Positions 1-37,288 of a stretch of DNA of 37,288 nucleotides are shown here, piece after piece. This DNA is from Kiritimatiellia bacterium (GTDB lineage Bacteria > Verrucomicrobiota > Kiritimatiellia > RFP12 > JAZUKQ01). The first letter of the stretch is position 1. Every line of letters starts with the position of its first letter. The position numbers and the translations under genes are program-made. The stretch lies in assembly GCA_045643325.1 (NCBI GenBank), contig JAZUKQ010000086.1, positions 1-37,288 of the forward strand, given 5' to 3'. The notes below the pieces were generated by a model. That model made no database searches, was not told where the DNA came from, and saw nothing but the letters and a program-made list of their open reading frames with translations.

Positions 1-18
1 AATCCGTCCCCTTGGCTC

Positions 19-40
19 GGGGGGGGGGGGAGGGGAGGGG
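19..40 (+). repeat. G12 homopolymer followed by AGGGGAGGGG (G-rich, quadruplex-capable tract)
   Basis: Read directly: positions 19-30 are twelve G, followed by a-gggg-a-gggg. It lies upstream of the rpsL leader at the window edge. Confidence 0.9.
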
Positions 41-330
41 CGGCCGATTGGTCCGGACGCCGCTGCGGGAGCTCGCGCCGTGTCGGAGAGAATCAAGATT
101 TCCAAAAAAAGCGAAAAAAGGGGGTTGCGCACATCCGCGGGACTATGGTATCCTTACCGAACGCGCCGCCAAAAGGGCCACACGAGTCCGAGTCGGCGGG
201 CCACAACTAAGACACAACTCTGCGCTGTGCGCCCCGTGCAACAGGCCGTCCGAACGGTTCGGAGGGTTTGCCATGGGGGAGGGAGAGGCAGAATCGCCGG
301 CTCCTTCCAATTATCAGAGGTTCGCATCGT

Positions 331-714
331 ATGCCTACAATCAATCAACTTGTCCGCAAAGGCCGGACGACGCTCCGTAGCAAGAGCAAGTCGCCCGCGC
401 TCAAGAACTGCCCGCAGCGTCGCGGCGTCTGCCTGCTTGTCAAGACGCAGACCCCGAAGAAGCCGAACTCGGCCTTGCGGAAGGTCTGCCGTGTCCGTCT
501 TACGACCGGCTATGAGGTGACCGCCTACATCGGAGGCGAGGGCCACAACCTGCAGGAGCACAGCGTCGTGCTCGTCCGCGGTGGTCGTGTGGCCGACCTT
601 CCTGGTGTGCGCTATCACGTTGTCCGCGGCTGCCTCGACAGCCTCGGCGTGACCAACCGCAAGCAGGGCCGTTCCAAGTACGGCGTCAAGCGCGCCAAGG
701 CCGCCAAGAAGTAA
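331..714 (+). CDS. rpsL: 30S ribosomal protein S12
   Basis: ORF 268..714 trimmed to the ATG at 331 ([12 protein letters not shown]...). S12 signatures [11 protein letters not shown] and [12 protein letters not shown] are present. The 21-codon upstream extension does not look like S12. Confidence 0.97.
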
Positions 715-732
715 TCGAGTGAGGATTTAGCC

Positions 733-1206
733 ATGTCTCGCAGAAGCAAGAAGATCGTTCGCTCGGAAGTCACCGACCCGAAGTACAACAGCGCGATGGT
801 CGCGCACATGGTCAACTACATGATGAAGAGCGGCAAGAAGACTGTCGCCGAGCGCATCGTGTACGGGGCCATCGACGAGGTCGCCAAGAAGGTCGAGGGC
901 GAGGACGCGCTCGAGGTCGTCAGCAAGGCGATCGAGAACATGAAGCCGCGCGTGGAAGTCAAGAGCCGCCGCATCGGCGGCGCCTCCTACCAGGTTCCCG
1001 TCGAGATCAAGCCCGGCCGTCAGCTCTCGCTGGCTCTCCGCTGGCTTGTCCAGTATGCTTCCGGCCGTCGGGGAATGGGCATGCCCAAAGCCGTCGCCGC
1101 CGAGATTCTCGACGCCTACAAGGGCGAGGGCAACATCGTCAAGAAGCGCGACGACACGCACAAGATGGCGCAGGCCAACCGCGCGTTCGCGCACTACGGA
1201 ATGTAA
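733..1206 (+). CDS. rpsG: 30S ribosomal protein S7
   Basis: 157 aa, MSRRSKKIVRSEVTDPKYNS...VEVKSRRIGGASYQVPVEI is typical S7. It follows rpsL as in str operons. Confidence 0.97.
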   Translation: MSRRSKKIVRSEVTDPKYNSAMVAHMVNYMMKSGKKTVAERIVYGAIDEVAKKVEGEDALEVVSKAIENMKPRVEVKSRRIGGASYQVPVEIKPGRQLSLALRWLVQYASGRRGMGMPKAVAAEILDAYKGEGNIVKKRDDTHKMAQANRAFAHYGM

Positions 1207-1330
1207 TTCCCGCAGACGGGCAAAACCCGTCCGCACGCCCCCTCCGGCCGGGTGGTCGGGAGGGCGGGGGCCGCAAGGTCCCGAACACTGGATCTTTGAC
1301 AGCCGAAGATTGGTTTGAGCAAGGTACGCT

Positions 1331-3451
1331 ATGGCATCCGCAGATAAGAAGCAAAAGGGAAAAGGAGGCGCCGACGAGGCCGCCCGTTCCCACGCGCTTT
1401 CCGACGTGCGGAACATCGGTATCATCGCCCACATCGACGCCGGGAAGACGACCGTCTCCGAACGGATTCTTTTCTACTCCCACATCGTCCACAAGATCGG
1501 CGAGGTGCATGAAGGCACCGCGACGATGGACTGGATGATCCAGGAGCGGGAGCGCGGCATCACCATCACCTCCGCGGCCGTGACCACCGAGTGGCTCGGC
1601 AAGCAGGTGAACATCATCGACACTCCGGGACACGTGGATTTCACGGTGGAAGTCGAGCGCTCCCTGCGCGTTCTCGACGGAGCCGTCGGCGTGTTCTGCG
1701 CGGTCGGCGGTGTGCAGCCGCAGTCCGAGACCGTTTGGCGCCAGGCGAACAAATACGGCGTCCCCCGCATCGCCTTCGTCAACAAGATGGACCGCATGGG
1801 CGCGGACTTCGACGCGGTGGTCTCCGCCATCCGCGAGCGTCTCCGCTCCAACGCGGTGCCCGTCGAGCTTCCCATCGGGAGTGCCGAGACATTCGAGGGC
1901 ACGGTGGACCTCATTGCCCGCAAGGCCGTCCGCTACAGCGACGACGACCAGGGCTCCACGCTCATCGAGGGTCCGGTTCCTCCGGAGATGGCCGACGAGG
2001 CCGAGGCCGCGCGCCTCGCGCTCGTAGAGGCCGTGGCCGACGCCGACGAGGCGGTCGGCGACGCCTATCTTTCCGGAGAGGAGATTTCCGAGGAGGCGTT
2101 GATCGCCGGCATCCGCCGCGCGACCATCGCCGGGAAGCTGGTCCCTGTCCTCTGCGGCACGGCTCTCAAGAACAAGGGCATCCAGCCCCTGCTCGACGCC
2201 GTGGTCCGCTATCTTCCCTCTCCCCTCGACGTGCCGCCCGTCTCGGGCCGGCATCCGAAGACCGACAAGGAGGAGGTCCGCGAGGCGGACGACACGGCTC
2301 CCCTGTGCGGGCTGGTGTTCAAAGTGGCCGCCGACTCCTATCTTGGTCGGCTCCTCTACGTCCGGATTTATTCGGGCACCCTCAAAAAGGGACAGAACTT
2401 CTTCGCTCCCCGTACTCGCGGCCGCACCCGTGTCGGCCGGCTCCTCCGGATGAAGTCCAACGAGCAGATCGACATCGAGGCGCTGCACGCCGGCGAGATC
2501 GGCGCGATGGTCGGGGTCGAAAAAGTGACGACGGGCGACACAATCTGCGCGGAGAACGCGCCGGTCGCCCTTGAGAACATTGAATTTCCGGAGCCGGTCA
2601 TGTTTATGGCCGTCGAGCCGAAGAGCCGGGCCGACAAGGACCGTCTCGTCGCCGCGCTTCAGACGCTGGCCGACGAGGATCCGACCTGTCAGGTCCGCAT
2701 CGACGAGGAGTCCGGACAGACGATTTTGAGCGGTATGGGCGAGCTCCACCTCGAGATTCTGCGCGACAGGCTGTTGCGCGAGTTCAAGGTGGCGGCCAAC
2801 GTCGGCAAGCCGATGGTCTCCTACTACGAGACGGTGACGGCGGCGACGGACGGGGCCTATACCTTCGACCGGGAGTTCGGCGGCAAGCGCCAGGCTGCCC
2901 GGATTGAGCTTCACATCGAGCCCGGTGAACGGGGTTCCGGCACGTCGGTCACGACCCATGTGCCGCGGGACACCGTTCCGCCCGAGTTTCAGGACGCCGT
3001 CGAACAGGGCGTCCGCGATGCGATATTGACCGGCGTGCTCGCGCGCTATCCGATGACCGACCTCCAAGTGGTCATCACAGGCGGCGGAATCGTGGACAAC
3101 GATTCCGCGACCGAGATGGCGTTCCGCACCGCCGCGATCATGGCGTACCGGGAGGCGGCTTCCGCCGCGCGCCCGGAACTGCTCGAACCAATCATGGGGG
3201 TCGAGATCCTCACGCCGCCCGAATCGACGGGCGATGTGATGGGCGACCTCAACGGGCGCCGCGGGCAGGTTCGCGAGATGACCATGCATGGGGACATGCA
3301 GGTGCTTCGCGCGGACGTACCGCTCGCGGAGATGTTCGGCTACTCGACGGCGGTCCGCTCCCTCACCAAGGGAAGGGCCTCCTACTCGATGGAGCCGAAA
3401 CAGTTCGACGTCGCGCCCGAGGCTGTCAAAGAGGAAATCCTGAAAAGGTAG
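1331..3451 (+). CDS. fusA: Translation elongation factor G
   Basis: 706 aa with the G-domain motifs [17 protein letters not shown] and NKMD. It has a ~20 aa Lys/Gly-rich N-terminal extension, and synteny rpsL-rpsG-fusA. Confidence 0.97.
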
Positions 3452-3458
3452 CAACACA

Positions 3459-3767
3459 ATGCAAGGTCAACGCATCCGAATCCGCATGCAGGCGTACGAC
3501 CACAAGGTCCTGGACAAGGCCGTCGCCGACATCATCGACACGGCCCGCAGCACAGGCTCGCAGGTCGTCGGTCCGATTCCGCTGCCCACGCGCATCGAGC
3601 GCTATACGGTCAACCGGAGTCCGCACGTGGACAAAAAGTCGATGGATCAGTTTGAAATGCGCACTCACAAGCGCATGTTCGACATCGTCGGTCCGACCGC
3701 CAAGACGGTGGACGAGCTCAAGAAGCTCAACCTCCCCGCGGGCGTGGATATCACCATCAAGATCTGA
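3459..3767 (+). CDS. rpsJ: 30S ribosomal protein S10
   Basis: 102 aa, [16 protein letters not shown]...GPIPLPT...[11 protein letters not shown] is typical S10. It starts 7 nt after the fusA stop. Confidence 0.97.
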
Positions 3768-3782
3768 AACGAGGGCTAAGCC

Positions 3783-4421
3783 ATGGAAGGCTTGATAGGA
3801 AAAAAGAAAGGGATGACCCAGGTCTGGGACGAGGCGGGCAACCGCGTCGCCGTGACGGTCATCGAAGTGGGCCCCTGCCCGGTCGTCCAAGTCAAGACGG
3901 CCGAAAAGGACGGTTACGACGCCGTGCAGCTCGGTTACGGGCCGCAGAAGGCCTCCCGCATGTCGAAGGCGGAAGTCGCCCGGTTTGAGAAGGCCGGCAT
4001 CGCGACTCCGCACCGCACGCTCCGCGAGTTCAAGGCGGACGCGGGCGAGACCGTGAAACCCGGCGACGTCATCACCGCCTCGATGTTCGAGGGAGTGAAG
4101 TTCGTCGACGTCATCGGCACCTCCAAGGGCCGCGGGTTCCAGGGTGTCATGAAGCGCTGGGGCTTCGCCGGCGGTCCGATGACCCACGGCGGCCACGTGA
4201 AGCGCCGTCCCGGCTCCATCGGCATGCGCCAGGACCCGGGCTCGATCGACAAGGGCCATCCGATGCCGGGACACATGGGCGCGCGCCGCGTGACCACGCA
4301 GAATCTCGCGCTCGTCTCGGTGCGCCCCGACGACAACGTCCTTCTCGTCGCGGGCTGCGTCCCGGGACCGCAGGACGGGCTCGTCATCGTCCGCAAATCG
4401 ATTAAGAAGGCGGGTAAATAA
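3783..4421 (+). CDS. rplC: 50S ribosomal protein L3
   Basis: 212 aa, LIGKKKGMTQVWDE...GTSKGRGFQGVMKRWGF is the L3 signature. Confidence 0.97.
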   Translation: MEGLIGKKKGMTQVWDEAGNRVAVTVIEVGPCPVVQVKTAEKDGYDAVQLGYGPQKASRMSKAEVARFEKAGIATPHRTLREFKADAGETVKPGDVITASMFEGVKFVDVIGTSKGRGFQGVMKRWGFAGGPMTHGGHVKRRPGSIGMRQDPGSIDKGHPMPGHMGARRVTTQNLALVSVRPDDNVLLVAGCVPGPQDGLVIVRKSIKKAGK

Positions 4422-5071
4422 TGAGCACCATCAAACAGTTCAACCGTTCCGGCGAGGCCGCGGGCGAAGTGACCGTCGATGACGCCCTTCTCGTGCGCGA
4501 CAAGGCCACGCAGAGCGTTCAGGACGTTGTCATCGCCGGCATGGCCGGCCGTCGTGCCGGCACCGCCTCCACCCTTTCGAAGGGCGAGGTCGCCGGTTCC
4601 AACAAGAAGCTTTGGCGCCAGAAGGGCACGGGCCGCGCCCGTACCGGCCTGCGTCAGTCCCCCGTCTGGCGCGGCGGCGGCGTGGCCTTCGGTCCCAAGC
4701 CCCGTTGCTTCGCCCAGAAGGTCAACAAGAAGCAGCTCCAGCTCGCGTTCCGCCGCGCGCTCTCCGACCTCGTCGTCGCCGACGCGGTCAAGATCGTCGA
4801 CGACCTCACGGTCTCGGAGCCCCGCACCAAGCTCGTGGTCGGGATGCTCAAGAAGCTCGGTCTCGAGAGCTGCCTCATTGTGACCCGCTCGGTGGATCCC
4901 GTGTTCTGCAAGGCCGCCCGCAATATTCCGGGCGTGGCCGTGCTCAGTGCCCGCGATGTGGGCGTCTACCACCTTGTCCGCTATCCGGCGGTGGTGGTGG
5001 CCCGTTCCGCGTGGGATGTGCTCGAGACCCGCCTCGCGGGCAAGAGCGTGCCGGAGGATGTCGCGAAATGA
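4421..5071 (+). CDS. rplD: 50S ribosomal protein L4
   Basis: 216 aa with KLWRQKGTGRARTG...SPVWRGGGVAFGPKPR, the L4 signature. Its start overlaps the rplC stop by 1 nt. Confidence 0.95.
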   Translation: MSTIKQFNRSGEAAGEVTVDDALLVRDKATQSVQDVVIAGMAGRRAGTASTLSKGEVAGSNKKLWRQKGTGRARTGLRQSPVWRGGGVAFGPKPRCFAQKVNKKQLQLAFRRALSDLVVADAVKIVDDLTVSEPRTKLVVGMLKKLGLESCLIVTRSVDPVFCKAARNIPGVAVLSARDVGVYHLVRYPAVVVARSAWDVLETRLAGKSVPEDVAK

Positions 5072-5349
5072 AACACCCCAACAGCATTGTCCGCGCGGTC
5101 CAGCTGACCGAGAAGGCCGAAGTGCTTGCCGCCCAGAACAAGTACTTCCTCGAGGTCGATCGTGCCGCGAACAAGTATGAAATCAAGAAAGCGGTCCAGG
5201 AGCTCTTCAATGTGACGGTCCTGGACGTCAACACCCAGCGCCGCAAGGGAGAGACCCGCGTCCTCCGCAACCGTCGCCAGGTGAAGGCCTCCGACTGGAA
5301 GCGCGCGATTGTCACGCTCAAGGCGGGTGACCGCATCGACGTGATTTAG
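5068..5349 (+). CDS. rplW: 50S ribosomal protein L23
   Basis: Internal ATG at 5068 of ORF 4612..5349 (MKHPNSIVRAVQLTEKA...KRAIVTLKAGDRIDV). There is an ATGA overlap with the rplD stop. The upstream part of the ORF is an out-of-frame shadow over rplD. Confidence 0.93.
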   Translation: MKHPNSIVRAVQLTEKAEVLAAQNKYFLEVDRAANKYEIKKAVQELFNVTVLDVNTQRRKGETRVLRNRRQVKASDWKRAIVTLKAGDRIDVI

Positions 5350-5360
5350 GAGAGTCCACC

Positions 5361-6182
5361 ATGGGTATCAAATCCTATCGTCCCTATACTCCGAGCCAGC
5401 GCTTCACCAAGACGTTGGACAAGTCGGAGATCACCAAGGCGAAGCCGGAGAAGAGCCTGACCGTCGCCAAGCGAAGCAAGGCCGGCCGTGACTCCGCCGG
5501 TCACGTCTCCACCCGCCATCGCGGCGGCGGCGTCAAGCGCCGTCTCCGTATCATCGACTGGCGCCGCGCCCGCGAGGACGCCGCGACCGTCGTGGCCATC
5601 GAGTACGATCCCAACCGCTCCGCCAACATCGCTCTTGTCGAATACGCGGACGGCGTGAAGGCCTATATCCTCGCCCCCGAGGGTCTCAAGGTCGGCGCGA
5701 AGGTCGTCGCCTCGGCCGACGCCGAGCCCACCGTGGGCAACTGCCTCCCCCTCAACAAGATTCCGTTGGGACTCTTCGTCCATAACGTCGAGTTCGTCCC
5801 TGGCCGCGGCGGCAAGCTGATTCGCGCCGCCGGTCTCGGCGCCCAGGTCATGGCCCGCGAGGAAGGGGCCGTCACGCTCCGCCTTCCCTCCGGCGAGGTG
5901 CGCAAGTTCCTCCCGAACTGCCGCGCCACCGTGGGCAATGTCGGCAACGGCGACCACGAGAACGTCTCGCTCGGCAAGGCCGGCCGCAAGCGCTGGCTGG
6001 GCATCCGCCCGACCGTCCGCGGCGTCGCGATGAACCCGGTCGACCATCCGATGGGCGGCGGCGAAGGCCGTACGTCCGGCGGCGGTCCGGCCGAATCCCC
6101 CTGGGGCAAGCTCGCCAAGGGCGGCAAGACCCGCAAACCCGGCAAGGCCTCGAGCCGCATGATCGTCAAACGGAGAAAGTAA
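5361..6182 (+). CDS. rplB: 50S ribosomal protein L2
   Basis: 273 aa, MGIKSYRPYTPSQRF...GRNSAGHV-like...MNPVDHPMGGGEGR is the L2 signature. Confidence 0.97.
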   Translation: MGIKSYRPYTPSQRFTKTLDKSEITKAKPEKSLTVAKRSKAGRDSAGHVSTRHRGGGVKRRLRIIDWRRAREDAATVVAIEYDPNRSANIALVEYADGVKAYILAPEGLKVGAKVVASADAEPTVGNCLPLNKIPLGLFVHNVEFVPGRGGKLIRAAGLGAQVMAREEGAVTLRLPSGEVRKFLPNCRATVGNVGNGDHENVSLGKAGRKRWLGIRPTVRGVAMNPVDHPMGGGEGRTSGGGPAESPWGKLAKGGKTRKPGKASSRMIVKRRK

Positions 6183-6185
6183 GCC

Positions 6186-6470
6186 ATGGGACGTTCTATT
6201 AAGAAAGGGCCGTTTGTCGACGAGTCCCTCATGAAAAAGGCCGAGGCGATGAACGCCTCCGCCCGCAAGCAGCCGATCAAGACCTGGTCGCGCCGTTCGG
6301 TGATTCTCCCGGAGTTCGTCGGGCTCACCTTCGCCATCCACAACGGCAAGCAGCACCTCCCGATCTTCATCACCGAGAATATGGTCGGCCACAAACTCCG
6401 CGAGTTCGCCCACACGCGCCTCTTCAAGAAGCACGGCAACTCCGAGGCGAAGGCCGCCGACAAGAAGTAG
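6186..6470 (+). CDS. rpsS: 30S ribosomal protein S19
   Basis: 94 aa, [18 protein letters not shown]...[23 protein letters not shown]. Confidence 0.97.
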
Positions 6471-6482
6471 GAGCACTGAGTC

Positions 6483-6821
6483 ATGGAAGTCAAAGCCATC
6501 ACCCGTAATGTGCGCATGTCGGCCGGCAAAGGCCGCGACCTCGCCCGCGCCCTCAAGGGCAAGAGCGTCGCCGACGCGCTACGCATTACGGAATTCTCCC
6601 CGCGCAAGGCGGCGTTCCACCTGGGCAAGACCCTCAAGAGCGCCATCGCCAACGCGCAGAACAACAATCACCTCGATGTGGACACCCTCAAGGTCCGCTC
6701 GGCGGTGATCGACGAAGGCGTGAGCATGCGCCGCTTCTGGGCCCGCGCCCGCGGCAGTGCCGCTCCGATCGAAAAACAGACGTGCCACATTACCGTCGTT
6801 CTTACGGACGAGGCCAAATAA
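6483..6821 (+). CDS. rplV: 50S ribosomal protein L22
   Basis: 112 aa, ...VRMSAGKGRDLARALKGKSVADAL...RARGSAAPIEKQTCHITVVL. Confidence 0.96.
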   Translation: MEVKAITRNVRMSAGKGRDLARALKGKSVADALRITEFSPRKAAFHLGKTLKSAIANAQNNNHLDVDTLKVRSAVIDEGVSMRRFWARARGSAAPIEKQTCHITVVLTDEAK

Positions 6822-6872
6822 GGAAACCCGCCGGAAAGCCCGAAAGGGAACGCCGGCGGAAGGAGTAACACC

Positions 6873-7616
6873 TTGGGACAGAAAGTAAATCCGATTGGGT
6901 TCCGCATCCCGCTCACGAAGGACTGGCGCTCTCGCTGGTTCGCCGATAAGCGCCGTTTCGGCGAGTTTCTCGCCGAGGACGACATGATCCGGAGCTACAT
7001 CAAGAGCAGCAAGGAGCTGGCCGAGGCCGGCATTTCCGACGTCGTGATCGAGCGCTTCGCCAATCGCGTCCGCATCATCCTCTTCAGCGCCCGTCCGGGC
7101 GTCGCGATCGGCCGCAAGGGCCGCGGCGCCTCCGGGGCGGAGGTTCCTGAGGCCGAGAAGGGCAAGAACCCCATCGACATCACGAAAGTCTATCTTCAGA
7201 AGAAGACCGGCAAGGAGATCTACATCGAGCTCCGCGAGGTCGTCGATTCTCCGGCCAACGCGCAGCTTGTCGCGGCCGGCATCGCCGACCAGCTCGTCCG
7301 CCGCATGCCCCTCAAGCGCGCCATGAAACGCGCCCAGCAGGACGCCATGAAGGCGGGAGTCGACGGGATCAAGATCTACGCCTCCGGCCGTATCAACGGA
7401 GCCGAGATTTCCCGCGCCGAGTGGATTAAGGAGGGCAAGGTCCCCCTGCACACCCTGCGCGCGAACATCGACTTCGGGTTCGCCGAGGCCGCCACCACGG
7501 CCGGCCGTATCGGCGTGAAAGTTTGGATTTGCAAGAGCGACGACTACAAGCCGATGAAGCCCACGGCTCCCGGCGAGCGTCGCGGAAGGAGGCCCAGCCA
7601 TGCCGCTAATGCCTAA
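6873..7616 (+). CDS. rpsC: 30S ribosomal protein S3 (TTG start)
   Basis: 247 aa, (M)[23 protein letters not shown]...[27 protein letters not shown]. The start codon at 6873 is TTG, preceded by GGAAGGAG. It appears to carry a short insert relative to the E. coli S3 central region. Confidence 0.95.
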
Positions 7617-8022
7617 AAGAGTTAAACACCGCAAGGTCCAGCGCGGTAACCGCGGCGGCATCGCCACCACGAACACCTCGCTCGCCTTCGGTTCGTACGG
7701 GTTGAAGTGCCTGAGCCGCGGTTGGCTCACGGCCGTCCAGATCGAAGCCTGTCGTGTGACCATCAACCGCGCCCTCAACCGTCGCGGCAAACTTTGGATC
7801 CGCGTCTTTCCGGACAAGCCTGTTTCCGCCAAGCCGATCGAAGTCCGAATGGGTAAGGGCAAAGGCGATCCGGAGTACTGGGTGGCCGTCATCCGCCCGG
7901 GCACCATCTTCTTCGAGATCGACGGTGTGCCCGAGTCTCTCGCCAAGGAGGCTTTCCGCCTCGCCTCGGCCAAACTCGGGTTCCGCATGCAGTTCATCAC
8001 CCGCAACGGCGCGGCCCGCTAA
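7600..8022 (+). CDS. rplP: 50S ribosomal protein L16
   Basis: 140 aa, [16 protein letters not shown]...[26 protein letters not shown]. An alternative ATG at 7609 is possible. It overlaps the rpsC 3' end. Confidence 0.95.
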
Positions 8023-8037
8023 GGAGACCATTCATCC

Positions 8038-8235
8038 ATGAAGGCACAGAAGTTTCGGGATATGAGTATCGACGAGATCAAGGCGCAGCTCGTCACGACG
8101 CGCCATGAACTCCAGGATTTGAAAGTCAAGGAAGCCGCGAAGACGGCCGGACGGGCCCCTGTCAAAGTGCGCGAGTTGCGCCATGACATCGCCCGGATGG
8201 AGACCGTGCTCCGCGAGAAGGAGACCGCGCTATGA
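8038..8235 (+). CDS. rpmC: 50S ribosomal protein L29
   Basis: 65 aa, ...MSIDEIKAQLVTTRHELQDLKVK...VRELRHDIARMETVL. Confidence 0.93.
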   Translation: MKAQKFRDMSIDEIKAQLVTTRHELQDLKVKEAAKTAGRAPVKVRELRHDIARMETVLREKETAL

Positions 8236-8513
8236 GCGAGGCGACCAAAAACGATACCGGCGTCCGCAAGACCCGGAAAGGCGAGGTGGTGAGCAAGAGC
8301 GGAGACAAGACGATCGTCGTCCAGGTCAAACGCCGCTACCGTCACCCCGTGTACGGGAAGGAACTCATCGATGTCAAGAAGTTCCATGCCCACGATGAAG
8401 CAAACCGCGCCAAGGTTGGCGATAAGGTGCGCATCGAAGAATGCCGGCCCATGAGCCGCATGAAGCGTTGGCGCCTTGTCGAAATCGAATCCGCCTCGGC
8501 CGAAGAGAAGTAG
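8232..8513 (+). CDS. rpsQ: 30S ribosomal protein S17
   Basis: 93 aa, ...[27 protein letters not shown]...[26 protein letters not shown]. There is a 4-nt overlap with rpmC. Confidence 0.95.
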
Positions 8514-8521
8514 GTTCCACC

Positions 8522-8887
8522 ATGATTCAGGAAGAAACAGAACTCGTCGTCGCCGACAACACCGGCGCGAAGCGCGTCGCCTGCTTCCGGATTCTCGGAC
8601 AGAAGAAGGGCTATGCCGGCCTCGGAGACCTCATCCGCGTCTCCGTCCGCGAGGCGACCCCGAACAGCTCCGTGAAGAAGGGTCAGGTCTGCCATGCGGT
8701 CATCGTCCGCACGGCCCATCCGATCGCCCGCGCGGACGGCTCCTATCTGAGGTTCGACAGCAGCGCCTGCGTGATTGTCGACTCCAAGAAGACCCCGCTC
8801 GGCTCCCGCATTTTCGGGCCTGTCGCCCGCGAGCTGCGCGACATGAACTACGCGAAGATTATCTCGCTTGCCCCGGAGGTGTTGTAA
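8522..8887 (+). CDS. rplN: 50S ribosomal protein L14
   Basis: Internal ATG at 8522 of ORF 8441..8887: [19 protein letters not shown]...[10 protein letters not shown]. Confidence 0.96.
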
Positions 8888-9204
8888 TGAGTCTTCAGCG
8901 CATCAAGACCAAGGACACGGTGATTGTCATCGCCGGCGACGAGGCCGGAAAGACGGGCACCGTCAAGAAGATCGACCTCAAGAAGGGGCGCGCCATTGTC
9001 GAGGGGCTCAAGCTCGTCAAGAAGGCCGTCCGCAAGTGCGAGGCGCATCCCGACGGAGCGCTTCTCGACATCGAGGCCCCCATCGCCCTTTCCAACCTCA
9101 TGCCCTATGACCCCAAGGCCAAGAAGGGCGTCCGCGTCGGCTCCGCCGCCGAGGGCGACTCCAAGGTCCGTGTCGCCAAGGGCACCGGTCATCGCTTCGA
9201 GTAG
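8887..9204 (+). CDS. rplX: 50S ribosomal protein L24
   Basis: Internal ATG at 8887 of ORF 8476..9204: [29 protein letters not shown] (KOW motif). There is a 1-nt overlap with the rplN stop. Confidence 0.94.
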   Translation: MSLQRIKTKDTVIVIAGDEAGKTGTVKKIDLKKGRAIVEGLKLVKKAVRKCEAHPDGALLDIEAPIALSNLMPYDPKAKKGVRVGSAAEGDSKVRVAKGTGHRFE

Positions 9205-9214
9205 GAGACACCCC

Positions 9215-9763
9215 ATGTCCACGTTGAAAGAAAAATACGTAAACGAGGTCGTCCCCGCGCTTAAAGAAAAGTTCGGCCTCACGAACCCCATGACGGTTCC
9301 GAAGGTGAAGAAGGTCGTGCTCAACATGGCCTTCGGCATCCTCGACAAGGACGCCCAGAAGGCGGCCGTCACGGACCTTGCCAAGCTCTCCGGCCAGCAG
9401 CCCATGCTCTGCCAGGCCCGGAAGAGCGTCTCCAACTTCAAGCTCCGCGAGGGCATGGTCGTCGGCGCGAAGGTCACCCTTCGCGGCGCCCGCATGTACG
9501 CGTTCCTCGAACGCTTCATGAACAACGCCCTTCCTCGTATCCGCGACTTCCGCGGTGTTCCCAACCGCGGCTTCGACGGCCACGGCTGCTACACGATGGG
9601 CCTGAAGGAAGAGTCCGTCTTCCCCGAAATCGGCAACAACCACGCCACCCCGGACCACGGCATGGACATCACGATTGTGACGTCCGCCCCGAACAACGAG
9701 CAGGCCAAGGAACTCCTCGTCCAGCTCGGCGTCCCGTTCGTCGGTAAGAACGCCGCCAAGTAA
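9215..9763 (+). CDS. rplE: 50S ribosomal protein L5
   Basis: Internal ATG at 9215 of ORF 8924..9763: MSTLKEKYVNEVVPALKEKFG...RGARMYAFLERFMNNALPRIRDFRG. Confidence 0.96.
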   Translation: MSTLKEKYVNEVVPALKEKFGLTNPMTVPKVKKVVLNMAFGILDKDAQKAAVTDLAKLSGQQPMLCQARKSVSNFKLREGMVVGAKVTLRGARMYAFLERFMNNALPRIRDFRGVPNRGFDGHGCYTMGLKEESVFPEIGNNHATPDHGMDITIVTSAPNNEQAKELLVQLGVPFVGKNAAK

Positions 9764-9777
9764 GGAGCGAATGATCC

Positions 9778-10014
9778 ATGGCTAAGAAATCTTTGATGAA
9801 CAAGTGCCGTCGCGCCAACGAGCGCAAGATGGCGGCGCTCGCCAAGGAACGCGACGGCGGACCTGCCGCCACGTTCACCACCCGCGCCTACACCCGCTGC
9901 AAGCGTTGCGGCCGTGTGCACGCCGTGCTCCGCAAGTTCGGGCTCTGCCGTATCTGCTTCCGCGAGATGGCGGTCAACGGCCAGATTCCCGGCGTCACCA
10001 AGGCCAGCTGGTAA
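9778..10014 (+). CDS. rpsN: 30S ribosomal protein S14, zinc-binding (CxxC...CxxC) form with an N-terminal insert
   Basis: 78 aa, MAKKSLMNK...[41 protein letters not shown]. All four Cys are retained. Its length lies between the 61-aa and ~100-aa forms. Confidence 0.93.
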
Positions 10015-10028
10015 GGAGGATTGCTACA

Positions 10029-10427
10029 ATGAGTTGGTCAGATCCCATCGCGGATATGCTCTGCCGCATCCGCAATGCCCAGAAGGCCGGGCTCGAGGAC
10101 GTCTCCATGCCCGCGTCCAAGCTCAAGGCCGAAGTCGCCCGCATCATGAAGGACGAAGGCTTCATCCTCGGCTATAAGGTCGAGGGAGATTCGAAGAAGT
10201 CCCTTGTGATCGAGCTCAAGTATTCCGACGCCGACGCCACCCCCGCCATCCGCGGTCTCCGTCGCGAGTCCAAGCCGGGCCTCCGCCGCTTCTGCGGTTG
10301 GAAGGACATCCCGCGCGTTCTCGGCGGTCTCGGCGTGTCCGTCGTTTCCACCTCCCAGGGCGTCATGTCCGGGCGCGAGGCGCGCCGCCGCAAAATCGGC
10401 GGCGAGCTCCTCTGCAGCATCTGGTAA
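10029..10427 (+). CDS. rpsH: 30S ribosomal protein S8
   Basis: Internal ATG at 10029 of ORF 9804..10427: MSWSDPIADMLCRIRNAQKAG...VVSTSQGVMSGREARRRKIGGELLCSIW. Confidence 0.96.
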   Translation: MSWSDPIADMLCRIRNAQKAGLEDVSMPASKLKAEVARIMKDEGFILGYKVEGDSKKSLVIELKYSDADATPAIRGLRRESKPGLRRFCGWKDIPRVLGGLGVSVVSTSQGVMSGREARRRKIGGELLCSIW

Positions 10428-10439
10428 AGGAGCAACCCC

Positions 10440-10982
10440 ATGTCACGTATCGGTAAACAGCCTGTTCCGGTCGCCGACGGCGCCAAAGTCTCCGTCGACG
10501 GTTCTGTCGTCACGGTCGAAGGCAAGCTCGGCAAGCAGACCTACACGCTTCCCGCCGGCATTTCCGCCAAGGTCGAGGACGGCAAGGTCGTCGTCGAGTG
10601 CTCCAATCCCGGGGACCGTAAGATCCACGGCTTCTGGGGCCTCGCCCGCACACTCATCTCCAACATGATTTTCGGGGTCGTCAAAGGCTACGAGAAGAAA
10701 CTGGTCATCGAGGGCGTCGGCTTCAAGGCCGCCGTCTCCGGCAAGCAGGTCTCTCTCTCCCTCGGCTTCGCCAATCCCAAAATCTACAACATTCCCGAAG
10801 GCGCCAAAGTCGCCGCCACGCCCGATGGTCTCACCGTCACCGTCACCGGGATCGACAAGCAGCTCGTCGGCCGCGTCGCGGCGGACATCCGCAGCTACTA
10901 TCCCGCCGAGCCCTACAAGGGCAAGGGCATCCGCTACGCGGACGAGAAGATCCGCCGTAAGGAAGGCAAGAAGGTTGCGTAA
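10440..10982 (+). CDS. rplF: 50S ribosomal protein L6
   Basis: 180 aa, MSRIGKQPVPVADGAKVSVDGSVVTVEGKLG...YKGKGIRYADE. Confidence 0.96.
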   Translation: MSRIGKQPVPVADGAKVSVDGSVVTVEGKLGKQTYTLPAGISAKVEDGKVVVECSNPGDRKIHGFWGLARTLISNMIFGVVKGYEKKLVIEGVGFKAAVSGKQVSLSLGFANPKIYNIPEGAKVAATPDGLTVTVTGIDKQLVGRVAADIRSYYPAEPYKGKGIRYADEKIRRKEGKKVA

Positions 10983-10997
10983 AGGAAGCGTTTTCCC

Positions 10998-11375
10998 ATG
11001 AAATTGAAGCTTAAGACACGCAAAGACTACCGCGTCCGCCGCCACCTGCGTCTTCGTCAGAAGGTCGCGGGCACGGCCGCGCGCCCCCGCATGGCCATCT
11101 TCATCTCGAACGCGCACATGTATGTGCAGTTCATCGACGACGATGCCGCCAACACCCTCGCCTGCGCCTCCACGCTCGGGACCGGCGCCAACGTGAACTG
11201 CACCACCGCCAAGGAACTCGGGGCCAAGGCCGCCGAGGCCGCCAAGGCCAAGGGCATCACGAAGGTCGTCGTCGACCGCGGCGGATTCAAGTTCCAGGGC
11301 CGCGTCAAGGCCATCGTCGACGGTGCTGTCGAAGGCGGTCTTTCCATCACCTCCGAGGATAAGGAGAACGCGTAA
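10998..11375 (+). CDS. rplR: 50S ribosomal protein L18
   Basis: 125 aa, ...RVRRHLRLRQKVAGTAARPRMAIFISNAHMYVQFIDD...VVDRGGFKFQGRVKAIVD. Confidence 0.95.
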   Translation: MKLKLKTRKDYRVRRHLRLRQKVAGTAARPRMAIFISNAHMYVQFIDDDAANTLACASTLGTGANVNCTTAKELGAKAAEAAKAKGITKVVVDRGGFKFQGRVKAIVDGAVEGGLSITSEDKENA

Positions 11376-11875
11376 TGAGTGCCGAAGAAAGAAGCCGTGA
11401 CCGCGACGAGGTCAAGGAGTTCGACGAGACCACAGTGTTTGTCAACCGCTGCGCCAAGGTCGTCAAGGGCGGCCGTCGGTTCAGCTTCAGCGCCGTCATC
11501 GTCATCGGCGACCGCAAGGGCCGCGTCGGTCTCGGATTCGGCAAGGCCCACGAGGTCTCCGAGGCCATCCGCAAGGCCACCGACGCCGCGCACCGGAACG
11601 TCATCTCCATCACGATGAAGGACAAGACGATCCCGCACGAGGTCACCGGCCAGTGCGACGGCGGGCGCGTCCTCCTCAAGCCGGCCTCTGAAGGTACCGG
11701 CGTCATCGCGGGCGGCGGTATGCGCGCCGTCCTCGAAATGGCGGGTGTCCGCGACGTCCTCGGCAAGAGCCAGGGCTCGAAGAACCGTCTCAACGTGGTC
11801 AAGGCCACGCTCGACGCGCTCTCCCAGCTCCGCACCGCCGAGACCATCCAGGCCCTCCGCGCGCAGCAGGATTAA
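11375..11875 (+). CDS. rpsE: 30S ribosomal protein S5
   Basis: 166 aa, ...VNRCAKVVKGGRRFSFSAVIVIGDRKGRVGLGFGKAHEV. There is a 1-nt overlap with the rplR stop. Confidence 0.96.
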   Translation: MSAEERSRDRDEVKEFDETTVFVNRCAKVVKGGRRFSFSAVIVIGDRKGRVGLGFGKAHEVSEAIRKATDAAHRNVISITMKDKTIPHEVTGQCDGGRVLLKPASEGTGVIAGGGMRAVLEMAGVRDVLGKSQGSKNRLNVVKATLDALSQLRTAETIQALRAQQD

Positions 11876-11884
11876 TGAAGGCAC

Positions 11885-11927
11885 GGCGGGAGCCGCGTCT
11901 TCCGGAAGGAGGCGCGGCATTCCCGCC
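11885..11927 (+). other. GC-rich stem-loop in the rpsE-rplO spacer, at the position where rpmD/L30 normally sits
   Basis: GGCGGGA-GCCGCG-tcttccggaagga-g-GCGCGGC-at-TCCCGCC, with outer 7-bp and inner 6-bp perfect complementary arms read directly. No ORF for L30 exists in the 78-nt spacer. Confidence 0.6.
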
Positions 11928-11953
11928 GGGTCGCAACGAAAAGGAACTTTCAC

Positions 11954-12400
11954 ATGGATTTGCATTCCTTCACCACCATCCCCGGTGCCCGCAAGGACGG
12001 CATCCGCAAGGGCCGCGGCGACGCGTCCGGCAAAGGCGGTTCCGCCGGTAAAGGCACCAAGGGCCAGATGTCCCGCAAGGGCCATAAGCATAAGGAGTCG
12101 TTCGAAGGCGGCCAGATGCCGCTCCTCCGCCGCCTCCCGAAGCGCGGCTTCAAGAACGTGAACGACAAGGACTACACCGTCGTCTCCTTCGAGACCCTCA
12201 ACCGGTTCGAGGACGGCTCGGTCGTCGATCCCTGCGCCCTCATCGAAGCCAAACTCCTCAAGCAGCCCGAGAACGGCGGCATCAAGGTTCTCGCCAACGG
12301 CAAGCTCGAAAAGAAGCTCACCGTCAAGGCCAACGCCTTCAGCGCCTCCGCCAAGGCCGCCATCGAGGCTCTCGGCGGCACCTGCGAAGTGATTAAATAG
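11954..12400 (+). CDS. rplO: 50S ribosomal protein L15
   Basis: 148 aa, ...GRGDASGKGGSAGKGTKGQMSRKG...FEGGQMPLLRRLPKRGF is the L15 signature. Confidence 0.96.
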   Translation: MDLHSFTTIPGARKDGIRKGRGDASGKGGSAGKGTKGQMSRKGHKHKESFEGGQMPLLRRLPKRGFKNVNDKDYTVVSFETLNRFEDGSVVDPCALIEAKLLKQPENGGIKVLANGKLEKKLTVKANAFSASAKAAIEALGGTCEVIK

Positions 12401-12463
12401 CAGCGCGGTGCCCGGTGCGCAGTGCCTGTTACGGGCTCCGCGCCGACATCCGGCCGCACAAAG

Positions 12464-12496
12464 ACCCTCGGTCGAAAGACCGGGGGTTCTTTTTTT
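12464..12496 (+). terminator. Rho-independent terminator after rplO
   Basis: A 10-bp stem ACCCTCGGTC / GACCGGGGGT (one G-U pair) with a GAAA tetraloop, followed by TCTTTTTTT. It lies 64 nt downstream of the rplO stop. Confidence 0.7.
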
Positions 12497-12639
12497 GCGC
12501 GCCGGGTCCCGGCGGAAGAACGGGCGGGCGGGGAGGGGGCTCGGCGATCTGCTGTTTCTCGGCGCCGTTCATTCGTTTTTTCCGGGATATTGCGGAAGAG
12601 TTCCTTTCCTGTTTTCTGCGACGGGCAGGATGAATTTTC

Positions 12640-12661
12640 TTCCGCACCGTAATTTCATTTT
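12640..12661 (+). repeat. Copy 1 of the 22-nt motif TTCCGCACCGTAATTTCATTTT
   Basis: Exact 22-nt match to copy 2. It is intergenic, upstream of marR. Confidence 0.9.
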
Positions 12662-12727
12662 CGCGTCATTTCGTGTCCGGGCCGTCCGACACGGCACTTT
12701 TCCAAGGAAATTTCGGCCGGAAAAACT

Positions 12728-12749
12728 TTCCGCACCGTAATTTCATTTT
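12728..12749 (+). repeat. Copy 2 of the 22-nt motif TTCCGCACCGTAATTTCATTTT
   Basis: Exact 22-nt direct repeat of copy 1, 88 nt downstream. It is followed by GG, as is copy 3. Confidence 0.9.
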
Positions 12750-12836
12750 GGGTCACGAATGGTTCTCCGGACCAATCAGGGCGTTTTCTTTCGGGAGGAG
12801 TCTTCTCCCCCTTCCTTCTTCCGATAAAATATCGTA

Positions 12837-12865
12837 TTGACGCGGATAGTCCGAAATGATATTAT
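12837..12865 (+). promoter_or_regulatory. Sigma70-like promoter of marR / the efflux operon
   Basis: TTGACG (12837-12842), a 17-nt spacer, then TATTAT (12860-12865), ~48 nt upstream of the marR ATG. It is flanked by TCCGAAAT direct repeats (12850-12857, 12880-12887) and a CGATA-AAA-TATCG palindrome (12822-12834). Confidence 0.45.
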
Positions 12866-12912
12866 CTCGAACTGTTCTATCCGAAATAGGATTTTTAGCG
12901 AAGGGGCACGAC

Positions 12913-13362
12913 ATGGACGAGCAGACACACAACGACCGGATGGTGGAGGAGCGGCTGGGGTTGACGCACAGCCTCTTTCCGATTTTCAAACGGATGCAGG
13001 AACGGATCTCTAAAGAATTAGAAGAGTGGAAGCTTCCGTTCCACGCCGTCGACACGCTCGTTCTTCTGGATGTCCATCCCGACCTGTGGGAACCCGCCCA
13101 GCTCGCGGAACGCGTCCGGATACCCCGGCAGACAATGACCAGTGTCCTCGACACACTGGAGCGTCGCGGACTTGTCCGGCGCGGCCCCCACCCGAGCGAC
13201 CGCCGTCGCGTCCGCCTCGAAGTCACTCCCGAGGGACACAAAATCACACTTTCGGTCATCGACCGGGTCCGCGCCATGGAGGAGCATGCGCGCGCCGCGC
13301 TCGGCTCCGATGCCGACAAACTGTTGGAGCTGATTCGCCGGTTTGAAGAGGCTCTGGGGTGA
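12913..13362 (+). CDS. MarR-family winged-helix transcriptional regulator
   Basis: ORF 12856..13362 trimmed to the ATG at 12913 because the earlier ATG lies inside the predicted promoter. ...PAQLAERVRIPRQTMTSVLDTLERRGLVRRGPHPSDRRRVRLEVTPEG is the classic MarR wHTH and wing. Confidence 0.85.
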   Translation: MDEQTHNDRMVEERLGLTHSLFPIFKRMQERISKELEEWKLPFHAVDTLVLLDVHPDLWEPAQLAERVRIPRQTMTSVLDTLERRGLVRRGPHPSDRRRVRLEVTPEGHKITLSVIDRVRAMEEHARAALGSDADKLLELIRRFEEALG

Positions 13363-13509
13363 ATTCTCCGCAAGCGTGGAGAGACGACGAGGGAAAACAT
13401 TGCAAATCCGCCTTCGCGCCTCTCCCGGACATAGACCGAGGAGGCCCGATATATCGCGGCGGAGTACTTTCGAAATATTCGTGAAACGAGGAAAAAAAGG
13501 AGGAGAAGC

Positions 13510-14829
13510 ATGGTCAGAAGATTTCTGCTCATCATTCCGTTGGCGCTCACGGGCTGCGTGTCTTTCGACGCGCGCGATGCCCGTCGGGAGCAGACGGAGT
13601 TGTTTCGGAAAGAGCTTGGCGAGAAGGCCTCGGTCTGGCTCGCGGAGCCCGTATCGCTCGAGGACTGCGTTCGGATTGCCATGACGAACAACTATGAGGT
13701 ACGCGCGGCCGAACTCGACCGCGAGGTGGGCCGTTGGGCGAAGACCATGGCGTTCTCGTCCTTCCTCCCGCAGGTGGAGGCGAAGGCGAGCTATGTGTGG
13801 TATCAGGACGAGCCGGTCGTCTCACCGAAGTCGTTCGAGAGCGCGTCGGCCGATGCCGGTCTCCCCGTGTTCATGCCTGCGGCGTGGTTTCTCTACGACG
13901 CGGCTCGTCACGGAGCGGACGCGGCCGATCTCGCCGCCTCGTATGTCCGGCAGAGCATCGTCCTCAAGACGACGCAGGCGTATTACGACGTCATTGTCCA
14001 ACAGGAGACGATCGCCGCCCTGAAAACGCAGTTGGAGGCCGCCGAGGAGCGGAGCGGCCGTGTCGCTGGCCTTGCCCGGGAGGGCATGGCGCGCGGGTGG
14101 GAACTTGGCCAGGCGACGTACCTCGCCGAGGCCCGCCGCACGGAACTCGCCGCGGCGAAGCGGAAACTCGCCACGCTTAAGGGAGACCTCCTCCGGTGTC
14201 TCGGGCTCTCCCCGCTCTCTGATATCGAGCTTCTCGGGGACGACCAGGTTCCGGCGCGTCCCGAGGGGTCCGTGGAGGACTTGGTGCTTCGGGCGTTGGA
14301 GATTCATCCCGAGCTCTCGCTCGCCGACCGCCAGGTTGTCATCAAGGAAACCGAGGTCCGCAAGGCGTTCTGCGATTTCATCCCCGTGCTCAATCTTTTC
14401 ATCTCGTATTCCCATTCGGGAAACACGTTGATGGGGCAGCCCGCGGACAACCTTTCGTTCGGTTTCAGCGGCGCGTGGTCGGTTTTTAAGGGTTTCGCGA
14501 ACACGGCGGCGTACAACACCAAAAAGGTCGAGCGCCGGAAGAGCGAGCTGGCGCGCGAGGAGACGTTCCTGTCGGTGATGGCGCGCGTGATCGCCGCCGA
14601 GGCGGCGGTACGCGACGCCGCAGACGGCGCGGCCGTGGCCGCGACGGCCTATGAGACGGCGCTTGGCAAGGCGGAGGACTTCGAGGCGCGCGCGAAAGAG
14701 GGTCTTGTCCCGCTCAACGAGGCGCTCGACGCCCGCGCCGCCGCGGATCTCGCCCAGGTCGAACTCGTCCGGAGCCGCTACCGGGAGAGGGTCGCGGTCG
14801 CTGCGCTCCGCTTTACCATGGGTGAATGA
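13510..14829 (+). CDS. Outer-membrane efflux factor (TolC/OprM-NodT family) lipoprotein
   Basis: 439 aa with lipoprotein signal MVRRFLLIIPLALTGC. It shows OEP-type repeats (LEDCVRIAMTNNYEVRAAELD..., QTQLEAAEER...). A strong SD (AAGGAGGAG) precedes the start, and the gene is in an operon with the MFP and RND genes. Confidence 0.85.
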   Translation: MVRRFLLIIPLALTGCVSFDARDARREQTELFRKELGEKASVWLAEPVSLEDCVRIAMTNNYEVRAAELDREVGRWAKTMAFSSFLPQVEAKASYVWYQDEPVVSPKSFESASADAGLPVFMPAAWFLYDAARHGADAADLAASYVRQSIVLKTTQAYYDVIVQQETIAALKTQLEAAEERSGRVAGLAREGMARGWELGQATYLAEARRTELAAAKRKLATLKGDLLRCLGLSPLSDIELLGDDQVPARPEGSVEDLVLRALEIHPELSLADRQVVIKETEVRKAFCDFIPVLNLFISYSHSGNTLMGQPADNLSFGFSGAWSVFKGFANTAAYNTKKVERRKSELAREETFLSVMARVIAAEAAVRDAADGAAVAATAYETALGKAEDFEARAKEGLVPLNEALDARAAADLAQVELVRSRYRERVAVAALRFTMGE

Positions 14830-14850
14830 CGAGAAAGAAAGGAGAATGCG

Positions 14851-16077
14851 ATGAAAAACAGCAATCAGGACCATTCGTCCGAGAATTTCCGCACCGTAAT
14901 TTCATATTGGATGAACCGTAGACTCATCGGGCTCGTCATACCGGTCCTGGCCGCGGGATGCGGGGGCGGAGAGACGACCACCGGAACGCCCCGCGAGACG
15001 CTGGCCGACCGCGTGCTCCCCGTGCGGACGCAGACCGTGGCTCCGGGTGTGTTCGAGGACCGGCTCACTGTCCAGGGCAGCCTCGAGTCCGTCGATACCG
15101 CGGTGGTGTCGGCCCGTGCCGGCGGCCCGCTTGTCGAGGTGTGCGTCGACGTGGGCGACAAGGTGGAGAAGGGGGTCACAAAACTCTTCTCCATCGACTC
15201 CGTCGCGTTGGAGAACAAGGCGGCCATCGACCGTGAGGGCGTCGCCACCGCGAAGGCGTCGCTCGCCGTCGCCGAGGCCCAGACGCGGTCGGCGAAGGCC
15301 GAGCTCCATAAGGCCGCGGCCGACGCCGACCGTTTCGCGCGCCTGCACGCCGAGAAGCGGGTGACGGACAACGAGGCCGAGACGGCCGCCACTCGCAAGG
15401 AGGCCGCGGAGGCCGCCGTGGCGGTCGCCGAGGCGAACGTCCAGCTCGCCCGCCAGCGCATCGCGCAGGCCGAGGCCGCGCTCGCCATCTCCGAGCGGAG
15501 TCTTTCCGACGCGACGCTTCTCGCTCCGATCGACGGTGTGGTGAGCGCCCGTCTGAAAGAGCCCGGAGAGATGGTCGCCGCCGGAACGCCGGTCGTGACA
15601 GTCCACGACACCCGCAAAGTCAAGGCCCGCGCGTTCCTTCCCTCCGAGTACTACGACCGAGTGGTACCCGGCAAGACGGTGTTCTCGCTTTCGCTCGGCG
15701 GCGAGTCCGCGGGCGAGGTGACCGTCGCGGCGAAGAGCCCCGTCATCGACATGCGTCTCCGGACATTCGAGTTTCGCGGCGTGCTCGAGAACGTCGCGGG
15801 CGCGGTGCCGGGCCGGATGGGCGATTTCACGGTCGTTTTCGAGCGGCGCGAGGGGCTCTCCGTTCCCGACGAGGCGGTTCTGGACCGCGCCGCGGGGACG
15901 GTCGTCTTCGCCGAACGCGACGGAAAGGCCGTCCAGCGGATGGTGAAGACCGGCCTTCGGTCCGACGGACGGACCGAAATTCTGGAAGGTCTCTCGGACG
16001 GCGAACGGGTTGTCGTCGAGGGGCAGTCGCAGCTGTTCGACGGGCGTGCTGTCAACGCGGTCCGGACGAACGACTGA
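14851..16077 (+). CDS. RND efflux periplasmic adaptor (membrane fusion protein, HlyD family), probable lipoprotein
   Basis: 408 aa with the lipobox LAAGC, a coiled-coil hairpin region (AKASLAVAEAQTRSAKAELHKA...) and beta-barrel/MP domains (APIDGVVSARLKEPGEMV). The ATG at 14851 has an AAAGGAG SD. The alternative ATG at 14911 (MNRRLIGLVIPVLAAGC) gives a more typical signal peptide. Confidence 0.85.
   Translation: MKNSNQDHSSENFRTVISYWMNRRLIGLVIPVLAAGCGGGETTTGTPRETLADRVLPVRTQTVAPGVFEDRLTVQGSLESVDTAVVSARAGGPLVEVCVDVGDKVEKGVTKLFSIDSVALENKAAIDREGVATAKASLAVAEAQTRSAKAELHKAAADADRFARLHAEKRVTDNEAETAATRKEAAEAAVAVAEANVQLARQRIAQAEAALAISERSLSDATLLAPIDGVVSARLKEPGEMVAAGTPVVTVHDTRKVKARAFLPSEYYDRVVPGKTVFSLSLGGESAGEVTVAAKSPVIDMRLRTFEFRGVLENVAGAVPGRMGDFTVVFERREGLSVPDEAVLDRAAGTVVFAERDGKAVQRMVKTGLRSDGRTEILEGLSDGERVVVEGQSQLFDGRAVNAVRTND
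14887..14905 (+). repeat. Copy 3 of the motif (TTCCGCACCGTAATTTCAT, then ATTGG)
   Basis: A 19-nt exact match to copies 1 and 2 (25/26 with copy 2 including flanks). It lies between the two candidate start codons of the adaptor gene. Confidence 0.85.
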
Positions 16078-16096
16078 CGAAGGAAAGGAGACCGCC

Positions 16097-19000
16097 ATGT
16101 TTCTAGCCACAGCATCCACCAAGCGTCCTGTCGCGATGGGGTGCCTTCTCATCGCGCTGGTTGTCCTCGGCGTCAACGCGTTCCGGAAATTCTCGCTTGA
16201 GAATCTTCCCAACATGGACGTTCCGTACGTCACGGTCACGACCGTCTGGCCCGGCGCCTCGCCGGAAGACTGCGAAAAGGACATCGCGAAACCCATCGAG
16301 GACGCCGTCTCGGGCGTCGAGGGGGTGAAGCACGTCAACTCGATGTGTCTGGAGAACGCGGCGAGCGTCATTCTGGAGTTCGACCTCTCGGTGAACGTCG
16401 ATGTCGCCTCGCAGGATGTCCGTGAGAAGGTCGACGGCATTCTCTCGCAGCTTCCGGCGGACGCCGAGCGTCCCGTCATTGAAAAGCTCGACATCAACGC
16501 GACGGCCGTCGCGACGCTCTTCCTTGAGGGAGAGCAGTCGGTCGACGAACTCTACAACTATGCCGACAACAACCTGGCGGACCGGTTCTCCAACGTCAAG
16601 GGCGTCGCGTCGGTCGACCTTGTCGGAGGCAACGAGCGCGAGGTCTGGGTCGAACTCGACCGCGGGAAGCTCGCCGCGGCGGGACTCACGGCGGCGGACG
16701 CCGTCCGGGCGATCCAGGGCGGCATCCTCAGCCTTCCCGGAGGCCGCGTCCGCGAAAGCGGAAGCGAGTACGCGGTGAAGTTCGACGCCGATTTCGCCGA
16801 CCTTGACGCCGTCGCGGGACTCGAGGTCGCTGCCTCGGACGGCGCACGGCGGACGCTTGCCGACCTCGGCACGGTCCGGAACGCTACGAAGGAGGTCCGC
16901 CAGCGCGCGTTCCTCAACGGGACGCCCGGCGTCGTCGTGAAAATCGTGAAGAAGTCCGACGGCAACACGGTCGAGGTCGTCGAGAAACTTCGCGAGCGCT
17001 ACGACGAGCTCTCCGCCACGCTGCCCGCCGGCATGCGGCTTCGTTGGGTGTACGACGACGGAGCGATCGTCTCGAAGACGGTCTCCTCGACGCTCTCCGA
17101 CCTCGTCTCCGCGGTGCTCCTCTGCGCGGGTATCCTTTTCGCCTTCCTTGTCAACGTGCGCACGACGCTCATCGTCTCCGTCACGATGCCGGTGACGGTG
17201 CTTGTCGCGTTTTTCTTCATGCGGCTTTTCGGGCTTACGCTCAATATCATCACGCTTCTTGCGCTCGGGCTTTCGGCTGGCATCCTCGTCTCGAACTCCA
17301 TCGTGGTGCTGGAGAACGTCGTGCGGCGCTTCGAGGACACGGAGGACCCGTGGGAGGCCGCGCGCGTCGGAACGAGCCAGGTGGCCGTCGCGGTGCTTGC
17401 CTCGGCGGGCACGAACGTGGTCGTGATGCTGCCCCTCACGATGATGAGCTCCATCGTGGGCAAGGTGTTCACGCCGTTCGCGACGACGACGCTCATCGTC
17501 AACCTCGCCTCCATCTTCGTCTCCTTCACGCTCGTCCCGATTCTCTGCGCGCTCTTCATGAGGCGCGGGGCAAGGTTCGCGGGCTCTTGGACCGCCCGGT
17601 TCGAGCGTCGTTGGGACGAGGGGTTCGGACGTCTTGCCGCGCGCTACGGGAGTTGGATCCGCGCGGTCGCGGACCGGCGGGTCGTCTCGGGGCTCGCGGT
17701 TGTCGCGACTGTGGCGGTTTTCCTGCTCACAATGGTCTTCGGGACGCGCGGCATCGGTTTCAACTTCATCGATACGGACGACTGGGGCCGGGTTTTCGTC
17801 CGGTGCGAGTTCCCGACCTACTATGACCTCCAGCGCACGACGGATCGGGCGCAGGAGATCGCCGCGATGTTCAAGGAATACCCCGACCTGGAAGAGACGC
17901 TGATCTCGGCCGGCCGTGCCGACGCGCTGGGCGGTCAGGCGAACGAGGGCGTGTACCTCGCGCAGATCGAGCTTGTCTTCAAGCCGGTGTACGAACGGAA
18001 ATGGAAGATATCCGACATGGTGCAGCGCGTCCGGGCGGACCTCGCCGTCGTGCCGGACCTCATCGCGTCGGCCTCGCCGCCGAGTCCGATGGGCGGCAGC
18101 GTCAACAACATCAACCTCCGCCTGTGCGGGCCCGATCTGGATACGCTCGGAGACAAGGCGGTCGCGCTGCAGCAGGAGATCATGAAGGATCCCGACGTTG
18201 CGGCGATCGACACGACGGCCCGCGACGACAAGCCGGAACTCCGGGTGCGTCCGCGCCGGACGGTTCTCGCGGACGCCGGCGTCACGCCCGCGGCGGTCGG
18301 GACGGTTGTCCGCGCGAATCTCGACGGTATCGAGGCGGCCTCCTACAAGACGGGCGACCGGACGGTGGACATCCGCGTGAAGACCGCGGAGCGCGCGGGG
18401 ACGGGCCAGGTCGCGGAGTTCGCGATTCCGTCGATGCCGGGCTACACCGTGCCGCTTTCGGCGGTGGCCGACGTGGTGCGAGGGCGGACGAAGAGCATGA
18501 TCTACCGGGTGGACAAGGAGCGCTCCGTCTGCATCCTCGGGAACGAGGCGCCGGGGGCGCCGGCGAAGACGGTCACCGACCGGATTGTCGCGAGGGCGGA
18601 GGAGATGGGCGTCGTGGACGCCGCGTCCGGCTACACGCTGCGGCCCGGCGGGTCGACGGAGACCATGGACGACTCGCTCGCGGACTTCGGGGAGGCGATC
18701 GTTCTCGCGGTGCTGCTGACCTATCTCACGCTCGCGGCGATTCTGGAGAGTTTCACGCGGCCGTTTCTCGTGCTGCTCACGGTGCCGATGGCGCTCATCG
18801 GCGTGGTGCTCGCGCTCCGGTGGACGGGGCTCAACATCTCGATCTTCGTGTTGTTGGGCGTCATCCTGCTCATCGGCGTCGTGGTGAACGCGGCGGTGCT
18901 CGTCGTGGACCGGATGGACCAGCTTGTCCGCGAGGGGGCGGAGCGCCGCGAGGCGATGCTTCTGGCGGTCGAGCAGACCTTCCGGTCGGTGCTGATGGTT

Positions 19001-19168
19001 GTCGCGGCCTCGGGTCTCGGAATGATTCCGATCGCGATGGCGAGCGGAATCGGCGCGGTCTATCGCGTCGGAATCGGCGCGGCGAGCGTGGGCGGCATTC
19101 TGGTCGCGGGCGTCCTCACGGTCACGGTGCTCCCGCTTTTCTATCTGGTGTTCGTCCGGAAGAGGTAG
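16097..19168 (+). CDS. RND-superfamily efflux permease (AcrB/ACR_tran-like), non-canonical proton-relay residues
   Basis: ORF 16010..19168 trimmed to the ATG at 16097 (MFLATASTKRPVAMGCLLIALVV...), which is preceded by AGGAAAGGAG. It is ~1023 aa with duplicated 6-TM plus large-loop architecture and the motifs SIVVLENV and NAAVLVVD. Confidence 0.9.
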   Translation: MFLATASTKRPVAMGCLLIALVVLGVNAFRKFSLENLPNMDVPYVTVTTVWPGASPEDCEKDIAKPIEDAVSGVEGVKHVNSMCLENAASVILEFDLSVNVDVASQDVREKVDGILSQLPADAERPVIEKLDINATAVATLFLEGEQSVDELYNYADNNLADRFSNVKGVASVDLVGGNEREVWVELDRGKLAAAGLTAADAVRAIQGGILSLPGGRVRESGSEYAVKFDADFADLDAVAGLEVAASDGARRTLADLGTVRNATKEVRQRAFLNGTPGVVVKIVKKSDGNTVEVVEKLRERYDELSATLPAGMRLRWVYDDGAIVSKTVSSTLSDLVSAVLLCAGILFAFLVNVRTTLIVSVTMPVTVLVAFFFMRLFGLTLNIITLLALGLSAGILVSNSIVVLENVVRRFEDTEDPWEAARVGTSQVAVAVLASAGTNVVVMLPLTMMSSIVGKVFTPFATTTLIVNLASIFVSFTLVPILCALFMRRGARFAGSWTARFERRWDEGFGRLAARYGSWIRAVADRRVVSGLAVVATVAVFLLTMVFGTRGIGFNFIDTDDWGRVFVRCEFPTYYDLQRTTDRAQEIAAMFKEYPDLEETLISAGRADALGGQANEGVYLAQIELVFKPVYERKWKISDMVQRVRADLAVVPDLIASASPPSPMGGSVNNINLRLCGPDLDTLGDKAVALQQEIMKDPDVAAIDTTARDDKPELRVRPRRTVLADAGVTPAAVGTVVRANLDGIEAASYKTGDRTVDIRVKTAERAGTGQVAEFAIPSMPGYTVPLSAVADVVRGRTKSMIYRVDKERSVCILGNEAPGAPAKTVTDRIVARAEEMGVVDAASGYTLRPGGSTETMDDSLADFGEAIVLAVLLTYLTLAAILESFTRPFLVLLTVPMALIGVVLALRWTGLNISIFVLLGVILLIGVVVNAAVLVVDRMDQLVREGAERREAMLLAVEQTFRSVLMVVAASGLGMIPIAMASGIGAVYRVGIGAASVGGILVAGVLTVTVLPLFYLVFVRKR

Positions 19169-19194
19169 ACTGTCCCTCCGGGGAGAGTTTTGGT

Positions 19195-20511
19195 ATGCTT
19201 TCGCGTATGAAAGCGAAGAGCGCCTCGTCCCTTAAATGTAATTTCTTCTGTATCGCGCTGGCCTTGGTTTTTTTCGCGTTTTCCACCGGGACCACGTGGA
19301 CGCCGGGGTGTGATTTCGTATGGCGGCTGAACGAGAGCCGTTGCGTGCTGGCCGGCTACGACCCGTATGCGGTCGCGTTCAATGGTGTCGAGACACCGGA
19401 TTACTGCTCGCTGTTCAATCCGGAGGACGGAAAGCGGCTGGTCAACGGGTACACGCCGTGGACGTACCTGTGGACGATGCCCCTGTCGTTCCTTTCCGAC
19501 GAGTTGGCGAATACGCTGTTTATTTTGATGAATCTGGTGGCGTACGTCGTGCTGATTGTGTTTGCGGCGAAGTATGCGAAAGAGAAAAGTCTCTCCCGGT
19601 TCGACACAATGGGGGTGATGGGGTTCTCGGTGTTTCTTGGGGCCTCGCTTCCAAGGGTGCTGCAGGTCTCGAATTTCGGGTTGCTGATGGCGGCCGCGCT
19701 GACGGGGATGGCATACTGCCTAAACCGGCGGCGGGACGTTCTGGCGGGCGTGCTGTACGCGGTCTTGTGCATTAAGCCGCAAATCGCGCTGCCCTTCCTG
19801 ATACCGTTGCTCTGGCGGCGGCGGTTCCGGACTGTCGCGACGGCGGGGGCGCTGTGTTTCCTCTCGTCGTTGCCTCCGGCCGTCTGGTGCCGCAGGAATC
19901 CGCTTGCGATGATTCTCCATGTCGCGGACTCCGGATCCCGGTCAATCCGGACGTGGAGCCGGAGCACGGCGCTTGTCCCGGCGCCGGTTTTCAAACTATT
20001 GTCAGAATGGATTCCGGAGAACGCGGTGTTGTTGCTTTCGACTCTGACCGCGCTTACGGTCTGCGTTCTGCTGACCCGGCGTCTCCGGAAGGCAGAGGAG
20101 GATGCGTGCGTGTGGCTTGTTCCGGCGGTTTTCGCCGCGCTGAACGGCCCGTACGGGCATCTTCACGACCGAGTGATGCTCTCGCTCCCGTTGGTGGTTC
20201 TTTCGGCGCAGCGGTTCGCCGTCTCCGTTGAAAGGTCCGGCGCGGCGGACTGTTCCTCCTTGGTTTCTCCGTCGCGCCGTTCTCGTCTCCTGACGTGGGG
20301 ACTTGTCCTTTTCGCGGCGGAATTCGTGCTGATGCCGTTTCTTGGAACCGTGTACGTCGACACATCGGAGGCCGCGTTCACCGCGGTGTCCGCCTACGAT
20401 TGGTTTCTTTGTGTCGTGAGCTATCTGCAGATTGTGTTTTTATTCGTGTGGACGCGGATTTGCGGAAGCCAAGCCATTTCAGTGGAAACGGGTCGCGTAG
20501 CGAATGCGTGA
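19195..20511 (+). CDS. Polytopic membrane protein, GT-C fold glycosyltransferase-like (DUF2029/GT87-like), paralog 1
   Basis: This is the portion of ORF 18001..20511 downstream of the RND stop, with the ATG at 19195. It has many TM segments, an N-terminal D-x-x-x-R...GYDPY loop, and a CIKPQIALPFLIPLL motif shared with the 21369..22673 protein. The family assignment is from memory of DUF2029 features. Confidence 0.6.
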   Translation: MLSRMKAKSASSLKCNFFCIALALVFFAFSTGTTWTPGCDFVWRLNESRCVLAGYDPYAVAFNGVETPDYCSLFNPEDGKRLVNGYTPWTYLWTMPLSFLSDELANTLFILMNLVAYVVLIVFAAKYAKEKSLSRFDTMGVMGFSVFLGASLPRVLQVSNFGLLMAAALTGMAYCLNRRRDVLAGVLYAVLCIKPQIALPFLIPLLWRRRFRTVATAGALCFLSSLPPAVWCRRNPLAMILHVADSGSRSIRTWSRSTALVPAPVFKLLSEWIPENAVLLLSTLTALTVCVLLTRRLRKAEEDACVWLVPAVFAALNGPYGHLHDRVMLSLPLVVLSAQRFAVSVERSGAADCSSLVSPSRRSRLLTWGLVLFAAEFVLMPFLGTVYVDTSEAAFTAVSAYDWFLCVVSYLQIVFLFVWTRICGSQAISVETGRVANA

Positions 20512-21383
20512 TGATTCAGGTTAAACTTTCCGGCGGTCTGGGGAACCAGATGTTTCAGTATGCCTTCGCGGCGTATCTCGCGGAGGCGAATGGAGCGGTC
20601 GTCCTGAATGACGCGCGGTATAAGACGCTTCCGAGTCATCATGGGATGGAGCTCAGAAAAGTATTCGACTTGCCGGAGACTTTGCCGATTGTCCACGAGC
20701 GCTGTCGATACGGATATAACGAGGACAGCGTGTTGTTTCGGACGGTCAGGCGTTTGACCGGCGTGGAACTCAGGACGAGGCATGTGTTTTTCGAGCATCC
20801 TGGGAAGTCCGGTCTGGTGTCTCAGAAGCGGATGGATCGTGATATGTATTTTGTGGGATGGTGGCAGGATCTTCGGTACATTTTCCCTGTGGAGGAGAGA
20901 CTGAAACGGGATTTCGTTTTTCGGCCGTTTCCGGACGGGAGGAACCGCGCGTTCGCGGAGGGGGTTTTGGCGAACCGCGAGACGGTCTCGGTGCATGTTC
21001 GCCGGGGCGACTATCTGACTGTCGGCGCGCTGAATCTCGGGGAGAGCGGATATTACCGCAATGCGATGGACGCGGCGAGAATACGCCTTCAGAATCCGCT
21101 TTTCGTGGTGTTTTCGGATGATATCGGCTGGTGCCGTCGCGAGTTCGGAGCGAAATCAGATGTCGTTTTCGCCGACTGGAACCAAGACGGGGACAGTTAT
21201 CTGGACCTGCGGTTAATGAGCCTGTGCCGGCATGCGGTCGTCGCGAACTCGACATTCAGTTGGTGGGCGGCGTTCCTCAATCGGAATCCGAAGAAACTTG
21301 TTTTTTGTCCGGAGCGGTGGAATCGGTCGGGAAGTCTGCGGCTAGCGATGCCGGGATGGTTGGAGACCTCATTGGCGAGATAG
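20511..21383 (+). CDS. Alpha-1,2-fucosyltransferase (CAZy GT11, FutC/WbsJ-like)
   Basis: Internal ATG at 20511 of ORF 20295..21383 (TGATG overlap with the upstream gene). It has the GT11 motifs GGLGNQMFQYAFA, VHVRRGDY and VANSTFSWWAAFL. Confidence 0.88.
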   Translation: MIQVKLSGGLGNQMFQYAFAAYLAEANGAVVLNDARYKTLPSHHGMELRKVFDLPETLPIVHERCRYGYNEDSVLFRTVRRLTGVELRTRHVFFEHPGKSGLVSQKRMDRDMYFVGWWQDLRYIFPVEERLKRDFVFRPFPDGRNRAFAEGVLANRETVSVHVRRGDYLTVGALNLGESGYYRNAMDAARIRLQNPLFVVFSDDIGWCRREFGAKSDVVFADWNQDGDSYLDLRLMSLCRHAVVANSTFSWWAAFLNRNPKKLVFCPERWNRSGSLRLAMPGWLETSLAR

Positions 21384-22673
21384 CTCTTTTTGGGGGAGCG
21401 CTTCCCGACGGATCCAGCACCCGTAGAGCATGCATGGGACAGAAAGAAGGATGATGGTCCGGGGGAGCGTGTCGAGAAACGGCATGAGGCCGGAAAGGTC
21501 GATCGAGACGAAGCGTTTCAGCGGAACAAGCCAACGCGGTTCGCACCGGAGATTGATTGTGGTGAAATAGAAAAGATTGGTCGCGAGCAGACAGGCGGAA
21601 GTGCCGACGGCCGCGATTTTCCCCCGAAACGGAATCGGGCGCAGGGACTCCAGCGCGAGCACAAGCAGAGGAAGCATGAAGACGCACATGTCGTAGGGTC
21701 GTGAGTAGGCCCATGCGGTGCAGAGAATCGCGGGCGGAATCAGCCGGAGGTCCCACCGGGGCTCGGACTTCAGAAATACCGACGCGAGGACGCAGAGCGC
21801 GGTTCCAAGCGCCATTCCCGCGGCGTTGATGGCAGGGAGATCCAGATCTGAGTTCGGATAGAAGAACGAGATGGGATGGAGCAGAAGCGGGGGCTGGAAG
21901 AGCATGGGCGTTCCGGCTTCTTTGATGCAGAGGATGAGGTCTACGGGGGATGTATGGCAAAGGATTGCGGGAGGAATCGTCAGAAGAATGCAGAGCGCCG
22001 CGCCGTATGCGACCGCCCGGAATTCACGGTGCAGAAGGAGCGTGACGGCGAAGAGAAGGCCGATTTGCGGTTTCTGCATCAGGAAAAGCAGGGCGATCCC
22101 GGACAGAAGAGGACGTCTCCGTTCCAATGATTCCAGCAGGGCGATTGCGTAGACGGGAAGGAATGCTCCGAAATTGAGCGACATGATGCTCGCCTTGAAA
22201 GGATAGGTGAAAAAAATGGAGAGAGTCGCGACGGAAAGCGATGTCCAACGGTCTTGGGTTTGGCGGAGGGCGCGACGCCATCCGAACGCGAAGAGAAATA
22301 CGATGGAAAGGACTTGGAGACCGAGGTTGATGTCCCGGGCTGTGGGATAGTCGAGAAGTGTGAATGGAAGGACAAGCGTGTATTCCCAAGGGGTATAGGC
22401 GTGGACGGCGTGGACTTCGTCCCATGGATATTTTTCGCGGTCGATTTCTTTATCCAGCGGCACATAGTCCGGGAGGACGATTTTTTCCGAATAGACATCG
22501 AAGGGATTGATGCCGCGAGAGACGAGGAGCGCCTCATGGTATCGCATAGAGAAGTCCATGGTGGTCCACGACCGGCATCGTTTGATGTCCTTCGCGAACG
22601 AGAAGCACAGTATCGGCAGCGCGACAATCGGGAAGACTCGTACGAGAAACCGACGGATGGTCATGGAGTGCAT
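21369..22673 (-). CDS. Polytopic membrane protein, GT-C fold glycosyltransferase-like (DUF2029/GT87-like), paralog 2
   Basis: 434 aa and TM-rich. It aligns by eye with the 19195..20511 product (DFSMRYHEALLVSRGINPFDV / DFVWRLNESRCVLAGYDPYAV; YTPWEY / YTPWTY; MQKPQIGLLF / IKPQIALPF). Confidence 0.6.
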   Translation of the reverse strand: MHSMTIRRFLVRVFPIVALPILCFSFAKDIKRCRSWTTMDFSMRYHEALLVSRGINPFDVYSEKIVLPDYVPLDKEIDREKYPWDEVHAVHAYTPWEYTLVLPFTLLDYPTARDINLGLQVLSIVFLFAFGWRRALRQTQDRWTSLSVATLSIFFTYPFKASIMSLNFGAFLPVYAIALLESLERRRPLLSGIALLFLMQKPQIGLLFAVTLLLHREFRAVAYGAALCILLTIPPAILCHTSPVDLILCIKEAGTPMLFQPPLLLHPISFFYPNSDLDLPAINAAGMALGTALCVLASVFLKSEPRWDLRLIPPAILCTAWAYSRPYDMCVFMLPLLVLALESLRPIPFRGKIAAVGTSACLLATNLFYFTTINLRCEPRWLVPLKRFVSIDLSGLMPFLDTLPRTIILLSVPCMLYGCWIRREALPQKELSRQ

Positions 22674-22706
22674 AGGAAAAGCGGCTTGGAGAAAAGATCA
22701 AGAGAC

Positions 22707-23798
22707 CTATATCGCGTATTCGAGGAGAAACTGGACTCTTCTGTTCAGTCTTGCCGGAGTGTCGCCGTAATCGGCCAAAAGCGTTTCGACGAGTTGTCGG
22801 GACTTCATAAAATCGGTCGGTACGTGGTCGCAGACGAGTCCCGGACGGTATTCCGCCGAGAGACGCTTCGCGAGAGAGGTCCCGGGGGGGGCGTATCGGG
22901 CTCGGAAGAAGTGGGGAACGTGGGATTGAAGCATCCTGGAAGCCTCATGAAGCGGGACTGTGGAGTGTGGAAGAAGCCATTCGGGCGGACAGGGTTGCGC
23001 CATTTCCGACGCGTCGCGGAGGCGTTGGGCGAGGCGTTTCAATTGAAGCGCCGTCTGGTAGTGACAATGGATCTCTGGACAGTTATCTTTGAGCCAGCCT
23101 TTGATGCCGGGATTTCGTCCGCGGAAGTGGCCGTCCGGGGTGGGAATGGAGCGGTTGTTGACATAGGCTTCAAGGTCGTTGAGGGCCGATCCGAACGCGA
23201 TGGCGTCCTCGGTGGATCCTTTCCTCCGATTCCACAGGGAGAGGAGAGTCTCGGGGGATGGCGGGGGATTGAGGGAGGTCCGGATGACGTGTCTCCAGGG
23301 ATTTGGCTGGACGAGAGCGCGTTTTTGGGAGAGTTCGTACGTTTGGAGGCTTCGGGAGAAGAACGCGTAGGTTTTTACAAGGACGCTGAGCAGAAAAAAG
23401 GAGCCGTTGACGACGAGAAAAAGGGGGAGGAAAAAAAGAATCAAGGCGTAGAACGACTCGGCCCGGTTGTAGCGGTTCACGGAGAGAAGGTCTGCGGAGA
23501 GATCCTGGATGGTTTCCCAGACGATACCGTCGAATAGAAAGAGCGGGGCGTTTTTCCGGATCGGCGAGCTTTCCCGGGTGTTGCGGCGTTTCCGGAGCGT
23601 TGAGCGTTTCCGGCGCGGTGAGCTTTCTCGGGTGTTGCGGCGTTTAGGCGCGTGTTTCGACTTTCGGTCAGAAACATCAGAAACGAAATCTTTCCCGTCA
23701 GCGCGTCTGCCCGTATTCGCATTCCCTGTTGCGCGGGGCCGTCCATTTGTTCGTATGCGATCGTCCGCGCGTCCCATCTGACAAAGTTTCCGTTTCAT
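22707..23798 (-). CDS. Hypothetical membrane-anchored protein (basic repeat N-terminus, one TM region, ~220-aa C-terminal domain of unknown family)
   Basis: The ORF is 22707..23837 (TTG). I prefer the ATG at 23798 because the TTG lies between the predicted -10 and the TSS. The product has the RRNTRESSP duplication and the hydrophobic stretch FYALILFFLPLFLVVNGSFFLLSVLV. I recognise no family motif. It is probably co-transcribed with the GT-C gene 33 nt downstream. Confidence 0.5.
   Translation of the reverse strand: MKRKLCQMGRADDRIRTNGRPRATGNANTGRRADGKDFVSDVSDRKSKHAPKRRNTRESSPRRKRSTLRKRRNTRESSPIRKNAPLFLFDGIVWETIQDLSADLLSVNRYNRAESFYALILFFLPLFLVVNGSFFLLSVLVKTYAFFSRSLQTYELSQKRALVQPNPWRHVIRTSLNPPPSPETLLSLWNRRKGSTEDAIAFGSALNDLEAYVNNRSIPTPDGHFRGRNPGIKGWLKDNCPEIHCHYQTALQLKRLAQRLRDASEMAQPCPPEWLLPHSTVPLHEASRMLQSHVPHFFRARYAPPGTSLAKRLSAEYRPGLVCDHVPTDFMKSRQLVETLLADYGDTPARLNRRVQFLLEYAI
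23563..23650. repeat. In-frame 54-nt-period tandem duplication inside the hypothetical gene
   Basis: The 29-nt cores 23563-23591 and 23617-23645 differ at 2 positions. They encode KRRNTRESSP twice, 18 codons apart. Confidence 0.85.
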
Positions 23799-23825
23799 TT
23801 CGCTTTTTCTCCAAATGTCGGCATC

Positions 23826-23854
23826 ATCATATTTCAAATCAGAAAAATTGTCAA
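23826..23854 (-). promoter_or_regulatory. Sigma70-like promoter (minus strand) for the hypothetical gene and GT-C paralog 2
   Basis: On the minus strand: TTGACA (23854-23849), a 17-nt spacer, then TATGAT (23831-23826). It sits in an AT-rich island and abuts the left arm of the 15-bp inverted repeat. Confidence 0.5.
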
Positions 23855-23965
23855 TAACCGAAATTTATGCATTTTTAAATTAGAGATTATCAAATTCAAA
23901 ATTTATATTCGAGATATAAAACAAAAAAATAATATAATGAAAGAAAATTACATAAATTTCGGTTA
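23855..23965. repeat. Perfect 15-bp inverted repeat TAACCGAAATTTATG ... CATAAATTTCGGTTA separated by 81 nt of very AT-rich DNA
   Basis: The arms are 23855-23869 and 23951-23965, exact reverse complements read directly. Confidence 0.9.
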
Positions 23966-24458
23966 GAAATAGCGGTTTCAGTGAATTGTGGATAGCTCAT
24001 GCGTTCAATCTCGGCCGTTCAGGTTGTCCATGACCAGTGTCGCCGGGCCAGCCACTTCCGCGCCCACCTCCCTGCGAACGACTTGAAGAGGTTCATAGGT
24101 CCTCGCGCCGTGGTATGTCATGAGCATGAGATCGCTCTGTTTTCCGATGGCGGAGACCATGCAGCGGCGGACGGATCGGTTCCCTGTGGTCCGACATACC
24201 GACGGATGCCCGTGCAGGAGGATGCCTTGTCGCGCCGCAGGAGTTGATACCGACAACACCTGACGGGTGCCCGCGCAGGAGGACGCCCCTCGTCCGCATG
24301 GCACCAACCAGTACGGTGTCCACGTTCTCCAACGTTTCTTCCTCCTCCACACATCGCAAGCAGGGCGGTCGAGTCGGCACGTATCAAGCGCGAGAACGCA
24401 GGTCTCCCCCCGCGCAAGCAGGGCGGCGTATGTGATTCGTGTTTTCGCAGAGAGGGAA

Positions 24459-24488
24459 TTGCCTGTAGATAGGATGAAATGCTACAAT
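24459..24488 (+). promoter_or_regulatory. Candidate sigma70-like promoter for the plus-strand glycosyltransferase block
   Basis: TTGCCT (24459-24464), an 18-nt spacer, then TACAAT (24483-24488). This would give a ~250-nt leader before the ATG at 24744. Confidence 0.3.
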
Positions 24489-24743
24489 CCCCCCGCAAGA
24501 AAAAGAGCAAATAAATTTTCGCGCCGCCGCTTTCCACATACACCTTCAGTCATGTACATGTCTCGTCCGGACCGGTTGTCATCTCCATTGCCTTCCGCTG
24601 TGTCATCATGATGCCCGCACGCCTCCAATTGTGCCGGAGAAACGCCGCTCCTTTTCGACACGCGCCGCCGCGGTATTCCCCTCCGCGGTTTCTGCCGGAC
24701 CGTCGCATTCGGCACGAAACGACGCAGAACGGACACGAATCCC

Positions 24744-26084
24744 ATGAAATTCCTTTTTCCAACTCCGGTCGTTTTTGACGGCGACGTATCCCGGTTTCTT
24801 CAGCGGGACGGAGCCCGTTTCGCCCGGTATCTCGCGTCGGAGGGCCATGAGGCCCGGAAAATCATTCTTTCAGAAAACCTGCGGGGAGGCAGGGGCGCGG
24901 AGGCTCCGAGGGGCTGCGAAACTTTCGATTCGGGAAGCGCCGGGCGCGGACCGGTATTCGAGCCAAGGGGCAGAGCGAACCCTACCCGAGCGGAACTTTC
25001 TGTCCGCGCCCCGATGTTTATCCCGTCCGCACCGGATCAACTCCTCGAAGTTTCCACTCCGGCCGACTGGCGAAATCCTGACTATTGGAGGGCGCAGGAG
25101 GCGGACGGTGTGTTGCTCTACGGCGGAATCAATCCTCTGCTGGAGCCGGTCGCACTGGCCGTCCGCGAGGCGGGAATTCCTCTGGTTCTGAAACTGGATA
25201 TGTCCGCCGGCATCGTGCGGTTCCCGAAAGACGTCTCTCGGCAGTTCGTCACTGGATACTTCCGGGCACGAGAGTCGAATGGTCCCGTCAGGGCCTTTCT
25301 GCTTTCGGTCTGGCGGCAGATTTCCAGACTGCGTCCGTCCCGGATACGCTTTCTTGAGCGCTACCTCCCGCTGTTCGACACGGTGACCTGTGAAAACGAA
25401 TTCGCGTTGCGGAACACGAGGGAGTGGGCGTCCGTCCATCTTCCGGATCCGACGGCTCCCCGGATCGATCTGCTGGAACATCCGGTCCCCGATGAATTCA
25501 TGTTCTCCTCCGGCGCCAAGAAGTCTCCGCAAGTTCTCGCGGCCGCTCTCGACTGGTCCAATCCGAGAAAGGGCGGCTGCCTTCTCGCATCGGTCCTTGC
25601 CCGGGCGCTTCCCGCCCGCCCGGCGTATTCCGCCGTGGTGGTCGGAGACGGGTCTCAGGCCGTCAAAGCGCGGGCGGAGAAGGAGGCGGGCCGCGATCTT
25701 CCCATCCGTGCCGTGCCTCGGCAAAGCGGAGACGGTATGGCCGGCCTGTACCGGTCGTCCGAAATCTTCCTTCTTCCTTCCGGATCCGAAGGAAATCCGA
25801 ATGTCGCGTTCGAGGCGCTCTGTTCCGGGTGCTCGCTTGTGTTCCCGGCGACGCTAGCCGGACTCCGCCCCGTCGTGGAATCCCGCGCCGGAATCGCGGC
25901 GTCCGCAAGGAACGTCCAAAAAATGACGGAGGCGTTGGAAGCGGAGATTTCCGGTTGGGAATCCGGCCGTCGGTCGCCGGAGCGGATCTCCTCGGAATAT
26001 TCAAAGGCGTTCCATGTCTCCGAGCTTTCGGAACGCCTGCTCACGATGTTCGAGACTTCCCGGAAGCATGCGGTTCGTTCATGA
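24744..26084 (+). CDS. GT-B fold glycosyltransferase (GT4-like), paralog A with a ~55-aa low-complexity insert
   Basis: 446 aa. The C-terminal IFLLPSGSEGNPNVAFEALCSGCSLV is an E-x7-E type motif. The N-terminus MKFLFPTPVVFDGDVSRFLQRDGARFA parallels that of the 26925..28103 product. Confidence 0.65.
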   Translation: MKFLFPTPVVFDGDVSRFLQRDGARFARYLASEGHEARKIILSENLRGGRGAEAPRGCETFDSGSAGRGPVFEPRGRANPTRAELSVRAPMFIPSAPDQLLEVSTPADWRNPDYWRAQEADGVLLYGGINPLLEPVALAVREAGIPLVLKLDMSAGIVRFPKDVSRQFVTGYFRARESNGPVRAFLLSVWRQISRLRPSRIRFLERYLPLFDTVTCENEFALRNTREWASVHLPDPTAPRIDLLEHPVPDEFMFSSGAKKSPQVLAAALDWSNPRKGGCLLASVLARALPARPAYSAVVVGDGSQAVKARAEKEAGRDLPIRAVPRQSGDGMAGLYRSSEIFLLPSGSEGNPNVAFEALCSGCSLVFPATLAGLRPVVESRAGIAASARNVQKMTEALEAEISGWESGRRSPERISSEYSKAFHVSELSERLLTMFETSRKHAVRS

Positions 26085-26221
26085 GTTTCCCCGGAAGGCC
26101 GCTTCGTTGGCGGATTCTGGCGCGGAACCCCGTTTTTTTGATATACTGAAAACACATCGGTTCCGGGAGACCCCGCTCACCATGTCTCCCGGAGTGTTCG
26201 TCCAAACCCTGTCTTTTTTTT

Positions 26222-26911
26222 ATGTCGGAACTCAGCGCCCCAAGCTCTTCCAAGCGGCCAAGCATCCAGACCGGTTCTGCCGGGACTGGAAAGACGCCGC
26301 TTGTGGTCGTGGGGAAGGTGCTGAAGGTCGCGCGGATCCGTCTCGACACGTTTTTCAGTACGCTCCGGATGCGGTTTTGGCTCCGCATGAACGGCGTTCA
26401 TGTCGGGCGGAGGTTGCGGGCAATCGGTTTCTCCTTGCGGGACGTCCGCATCCAGGTTTCCATCGGCGGACGCGCCTCGATCGGCGATTCCGCGTATATC
26501 CGGACCGGAGTCTGGTGCACGGAGGTCGGTCGTTCCGGGACACGCATTCTGGTCGGAAAGCGCGGGACACTATCCGTCGGAAACCGGGTTTGGATGTCGA
26601 ATCCTTCGATTGTCGCCCACGAGCGCGTGACCATCGGCGACGATACGTTCCTTGGAGGCGGCGTGCAGATTTTCGACACGAATTTCCATTCGACCGATCC
26701 CGTTGTCCGAGCATCCCGAAAAGAGACGCCCGGCACAGTGCGCGTCGCGCCGGTGACAATCGGCAGGCGGGTCTTCATCGGGGTCGACGCGATTGTGTGC
26801 AAAGGAGTGACCATCGGCGACGAGGCGATGGTCGCGGCGGGTTCCGTCGTCGTGGACGATGTGCCTCCGGGCGAGGTTTGGGGAGGAAATCCGGCGAGGC
26901 GTTTGAGATGA
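26222..26911 (+). CDS. Hexapeptide-repeat (left-handed beta-helix) O-acetyltransferase, WbbJ/maltose-acetyltransferase-like
   Basis: 229 aa. ...VTIGDDTFLGGGVQIFDTNFH...VTIGRRVFIGVDAIVCKGVTIGDEAMVAAGSVVVDDVPPGEVWGGNPAR is the typical LbH C-terminus. The start is uncertain because a T8 run abuts the ATG, there is no SD, and a downstream GTG is possible. Confidence 0.8.
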   Translation: MSELSAPSSSKRPSIQTGSAGTGKTPLVVVGKVLKVARIRLDTFFSTLRMRFWLRMNGVHVGRRLRAIGFSLRDVRIQVSIGGRASIGDSAYIRTGVWCTEVGRSGTRILVGKRGTLSVGNRVWMSNPSIVAHERVTIGDDTFLGGGVQIFDTNFHSTDPVVRASRKETPGTVRVAPVTIGRRVFIGVDAIVCKGVTIGDEAMVAAGSVVVDDVPPGEVWGGNPARRLR

Positions 26912-26924
26912 ACAGGTCAAAATC

Positions 26925-28103
26925 ATGAAAATCCTTTTCCCCACACCCGTCACTTGGGACGGGAACGACGATCGGTATCTGCAGCGCGACGGCGCGCGTT
27001 TCGCGCAGTGGTTCGCCGCGCGAGGACACGAGGCGGTCAAAATCATCTATGACCGGGGAAAGGTTCCCGGAACGCCGGTCAGCCCCCTTTTGGCGCTCGG
27101 TACGCCCTCCCAATGGCAAGATCCGGAGTACTGGAAAACGTTTCATGCCGACGCCGCGCTGTTATACGGCGGAATGCGCCGGAGCATGCTTCCCGTCGCC
27201 CGGGCGCTTAAGGACGCCGGGTTGAGAGTCTGGCTCAAGATGGACTCGCATCTTGGGTTGTTCGATTTCCCACAATATTTTTTGACGGAAGTCCGGAGAA
27301 ACTATTCGCTCGCGCGCGTCACCCGGGGACCGTGGCCCGGCGCGTGGCGGGCGCTGTACTCCACACTGAGGCACTCGGTGTCGCGGTCCGGTTTCGTCAA
27401 AGAATACTATGAGACGTTCGACAAAATCACGTTCGAGACACCGCTCAGTCTCACGAACACCGAGGCATGGCTCCGGCGACATGACGCCGAGCGTTTCCTC
27501 CCGAAGTTGGAACTTCTCCCGCATCCCGCGCCCGACTCGTTCGCCTGCACGTCTGCCATTCCGAAGGAGAATCTCCTTTTCGCATGTTGCCTAGATTGGA
27601 CGAACTATAACAAAGGGGGGCGGTTGCTCGGACCCGCGTTAGGACGTTTTCTGGTCGGCCATCCGGACTATACCGCCGTCGTCGCCGGCGGCAGCGGAGA
27701 ACAGGTGAAGACGCTGGCCGAGACAGTCGCGGGACGTCCGCTTCCCATCGAAACTCCGGGAAAGATGCCTTCCGCGGAACTCGCTCCGTACTATCAGCGG
27801 GCAAAGATTTTTGTCCTCTCGTCCGGTTCTGAAAGCCAGTCGAATGTCGTCAGCGAGGCGCTTTGCGCGGGATGTTCCATCGTCTGCTCTCCGAATCTTC
27901 CCCAGATTCAGAGCGTTTTCGGACGCGATGCCGGAACCACCGCCACCTCGCATACCGTTCGCGGATTCGTTCTGGCGATGGACGCGGAAGCGGAGGCGTG
28001 GGCCGCGGGAAAGCGGAATCCCGCCGCGATTTCGGAACGTGTCGGCGCGATATACCTTGTCACTCCCTGTTCTGAAAAGCTTCTGGAATGGTGTAAGGCA
28101 TGA
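26925..28103 (+). CDS. GT-B fold glycosyltransferase (GT4-like), paralog B
   Basis: 392 aa, MKILFPTPVTWDGNDDRYLQRDGARFA...IFVLSSGSESQSNVVSEALCAGCSIV. It is collinear with paralog A. Confidence 0.65.
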   Translation: MKILFPTPVTWDGNDDRYLQRDGARFAQWFAARGHEAVKIIYDRGKVPGTPVSPLLALGTPSQWQDPEYWKTFHADAALLYGGMRRSMLPVARALKDAGLRVWLKMDSHLGLFDFPQYFLTEVRRNYSLARVTRGPWPGAWRALYSTLRHSVSRSGFVKEYYETFDKITFETPLSLTNTEAWLRRHDAERFLPKLELLPHPAPDSFACTSAIPKENLLFACCLDWTNYNKGGRLLGPALGRFLVGHPDYTAVVAGGSGEQVKTLAETVAGRPLPIETPGKMPSAELAPYYQRAKIFVLSSGSESQSNVVSEALCAGCSIVCSPNLPQIQSVFGRDAGTTATSHTVRGFVLAMDAEAEAWAAGKRNPAAISERVGAIYLVTPCSEKLLEWCKA

Positions 28104-28942
28104 AGATTCCCGCATTGGTCATCAACTTGAAGTCCTCGACGGAACGCCGGGAGCGGATGGTGCGTCTGCTCACCCCGTTCGCGGACATTCTGGACGTCCG
28201 GTTTGTCGAGGGAATCGACGGGCGGCGTCTCTCCGAGGAGGAGAAACGGGCCGCCTTGAGTCGGGGAAGTCGGCGGAAGTGGGAGCGGAAGTTGGCTTGG
28301 TGCGACGGTGAAATCGGTTGCGCGCTGAGCCACCGAAAGTGTTTTCAGACGATCGTCGACGACCGGCTGGACTACGCGCTGATTCTGGAGGACGACCTGG
28401 AGTTCTCCGACGAGAAGGGGCTCCGCGTCCAGTTGGAACTTGCGAAACGGTTTTTTGAATCAAGGGAGGAGGCTGCCGCGCTCGATTTGTCTTTCCGCTA
28501 TGCTATGCTTCCGAAGACACTTCTCCGTTCGGATGACGGCCGGTTCGAGGTCCATCCGATGACGGGCGGCATATCCGCCGTCGCCTACTTCCTGAATCAG
28601 CGGGCCGCGGAGGAAATGATCCGGAGGAACACGCCGCTCCGGCATGTGCTGGACGACTGGATTGAGAATGTACGGAGCGGGCTCCCGTGCTTCGTCGTCC
28701 ATCCGTCCGTGTTCGTCGCGGAGCATCCGAAAAAACGGACGGACAGCATCATCCAAAAAACCCGGGGACCCATGTGGGACGCGATGGCGAAGAAAGAGAC
28801 TAATCACAGATTCTGTACGAGTATTTCCCGAATTCTGACGTGTAAATGGTGGTTCCAGAAATACAACCGGGTGTTTCGTGGGGCGGTGACGGTGGACCCA
28901 TTCTTCACAAAGGACAACAGGACGGATCGAAGCCATGGATAG
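28100..28942 (+). CDS. Glycosyltransferase family 25 (LgtB/Lic2B-like LOS/LPS beta-glycosyltransferase)
   Basis: 280 aa, MKIPALVINLKSSTERRERM...FVEGIDGRRL...GEIGCALSHRKCF...YALILEDDLEF is the GT25 pattern. There is an ATGA overlap with the upstream gene. Confidence 0.8.
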   Translation: MKIPALVINLKSSTERRERMVRLLTPFADILDVRFVEGIDGRRLSEEEKRAALSRGSRRKWERKLAWCDGEIGCALSHRKCFQTIVDDRLDYALILEDDLEFSDEKGLRVQLELAKRFFESREEAAALDLSFRYAMLPKTLLRSDDGRFEVHPMTGGISAVAYFLNQRAAEEMIRRNTPLRHVLDDWIENVRSGLPCFVVHPSVFVAEHPKKRTDSIIQKTRGPMWDAMAKKETNHRFCTSISRILTCKWWFQKYNRVFRGAVTVDPFFTKDNRTDRSHG

Positions 28943-29927
28943 TGGAAAAACCAGAGCGGAAAGACCGACCGTTTCGGTCGTTGTTCCGGTGTATAACGTG
29001 GAACCGTATCTCGCGCGGTGCGTCGACTCGCTGCTCGCGCAGACATACCGAGACTTCGAGATCCTGCTGGTCGACGATGGATCGACGGACGGGAGCGGCG
29101 CACTCTGCGACGCGTATGCGGCGCGGGATCCGCGCGTCCGGGCGCTTCACAAGGAGAACGGGGGGCTTTCCTCCGCCCGGAATTTCGGAATCGAGAACGC
29201 CCGAGGGGAGTTTCTCTGCCTTTTCGACGGCGACGACGCGTTCGCTCCGGAGACGCTTGAGGTCCTGCACGGCAATCTCGTCGGACATGACGCCGACATG
29301 TCCTGCTGCGCGTTCCAATATCTTCCCGATGGAAAGACGCCGTCCGCGCCGGATGTGAAGCGCGCGAATGTCTCCGTACTCACCCGGAACGAGGCGTCCA
29401 AAGACATCCTCACCGCGAGCCGGGTCGAGGTGAGCGCGGCCAACAAGCTCTATCGGCGCGCCGTGTTCGATACCGTCCGGTTTCCTGTCGGACGGCTCTA
29501 TGAGGACGCGTTCGTCATCGCGGACACGGTCGCGCGGTGCCGGAAGGTCGTTGTGACGGACGCGGGACTGTATTTCTATTATCAGAGAACCGGGAGCATC
29601 ACGAGAAGCCGATTCACGGAGCGCAATCTGGACTTGGTCGCGGCGCACGAATACAAGTACGGACGGATTCTCGAGGAATGTCCCGCGCTACGGTCCGACG
29701 CGTTCGAGGCGCTTCTCCGCGCGCACTACATGACGCTCGACCGGATGCTCGCGAGCGGCTACCGGGAGACCGGATTCCGCGAGAGCGTCGCCTTTCTCCA
29801 GAGGCACACGCTTTTCGCGTTGACGCGGCGGCGTCTGCACAAGAAACGGCGCGCGGCGCTTCTCGGACTGTGGTTCGGGGTGGGGGAGTACGACCGCCTC
29901 CGGAGAAAGTTCCGGCTGCACTGCTGA
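28935..29927 (+). CDS. Glycosyltransferase family 2
   Basis: 330 aa, VSVVVPVYNVEPYLARCVDSLLAQTYRDFEILLVDDGSTDGS...ENGGLSSARNFGI...FDGDD is the GT2 (GT-A, DxD) pattern. There is an 8-nt overlap with the GT25 gene. Confidence 0.88.
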   Translation: MDSGKTRAERPTVSVVVPVYNVEPYLARCVDSLLAQTYRDFEILLVDDGSTDGSGALCDAYAARDPRVRALHKENGGLSSARNFGIENARGEFLCLFDGDDAFAPETLEVLHGNLVGHDADMSCCAFQYLPDGKTPSAPDVKRANVSVLTRNEASKDILTASRVEVSAANKLYRRAVFDTVRFPVGRLYEDAFVIADTVARCRKVVVTDAGLYFYYQRTGSITRSRFTERNLDLVAAHEYKYGRILEECPALRSDAFEALLRAHYMTLDRMLASGYRETGFRESVAFLQRHTLFALTRRRLHKKRRAALLGLWFGVGEYDRLRRKFRLHC

Positions 29928-29940
29928 TCACGAGGTCCGA

Positions 29941-31020
29941 ATGCCGAGCCCGCCGGCCGTTCCCGTAATCACGCTTGTCGTGCCTGCGTTCAACGCGGAG
30001 GCGTTCCTTCCGACACTGGTGGAGTCCGCGCTTGCCCAGACGTTTTCGGAATGGCGGATGATTCTGGTGGACGACGGAAGTGCCGACGGCACCGCCGCGC
30101 GTTGCGACGACTTCGCCCGGATGGATCCGAGAATACACGTCATCCACAAGGAGAACGGAGGGGCGTCCTCCGCCCGCAACGCGGGGCTCGGTGCGTGCGA
30201 TACGGAACTCGTCTGTTTTGTGGACGCCGACGACCGACTGGAGCCGGACTACCTGCGTCGGTTCGTCGACACGTACAGGAAGACCGGATCCGATGTCGTG
30301 TTCCAAGGTTTCCGGATTGTCGGGCAGGAGATTCGGACCGTGGAATTCGGGGAACGGACCTTTTCAAAGGAGGAGACGCTTGATTTTCTGGACTATGTCC
30401 ATGCCTGCAATGGATGGGCCATCGGGCTTTCATGGAACAAATGCTATCGGACGGACGCGCTGCGGAATCCGGTTTTCCCGGAGGCCGCGAAAAAGACACC
30501 ATGCTCCGGACCGGACCGCGGCGAGCGGTGGGATCCTGAGATTTCCGTGCAGGAGGATGTCGAATTTTTCCTGAGGGTACTCTCTCGGTGCGCGCGAAGC
30601 GTCTCGTTCGCTCCCGGAATCGGGTACGAATATTTTTTGCGGCCTGGTTCGGCAAGTCATCGACGGAATTTCGAGGAGCAGTTCGGCGCCGCCTACAAAC
30701 GGTACCGCGCGTGGCTGGAGGTTCTCGCCCCGTTTCAGGACACGGAGCAGACCGCGCGTTTCCGGACGTGGTGGATGAAGGCGCATGTCCACTTCATTTT
30801 CGAGGTCACGCAGTCCATCTGCAAGCTGCGGCGGCCGTTTCTCTGGAAACGGGCGGAGTCCGCGCGCCTGTTGGAAACCTGCGGCGCGTATCTCCGGGAG
30901 GTCCGTCTCGGGGAGTTGGAGCGGCCGAAATTCCGCGCGCTTGTCGCGTTGATGAAACTCCGGTCGTCGATGCTGCTTTCGGCGTTTCTCGCGGCGCTCG
31001 GGCGGCTCCGGCGGAAATAG
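29941..31020 (+). CDS. Glycosyltransferase family 2
   Basis: 359 aa, ITLVVPAFNAEAFLPTLVESALAQTFSEWRMILVDDGSADGT...ENGGASSARNAGL...VDADD. Confidence 0.88.
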   Translation: MPSPPAVPVITLVVPAFNAEAFLPTLVESALAQTFSEWRMILVDDGSADGTAARCDDFARMDPRIHVIHKENGGASSARNAGLGACDTELVCFVDADDRLEPDYLRRFVDTYRKTGSDVVFQGFRIVGQEIRTVEFGERTFSKEETLDFLDYVHACNGWAIGLSWNKCYRTDALRNPVFPEAAKKTPCSGPDRGERWDPEISVQEDVEFFLRVLSRCARSVSFAPGIGYEYFLRPGSASHRRNFEEQFGAAYKRYRAWLEVLAPFQDTEQTARFRTWWMKAHVHFIFEVTQSICKLRRPFLWKRAESARLLETCGAYLREVRLGELERPKFRALVALMKLRSSMLLSAFLAALGRLRRK

Positions 31021-31092
31021 AGCCTGCGGCAAGGAGGCGTGATTGAAACGCGGGTTGGTGCGGCGCGCGCCCATGTTCCGATTCCGGTTCCG

Positions 31093-32091
31093 CTACTCTT
31101 TCGTTCCGGTGATTTTCCGTTTGATTTTCCGCGCGATTTCAAGCCAGCGTGGCGGCTTGTGGATGCGGTTGTCCACCAAGTGCCGATAGGGGGAGTAGGC
31201 CATGCAGTCCTTGTCGAAAACTCGGCCGCGCTCGACGATGTGCCGCAGAAACCTTTCCAGACTGTCCTCGCGGAGGAGATCGCAGTCCGGCGCGAGGACG
31301 GGGGCGCGGAGCATGGCGAGATAGGCGTCGTTGTCCCGGTCGAGTTCCTTGATCCGCGCCGCCAGCGCGTCCAGTGTCGGAAAGTCGTGCGCGTTCACGA
31401 ACGCGGCGGGGTTGATGGCATTGGCCGCGCCGTAGTCGCCCCAGTAGATGGGGACGGAGCCGGCCATCAGGGGATGCCACATCTTCTCCGTCATGTAGCC
31501 GTCGACCGAGGCGTTCTCAAAGGCGATGGTGAACTTGTACTTGCCGAGCCATGCGATTTTCCCCGCGCGCCAGTCCGTGTTGCCCCGAGGGGCGAACTCC
31601 GGGTCGTCGAGGTTGTGGAGGACGCGCCCGGGGCAGTCCACTTTTTTGTATTTCGCCAGGATTTTGCAGAACTCCTTGCGGAGCCGCGCTCCGTGGATGG
31701 CGTTGTCGTTCGAGTAGACGAAGTTACAGAAACGGCGGCCGGCCAAGGTGTCGGGGAGCTCCCGCCGGATTTCGTCAAGACGCCCGAACCCGGAGAGGTC
31801 GGGTTGCCAGAGGTCGTACCGGAGGTATCGCTCGCCGACGGACAGGCGCGCGTAGCCGATGGCGTAGTCGCAGAGGTTGAAGTCGGGAATGTCCGACTCG
31901 CCGGTGCAGTAGATCCGGACGGTGTGCCCGTTGTCCGGCGGAACGGGTCCGAAACAACTGTAGAAGAGAAAATCCGGATGTTTCGAGAGAGTCACGTCAA
32001 ACGAATCGGATAGCGCCCGGTGGATCGGGTTGTCGTTTTTGTCGAAATCTCTTGAGAAATTGACAAAGTTGATGCGGATGTTTTTTTTCAT
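31093..32091 (-). CDS. Alpha-1,3(/4)-fucosyltransferase (CAZy GT10, FutA-like)
   Basis: 332 aa. ...KYKFTIAFENASVDGYMTEKMWHPLMAGSVPIYWGD...FVNAHDF matches the conserved GT10 FxxxFENxxxxxYxTEK...P(I/V)YxG motif of bacterial and eukaryotic alpha-1,3-FucTs. Confidence 0.88.
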   Translation of the reverse strand: MKKNIRINFVNFSRDFDKNDNPIHRALSDSFDVTLSKHPDFLFYSCFGPVPPDNGHTVRIYCTGESDIPDFNLCDYAIGYARLSVGERYLRYDLWQPDLSGFGRLDEIRRELPDTLAGRRFCNFVYSNDNAIHGARLRKEFCKILAKYKKVDCPGRVLHNLDDPEFAPRGNTDWRAGKIAWLGKYKFTIAFENASVDGYMTEKMWHPLMAGSVPIYWGDYGAANAINPAAFVNAHDFPTLDALAARIKELDRDNDAYLAMLRAPVLAPDCDLLREDSLERFLRHIVERGRVFDKDCMAYSPYRHLVDNRIHKPPRWLEIARKIKRKITGTKE

Positions 32092-32149
32092 GGGAAGCGA
32101 GTTCGCGGACGAGCGGGAAAGGCGCCGGAAACGCGTTGAGCATCCTTTT

Positions 32150-33739
32150 TCAATGTGTTTTTTTATGGATGACCTTTTTTACGGTCGCGACGAGATATTT
32201 CCGCTCGGATTTCCCGACGACAAGCCACGTGAGGGAGGCGACGAGCGCCGCGTTTATGGGAAACGCCGCGAGAAGGACCGGCCAATAGGCGCCGAACGCC
32301 GTTCGATAGGCGAATACGGTCAGAAAACAGGCTGAGAACACGGCTGTCATCGGCGCGAGGATGCGGGAAAAGAACTCGGCCGCAGAGATTTTGAGGTTTT
32401 TCTGAACGAGGAAGACACGCCAGTTCGTCATGAAAATCCAAGGAAGGACGGAGCCGGCGAATATCGCGAGCGGGATAGACCTGGAGAAATAGTACAGGGT
32501 GGAGAACAGAAGCAGACGCACAAGGTTCCCCGTGCCGAACACGATGGAGTAGCGTTTGATCCGCCCCCGGGCGACGAGAAGGAGAAAATAGCCGGTGGAG
32601 ACTTTTTCGGAAAGTTGGCAGACAATGGTCGCCGTGATGAAGGTCGACATGTAGGGCGGCGGAACGTCCAGCCAAAGGGTGAGAATCGGCTGCGCGTAGA
32701 CCAGAACGGGAATCGCGATCATCATCTCGAGCATGGTCGTATAGGTGCAGACCCGTTTGGCGACGGCGACCGCTCCGGAAACATCGCCCGCGCCCATGCG
32801 CGTGTTGATCTCCGGGGCGACGGTCGTGTTGGTGGCGTCCGCGAACATCGAGATTTTGCTTGTGATGCGCGCGCTGTTCCCGGCGCTCGAGTTGATGGCG
32901 GGACCGTCCAGTTGGTTGAAAAGGATTTTCCGGACCGAACTGAAGACGGAGAAGCTCATTGTCTCGAAGAAATACCATCCGGAGAACGAGAAGAGCTTCC
33001 GCATCTTTTCTTTGTCCCACCAGTACTTGAACCGGACCCGCATCTCCGGAAACTGGAAGTGCCCGATGAGGTAGTAGGTGGCGGAGACGGACATGTTGAT
33101 GCCCGTCAAGATGATCGCGTGCGTGATAAAACGGTCCCCCGAATAATGGAGCAGCCACCAGGATTCCCCGAACATGAGAAGGGACTCCGCGATGTGCATC
33201 ATGTTTTTGATGAAGATGTACTGCTTGGCCACATAGAGGGACTGGACCGGCGTGAGCACCTGCCCGTACAGCATGCTGAACAAGGAGAGCAGGAAAACGA
33301 TCCAGCACGCGGAATGACGTCCGTCGGGAATCTTCAGGAAATGGAAGACTCCGAAATATCCGACAGGGAGAAGGATGACGAAAAACACGAGTGCCAACGC
33401 AAAGTAGGTGCTTACGGCGACGTTGAACCATCTGCAGAGGAGGTCGTTTTCCGCGTGGCCTACTTTTTCTTCGCCGATGGCATAGGCGAAAAATCTCGCG
33501 CAGGCGGAGCGCAACGTCGAGGAGATGATTCCGACGAGGACGAAGAGCGTGCCGACGACGGAGAACAGGCCCTGTTGGTCGGCACCGAGCGCCTTGTAGA
33601 TCCAACGGGTGGTCCACAGCCCGAAAACGACGGACGCGGCGGTCTGCGCGTAGGTGGCGAGAATATTGACGGAGATGCGGCGGGCGGACATGTCGTTCGA
33701 GGGCGGGGTTATGAAAGACGGGCACCCCGGACGCTCCAT
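32150..33739 (-). CDS. wzx: Wzx-type oligosaccharide flippase (MOP/polysaccharide biosynthesis protein family)
   Basis: 529 aa and very hydrophobic, with ~12-14 TM segments. N-terminus ...ISVNILATYAQTAASVVFGLWTTRWIYKALGADQQGLFSVVG is typical of PST/Wzx. An alternative ATG at 33691 would avoid the overlap with the upstream gene. The same-strand ORF 32163..33725 in another frame is rejected. Confidence 0.75.
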   Translation of the reverse strand: MERPGCPSFITPPSNDMSARRISVNILATYAQTAASVVFGLWTTRWIYKALGADQQGLFSVVGTLFVLVGIISSTLRSACARFFAYAIGEEKVGHAENDLLCRWFNVAVSTYFALALVFFVILLPVGYFGVFHFLKIPDGRHSACWIVFLLSLFSMLYGQVLTPVQSLYVAKQYIFIKNMMHIAESLLMFGESWWLLHYSGDRFITHAIILTGINMSVSATYYLIGHFQFPEMRVRFKYWWDKEKMRKLFSFSGWYFFETMSFSVFSSVRKILFNQLDGPAINSSAGNSARITSKISMFADATNTTVAPEINTRMGAGDVSGAVAVAKRVCTYTTMLEMMIAIPVLVYAQPILTLWLDVPPPYMSTFITATIVCQLSEKVSTGYFLLLVARGRIKRYSIVFGTGNLVRLLLFSTLYYFSRSIPLAIFAGSVLPWIFMTNWRVFLVQKNLKISAAEFFSRILAPMTAVFSACFLTVFAYRTAFGAYWPVLLAAFPINAALVASLTWLVVGKSERKYLVATVKKVIHKKTH

Positions 33740-34926
33740 TCGGAAAGTATCCGGCCGTAAAGAGCCTTATGGCTGTCCGCGACGGAGGCGGGGCTCATAT
33801 AGGCGCGTATCCGCCGCCGCGCGCCTTCGATCTCTTCCGTCTCCCCGTTTTCGTCCATCTTCCGTAAAACCGCGATCACCGCGTCGGCGAGCGCCTCCGG
33901 ATCTTTTTGCGGGACGACGGTGGCGTTGCCGAAGCGGCGGGCGTTTTCGGCGAGCGCGGTGTATTCCGTCACGATGCCGTGACAGCCGCGCATCAGCCCC
34001 TCAATCAGTTGGTTTCCGAACATTTCCTCCGTGGAGGGCGCGAGGAGAATCCGGCATCCGTCCAGAATCGAGAACAGATCCGTCGACTTCTTTTTCCCTT
34101 CCAGGACGAGCCGTTCGCCGAGTGTCCCGCCGAGACGCGCGAGCACTTTGCCCGAGTAGGTCTTCTGGAAGTTCTGGAGTTCCGCGATCCGCGCTGGCGG
34201 AAGTTTTTTGGCTCCGACGACGTGAAGCCGCACATCCGGGAACGCGGCAACGATTTTCGGCATCGCCTCCGCGATCAGATGAACGCCTTTCCGCTCGTCC
34301 ACAGTCCCGACGAAGACGAGGTCATGCCCGGTCTTCGGTGTGAGGGGCGTGTCGAGTTCCGGCTGGTAGGTGTTGGGGATGGAGGTGATGTCGAGATGCG
34401 GATACTTTTCCGCGAGCGCGGCGCGAACGTATTCGCTTTTGGCGACGGCATAGTGGGTCCGTGTCCAAGCCTTGTGCTCCGCGAGTTGGAGAAAGCGCTC
34501 GTTCAGGTGGAGTCCCGGGGAGAGTGTCGGGAGAATCTGGAAGAAGAGCCCTTGGGCCGTCACGCAGAACGGACATCCGGTTCGGACGGCGGCGAGCGCG
34601 TAGGCCGCCTCTGTTCCGTGGGCGTGGACGATGTCCGGGCGGAGTCCGAGGACATACTTCGCCATGCGTCGACTGTCGAGGGCGTAGAGAGAAAGATGTC
34701 GATAGGGGTGGTAGGTCCGGAGAAAATGGACCTTTATCCCTTCGATCTCGCAGACGAAGTCTTTGGAGGCGCCGTGCGCCTGCGTGACCACTTCGACATC
34801 CATGCCCGCGTTTTTTTGGGCGAGTGCGTGATTCAAGACCCAACGGCCCGGATGAATCCGTCTCATACGGTCTCGCTCCGGATGGCCGGAGGGAACCGGA
34901 ACATGTCCCAAGTGAATGATTTTCAC
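33709..34926 (-). CDS. Glycosyltransferase family 4 (GT-B)
   Basis: 405 aa, MKIIHLGHV...DIVHAHGTEAAYA...LLAPSTEEMFGNQLIEGLMRGCHGIVT (E-x7-E). The start is GTG, overlapping the upstream stop as GTGA. Confidence 0.85.
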   Translation of the reverse strand: MKIIHLGHVPVPSGHPERDRMRRIHPGRWVLNHALAQKNAGMDVEVVTQAHGASKDFVCEIEGIKVHFLRTYHPYRHLSLYALDSRRMAKYVLGLRPDIVHAHGTEAAYALAAVRTGCPFCVTAQGLFFQILPTLSPGLHLNERFLQLAEHKAWTRTHYAVAKSEYVRAALAEKYPHLDITSIPNTYQPELDTPLTPKTGHDLVFVGTVDERKGVHLIAEAMPKIVAAFPDVRLHVVGAKKLPPARIAELQNFQKTYSGKVLARLGGTLGERLVLEGKKKSTDLFSILDGCRILLAPSTEEMFGNQLIEGLMRGCHGIVTEYTALAENARRFGNATVVPQKDPEALADAVIAVLRKMDENGETEEIEGARRRIRAYMSPASVADSHKALYGRILSEWSVRGARLS

Positions 34927-36413
34927 ATCAGTTGATTCCTGCGGGCGGCCAGTTCGTCTTCAAACCCGTTCGAGATGGAGTGGAGAAGGCCGATCATCGG
35001 GCAGGCCCCCAGCGGCACGAGGGCGGAGTGTCCGGACTGGAGTGAAAAGAGAAGCTGTGTCAAAAGGTCGGCCGCATAGTACAGCACGCAGGCCTGAAGA
35101 TAGGGAATCCCGCTAATCGTTCCAGTTCGTTTGGCGAGTTTGACGGCGATGACCGCCGAAAACCCGATGAAGAAGAACCAGAATACCGCGGCCGGGACAC
35201 CGAAATCTGCGACGAAGGCCCACCATGTGCTGTGCCAGTTCCCGGAATAGGTATGGAGTTCGAAGTTCGTCCCCCTTTTTTTTGTCGCGGCGATCCAAGC
35301 GGCCTCGCGGAGGTCCATCGCATAGCCTTTCCGCCCGAACCATGGGTTTTCGCGCATGATGAGCTTGGCGCGACGGTGGATTTCCTCGCGGAACAGGTCT
35401 CTTGTGCCCATGGCGTTTGACGTCTCATACTTCGGAACAACGATGCTCAGCCCGCGGCGGACGGAACGCGGCAGCCGGTAGAATGTGCCGTCGCCGATAA
35501 CGAGAAGTGCGAGCATGAACGCGCCGATAACGGCGGCGACGCCGAGGACTCCTTTGTCGCGGCCGGTCAATGCGACGCGGAAAATCGGAGCCAGCGCGAG
35601 TCGCGCGACACCTTGCCGTTTGCCGGTGTAGAGGACCAAACCCGCCAGAAGAACCGCCGTGAGAAATTTCCATCCCGAGGTGAGAAACTGATGCAGTTCA
35701 TACCGGCAGATCAGGAGGATGTACACGGTCAACGCGCCCAGCAACTCGTAGTGCTGCGAGGCGACCACCTCTTCTTCGTCTCCGCCTCCCGCGCCGATGT
35801 GCAGGAGCGTGAAGACAAGGTTGACCACGGACGCTGAAAGAATCAGGAGGAAGATTTTTTTACATTCTTTCTCTCGAAACCGGAACGAGGAGAGCGCGAG
35901 CATGGCTACAAAGGCCACCAGTTGGTCGATATAGAACCGGCCTCCGACGTAGGTTGATCCAAGTTTCGCGATTCCGGGCGGTTTTTGGATGAAGACGATG
36001 AAAATCCATGTGAAGACCGGAAGCGAGGCGAGGAGGCCGGGTTTCCACTTGAAGGAGGTCTCTCCGCTCCGGAGCGTGCTTCGGACGACCCACATGGCCG
36101 TCACCGCGATACATGCGAGTTCGTTCGCCCGGGCGGGAATGCCGGGGATTCTCAATCCAAACGAGGTGAGCAGCGGATAGAGCATCCAGTAGTTTTTGTC
36201 GAGCGCGAGGACAATCGCCACCGCGACGAAAATCGCGGCGATCATCTTAAAGTTGGTGATGCCTCCTCTGCCACGCATCATGCCCTTGGTGACCATGTAG
36301 CCCAAGCCGACGAGTGCTCCGCCAAAAATCACCTGGTAGACCTTGGTTGTGTTGGAAAGAGGGGATGGCATGTGAAACAGCGTTTTTGCTAGGATTCCCG
36401 TCGATGCGGGCAA
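34923..36413 (-). CDS. O-antigen polymerase/ligase family membrane protein (Wzy_C-like)
   Basis: 496 aa with ~10-12 TM segments and a periplasmic-loop motif ...ELHTYSGNWHSTWWAFVADFGVPA, resembling the H-x-x-x-N/H...G Wzy_C signature. The called start is TTG at 36413, and an ATG at 36371 is an alternative. Confidence 0.7.
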   Translation of the reverse strand: MPASTGILAKTLFHMPSPLSNTTKVYQVIFGGALVGLGYMVTKGMMRGRGGITNFKMIAAIFVAVAIVLALDKNYWMLYPLLTSFGLRIPGIPARANELACIAVTAMWVVRSTLRSGETSFKWKPGLLASLPVFTWIFIVFIQKPPGIAKLGSTYVGGRFYIDQLVAFVAMLALSSFRFREKECKKIFLLILSASVVNLVFTLLHIGAGGGDEEEVVASQHYELLGALTVYILLICRYELHQFLTSGWKFLTAVLLAGLVLYTGKRQGVARLALAPIFRVALTGRDKGVLGVAAVIGAFMLALLVIGDGTFYRLPRSVRRGLSIVVPKYETSNAMGTRDLFREEIHRRAKLIMRENPWFGRKGYAMDLREAAWIAATKKRGTNFELHTYSGNWHSTWWAFVADFGVPAAVFWFFFIGFSAVIAVKLAKRTGTISGIPYLQACVLYYAADLLTQLLFSLQSGHSALVPLGACPMIGLLHSISNGFEDELAARRNQLM

Positions 36414-36425
36414 ACATTTCGGGCA

Positions 36426-36454
36426 ATTATAGCAAAGGCGCTTCCCGTCTGCAA
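36426..36454 (-). promoter_or_regulatory. Sigma70-like promoter (minus strand) for the wzy-GT4-wzx-GT10 block
   Basis: On the minus strand: TTGCAG (36454-36449), a 17-nt spacer, then TATAAT (36431-36426). It lies just upstream of the wzy-like ORF, which favours the ATG at 36371 as the start. Confidence 0.5.
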
Positions 36455-36584
36455 AGAGGCAGAGCGTTCTGTTTTAATCGGTCAGTCGGCGCGTGGGTTG
36501 TTGGAAGCGTGAGCGAGTGGAAGATGCGGCATCCCGCCGCATCGCAAAAAAGAACGAAGATTCGGAAGTGAGAATGGGGCGGAC

Positions 36585-36887
36585 GTGGCGTCCAGAAGCC
36601 GCCGGTCCAGGAGGCGAAGAGTTGTGGATAGCCGCGAAGCGCGCGATTCAGCACGCTTCGCGGAGCGCGGTTGTTTGCGACTCTCCCCGCGCGCGGACGT
36701 CGGTCACCCGTGCGGGGCTTCGAACAACAGGGTCGAGCGGCTGGTCCGAATCGCCTATGGCTGCCGCGACACCGACACGATGATCGGCCTCGTCATGCTG
36801 TTCTGTTCGTCGATCGAAATTCCGTGGCCCGGAAGAAAGCAAAAAGAGTCAACAAACAAAGGTCCTGTCACGGCACAGACGGCATGA
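36585..36887 (+). pseudogene. 3' remnant of an ISL3-family-like DDE transposase (truncated, with an internal deletion)
   Basis: The translation ...ASNNRVERLVRIAYGCRDTDTMIGLVMLFCSSIEIPWPGRK resembles the C-terminal consensus I recall for ISL3 transposases (SN.R.E..N.KIK...R.AYGFR....LIALVML.C......LPGR), minus the NxKIK segment. No upstream catalytic part is present. GGCTCTTCG on the minus strand at 36907-36915 resembles ISL3-type terminal repeats (from memory). Confidence 0.45.
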
Positions 36888-36933
36888 GAAGATCCACACT
36901 TATGCCCGAAGAGCCCAAAATTCCGAGTCGCGT

Positions 36934-37137
36934 TTAGCCTGCGTTCCGTACTCCGCGGACGCCCAAAAAGATTCTCGGGGCGAACGGGATTTTTTCGAGA
37001 CAGAAAATGAGCAGTCGCGAGACCCCGAGCACCGCAAAAACTTCCGCGGCGTATAAAAGGCCGGACGGCTCACTCCGGGGAAAAAACGGAAGAACGAGGT
37101 AGGTGTTCATATATGTGTTCACAGCATAAAACGCCAA
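36934..37137 (-). pseudogene. Possible C-terminal fragment of a membrane acyltransferase (acyltransferase_3-like)
   Basis: A 67-codon ORF ending ...AVLGVSRLLIFCLEKIPFAPRIFLG, reminiscent of the last TM and tail of OafA/acyltransferase-3 proteins. An in-frame stop lies immediately upstream, so there is no full-length gene. Confidence 0.2.
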
Positions 37138-37178
37138 GGATTTTGAGCACTAGCATCCCATAGAATGGGTGGTTGAAA

Positions 37179-37255
37179 ATCGTTTGCCTCTTCTTTTGAA
37201 GTGCGATAGGGTGTTTGTGCATGCAAAACCAAGCACAAAAAGAAAGGCAAACGAT
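37179..37255. repeat. Long imperfect inverted repeat / hairpin at the window edge
   Basis: ATCGTTTGCCT(cttcttttg) at 37179-37198 pairs with (caaaaagaa)AGGCAAACGAT at 37236-37255, an 11-bp perfect core extendable to ~20 bp. There is an inner TTTGTGC/GCACAAA pair. The region has lower GC than the surrounding sequence. Confidence 0.7.
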
Positions 37256-37288
37256 GAAGAGTAATCTATCATGTTTTCATCAGGTCGT

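Follow-up and report, generated by a model that had tools for sequence, protein, structure and literature searches.

The window, i.e. the whole stretch of 37,288 nt that was analysed (contig JAZUKQ010000086.1 of a Kiritimatiellia bacterium), contains an efflux operon with the gene order MarR–outer-membrane factor–adaptor–RND, in which the RND permease is the final gene:

12856..13362, + strand: MarR-family regulator, first gene of the operon (PF01047 MarR, E 1.1e-11, 44.9 bits vs a cutoff of 24.6)
13510..14829, + strand: outer-membrane factor, TolC-like, OEP (PF02321 OEP, two repeats, E 2e-34)
14851..16077, + strand: periplasmic adaptor (membrane fusion protein, MFP; TIGR01730 RND_mfp, 172 bits vs a cutoff of 94.9)
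16097..19168, + strand: RND permease of 1023 aa with an acid-free TM core (PF00873, E 3.9e-202, residues 7-1019)

The OEP and MFP genes lie directly upstream of the RND gene on the same strand, which is the arrangement of a tripartite system. Against the TolC family model TIGR01844, the product of 13510..14829 scores 95 bits, below the cutoff. The adaptor has a lipobox-like N-terminus (...VLAAGCGGG) and is a probable lipoprotein; it carries no acidic TM helix able to donate a relay residue. An SD-like GGAAAGGAG is located 5' of the permease ATG, and the ORF is uninterrupted and full length. The combination of regulator, OEP, MFP and RND was found here and in five related loci, with a MarR gene at the equivalent position in L003, L005 and L017. 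A GT87 glycosyltransferase gene starting 27 nt 3' of the RND gene is not conserved in the related loci, and no conserved extra gene that might be a hidden partner was found beside the operon across the window and these loci. The permease is the inner-membrane component of this tripartite RND efflux system, which is MarR-regulated and complete with outer-membrane factor and lipoprotein adaptor.

PF00873 matches the permease over its full length with 674 bits (cutoff 28), residues 7-1019 covering profile positions 5-1020 of 1021. The NCBIfam models all remain below their curated cutoffs (RND_permease_2, 617 vs 1250; RND_permease_1, 479 vs 1250), as do TIGR00915 (419 vs 940) and the AcrB equivalog (235 vs 2150 bits). 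The score for TIGR00914, 313 bits vs a cutoff of 701, places the protein outside the HME (CusA/CzcA) group. Twelve uncharged hydrophobic stretches, together with the secondary structure of an AF2 model (pLDDT 80, pTM 0.71), fit the RND architecture of 12 TM helices and two periplasmic loops. A Foldseek search with this model gave TM-scores of 0.85-0.86 to AcrD, AdeJ and AcrB. The profile and structure comparison proposed in an earlier note on this DNA therefore bears out the full-length family match and the similarity to AcrB-type pumps (TM-score 0.85). Such genes are annotated plainly as 'efflux RND transporter permease'.

The TM proton relay of HAE-1 pumps is formed by D407, D408, K940, R971 and T978 in AcrB numbering (DDKRT; PMC5727081; PMC8277102). 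All five positions are replaced in the permease, by S399, N400, N931, T961 and V968, respectively, and the N941 equivalent is A932. The residues of the membrane domain that matter here are (AcrB equivalents in brackets):

17291..17296, + strand: S399-N400 in TM4 (D407-D408), codons TCG (17291-17293) and AAC (17294-17296)
17312..17314, + strand: E406 (E414, VEN motif), carboxylate retained where TM4 ends on the cytoplasmic side; 394/396 sequences, all classes included, have E here
17411..17416, + strand: T439-N440 in TM5 (V448-L449), class-specific polar pair, with T and N each conserved in 293/295 acid-free sequences
17501..17524, + strand: N469, S472 and S476 in TM6 (M478, S481, A485), invariant in a 61-sequence alignment
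18683..18694, + strand: acids D863 and E866, specific to the clade, where TM8 ends on the periplasmic side; 120/121 close homologues have D and 118/121 have E
18887..18892, + strand: N931-A932 in TM10 (K940-N941), N931 codon AAC (18887-18889)
18908..18913, + strand: D938-R939 (E947-F948), K/R at 948 in 112/121 close homologues
18977..19000, + strand: T961, R963 and V968 in TM11 (R971, R973, T978), codons ACC, CGG and GTT

Residue equivalence was established by a phmmer alignment to MdtB, four separate MAFFT alignments including E. coli AcrB, and an alignment-free charge census, all of which are concordant and rule out a register shift. In the phmmer alignment, 'gilvsnsivvlen' of the permease lies under 'gfvvddaivvien' and 'igvvvnaavlvvd' under 'igivkknaimmid'. 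According to the census, all 12 hydrophobic TM stretches (17-32 aa) are free of D, E, K, R and H. The earlier note had read the ORF (16097..19168, 1023 aa), its motifs and its codons correctly. Its assignment of S/N/N to D407/D408/K940 holds, as do its statements that the VEN glutamate is kept and that the canonical proton switch, with these residues replaced, is unable to operate here. However, the arginine that it took for a retained R971 (in TFRSVLM) aligns with AcrB R973. As R971 and T978 are also replaced, five relay residues are gone, not three. Since every charged TM relay residue is lost, the protein is either powered differently or not a pump.

Among the homologues with 55-65% identity, S399 is a serine in 120/121 sequences and N400 and N931 are asparagines in 121/121. 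Position 941 is A, P or G in the query clade and position 971 is T, Q or E; all 121 sequences have R at 973, and 117/121 have V at 978. The conservation of S/N/N in 120 Kiritimatiellia homologues excludes chance or sequencing error, against which the earlier note had already argued; judging from this survey, S/N/N is a lineage trait that marks a clade. The acid-free relatives gathered in total number 295, with members in Planctomycetota, Desulfobacterota and several candidate phyla, and were drawn from representatives down to about 30% identity to the query. Of these, 292 have N at 408 and 294 have N at 940. Two of the related loci with the operon, L015 (Thermogutta, signature TNNRI) and L016 (TNNRT), hold more distant acid-free relatives, and a genome contig search with the single protein returned one locus, from a Desulfatiglans MAG, again with the signature TNNRI.

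In a neighbour-joining tree built without the signature columns, the acid-free sequences form one block nested beyond the DNN class. This suggests that replacement went in the order DDKRT → DNNRT → xNN(R/K)x → SNN(T/Q/E)V, the last being the query subclade. The steps make up a natural graded series, offering intermediates for dissecting the switch by experiment. One-Asp pumps (VDNxIVV) had been thought in the earlier note to keep the lysine, whereas 22 of the 24 representatives with a lone TM4 Asp read IVVNNAI in TM10, with Asn at 940. The same note had asked whether the protein belongs to a common, characterised proton-coupled subfamily. Common it is, given the 295 acid-free sequences in several phyla, but not characterised: no solved structure of an acid-free RND pump was found, and no description of carboxylate-free RND pumps was found in the literature searched for non-canonical relay or coupling residues. 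In one V. parahaemolyticus RND paper, 'TM4' turned out to denote strain names, not helices. No cultured acid-free example was found on plasmids of cultured bacteria, where the nearest relatives of the query (about 31% identity) are canonical DDKRT pumps.

Judged by conservation, no part of the permease is under stronger constraint than the TM core. In the 61-sequence alignment, 56% of the columns in TM4 and 47% of those in TM5 are invariant, vs 18% overall, and conservation amounts to 0.98 for S399 and 1.0 for each of N400, T439, N440, N469, S472, S476 and N931. Only two columns tell acid-free representatives apart from acid-containing ones, one of them being asparagine at 449 (0.96 vs 0.05); T or N occupies position 478 in 291/295 acid-free sequences. 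The S/T/N/Q count in TM4-6 is 9.5 for DDK pumps, 14.0 for the subclass that retains R/K971 and about 15.6 for the query subclade. By these alignments, the acid-free class has gained invariant polar residues, namely the TM5 Thr-Asn pair and a Thr or Asn in TM6. In AcrB, S481 is a hydrogen-bond donor to D408 (PMC4359379). Relatives shift a carboxylate around within the same cluster: P0174 has an Asp at 940, P0157 and P0128 combine an Asp at 408 with a His at 449, and 18 acid-containing representatives carry the Asp at 449. This 'wandering' carboxylate marks the cluster as an ion locus. The invariance of buried Asn, Ser and Thr can also reflect mere helix packing, and is as such not proof of an ion site.

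The remaining charges are found near the membrane ends. In AcrB, E414/N415 contacts R971 (PMC4359379). Across 396 sequences, R/K at 971 and R/K at 948 are nearly mutually exclusive, with both present in 4, only 971 in 260, only 948 in 119 and neither in 13. In the query subclade, the charge of R971 appears to have been relocated to R939, at the AcrB-F948 position, which suggests selection for a positive partner near E406/D938; this swap is best read as essentially a single clade-level event, not many independent ones. The positions of D863 and E866 are variable in other classes, and both acids are missing from most of the wider acid-free class. They might at most be considered a candidate alternative titratable site.

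Overall, the data lean towards a still-functional pump, short of proof, with alternative coupling and a non-pumping role both being possible. From the replacements, their conservation, the nesting of the class, the operon and the fold, we infer pumping and its driving force as follows: the permease could well be a working exporter with rewired coupling, using Na+ or a proton wire. The mid-membrane Asp/Asp/Lys switch would have been swapped stepwise for an invariant uncharged polar cluster of S399/N400 (TM4), T439/N440 (TM5), N469/S472/S476 (TM6) and N931 (TM10), which would serve as ion pathway or ion site. The sole ionic contact left between the two TM repeats would be that of E406 with R939 at the cytoplasmic end of TM4, the charge of R939 having moved there on the loss of R971. 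In the preferred variant, a Na+ cation would be bound by Ser/Thr/Asn oxygens; a close alternative would be a water wire carrying H+ to E406. As precedents for Na+, one RND pump, VexEF, is reported to be Na+-dependent (PMC8277102; PMC10872679), DISP1 binds this ion, and the sister DNNRT signature is present in Ilyobacter polytropus and Acetoanaerobium. Against a role of E406 in such coupling, this residue lies near the cytoplasmic surface and is conserved in every class, so that it is not class-specific.

A carboxylate-free site would also be unprecedented in the superfamily, since the DISP1-NNN mutant is inactive, AcrB D407N has a perturbed structure with a partly disengaged repeat interface (PMC4359379), and, according to reviewed work, RND transporters lose their activity once the central acidic residues are substituted (PMC8277102). 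The broader proposal is accordingly made only tentatively: an RND lineage of the PVC group, FCB-related candidate phyla and Desulfobacterota might pump without any intramembrane carboxylate or Lys, ion-coupled via a cage or wire of Asn, Ser and Thr only. The oxygens of these residues might make up a neutral site for Na+ or a wire along which protons reach the VEN glutamate. If true, it would represent a coupling chemistry new to the RND superfamily and contradict the rule of a universal central acidic residue.

Another possibility, considered unlikely, is that the permease is not ion-coupled. The neutral core would then lock the TM domain in a protonated-like, disengaged state, and the protein might act as a passive conduit or valve, as a sensor, or as a scaffold supporting adaptor and outer-membrane channel. 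The loss of all five relay residues and of any ionisable residue in the TM helices fits this reading, as do the effect of central acidic substitutions on RND activity (PMC8277102) and the inactivity of DISP1-NNN. PTCHD1/4, in which the site is poorly conserved, are suggested to have abandoned transport, and a truly degenerate relative does exist in P0149 (signature ACATT, no VEN motif). The AF2 model is also marginally nearer to O-state (protonated-like) protomers (TM-score 0.84-0.86) than to L-state chains (0.79-0.83), a slight preference that would fit a locked, non-cycling TM domain. However, TM4 and TM5 are the best-conserved segments of the protein, and the class has gained invariant polar residues instead of drifting. 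Its positive charge was apparently relocated rather than lost, the gene is kept in a repressor-controlled three-part efflux operon here and in the related loci examined, and a passive conduit spanning both membranes would be a leak.

Proton drive through carboxylates outside the classical site, either E406 with R939/R963 at the cytoplasmic end of TM4/TM10 and a water wire running along the polar cluster, or D863/E866 in TM8, is likewise improbable. E406 is present in nearly all sequences, the 971-to-948 swap keeps a cationic partner beside it, and AcrB has water channels along TM5/TM10 and TM4/TM11 in addition to the contact of R971 with E414/N415 (PMC4359379). For the second site, both acids are conserved among close homologues and variable elsewhere, and it is through TM8 that membrane and porter domains are coupled. 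Nevertheless, canonical pumps conserve E414 and E947 just as well, and there neither is regarded as the proton site. With E406 near the cytoplasmic surface, alternating access would need a gated wire across most of the membrane, and the absence of D863/E866 from most of the acid-free class means that they offer no class-wide explanation.

It is very improbable that the permease is the silent subunit of an MdtBC-like heterotrimer, with a canonical proton-conducting partner encoded elsewhere. MdtB (PDB 9lyq) is the top solved-structure sequence match (334 bits, E 1.5e-98, aligned end to end), and in MdtBC the subunits of the heterotrimer can contribute unequally. However, the mdtB and mdtC genes are adjacent and both products keep the relay, MdtB having DD in TM4 and KK in TM10, while the query locus has a single RND gene without a partner gene: no second RND gene was found in the 37-kb window, nor in the 7-8 kb flanking the gene in L003, L005, L015, L016 and L017. 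Finally, although the N400 and N931 codons are each one nucleotide from an Asp or Lys codon, a sequencing error, pseudogene or alignment artefact has a negligible probability, given the intact full-length ORF, the five concordant alignments with the census, and identical residues in 120 independent homologues (295 acid-free sequences overall).

An exporter with rewired coupling would have to be set against the current picture of RND mechanism, in which protonation of a mid-membrane Asp engages or disengages the TM repeats (AcrB, MexB, CusA, MmpL3, SecDF; DISP1/PTCH1 with Na+). According to a 2021 review, all RND transporters keep at least one central acidic residue (PMC8277102). Either the acid-free clade uses a different coupling chemistry, which would widen the RND repertoire and give a clue to the evolution of ion specificity in the superfamily, or efflux operons are retained for a non-pumping purpose. 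Metagenomic resistome surveys would count these genes as ordinary proton-driven resistance pumps.

Compared with the proton-driven HAE-1 pumps AcrB, MexB and AcrD, the query shares the fold (12 TM helices, two periplasmic loops, TM-score 0.85), the Pfam family and the tripartite operon logic, and it keeps the VEN Glu (E414), S481, R973 and G936. Identity is only about 21-24%, and D407, D408, K940, R971, T978 and N941 are replaced. The one-Asp DNNRT class (VDNxIVV with IVVNNAI) adjoins the acid-free block in the NJ tree and is exemplified by annotated permeases of Ilyobacter polytropus (pILYOP01) and Acetoanaerobium noterae; no solved structure was found for it. This class has N408, N940, N941 and a hydroxyl-rich TM5 in common with the acid-free class (the query itself has A932 at 941). 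Unlike in the query, D407, R971 and T978 are intact in this class, and position 449 is T instead of N. VexEF of Vibrio cholerae and clade H, the proposed HAE-4 family, are likened to the query by description; clade H, to which about 20% of RND genes belong, is overrepresented in saline habitats (PMC10872679; PMC8277102).

The eukaryotic, Na+-driven DISP1/PTCH1 have their ion site at the centre of TM4/TM10, where DISP1 binds Na+ through TM4/TM10 Asp and TM5/TM11 hydroxyls, resembling the Ser/Thr/Asn cluster of the query. Each Na+ in DISP1 is neutralised by one Asp, whereas the query cluster has none, and changing the three intramembrane Asp of DISP1 to Asn leads to the loss of both Na+ binding and function. 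In contrast to this inactive mutant, the query is conserved although 'NNN-like' by nature, and its large, strongly conserved acid-free clade provides a ready-made test of the central-acid rule.

The permease cannot operate the classical D407/D408/K940 switch. Codons TCG (17291-17293), AAC (17294-17296) and AAC (18887-18889) encode S399, N400 and N931, as the earlier note had stated, and its equation of these residues with AcrB D407, D408 and K940 is borne out by alignment: phmmer against MdtB sets S-N under the TM4 D-D and N under the TM10 K, and MAFFT alignments with E. coli AcrB (from NC_000913.3) give the same result in four different sequence sets. Independently of any alignment, D, E, K, R and H are absent from all 12 hydrophobic stretches of the protein (17-32 residues each). 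The VEN glutamate was rightly described as retained (E406, AcrB E414; Glu in 394/396 sequences). The TFRSVLM arginine, previously matched to R971, instead corresponds to AcrB R973; T961 occupies the R971 position, V968 that of T978 and A932 that of N941. The relay is described in the literature as D407, D408, K940, R971 and T978 (PMC5727081; PMC8277102); because R971 and T978 are exchanged besides the S/N/N triplet, all five residues are replaced.

The permease gene and its neighbours are arranged as follows:

12856..13362, + strand: MarR regulator, upstream of the permease
13510..14829, + strand: TolC-like outer-membrane factor, upstream of the permease
14851..16077, + strand: periplasmic adaptor with a lipoprotein-type N-terminus, upstream of the permease
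16097..19168, + strand: RND permease, uninterrupted ORF of 1023 aa
19195-20511, + strand: polytopic GT87-family glycosyltransferase, 438 aa, 27 nt past the RND stop codon

An SD-like GGAAAGGAG lies 5' of the permease ATG. The protein aligns with PF00873 (AcrB/AcrD/AcrF) over its full length (E 3.9e-202) and passes none of the NCBIfam subfamily/equivalog cutoffs, the top model being RND_permease_2 (617 bits vs a cutoff of 1250). An AlphaFold2 model (input alignment of 61 sequences; pLDDT 80, pTM 0.71) superposes on AcrD, AdeJ and AcrB with TM-scores of 0.85-0.86; no structure closer than MdtB has been solved for it or for a representative of the DNN class. O-state (extrusion) chains, namely chain C of asymmetric AcrB entries, 9fdp and AdeB OOO, fit the model at TM 0.84-0.86 and L-state chains at 0.79-0.83, a difference that could stem from a neutral core resembling the protonated state or from a bias of AlphaFold itself.

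The S/N/N triplet is a lineage trait. Among the query and its best 120 database homologues (54-65% identity; where named, all Kiritimatiellae/Kiritimatiellia MAGs), S407 occurs in 120/121, N408 in 121/121 and N940 in 121/121. A wider search of 1.84 billion cluster representatives returned 11,173 matches at E <= 1e-30, and residues 407/408/940/971/978 were read in the aligned best 150. The canonical DDKRT class accounts for 71 of these (64 exactly DDKRT), a one-Asp class, mainly DNNRT, for 24, acid-free proteins retaining R/K971 (T/S/N/A-N-N-R/K-T/S/A) for 40, and acid-free proteins without R/K971 for nine, the query (SNNTV) among them. The earlier note had VDNxIVV pumps, with their lone TM4 Asp, keeping the Lys; their TM10 in fact reads IVVNNAI. 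A profile of the R/K971-retaining acid-free class found 120 more proteins, 118/120 of them acid-free; those carrying a name belong to Eisenbacteria, Latescibacteria, Poribacteria, Zixibacteria, KSB1, Coatesbacteria, Chitinivibrionia and Planctomycetota, and TNNRI proteins of Thermogutta and of a Desulfatiglans MAG widen the range. In total, 295 full-length acid-free sequences were gathered.

In a neighbour-joining (distance) tree without support values and with the signature columns left out, acid-free proteins form one block beyond the DNN class, with the R971-less subclade of the query nested inside. The exceptions are one DNNRT sequence and one with Asp shifted to 940 within the block, and one SNNKT sequence in the DNN group. 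A stepwise series of relay loss would fit this tree. Acid-free RND permeases are an uncharacterised, widespread class. Among the unusual signatures around the block (P0174, P0157, P0128 and P0149), that of P0149 is ACATT; this protein lacks the VEN motif as well and gives the impression of true degeneracy. Four representatives (P0125, P0126, P0136, P0185), from both acid-free and canonical classes, are single chains of ~1470-1630 aa in which a full RND permease is fused to a TolC-like OMF (ACR_tran plus two OEP repeats); these topologically odd polypeptides could be real or gene-call merges.

In place of the relay, the acid-free sequences carry a polar cluster: N at AcrB 408 (292/295; query N400), T at 448 (293/295; T439), N at 449 (293/295; N440), T or N at 478 (291/295; N469), S at 481 (294/295; S472), S at 485 (285/295; S476) and N at 940 (294/295; N931). 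Only two columns cleanly split acid-free from acid-containing representatives, one being AcrB L449 in TM5, with Asn in 96% vs 5%. In the 61-sequence alignment, S399 and the seven cluster residues show 0.98-1.0 identity, and conservation peaks in TM4 and TM5, where 56% and 47% of columns are invariant vs 18% overall. TM4-6 hold ~15.6 S/T/N/Q residues in the query subclade, 14.0 in R/K971-retaining acid-free proteins and 9.5 in DDK pumps. A third Asp occurs at 449, the position of the invariant Asn, in 18 acid-containing representatives (e.g. P0165, P0179 and P0184; TM5 'AITLVDVVV'); P0174 has its Asp moved to TM10 position 940, and P0157 and P0128 combine Asp at 408 with His at 449. Cluster positions can thus hold a carboxylate in relatives, which in our view speaks for the cluster still being the functional centre; helix packing could yield equal conservation.

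Positive charge has apparently also been relocated. Where R/K971 is lost, the AcrB F948 position (query R939) becomes Lys or Arg: among 396 sequences, four are charged at both positions, 260 at 971 only, 119 at 948 only and 13 at neither. This swap is suggestive rather than statistical proof, because it is largely one clade-level event. In AcrB, the engaged state brings R971 into contact with E414/N415 on TM4, and the disengaged state with L944/F948 on TM10 (PMC4359379). Given this contact, the near-universal E414 and the charge at 948, the two TM repeats may still be joined by an ionic contact at TM4's cytoplasmic end.

The regulator (MarR or TetR)-OEP-MFP-RND order is seen again in five related loci (three Kiritimatiellia-like, one Thermogutta TNNRI and one TNNRT relative); in Thermogutta, the OEP gene, immediately upstream, is encoded on the other strand. 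No extra conserved gene able to supply energy was found at these loci, and the window holds no second RND gene. In the closest relative (L003 4892-6811 / L004 222-2141), MarR and OEP are called as one 639-aa product, which could be a true fusion or a merged call. At two further loci (L005 11100-12718, L017 10101-11671), a PagL lipid A deacylase and a Mem_trans (auxin-efflux-carrier family) protein directly follow the acid-free RND gene, which, for some members, hints at a connection with remodelling of outer-membrane lipids. The permease lies between a ribosomal-protein/EF-G region (~1-12 kb) and a glycosyltransferase/O-antigen-ligase cluster (~19-36 kb). The GT87 gene, masked in the ORF list by a spurious 836-aa ORF (18001..20511), is not conserved beside RND in related loci and so probably belongs to this downstream cluster. 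GC drops to 0.53-0.58 at ~20000-24000 (~0.64 elsewhere) with strongly positive GC skew; this stretch opens the GT11, GT87, GT4, GT25, GT2 and Wzy_C O-antigen ligase cluster, which extends to ~36.4 kb and may have arrived by horizontal transfer as a surface-glycan island.

Strong conservation, gained polar residues, relocated charge and a regulated tripartite operon lead us to argue for a working protein. The reading we favour, at roughly even odds, is that its site has been rewired and that it would still export in an energy-coupled way. Coupling through Na+ held by Ser/Thr/Asn oxygens would be the preferred variant, closely followed by a proton wire leading to E406. Against Na+, a carboxylate-free ion site is without precedent in the RND superfamily, and DISP1, which binds three Na+, each via one TM4/TM10 Asp and TM5/TM11 hydroxyls, loses both Na+ and function in its Asp-to-Asn triple mutant (DISP1-NNN). 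A locked, non-cycling TM domain, weakly echoed in the slightly better O-state fit, is a serious, less likely rival. Searches of the literature for non-canonical relay or coupling residues yielded no description of acid-free RND pumps, and the class merits experiment. All characterised RND pumps are PMF-coupled, with one Na+ case (Chem Rev 2021 review, PMC8277102); this is VexEF, placed in the proposed HAE-4 family, a group enriched in saline habitats that accounts for ~20% of RND genes (PMC10872679).

Follow-up and report, generated by a model that had tools for sequence, protein, structure and literature searches.

The 17-kb region at positions 19195-36413 is probably a composite, lineage-specific surface-glycan locus of a Kiritimatiellae bacterium, which would serve a fucosylated-glycan route of the Wzx/Wzy_C type. 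The region encodes ten glycosyltransferases, and members of GT10, GT11 and GT25 are among them.

Genomic setting and gene content

The window analysed here corresponds to an entire contig of 37 kb in the MAG of an uncultured Kiritimatiellae bacterium (PVC group). Its GC content of 61.6% agrees with the high-GC organism other than Helicobacter that was expected in the initial annotation. The EF-G was at most 83% identical to any known sequence, and the named matches were all Kiritimatiellae/Kiritimatiellia MAGs. The glycan locus adjoins a ribosomal-protein operon and an RND efflux system, and the large ORFs outside the glycan genes were all assigned (ribosomal operon, MarR and TolC/MFP/RND). 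Synteny was not kept in the closest relative, in which a GH9 gene follows rplO. The GC3 of the glycan genes was 0.68-0.83 compared to 0.82-0.88 in the core genes; a lower GC3 is usual for variable surface-polysaccharide loci.

With all large ORFs assigned, the 37-kb window contained neither gmd nor fcl, as was pointed out before, nor fkp. Also absent from the window were a priming phosphoglycosyl transferase, Wzz/PCP, OPX and an ABC transporter, which leaves the pathway type incomplete. The priming transferase, any chain-length or export proteins and GDP-fucose synthesis are expected elsewhere in the genome.

Features of the glycan locus, with positions in the window and the supporting matches (E-values)
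Feature	Position	Strand	Evidence
GT87-family GT-C membrane glycosyltransferase (GT87a), 438 aa	19195..20511	+	PF09594 1.1e-14
GT11 fucosyltransferase, 290 aa	20511..21383	+	PF01531 2.9e-32
Second GT87-family GT-C glycosyltransferase (GT87b), 434 aa	21369..22673	-	PF09594 3.2e-11, 43.9 bits
Hypothetical membrane protein, basic N-terminus	22707..23837	-	no Pfam or NCBIfam match
Non-coding divergent control region, AT-rich core 23840-23980	23838..24743		GC 0.53
GT-B glycosyltransferase 1 (GT-B1), 446 aa	24744..26084	+	PF13692 3.8e-10, PF00534 4.2e-07
Left-handed beta-helix (hexapeptide) sugar acyl/acetyltransferase	26222..26911	+	PF14602 5.6e-12, PF00132 3.2e-11
GT-B glycosyltransferase 2 (GT-B2), 392 aa	26925..28103	+	PF13692 9.4e-10, PF00534 2.8e-08
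GT25 glycosyltransferase, 280 aa	28100..28942	+	PF01755 1.5e-23
GT2 glycosyltransferase a (GT2a, soluble GT-A)	28935..29927	+	PF00535 6.6e-40
GT2 glycosyltransferase b (GT2b)	29941..31020	+	PF00535 1e-34
GT10 alpha1,3/4-fucosyltransferase-family enzyme, 332 aa	31093..32091	-	PF18025 FucT_N 1.3e-22, PF00852 1.7e-19
Predicted MOP-superfamily flippase (Wzx-like), 513 aa in NCBI call	32150..33691	-	homologues and AF2 model
GT4 glycosyltransferase	33709..34926	-	PF13692 4.9e-19, PF00534 1e-16, PF13439 1.6e-14
Wzy_C-domain polytopic membrane protein	34923..36413	-	PF04932 5.5e-08

The tight or overlapping gene junctions, together with promoter-like sites at 23854 to 23826 (minus strand, score 11/12), at 24459 (plus strand) and at 36455 to 36426 (minus strand, just 5′ of the Wzy_C gene), would fit four likely transcription units. 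Both strands of the non-coding region displayed promoter-like sites; the region also contains an inverted repeat of 22 nt (23855-23876/23944-23965, 91% complementary), and no convincing ORF was found in it. The GT10, GT11 and GT25 genes span 11.6 kb, within the 12 kb given earlier, and belong to three different transcription units; GT11 lies in the GT87 module, and about 0.9 kb of non-coding DNA separates this module from the other glycan genes. Co-operation of the three enzymes on one glycan is thus an assumption.

Enzyme families of the locus

Pfam calls were judged against curated cut-offs, and the family assignments were all above them. The profile-HMM check placed the three proteins singled out in the initial annotation in GT11, GT10 and GT25, the motifs quoted for the first two were recovered, and the two GT2, one GT4 and two GT-B enzymes listed beside them were also identified by Pfam.

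The GT11 protein scored 112.6 bits with PF01531 (cut-off 23.9) and carries GGLGNQMFQYA at residue 8, HVRRGD at residue 162 and NSTFSWWAA at residue 246; HxRRxD, present in this enzyme, is the donor motif (PMC4202792). The start of its gene overlaps the stop of GT87a, which itself starts 27 nt past the RND pump gene. The GT87a product (55.2 bits with PF09594, cut-off 25) has at least seven hydrophobic segments and an identical protein among the NCBI gene calls. GT87b is convergent with the GT11 gene and paralogous to GT87a (28% identity), and no counterpart of either was found in any of the 78 loci that surround the GT10 genes closest in sequence to this one. The two GT87 genes were missing from the earlier gene list. 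In the neighbouring hypothetical protein the basic N-terminus is encoded by a 54-nt tandem repeat (direct repeat 23541-23645), and the true start of this gene is probably downstream of 23837.

The GT10 gene is the last in a minus-strand operon. The best PDB relative of its product was the H. pylori alpha1,3-FucT 2nzw (E 2.7e-25), with low identity and an alignment in two local segments only. The protein carries FTIAFENASVDGYMTEK at residue 187 and PIYWG at residue 214. The H. pylori FucT residues E95, N240, Y246, E249 and K250 correspond to E65, N193, Y199, E202 and K203; these catalytic residues are conserved, four being invariant across 33 homologues and Y199 being present in at least 90%. 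In the H. pylori enzyme Glu95 is the catalytic base, and a role has also been given for Glu249 (PMC4202792). An A8 tract occupies codons 2-4 of the gene (T8 on the plus strand, 32081-32088). The nearest GT10 relatives were mostly from MAGs of animal gut, rumen or faeces.

In the GT25 protein, EDD (97-99) and GEIGCALSH (at 70) were invariant among relatives, and its PDB relatives were mimivirus R655 and human procollagen galactosyltransferase 1 (E about 1e-9). A relative with 85% identity was located on a 2.1-kb ENA contig; two uncharacterised relatives excepted, GT25 was at most 36% identical to anything. The GT25 gene of one relative sits in a different context, which is consistent with a mosaic locus. 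The best PDB match of GT2a was 5hea, annotated 'Putative glycosyltransferase (GalT1)' (7.7e-42).

GT-B1 and GT-B2 are paralogues with 37% identity over their full length. Pfam matches in GT-B1 were confined to residues 272-405, a GT4-like C-terminal half, the N-terminal half being unrecognised, and in GT-B2 the C-terminal GT1/GT4 half alone was recognised; both GT-B halves of the GT4 enzyme were recognised. The protein described earlier as an O-acetyltransferase is a hexapeptide acyltransferase, but its NCBIfam scores were similar for Maa, WbbJ, WcaF and NeuD/PglB/VioB and all below cut-off, with Maa, WbbJ and NeuD/PglB/VioB as the best matches. An O-acetylated product is plausible, but the O- and N-acetyltransferase families score alike. 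Maa (maltose O-acetyltransferase), WbbJ and WcaF are sugar O-acetyltransferases, and NeuD/PglB/VioB is an N-acetyltransferase family.

The proposed Wzx could be placed through its homologues and predicted structure, but had no Pfam or NCBIfam match of its own. Its homologues (E 1e-31 to 1e-24) bear PF01554 or PF01943, and an AF2 model (pLDDT 86.5, pTM 0.82) displayed a 14-helix architecture. In Foldseek the model matched MurJ with TM 0.72-0.78, MATE with TM 0.6-0.7 and WzxE with TM 0.55-0.59 by query length or 0.66-0.70 by target length. By this transitive homology and predicted fold, the protein would be a lipid-linked-oligosaccharide flippase of the MOP type. A longer ORF for this gene runs from 32150 to 33739 (minus strand). 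The Wzy/ligase-like protein was recovered with a score of 33.2 bits, barely over the PF04932 cut-off of 31.7, and has at least six strongly hydrophobic segments. Its role could be that of a polymerase of O-units, a ligase of the WaaL type or an O-oligosaccharyltransferase of the PglL type.

The presence of all three families in one locus is rare: GT10, GT11 and GT25 occurred together in none of the 78 GT10 loci and in none of the 80 loci that surround the GT25 genes closest in sequence. Pairs of GT10 and GT11 were found in 14 of the 78, in gut Gastranaerophilales (Melainabacteria) and other gut MAGs, which suggests that the two fucosyltransferases often work together.

Assembly route and competing readings

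With the family or fold of every component, the gene order and the likely operons established, a route may be depicted as follows: Cytoplasmic Leloir glycosyltransferases (candidates are GT4, the two GT2, GT25 and the two GT4-like GT-B paralogues) would assemble a branched oligosaccharide, with undecaprenyl diphosphate as its carrier, to which GT10 and GT11 would add fucose from GDP-fucose and the hexapeptide transferase may attach an acyl group. The glycan should carry fucose because GT10 and GT11 use GDP-fucose. The 14-helix MOP flippase would then carry the lipid-linked unit over the inner membrane, and the Wzy_C protein would polymerise or ligate it. In the periplasm, further sugars may come from polyprenyl-phosphate donors through the two GT87-type GT-C enzymes. 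That these parts act on one glycan is an inference, as are the order of steps, the linkages and acceptors, and the type of final carrier, be it O-antigen, capsule or EPS. The Wzx/Wzy-dependent route suggested earlier is compatible with the flippase and the Wzy_C protein, but the Wzy_C score does not separate polymerase from ligase or from O-oligosaccharyltransferase.

The locus may make more than one glycan, since the GT11 gene is in a separate module. Ten glycosyltransferases exceed the need of a typical single repeat unit, which counts against a single-glycan pathway. Two or more independent modules could lie side by side without co-operation of the three families, one (GT87a-GT11/GT87b-hypothetical) fucosylating or mannosylating one substrate and the other (GT-B1 to GT2b; Wzy_C-GT4-MOP-GT10) making a separate Wzx/Wzy polysaccharide with a single GT10-added fucose. 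The lower-GC non-coding DNA with divergent promoter-like sites between them, the 27 nt from the RND pump gene to GT87a, the lack of GT87 counterparts in the 78 GT10 loci and the mosaic behaviour of the locus all fit such an arrangement. We nevertheless consider it unlikely, as clustered glycan genes usually have a common product, the locus offers no other flippase or transporter to serve another pathway, and GT10 is paired with GT11 elsewhere. It is very improbable that the role of the locus is general O-glycosylation of proteins or the decoration of lipo-oligosaccharide, with no polymerised polysaccharide, the Wzy_C protein being a PglL-type O-oligosaccharyltransferase or WaaL ligase that moves a single flipped fucosylated oligosaccharide. 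The Wzy_C domain is common to Wzy, WaaL and PglL-type enzymes and its match is marginal, Wzz/PCP and export genes are absent from the window, many glycosyltransferases would suit one long non-repeating oligosaccharide, and fucosylated protein O-glycans made from flippase-containing loci are known among Bacteroidetes. Against this, Pfam detected no PglL-specific domain in the protein, and a literature search found no report of protein glycosylation in Kiritimatiellae.

The initial annotation proposed a possibly host-mimicking, Lewis-Y/H-like product, for which nothing specific was found. The production of such an epitope, doubly fucosylated, built on LacNAc and mimicking host glycans, with GT25 as beta1,4-GalT, one GT2 as beta1,3-GlcNAcT, GT10 as alpha1,3-FucT on GlcNAc and GT11 as alpha1,2-FucT on Gal, is decidedly doubtful. 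The H. pylori Lewis set is represented by all three of its families with intact catalytic motifs, in a combination rare among comparable loci, and the two GT2 genes directly 3′ of GT25 recall the Neisseria lgtA (GT2)/lgtB (GT25) pair, which builds lacto-N-neotetraose. The A8 tract recalls phase-variable fut genes, and host mimicry would make sense in the gut, rumen and faecal habitats of most GT10 relatives. This evidence is, however, at the level of families, and GT25, here so distant from most relatives, spans several specificities, including beta-Gal and beta-Glc transferases and non-LacNAc acceptors. The acceptor and even the linkage also vary among GT11 enzymes (PMC4202792), and family membership therefore fixes neither linkage nor acceptor. 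The three genes are moreover split over three transcription units, GT10 ends at residue 332 without the heptad repeats and C-terminal acceptor-determining region of H. pylori, and the assembly route is unlike H. pylori Wzk/WaaL (PMC12342981). A Lewis-type product is a family-level guess, and some other fucose-containing surface polysaccharide would also fit the data; the terminal epitope, Lewis/H-like or other, is beyond what sequence can tell. A fucosylated surface glycan made by the Wzx/Wzy_C-type route is the reading that we retain.

Comparison with known systems

The lgt loci of Neisseria and Haemophilus LOS (LgtA GT2 with LgtB/LgtE GT25) have the same GT25-GT2 adjacency, a likeness by gene arrangement, and there the pairing builds a LacNAc-containing host mimic. 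Unlike this locus, they extend the LOS core independently of a flippase and are not known to include fucosyltransferases.

The E. coli O86/O127/O128 O-antigen clusters (WbwK, WbiQ, WbsJ) are Wzx/Wzy-dependent and, like the locus described here, combine clustered glycosyltransferases with a GT11 carrying HxRRxD; to our knowledge they contain neither GT10 nor GT87-type GT-C enzymes. They give blood-group-like epitopes, WbwK and WbiQ being T-antigen-specific and WbsJ preferring lactose, and the GT11 enzyme Hh0072 is an alpha1,3-FucT (PMC4202792). GT11 membership thus does not imply LacNAc.

H. pylori shares the set of GT25, GT10 and GT11 (HP0826 beta4GalT, FutA/FutB and FutC, beside HP1105 beta3GlcNAcT), and its FucT is the closest solved relative of this GT10. 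The parallel drawn earlier to its Lewis set holds for the three families but falls short of the complete system, as H. pylori also depends on HP1105 (a beta1,3-GlcNAc transferase), WecA, Wzk (an ABC-type flippase) and WaaL for its Lewis O-chain (PMC12342981). Its Lewis genes lie at dispersed sites; Wzk flips the O-chain and WaaL ligates it, with no polymerase involved (PMC12342981), whereas the genes here form a cluster that also encodes a MOP flippase and a Wzy_C protein.

In loci of Gastranaerophilales and other gut MAGs (such as L001, L004, L032 and L038), a GT10 with 42-45% identity lies directly beside a GT11 with 28-33% identity, and, unlike here, no GT25 is within 10 kb. The organisms that bear these pairs are low-GC and belong to another phylum. 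In contrast to these tandems, a distance of 10 kb separates GT10 from GT11 in the Kiritimatiellae locus, where the two genes lie on opposite strands and in different operons.

Source organism and layout of the contig

The window, 37,288 nt long, is a complete NCBI contig. No protein in a collection of 5.8 billion was more than 83% identical to its EF-G, and all named matches of EF-G were Kiritimatiellae/Kiritimatiellia MAGs, which places the source organism among the uncultured Kiritimatiellae of the PVC group. Together with a GC content of 61.6%, this bears out the initial annotation, in which the organism was described as non-Helicobacter and high in GC. At 90% identity, each of nine proteins looked up from the window, among them EF-G and L3, stood alone in its cluster. 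Neither Rfam models nor a tRNA scan gave a match. The 3′ stretch of the contig (about 875 nt, GC 0.54) was without a convincing ORF, and near the opposite end a run of G12 (19-30) may be an assembly-edge artefact.

The closest relative by EF-G was L079 (ENA ERZ27247223 contig k141_293960), at 83% identity and with a syntenic S12-to-L15 operon. In neither of the two did secY follow rplO. The gene after rplO in L079 encodes a GH9 cellulase (CelD_N + Glyco_hydro_9), in place of the MarR regulator, the RND system and the glycan locus, and the closest EF-G relative is thus without a comparable glycan locus at this position. GC3 was 0.68-0.83 in the glycan genes versus 0.82-0.88 in the core genes.

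Transcription units were drawn from gene junctions and promoter-like sites, which suggest that the glycan locus is divided into four. Between units ii and iii lies a non-coding stretch of about 0.9 kb, lower in GC and with an AT-rich core. On both strands the best promoter-like sites overlap a 22-nt inverted repeat in this stretch, 91% complementary with its arms 67 nt apart, which may therefore be a regulator binding site.

Features of the window and their assignment to putative transcription units
Feature	Position	Strand	Putative unit
Ribosomal-protein operon, S12 to L15	1-12400
EF-G	1331-3451
MarR regulator	12856-13362
TolC-like / MFP / RND efflux system	13510-19168	+ (RND pump)	(i, RND pump)
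Glycan locus	19195-36413
GT87a	19195-20511	+	i
GT11	20511-21383	+	i
GT87b	21369-22673	-	ii
Hypothetical membrane protein	22707-23837	-	ii (from site at 23854)
Non-coding DNA between units ii and iii	23838-24743
Inverted repeat, arms	23855-23876 / 23944-23965
GT-B1	24744-26084	+	iii
Hexapeptide acyltransferase	26222-26911	+	iii
GT-B2	26925-28103	+	iii
GT25	28100-28942	+	iii
GT2a	28935-29927	+	iii
GT2b	29941-31020	+	iii
GT10	31093-32091	-	iv
MOP flippase	32150-33691	-	iv
GT4	33709-34926	-	iv
Wzy_C protein	34923-36413	-	iv (from site at 36455)
Non-coding DNA, about 0.9 kb	36414-37288

The glycosyltransferases and their neighbours

The initial annotation had assigned three enzymes to GT10, GT11 and GT25 and quoted three motifs for the second; all three assignments were upheld by profiles above threshold, and the motifs were found. 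GT10 matched both FucT_N (PF18025; 80.5 bits against a cut-off of 27.2, E = 1.3e-22) and Glyco_transf_10 (PF00852; 70.6 bits against 23.9, E = 1.7e-19), and its closest solved relative was the H. pylori alpha1,3-FucT 2nzw (E = 2.7e-25). The catalytic residues are kept: residues E95, N240, Y246, E249 and K250 of the H. pylori enzyme aligned with E65, N193, Y199, E202 and K203, of which all but Y199 were invariant across 33 homologues, Y199 being shared by at least 90% of these, and the motif FxxxFENxxxxxYxTEK is retained. In the H. pylori enzyme Glu95 is the catalytic base, and roles have been described for both Glu95 and Glu249 (PMC4202792). The heptad repeats, the C-terminal determinant of acceptor type and the two amphipathic helices of FutA/B are missing from GT10: a short basic tail closes the protein at residue 332, and its alignment to 2nzw breaks off near H. 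pylori residue 309. These C-terminal features mark the H. pylori subtype alone and not membership in the GT10 family.

Directly after its start codon the GT10 gene carries an A8 tract in codons 2-4 (ATGAAAAAAAAT), read as T8 at 32081-32088 on the plus strand. Including this tract, the locus holds three A/T runs of at least 8 (the others at 26214-26221 and 35276-35283), where a first-order Markov model predicts 0.67; three were reached in 16 of 500 simulations. By analogy with the fut genes of H. pylori, the A8 could conceivably serve as a slipped-strand phase-variation tract.

GT11 matched PF01531 (112.6 bits against 23.9, E = 2.9e-32) over profile positions 123-268 of 298 and contains GGLGNQMFQYA, HVRRGD at 162-167 and NSTFSWWAA. 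A sequence search of the PDB gave no solved relative. HxRRxD is the donor motif of GT11 enzymes, the members of which vary in acceptor, some being T-antigen-specific and others lactose-preferring, while Hh0072 links alpha1,3 (PMC4202792).

The GT11 gene is flanked by two genes for paralogous, polytopic proteins of the GT-C fold family GT87, which are 28% identical, have six to seven strongly hydrophobic segments each and matched PF09594 with 55.2 (GT87a) and 43.9 bits (GT87b) against a cut-off of 25. GT87 enzymes depend on polyprenyl-phosphate sugars, the best-known members being mannosyltransferases of mycobacteria that use polyprenyl-phosphate-mannose. GT87a had no match in the PDB by sequence, and neither protein had a counterpart in 78 loci around GT10 relatives. 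The hypothetical membrane protein encoded beside GT87b matched nothing in Pfam or NCBIfam; its basic N-terminal region (KRRNTRESSP...) stems from a 54-nt tandem direct repeat (23541-23645, 82% identity), and the coding strand of the gene has a C8 tract at 22884-22891.

GT25 matched PF01755 (84.2 bits against 24, E = 1.5e-23), and its EDD motif (E97, D98, D99) was invariant in two alignments of relatives. Its relatives in the PDB were mimivirus R655 and human procollagen galactosyltransferase 1 (E about 1e-9). The family includes Glc and Gal transferases acting on assorted acceptors. GT2a and GT2b are candidates for an HP1105-type beta1,3-GlcNAc transferase, the enzyme that in H. pylori builds the LacNAc backbone jointly with the galactosyltransferase. 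GT-B1 and GT-B2 are paralogues (37% identical) that share an N-terminal half with MK[FI]LFPTPV...DG..RY/FLQRDGARFA, Pfam recognising only the C-terminal GT1/GT4 half; the sequence search of the PDB with GT-B2 gave one insignificant match (E = 0.048).

Distribution of the three families in other genomes

GT10 relatives were encoded in 508 stretches in 185,579 species, so that this GT10 subfamily is widespread and horizontally mobile. The best 78 loci in GTDB representative genomes were mostly from MAGs with record titles pointing to animal gut, rumen and faeces, and were spread over many phyla (Gastranaerophilales, Alphaproteobacteria, Desulfovibrionaceae, Clostridia, Akkermansia, Puniceicoccales, Muribaculaceae and Elusimicrobiaceae). 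Scanning with HMMs whatever flank each contig offered, up to 10 kb per side with many loci ending at contig edges, detected a GT11 gene in 14 of the 78, mostly as the immediate neighbour and in Gastranaerophilales, and a GT25 gene in one (L054); in none were all three families found together. The GT10-GT11 pair is a recurrent module, seen in gut MAGs of Gastranaerophilales/Melainabacteria and in a few other gut MAGs. GT11 followed GT10 directly in loci L001, L003, L004, L011, L016, L017, L019, L032-L034, L038 and others. The uncultured gut bacteria with such modules may make difucosylated glycans.

From the side of GT25, a metagenome scan seeded by an 8-sequence alignment, a 40-sequence alignment being too divergent, yielded the 80 loci with the most similar enzymes, which were at most 36% identical over the GT25 domain apart from a few short partial matches of up to 43%. 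GT11 was present in four of these and GT10 in none, many loci again ending at contig edges. A locus with all three families is still uncommon in the sample.

The contigs of the closest GT25 relatives, 2-5 kb long, were too short to show much of the gene context. One of them, L080 (ENA ERZ27234663 contig k141_341691), aligned to 28049-28902 and encodes a GT25 of 85% identity (84.6% for the DNA); in front of this gene, where the window has GT-B2, lies another GT25 gene, 41% identical. The DNA homology sets in no earlier than the final ~50 nt of GT-B2, a pattern that resembles a recombination breakpoint where two genes meet. The locus is lineage-specific and shows the mosaic behaviour typical of surface-polysaccharide loci.

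Best identities to anything found were 85% for GT25 and 33% for GT11, and 48% to any relative for GT10; as divergent enzymes, the three may be of practical use in specificity screening.

Pathway type and the Lewis-antigen question

The gene called Wzx in the initial annotation had no direct match of its own in Pfam or NCBIfam, and sequence and profile searches of the PDB were also without result. Its homologues (E = 1e-31 to 1e-24), however, bear MatE (PF01554) or Polysacc_synt (PF01943), and fold comparison succeeded: in an AlphaFold model (pLDDT 86.5, pTM 0.82) all 14 helices superposed on MurJ (TM 0.72-0.78), with resemblance to MATE transporters also and a TM of 0.66-0.70 by target length to WzxE. 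The claim therefore holds at the level of superfamily and predicted fold, at which the protein is a divergent MOP-superfamily flippase. A housekeeping MurJ was ruled out for this gene, which lacks PF03023, has MatE/Polysacc_synt homologues and lies inside the glycan operon. The earlier list of accessory genes was otherwise right in essentials, the basis of Wzx and the GT87 pair, which it did not name, being the two amendments; its statement that the window has no gmd or fcl was also correct, no gmd, fcl or fkp being found in the 37-kb contig.

The whole is probably a surface-glycan locus of Wzx/Wzy type. Leloir glycosyltransferases would assemble a branched, fucose-bearing and possibly acylated oligosaccharide on undecaprenyl diphosphate, the MOP protein would then flip it, and the Wzy_C protein would polymerise or ligate the product; further branches may be attached in the periplasm by the GT87 enzymes. 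The family and fold memberships and the order of the genes are established by the analysis; we infer the co-operation of the parts, the linkages, the acceptors and the final carrier. No ORF in the window matched a priming phosphoglycosyl transferase (WbaP/WecA type) or a chain-length/export component such as Wzz, and these genes may be located elsewhere in the genome.

The Wzy_C match was 33.2 bits against a cut-off of 31.7, the NCBIfam repeat-unit polymerase model reached only E = 0.018, Wzy, WaaL and PglL were inseparable by these scores, and the PDB gave no match by sequence. A protein O-glycosylation or LOS system, with Wzy_C as ligase or O-oligosaccharyltransferase, would fit these scores too, and we regard it as very unlikely. 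The four-unit layout places the three focal genes in three different units, with GT11 in a module of its own; that the locus comprises two or more independent glycan modules is unlikely, if less so.

The layout bears likewise on the proposal that the three families jointly give a Lewis-type fucosylated glycan. In its favour are the presence of all three with intact catalytic motifs, the rarity of their combination, the animal-gut origin of most GT10 relatives, and the position of the GT25 gene ahead of two GT2 genes, an order that recalls lgtA/lgtB of Neisseria. Against it, the three genes would not be co-transcribed, the 37-kb window holds no GDP-fucose genes, membership in GT11 or GT25 does not settle specificity (PMC4202792 for GT11), and the H. 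pylori route, the genes of which are dispersed, requires HP1105, WecA, Wzk and WaaL as well (PMC12342981). We consider it improbable. Similarly improbable is its extended form, that a probably gut-associated member of the Kiritimatiellae displays a Lewis-Y/H-type mimic from one compact Wzx/Wzy-type locus, as an independent non-Helicobacter invention in the PVC group; the A8 at the GT10 start might then make the putative mimic phase-variable. Were Lewis/H epitopes carried, mimicry of host blood groups, a trait of a gastric pathogen, would reach a commensal of the PVC group about which little is known, and a compact, clustered gene set for fucosylated LacNAc structures would be at hand.

As a probable surface-glycan locus of Wzx/Wzy type it is variable, fucosyltransferase-bearing and ordinary in kind, one more such locus from an uncultured lineage of a poorly known phylum, with the GT10 subfamily already widespread in gut MAGs of many phyla and GT10-GT11 pairs recurrent among them. 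Unusual are the triple family set, the GT87 pair around GT11 and a flippase too divergent for Pfam. A literature search for Kiritimatiellae and fucosyltransferases found nothing. The Lewis route of H. pylori proceeds by Wzk (ABC/PglK-like) and WaaL and includes no polymerase (PMC12342981), whereas the locus described here encodes a MOP/MurJ-like flippase and a Wzy_C protein and contains no ABC transporter.
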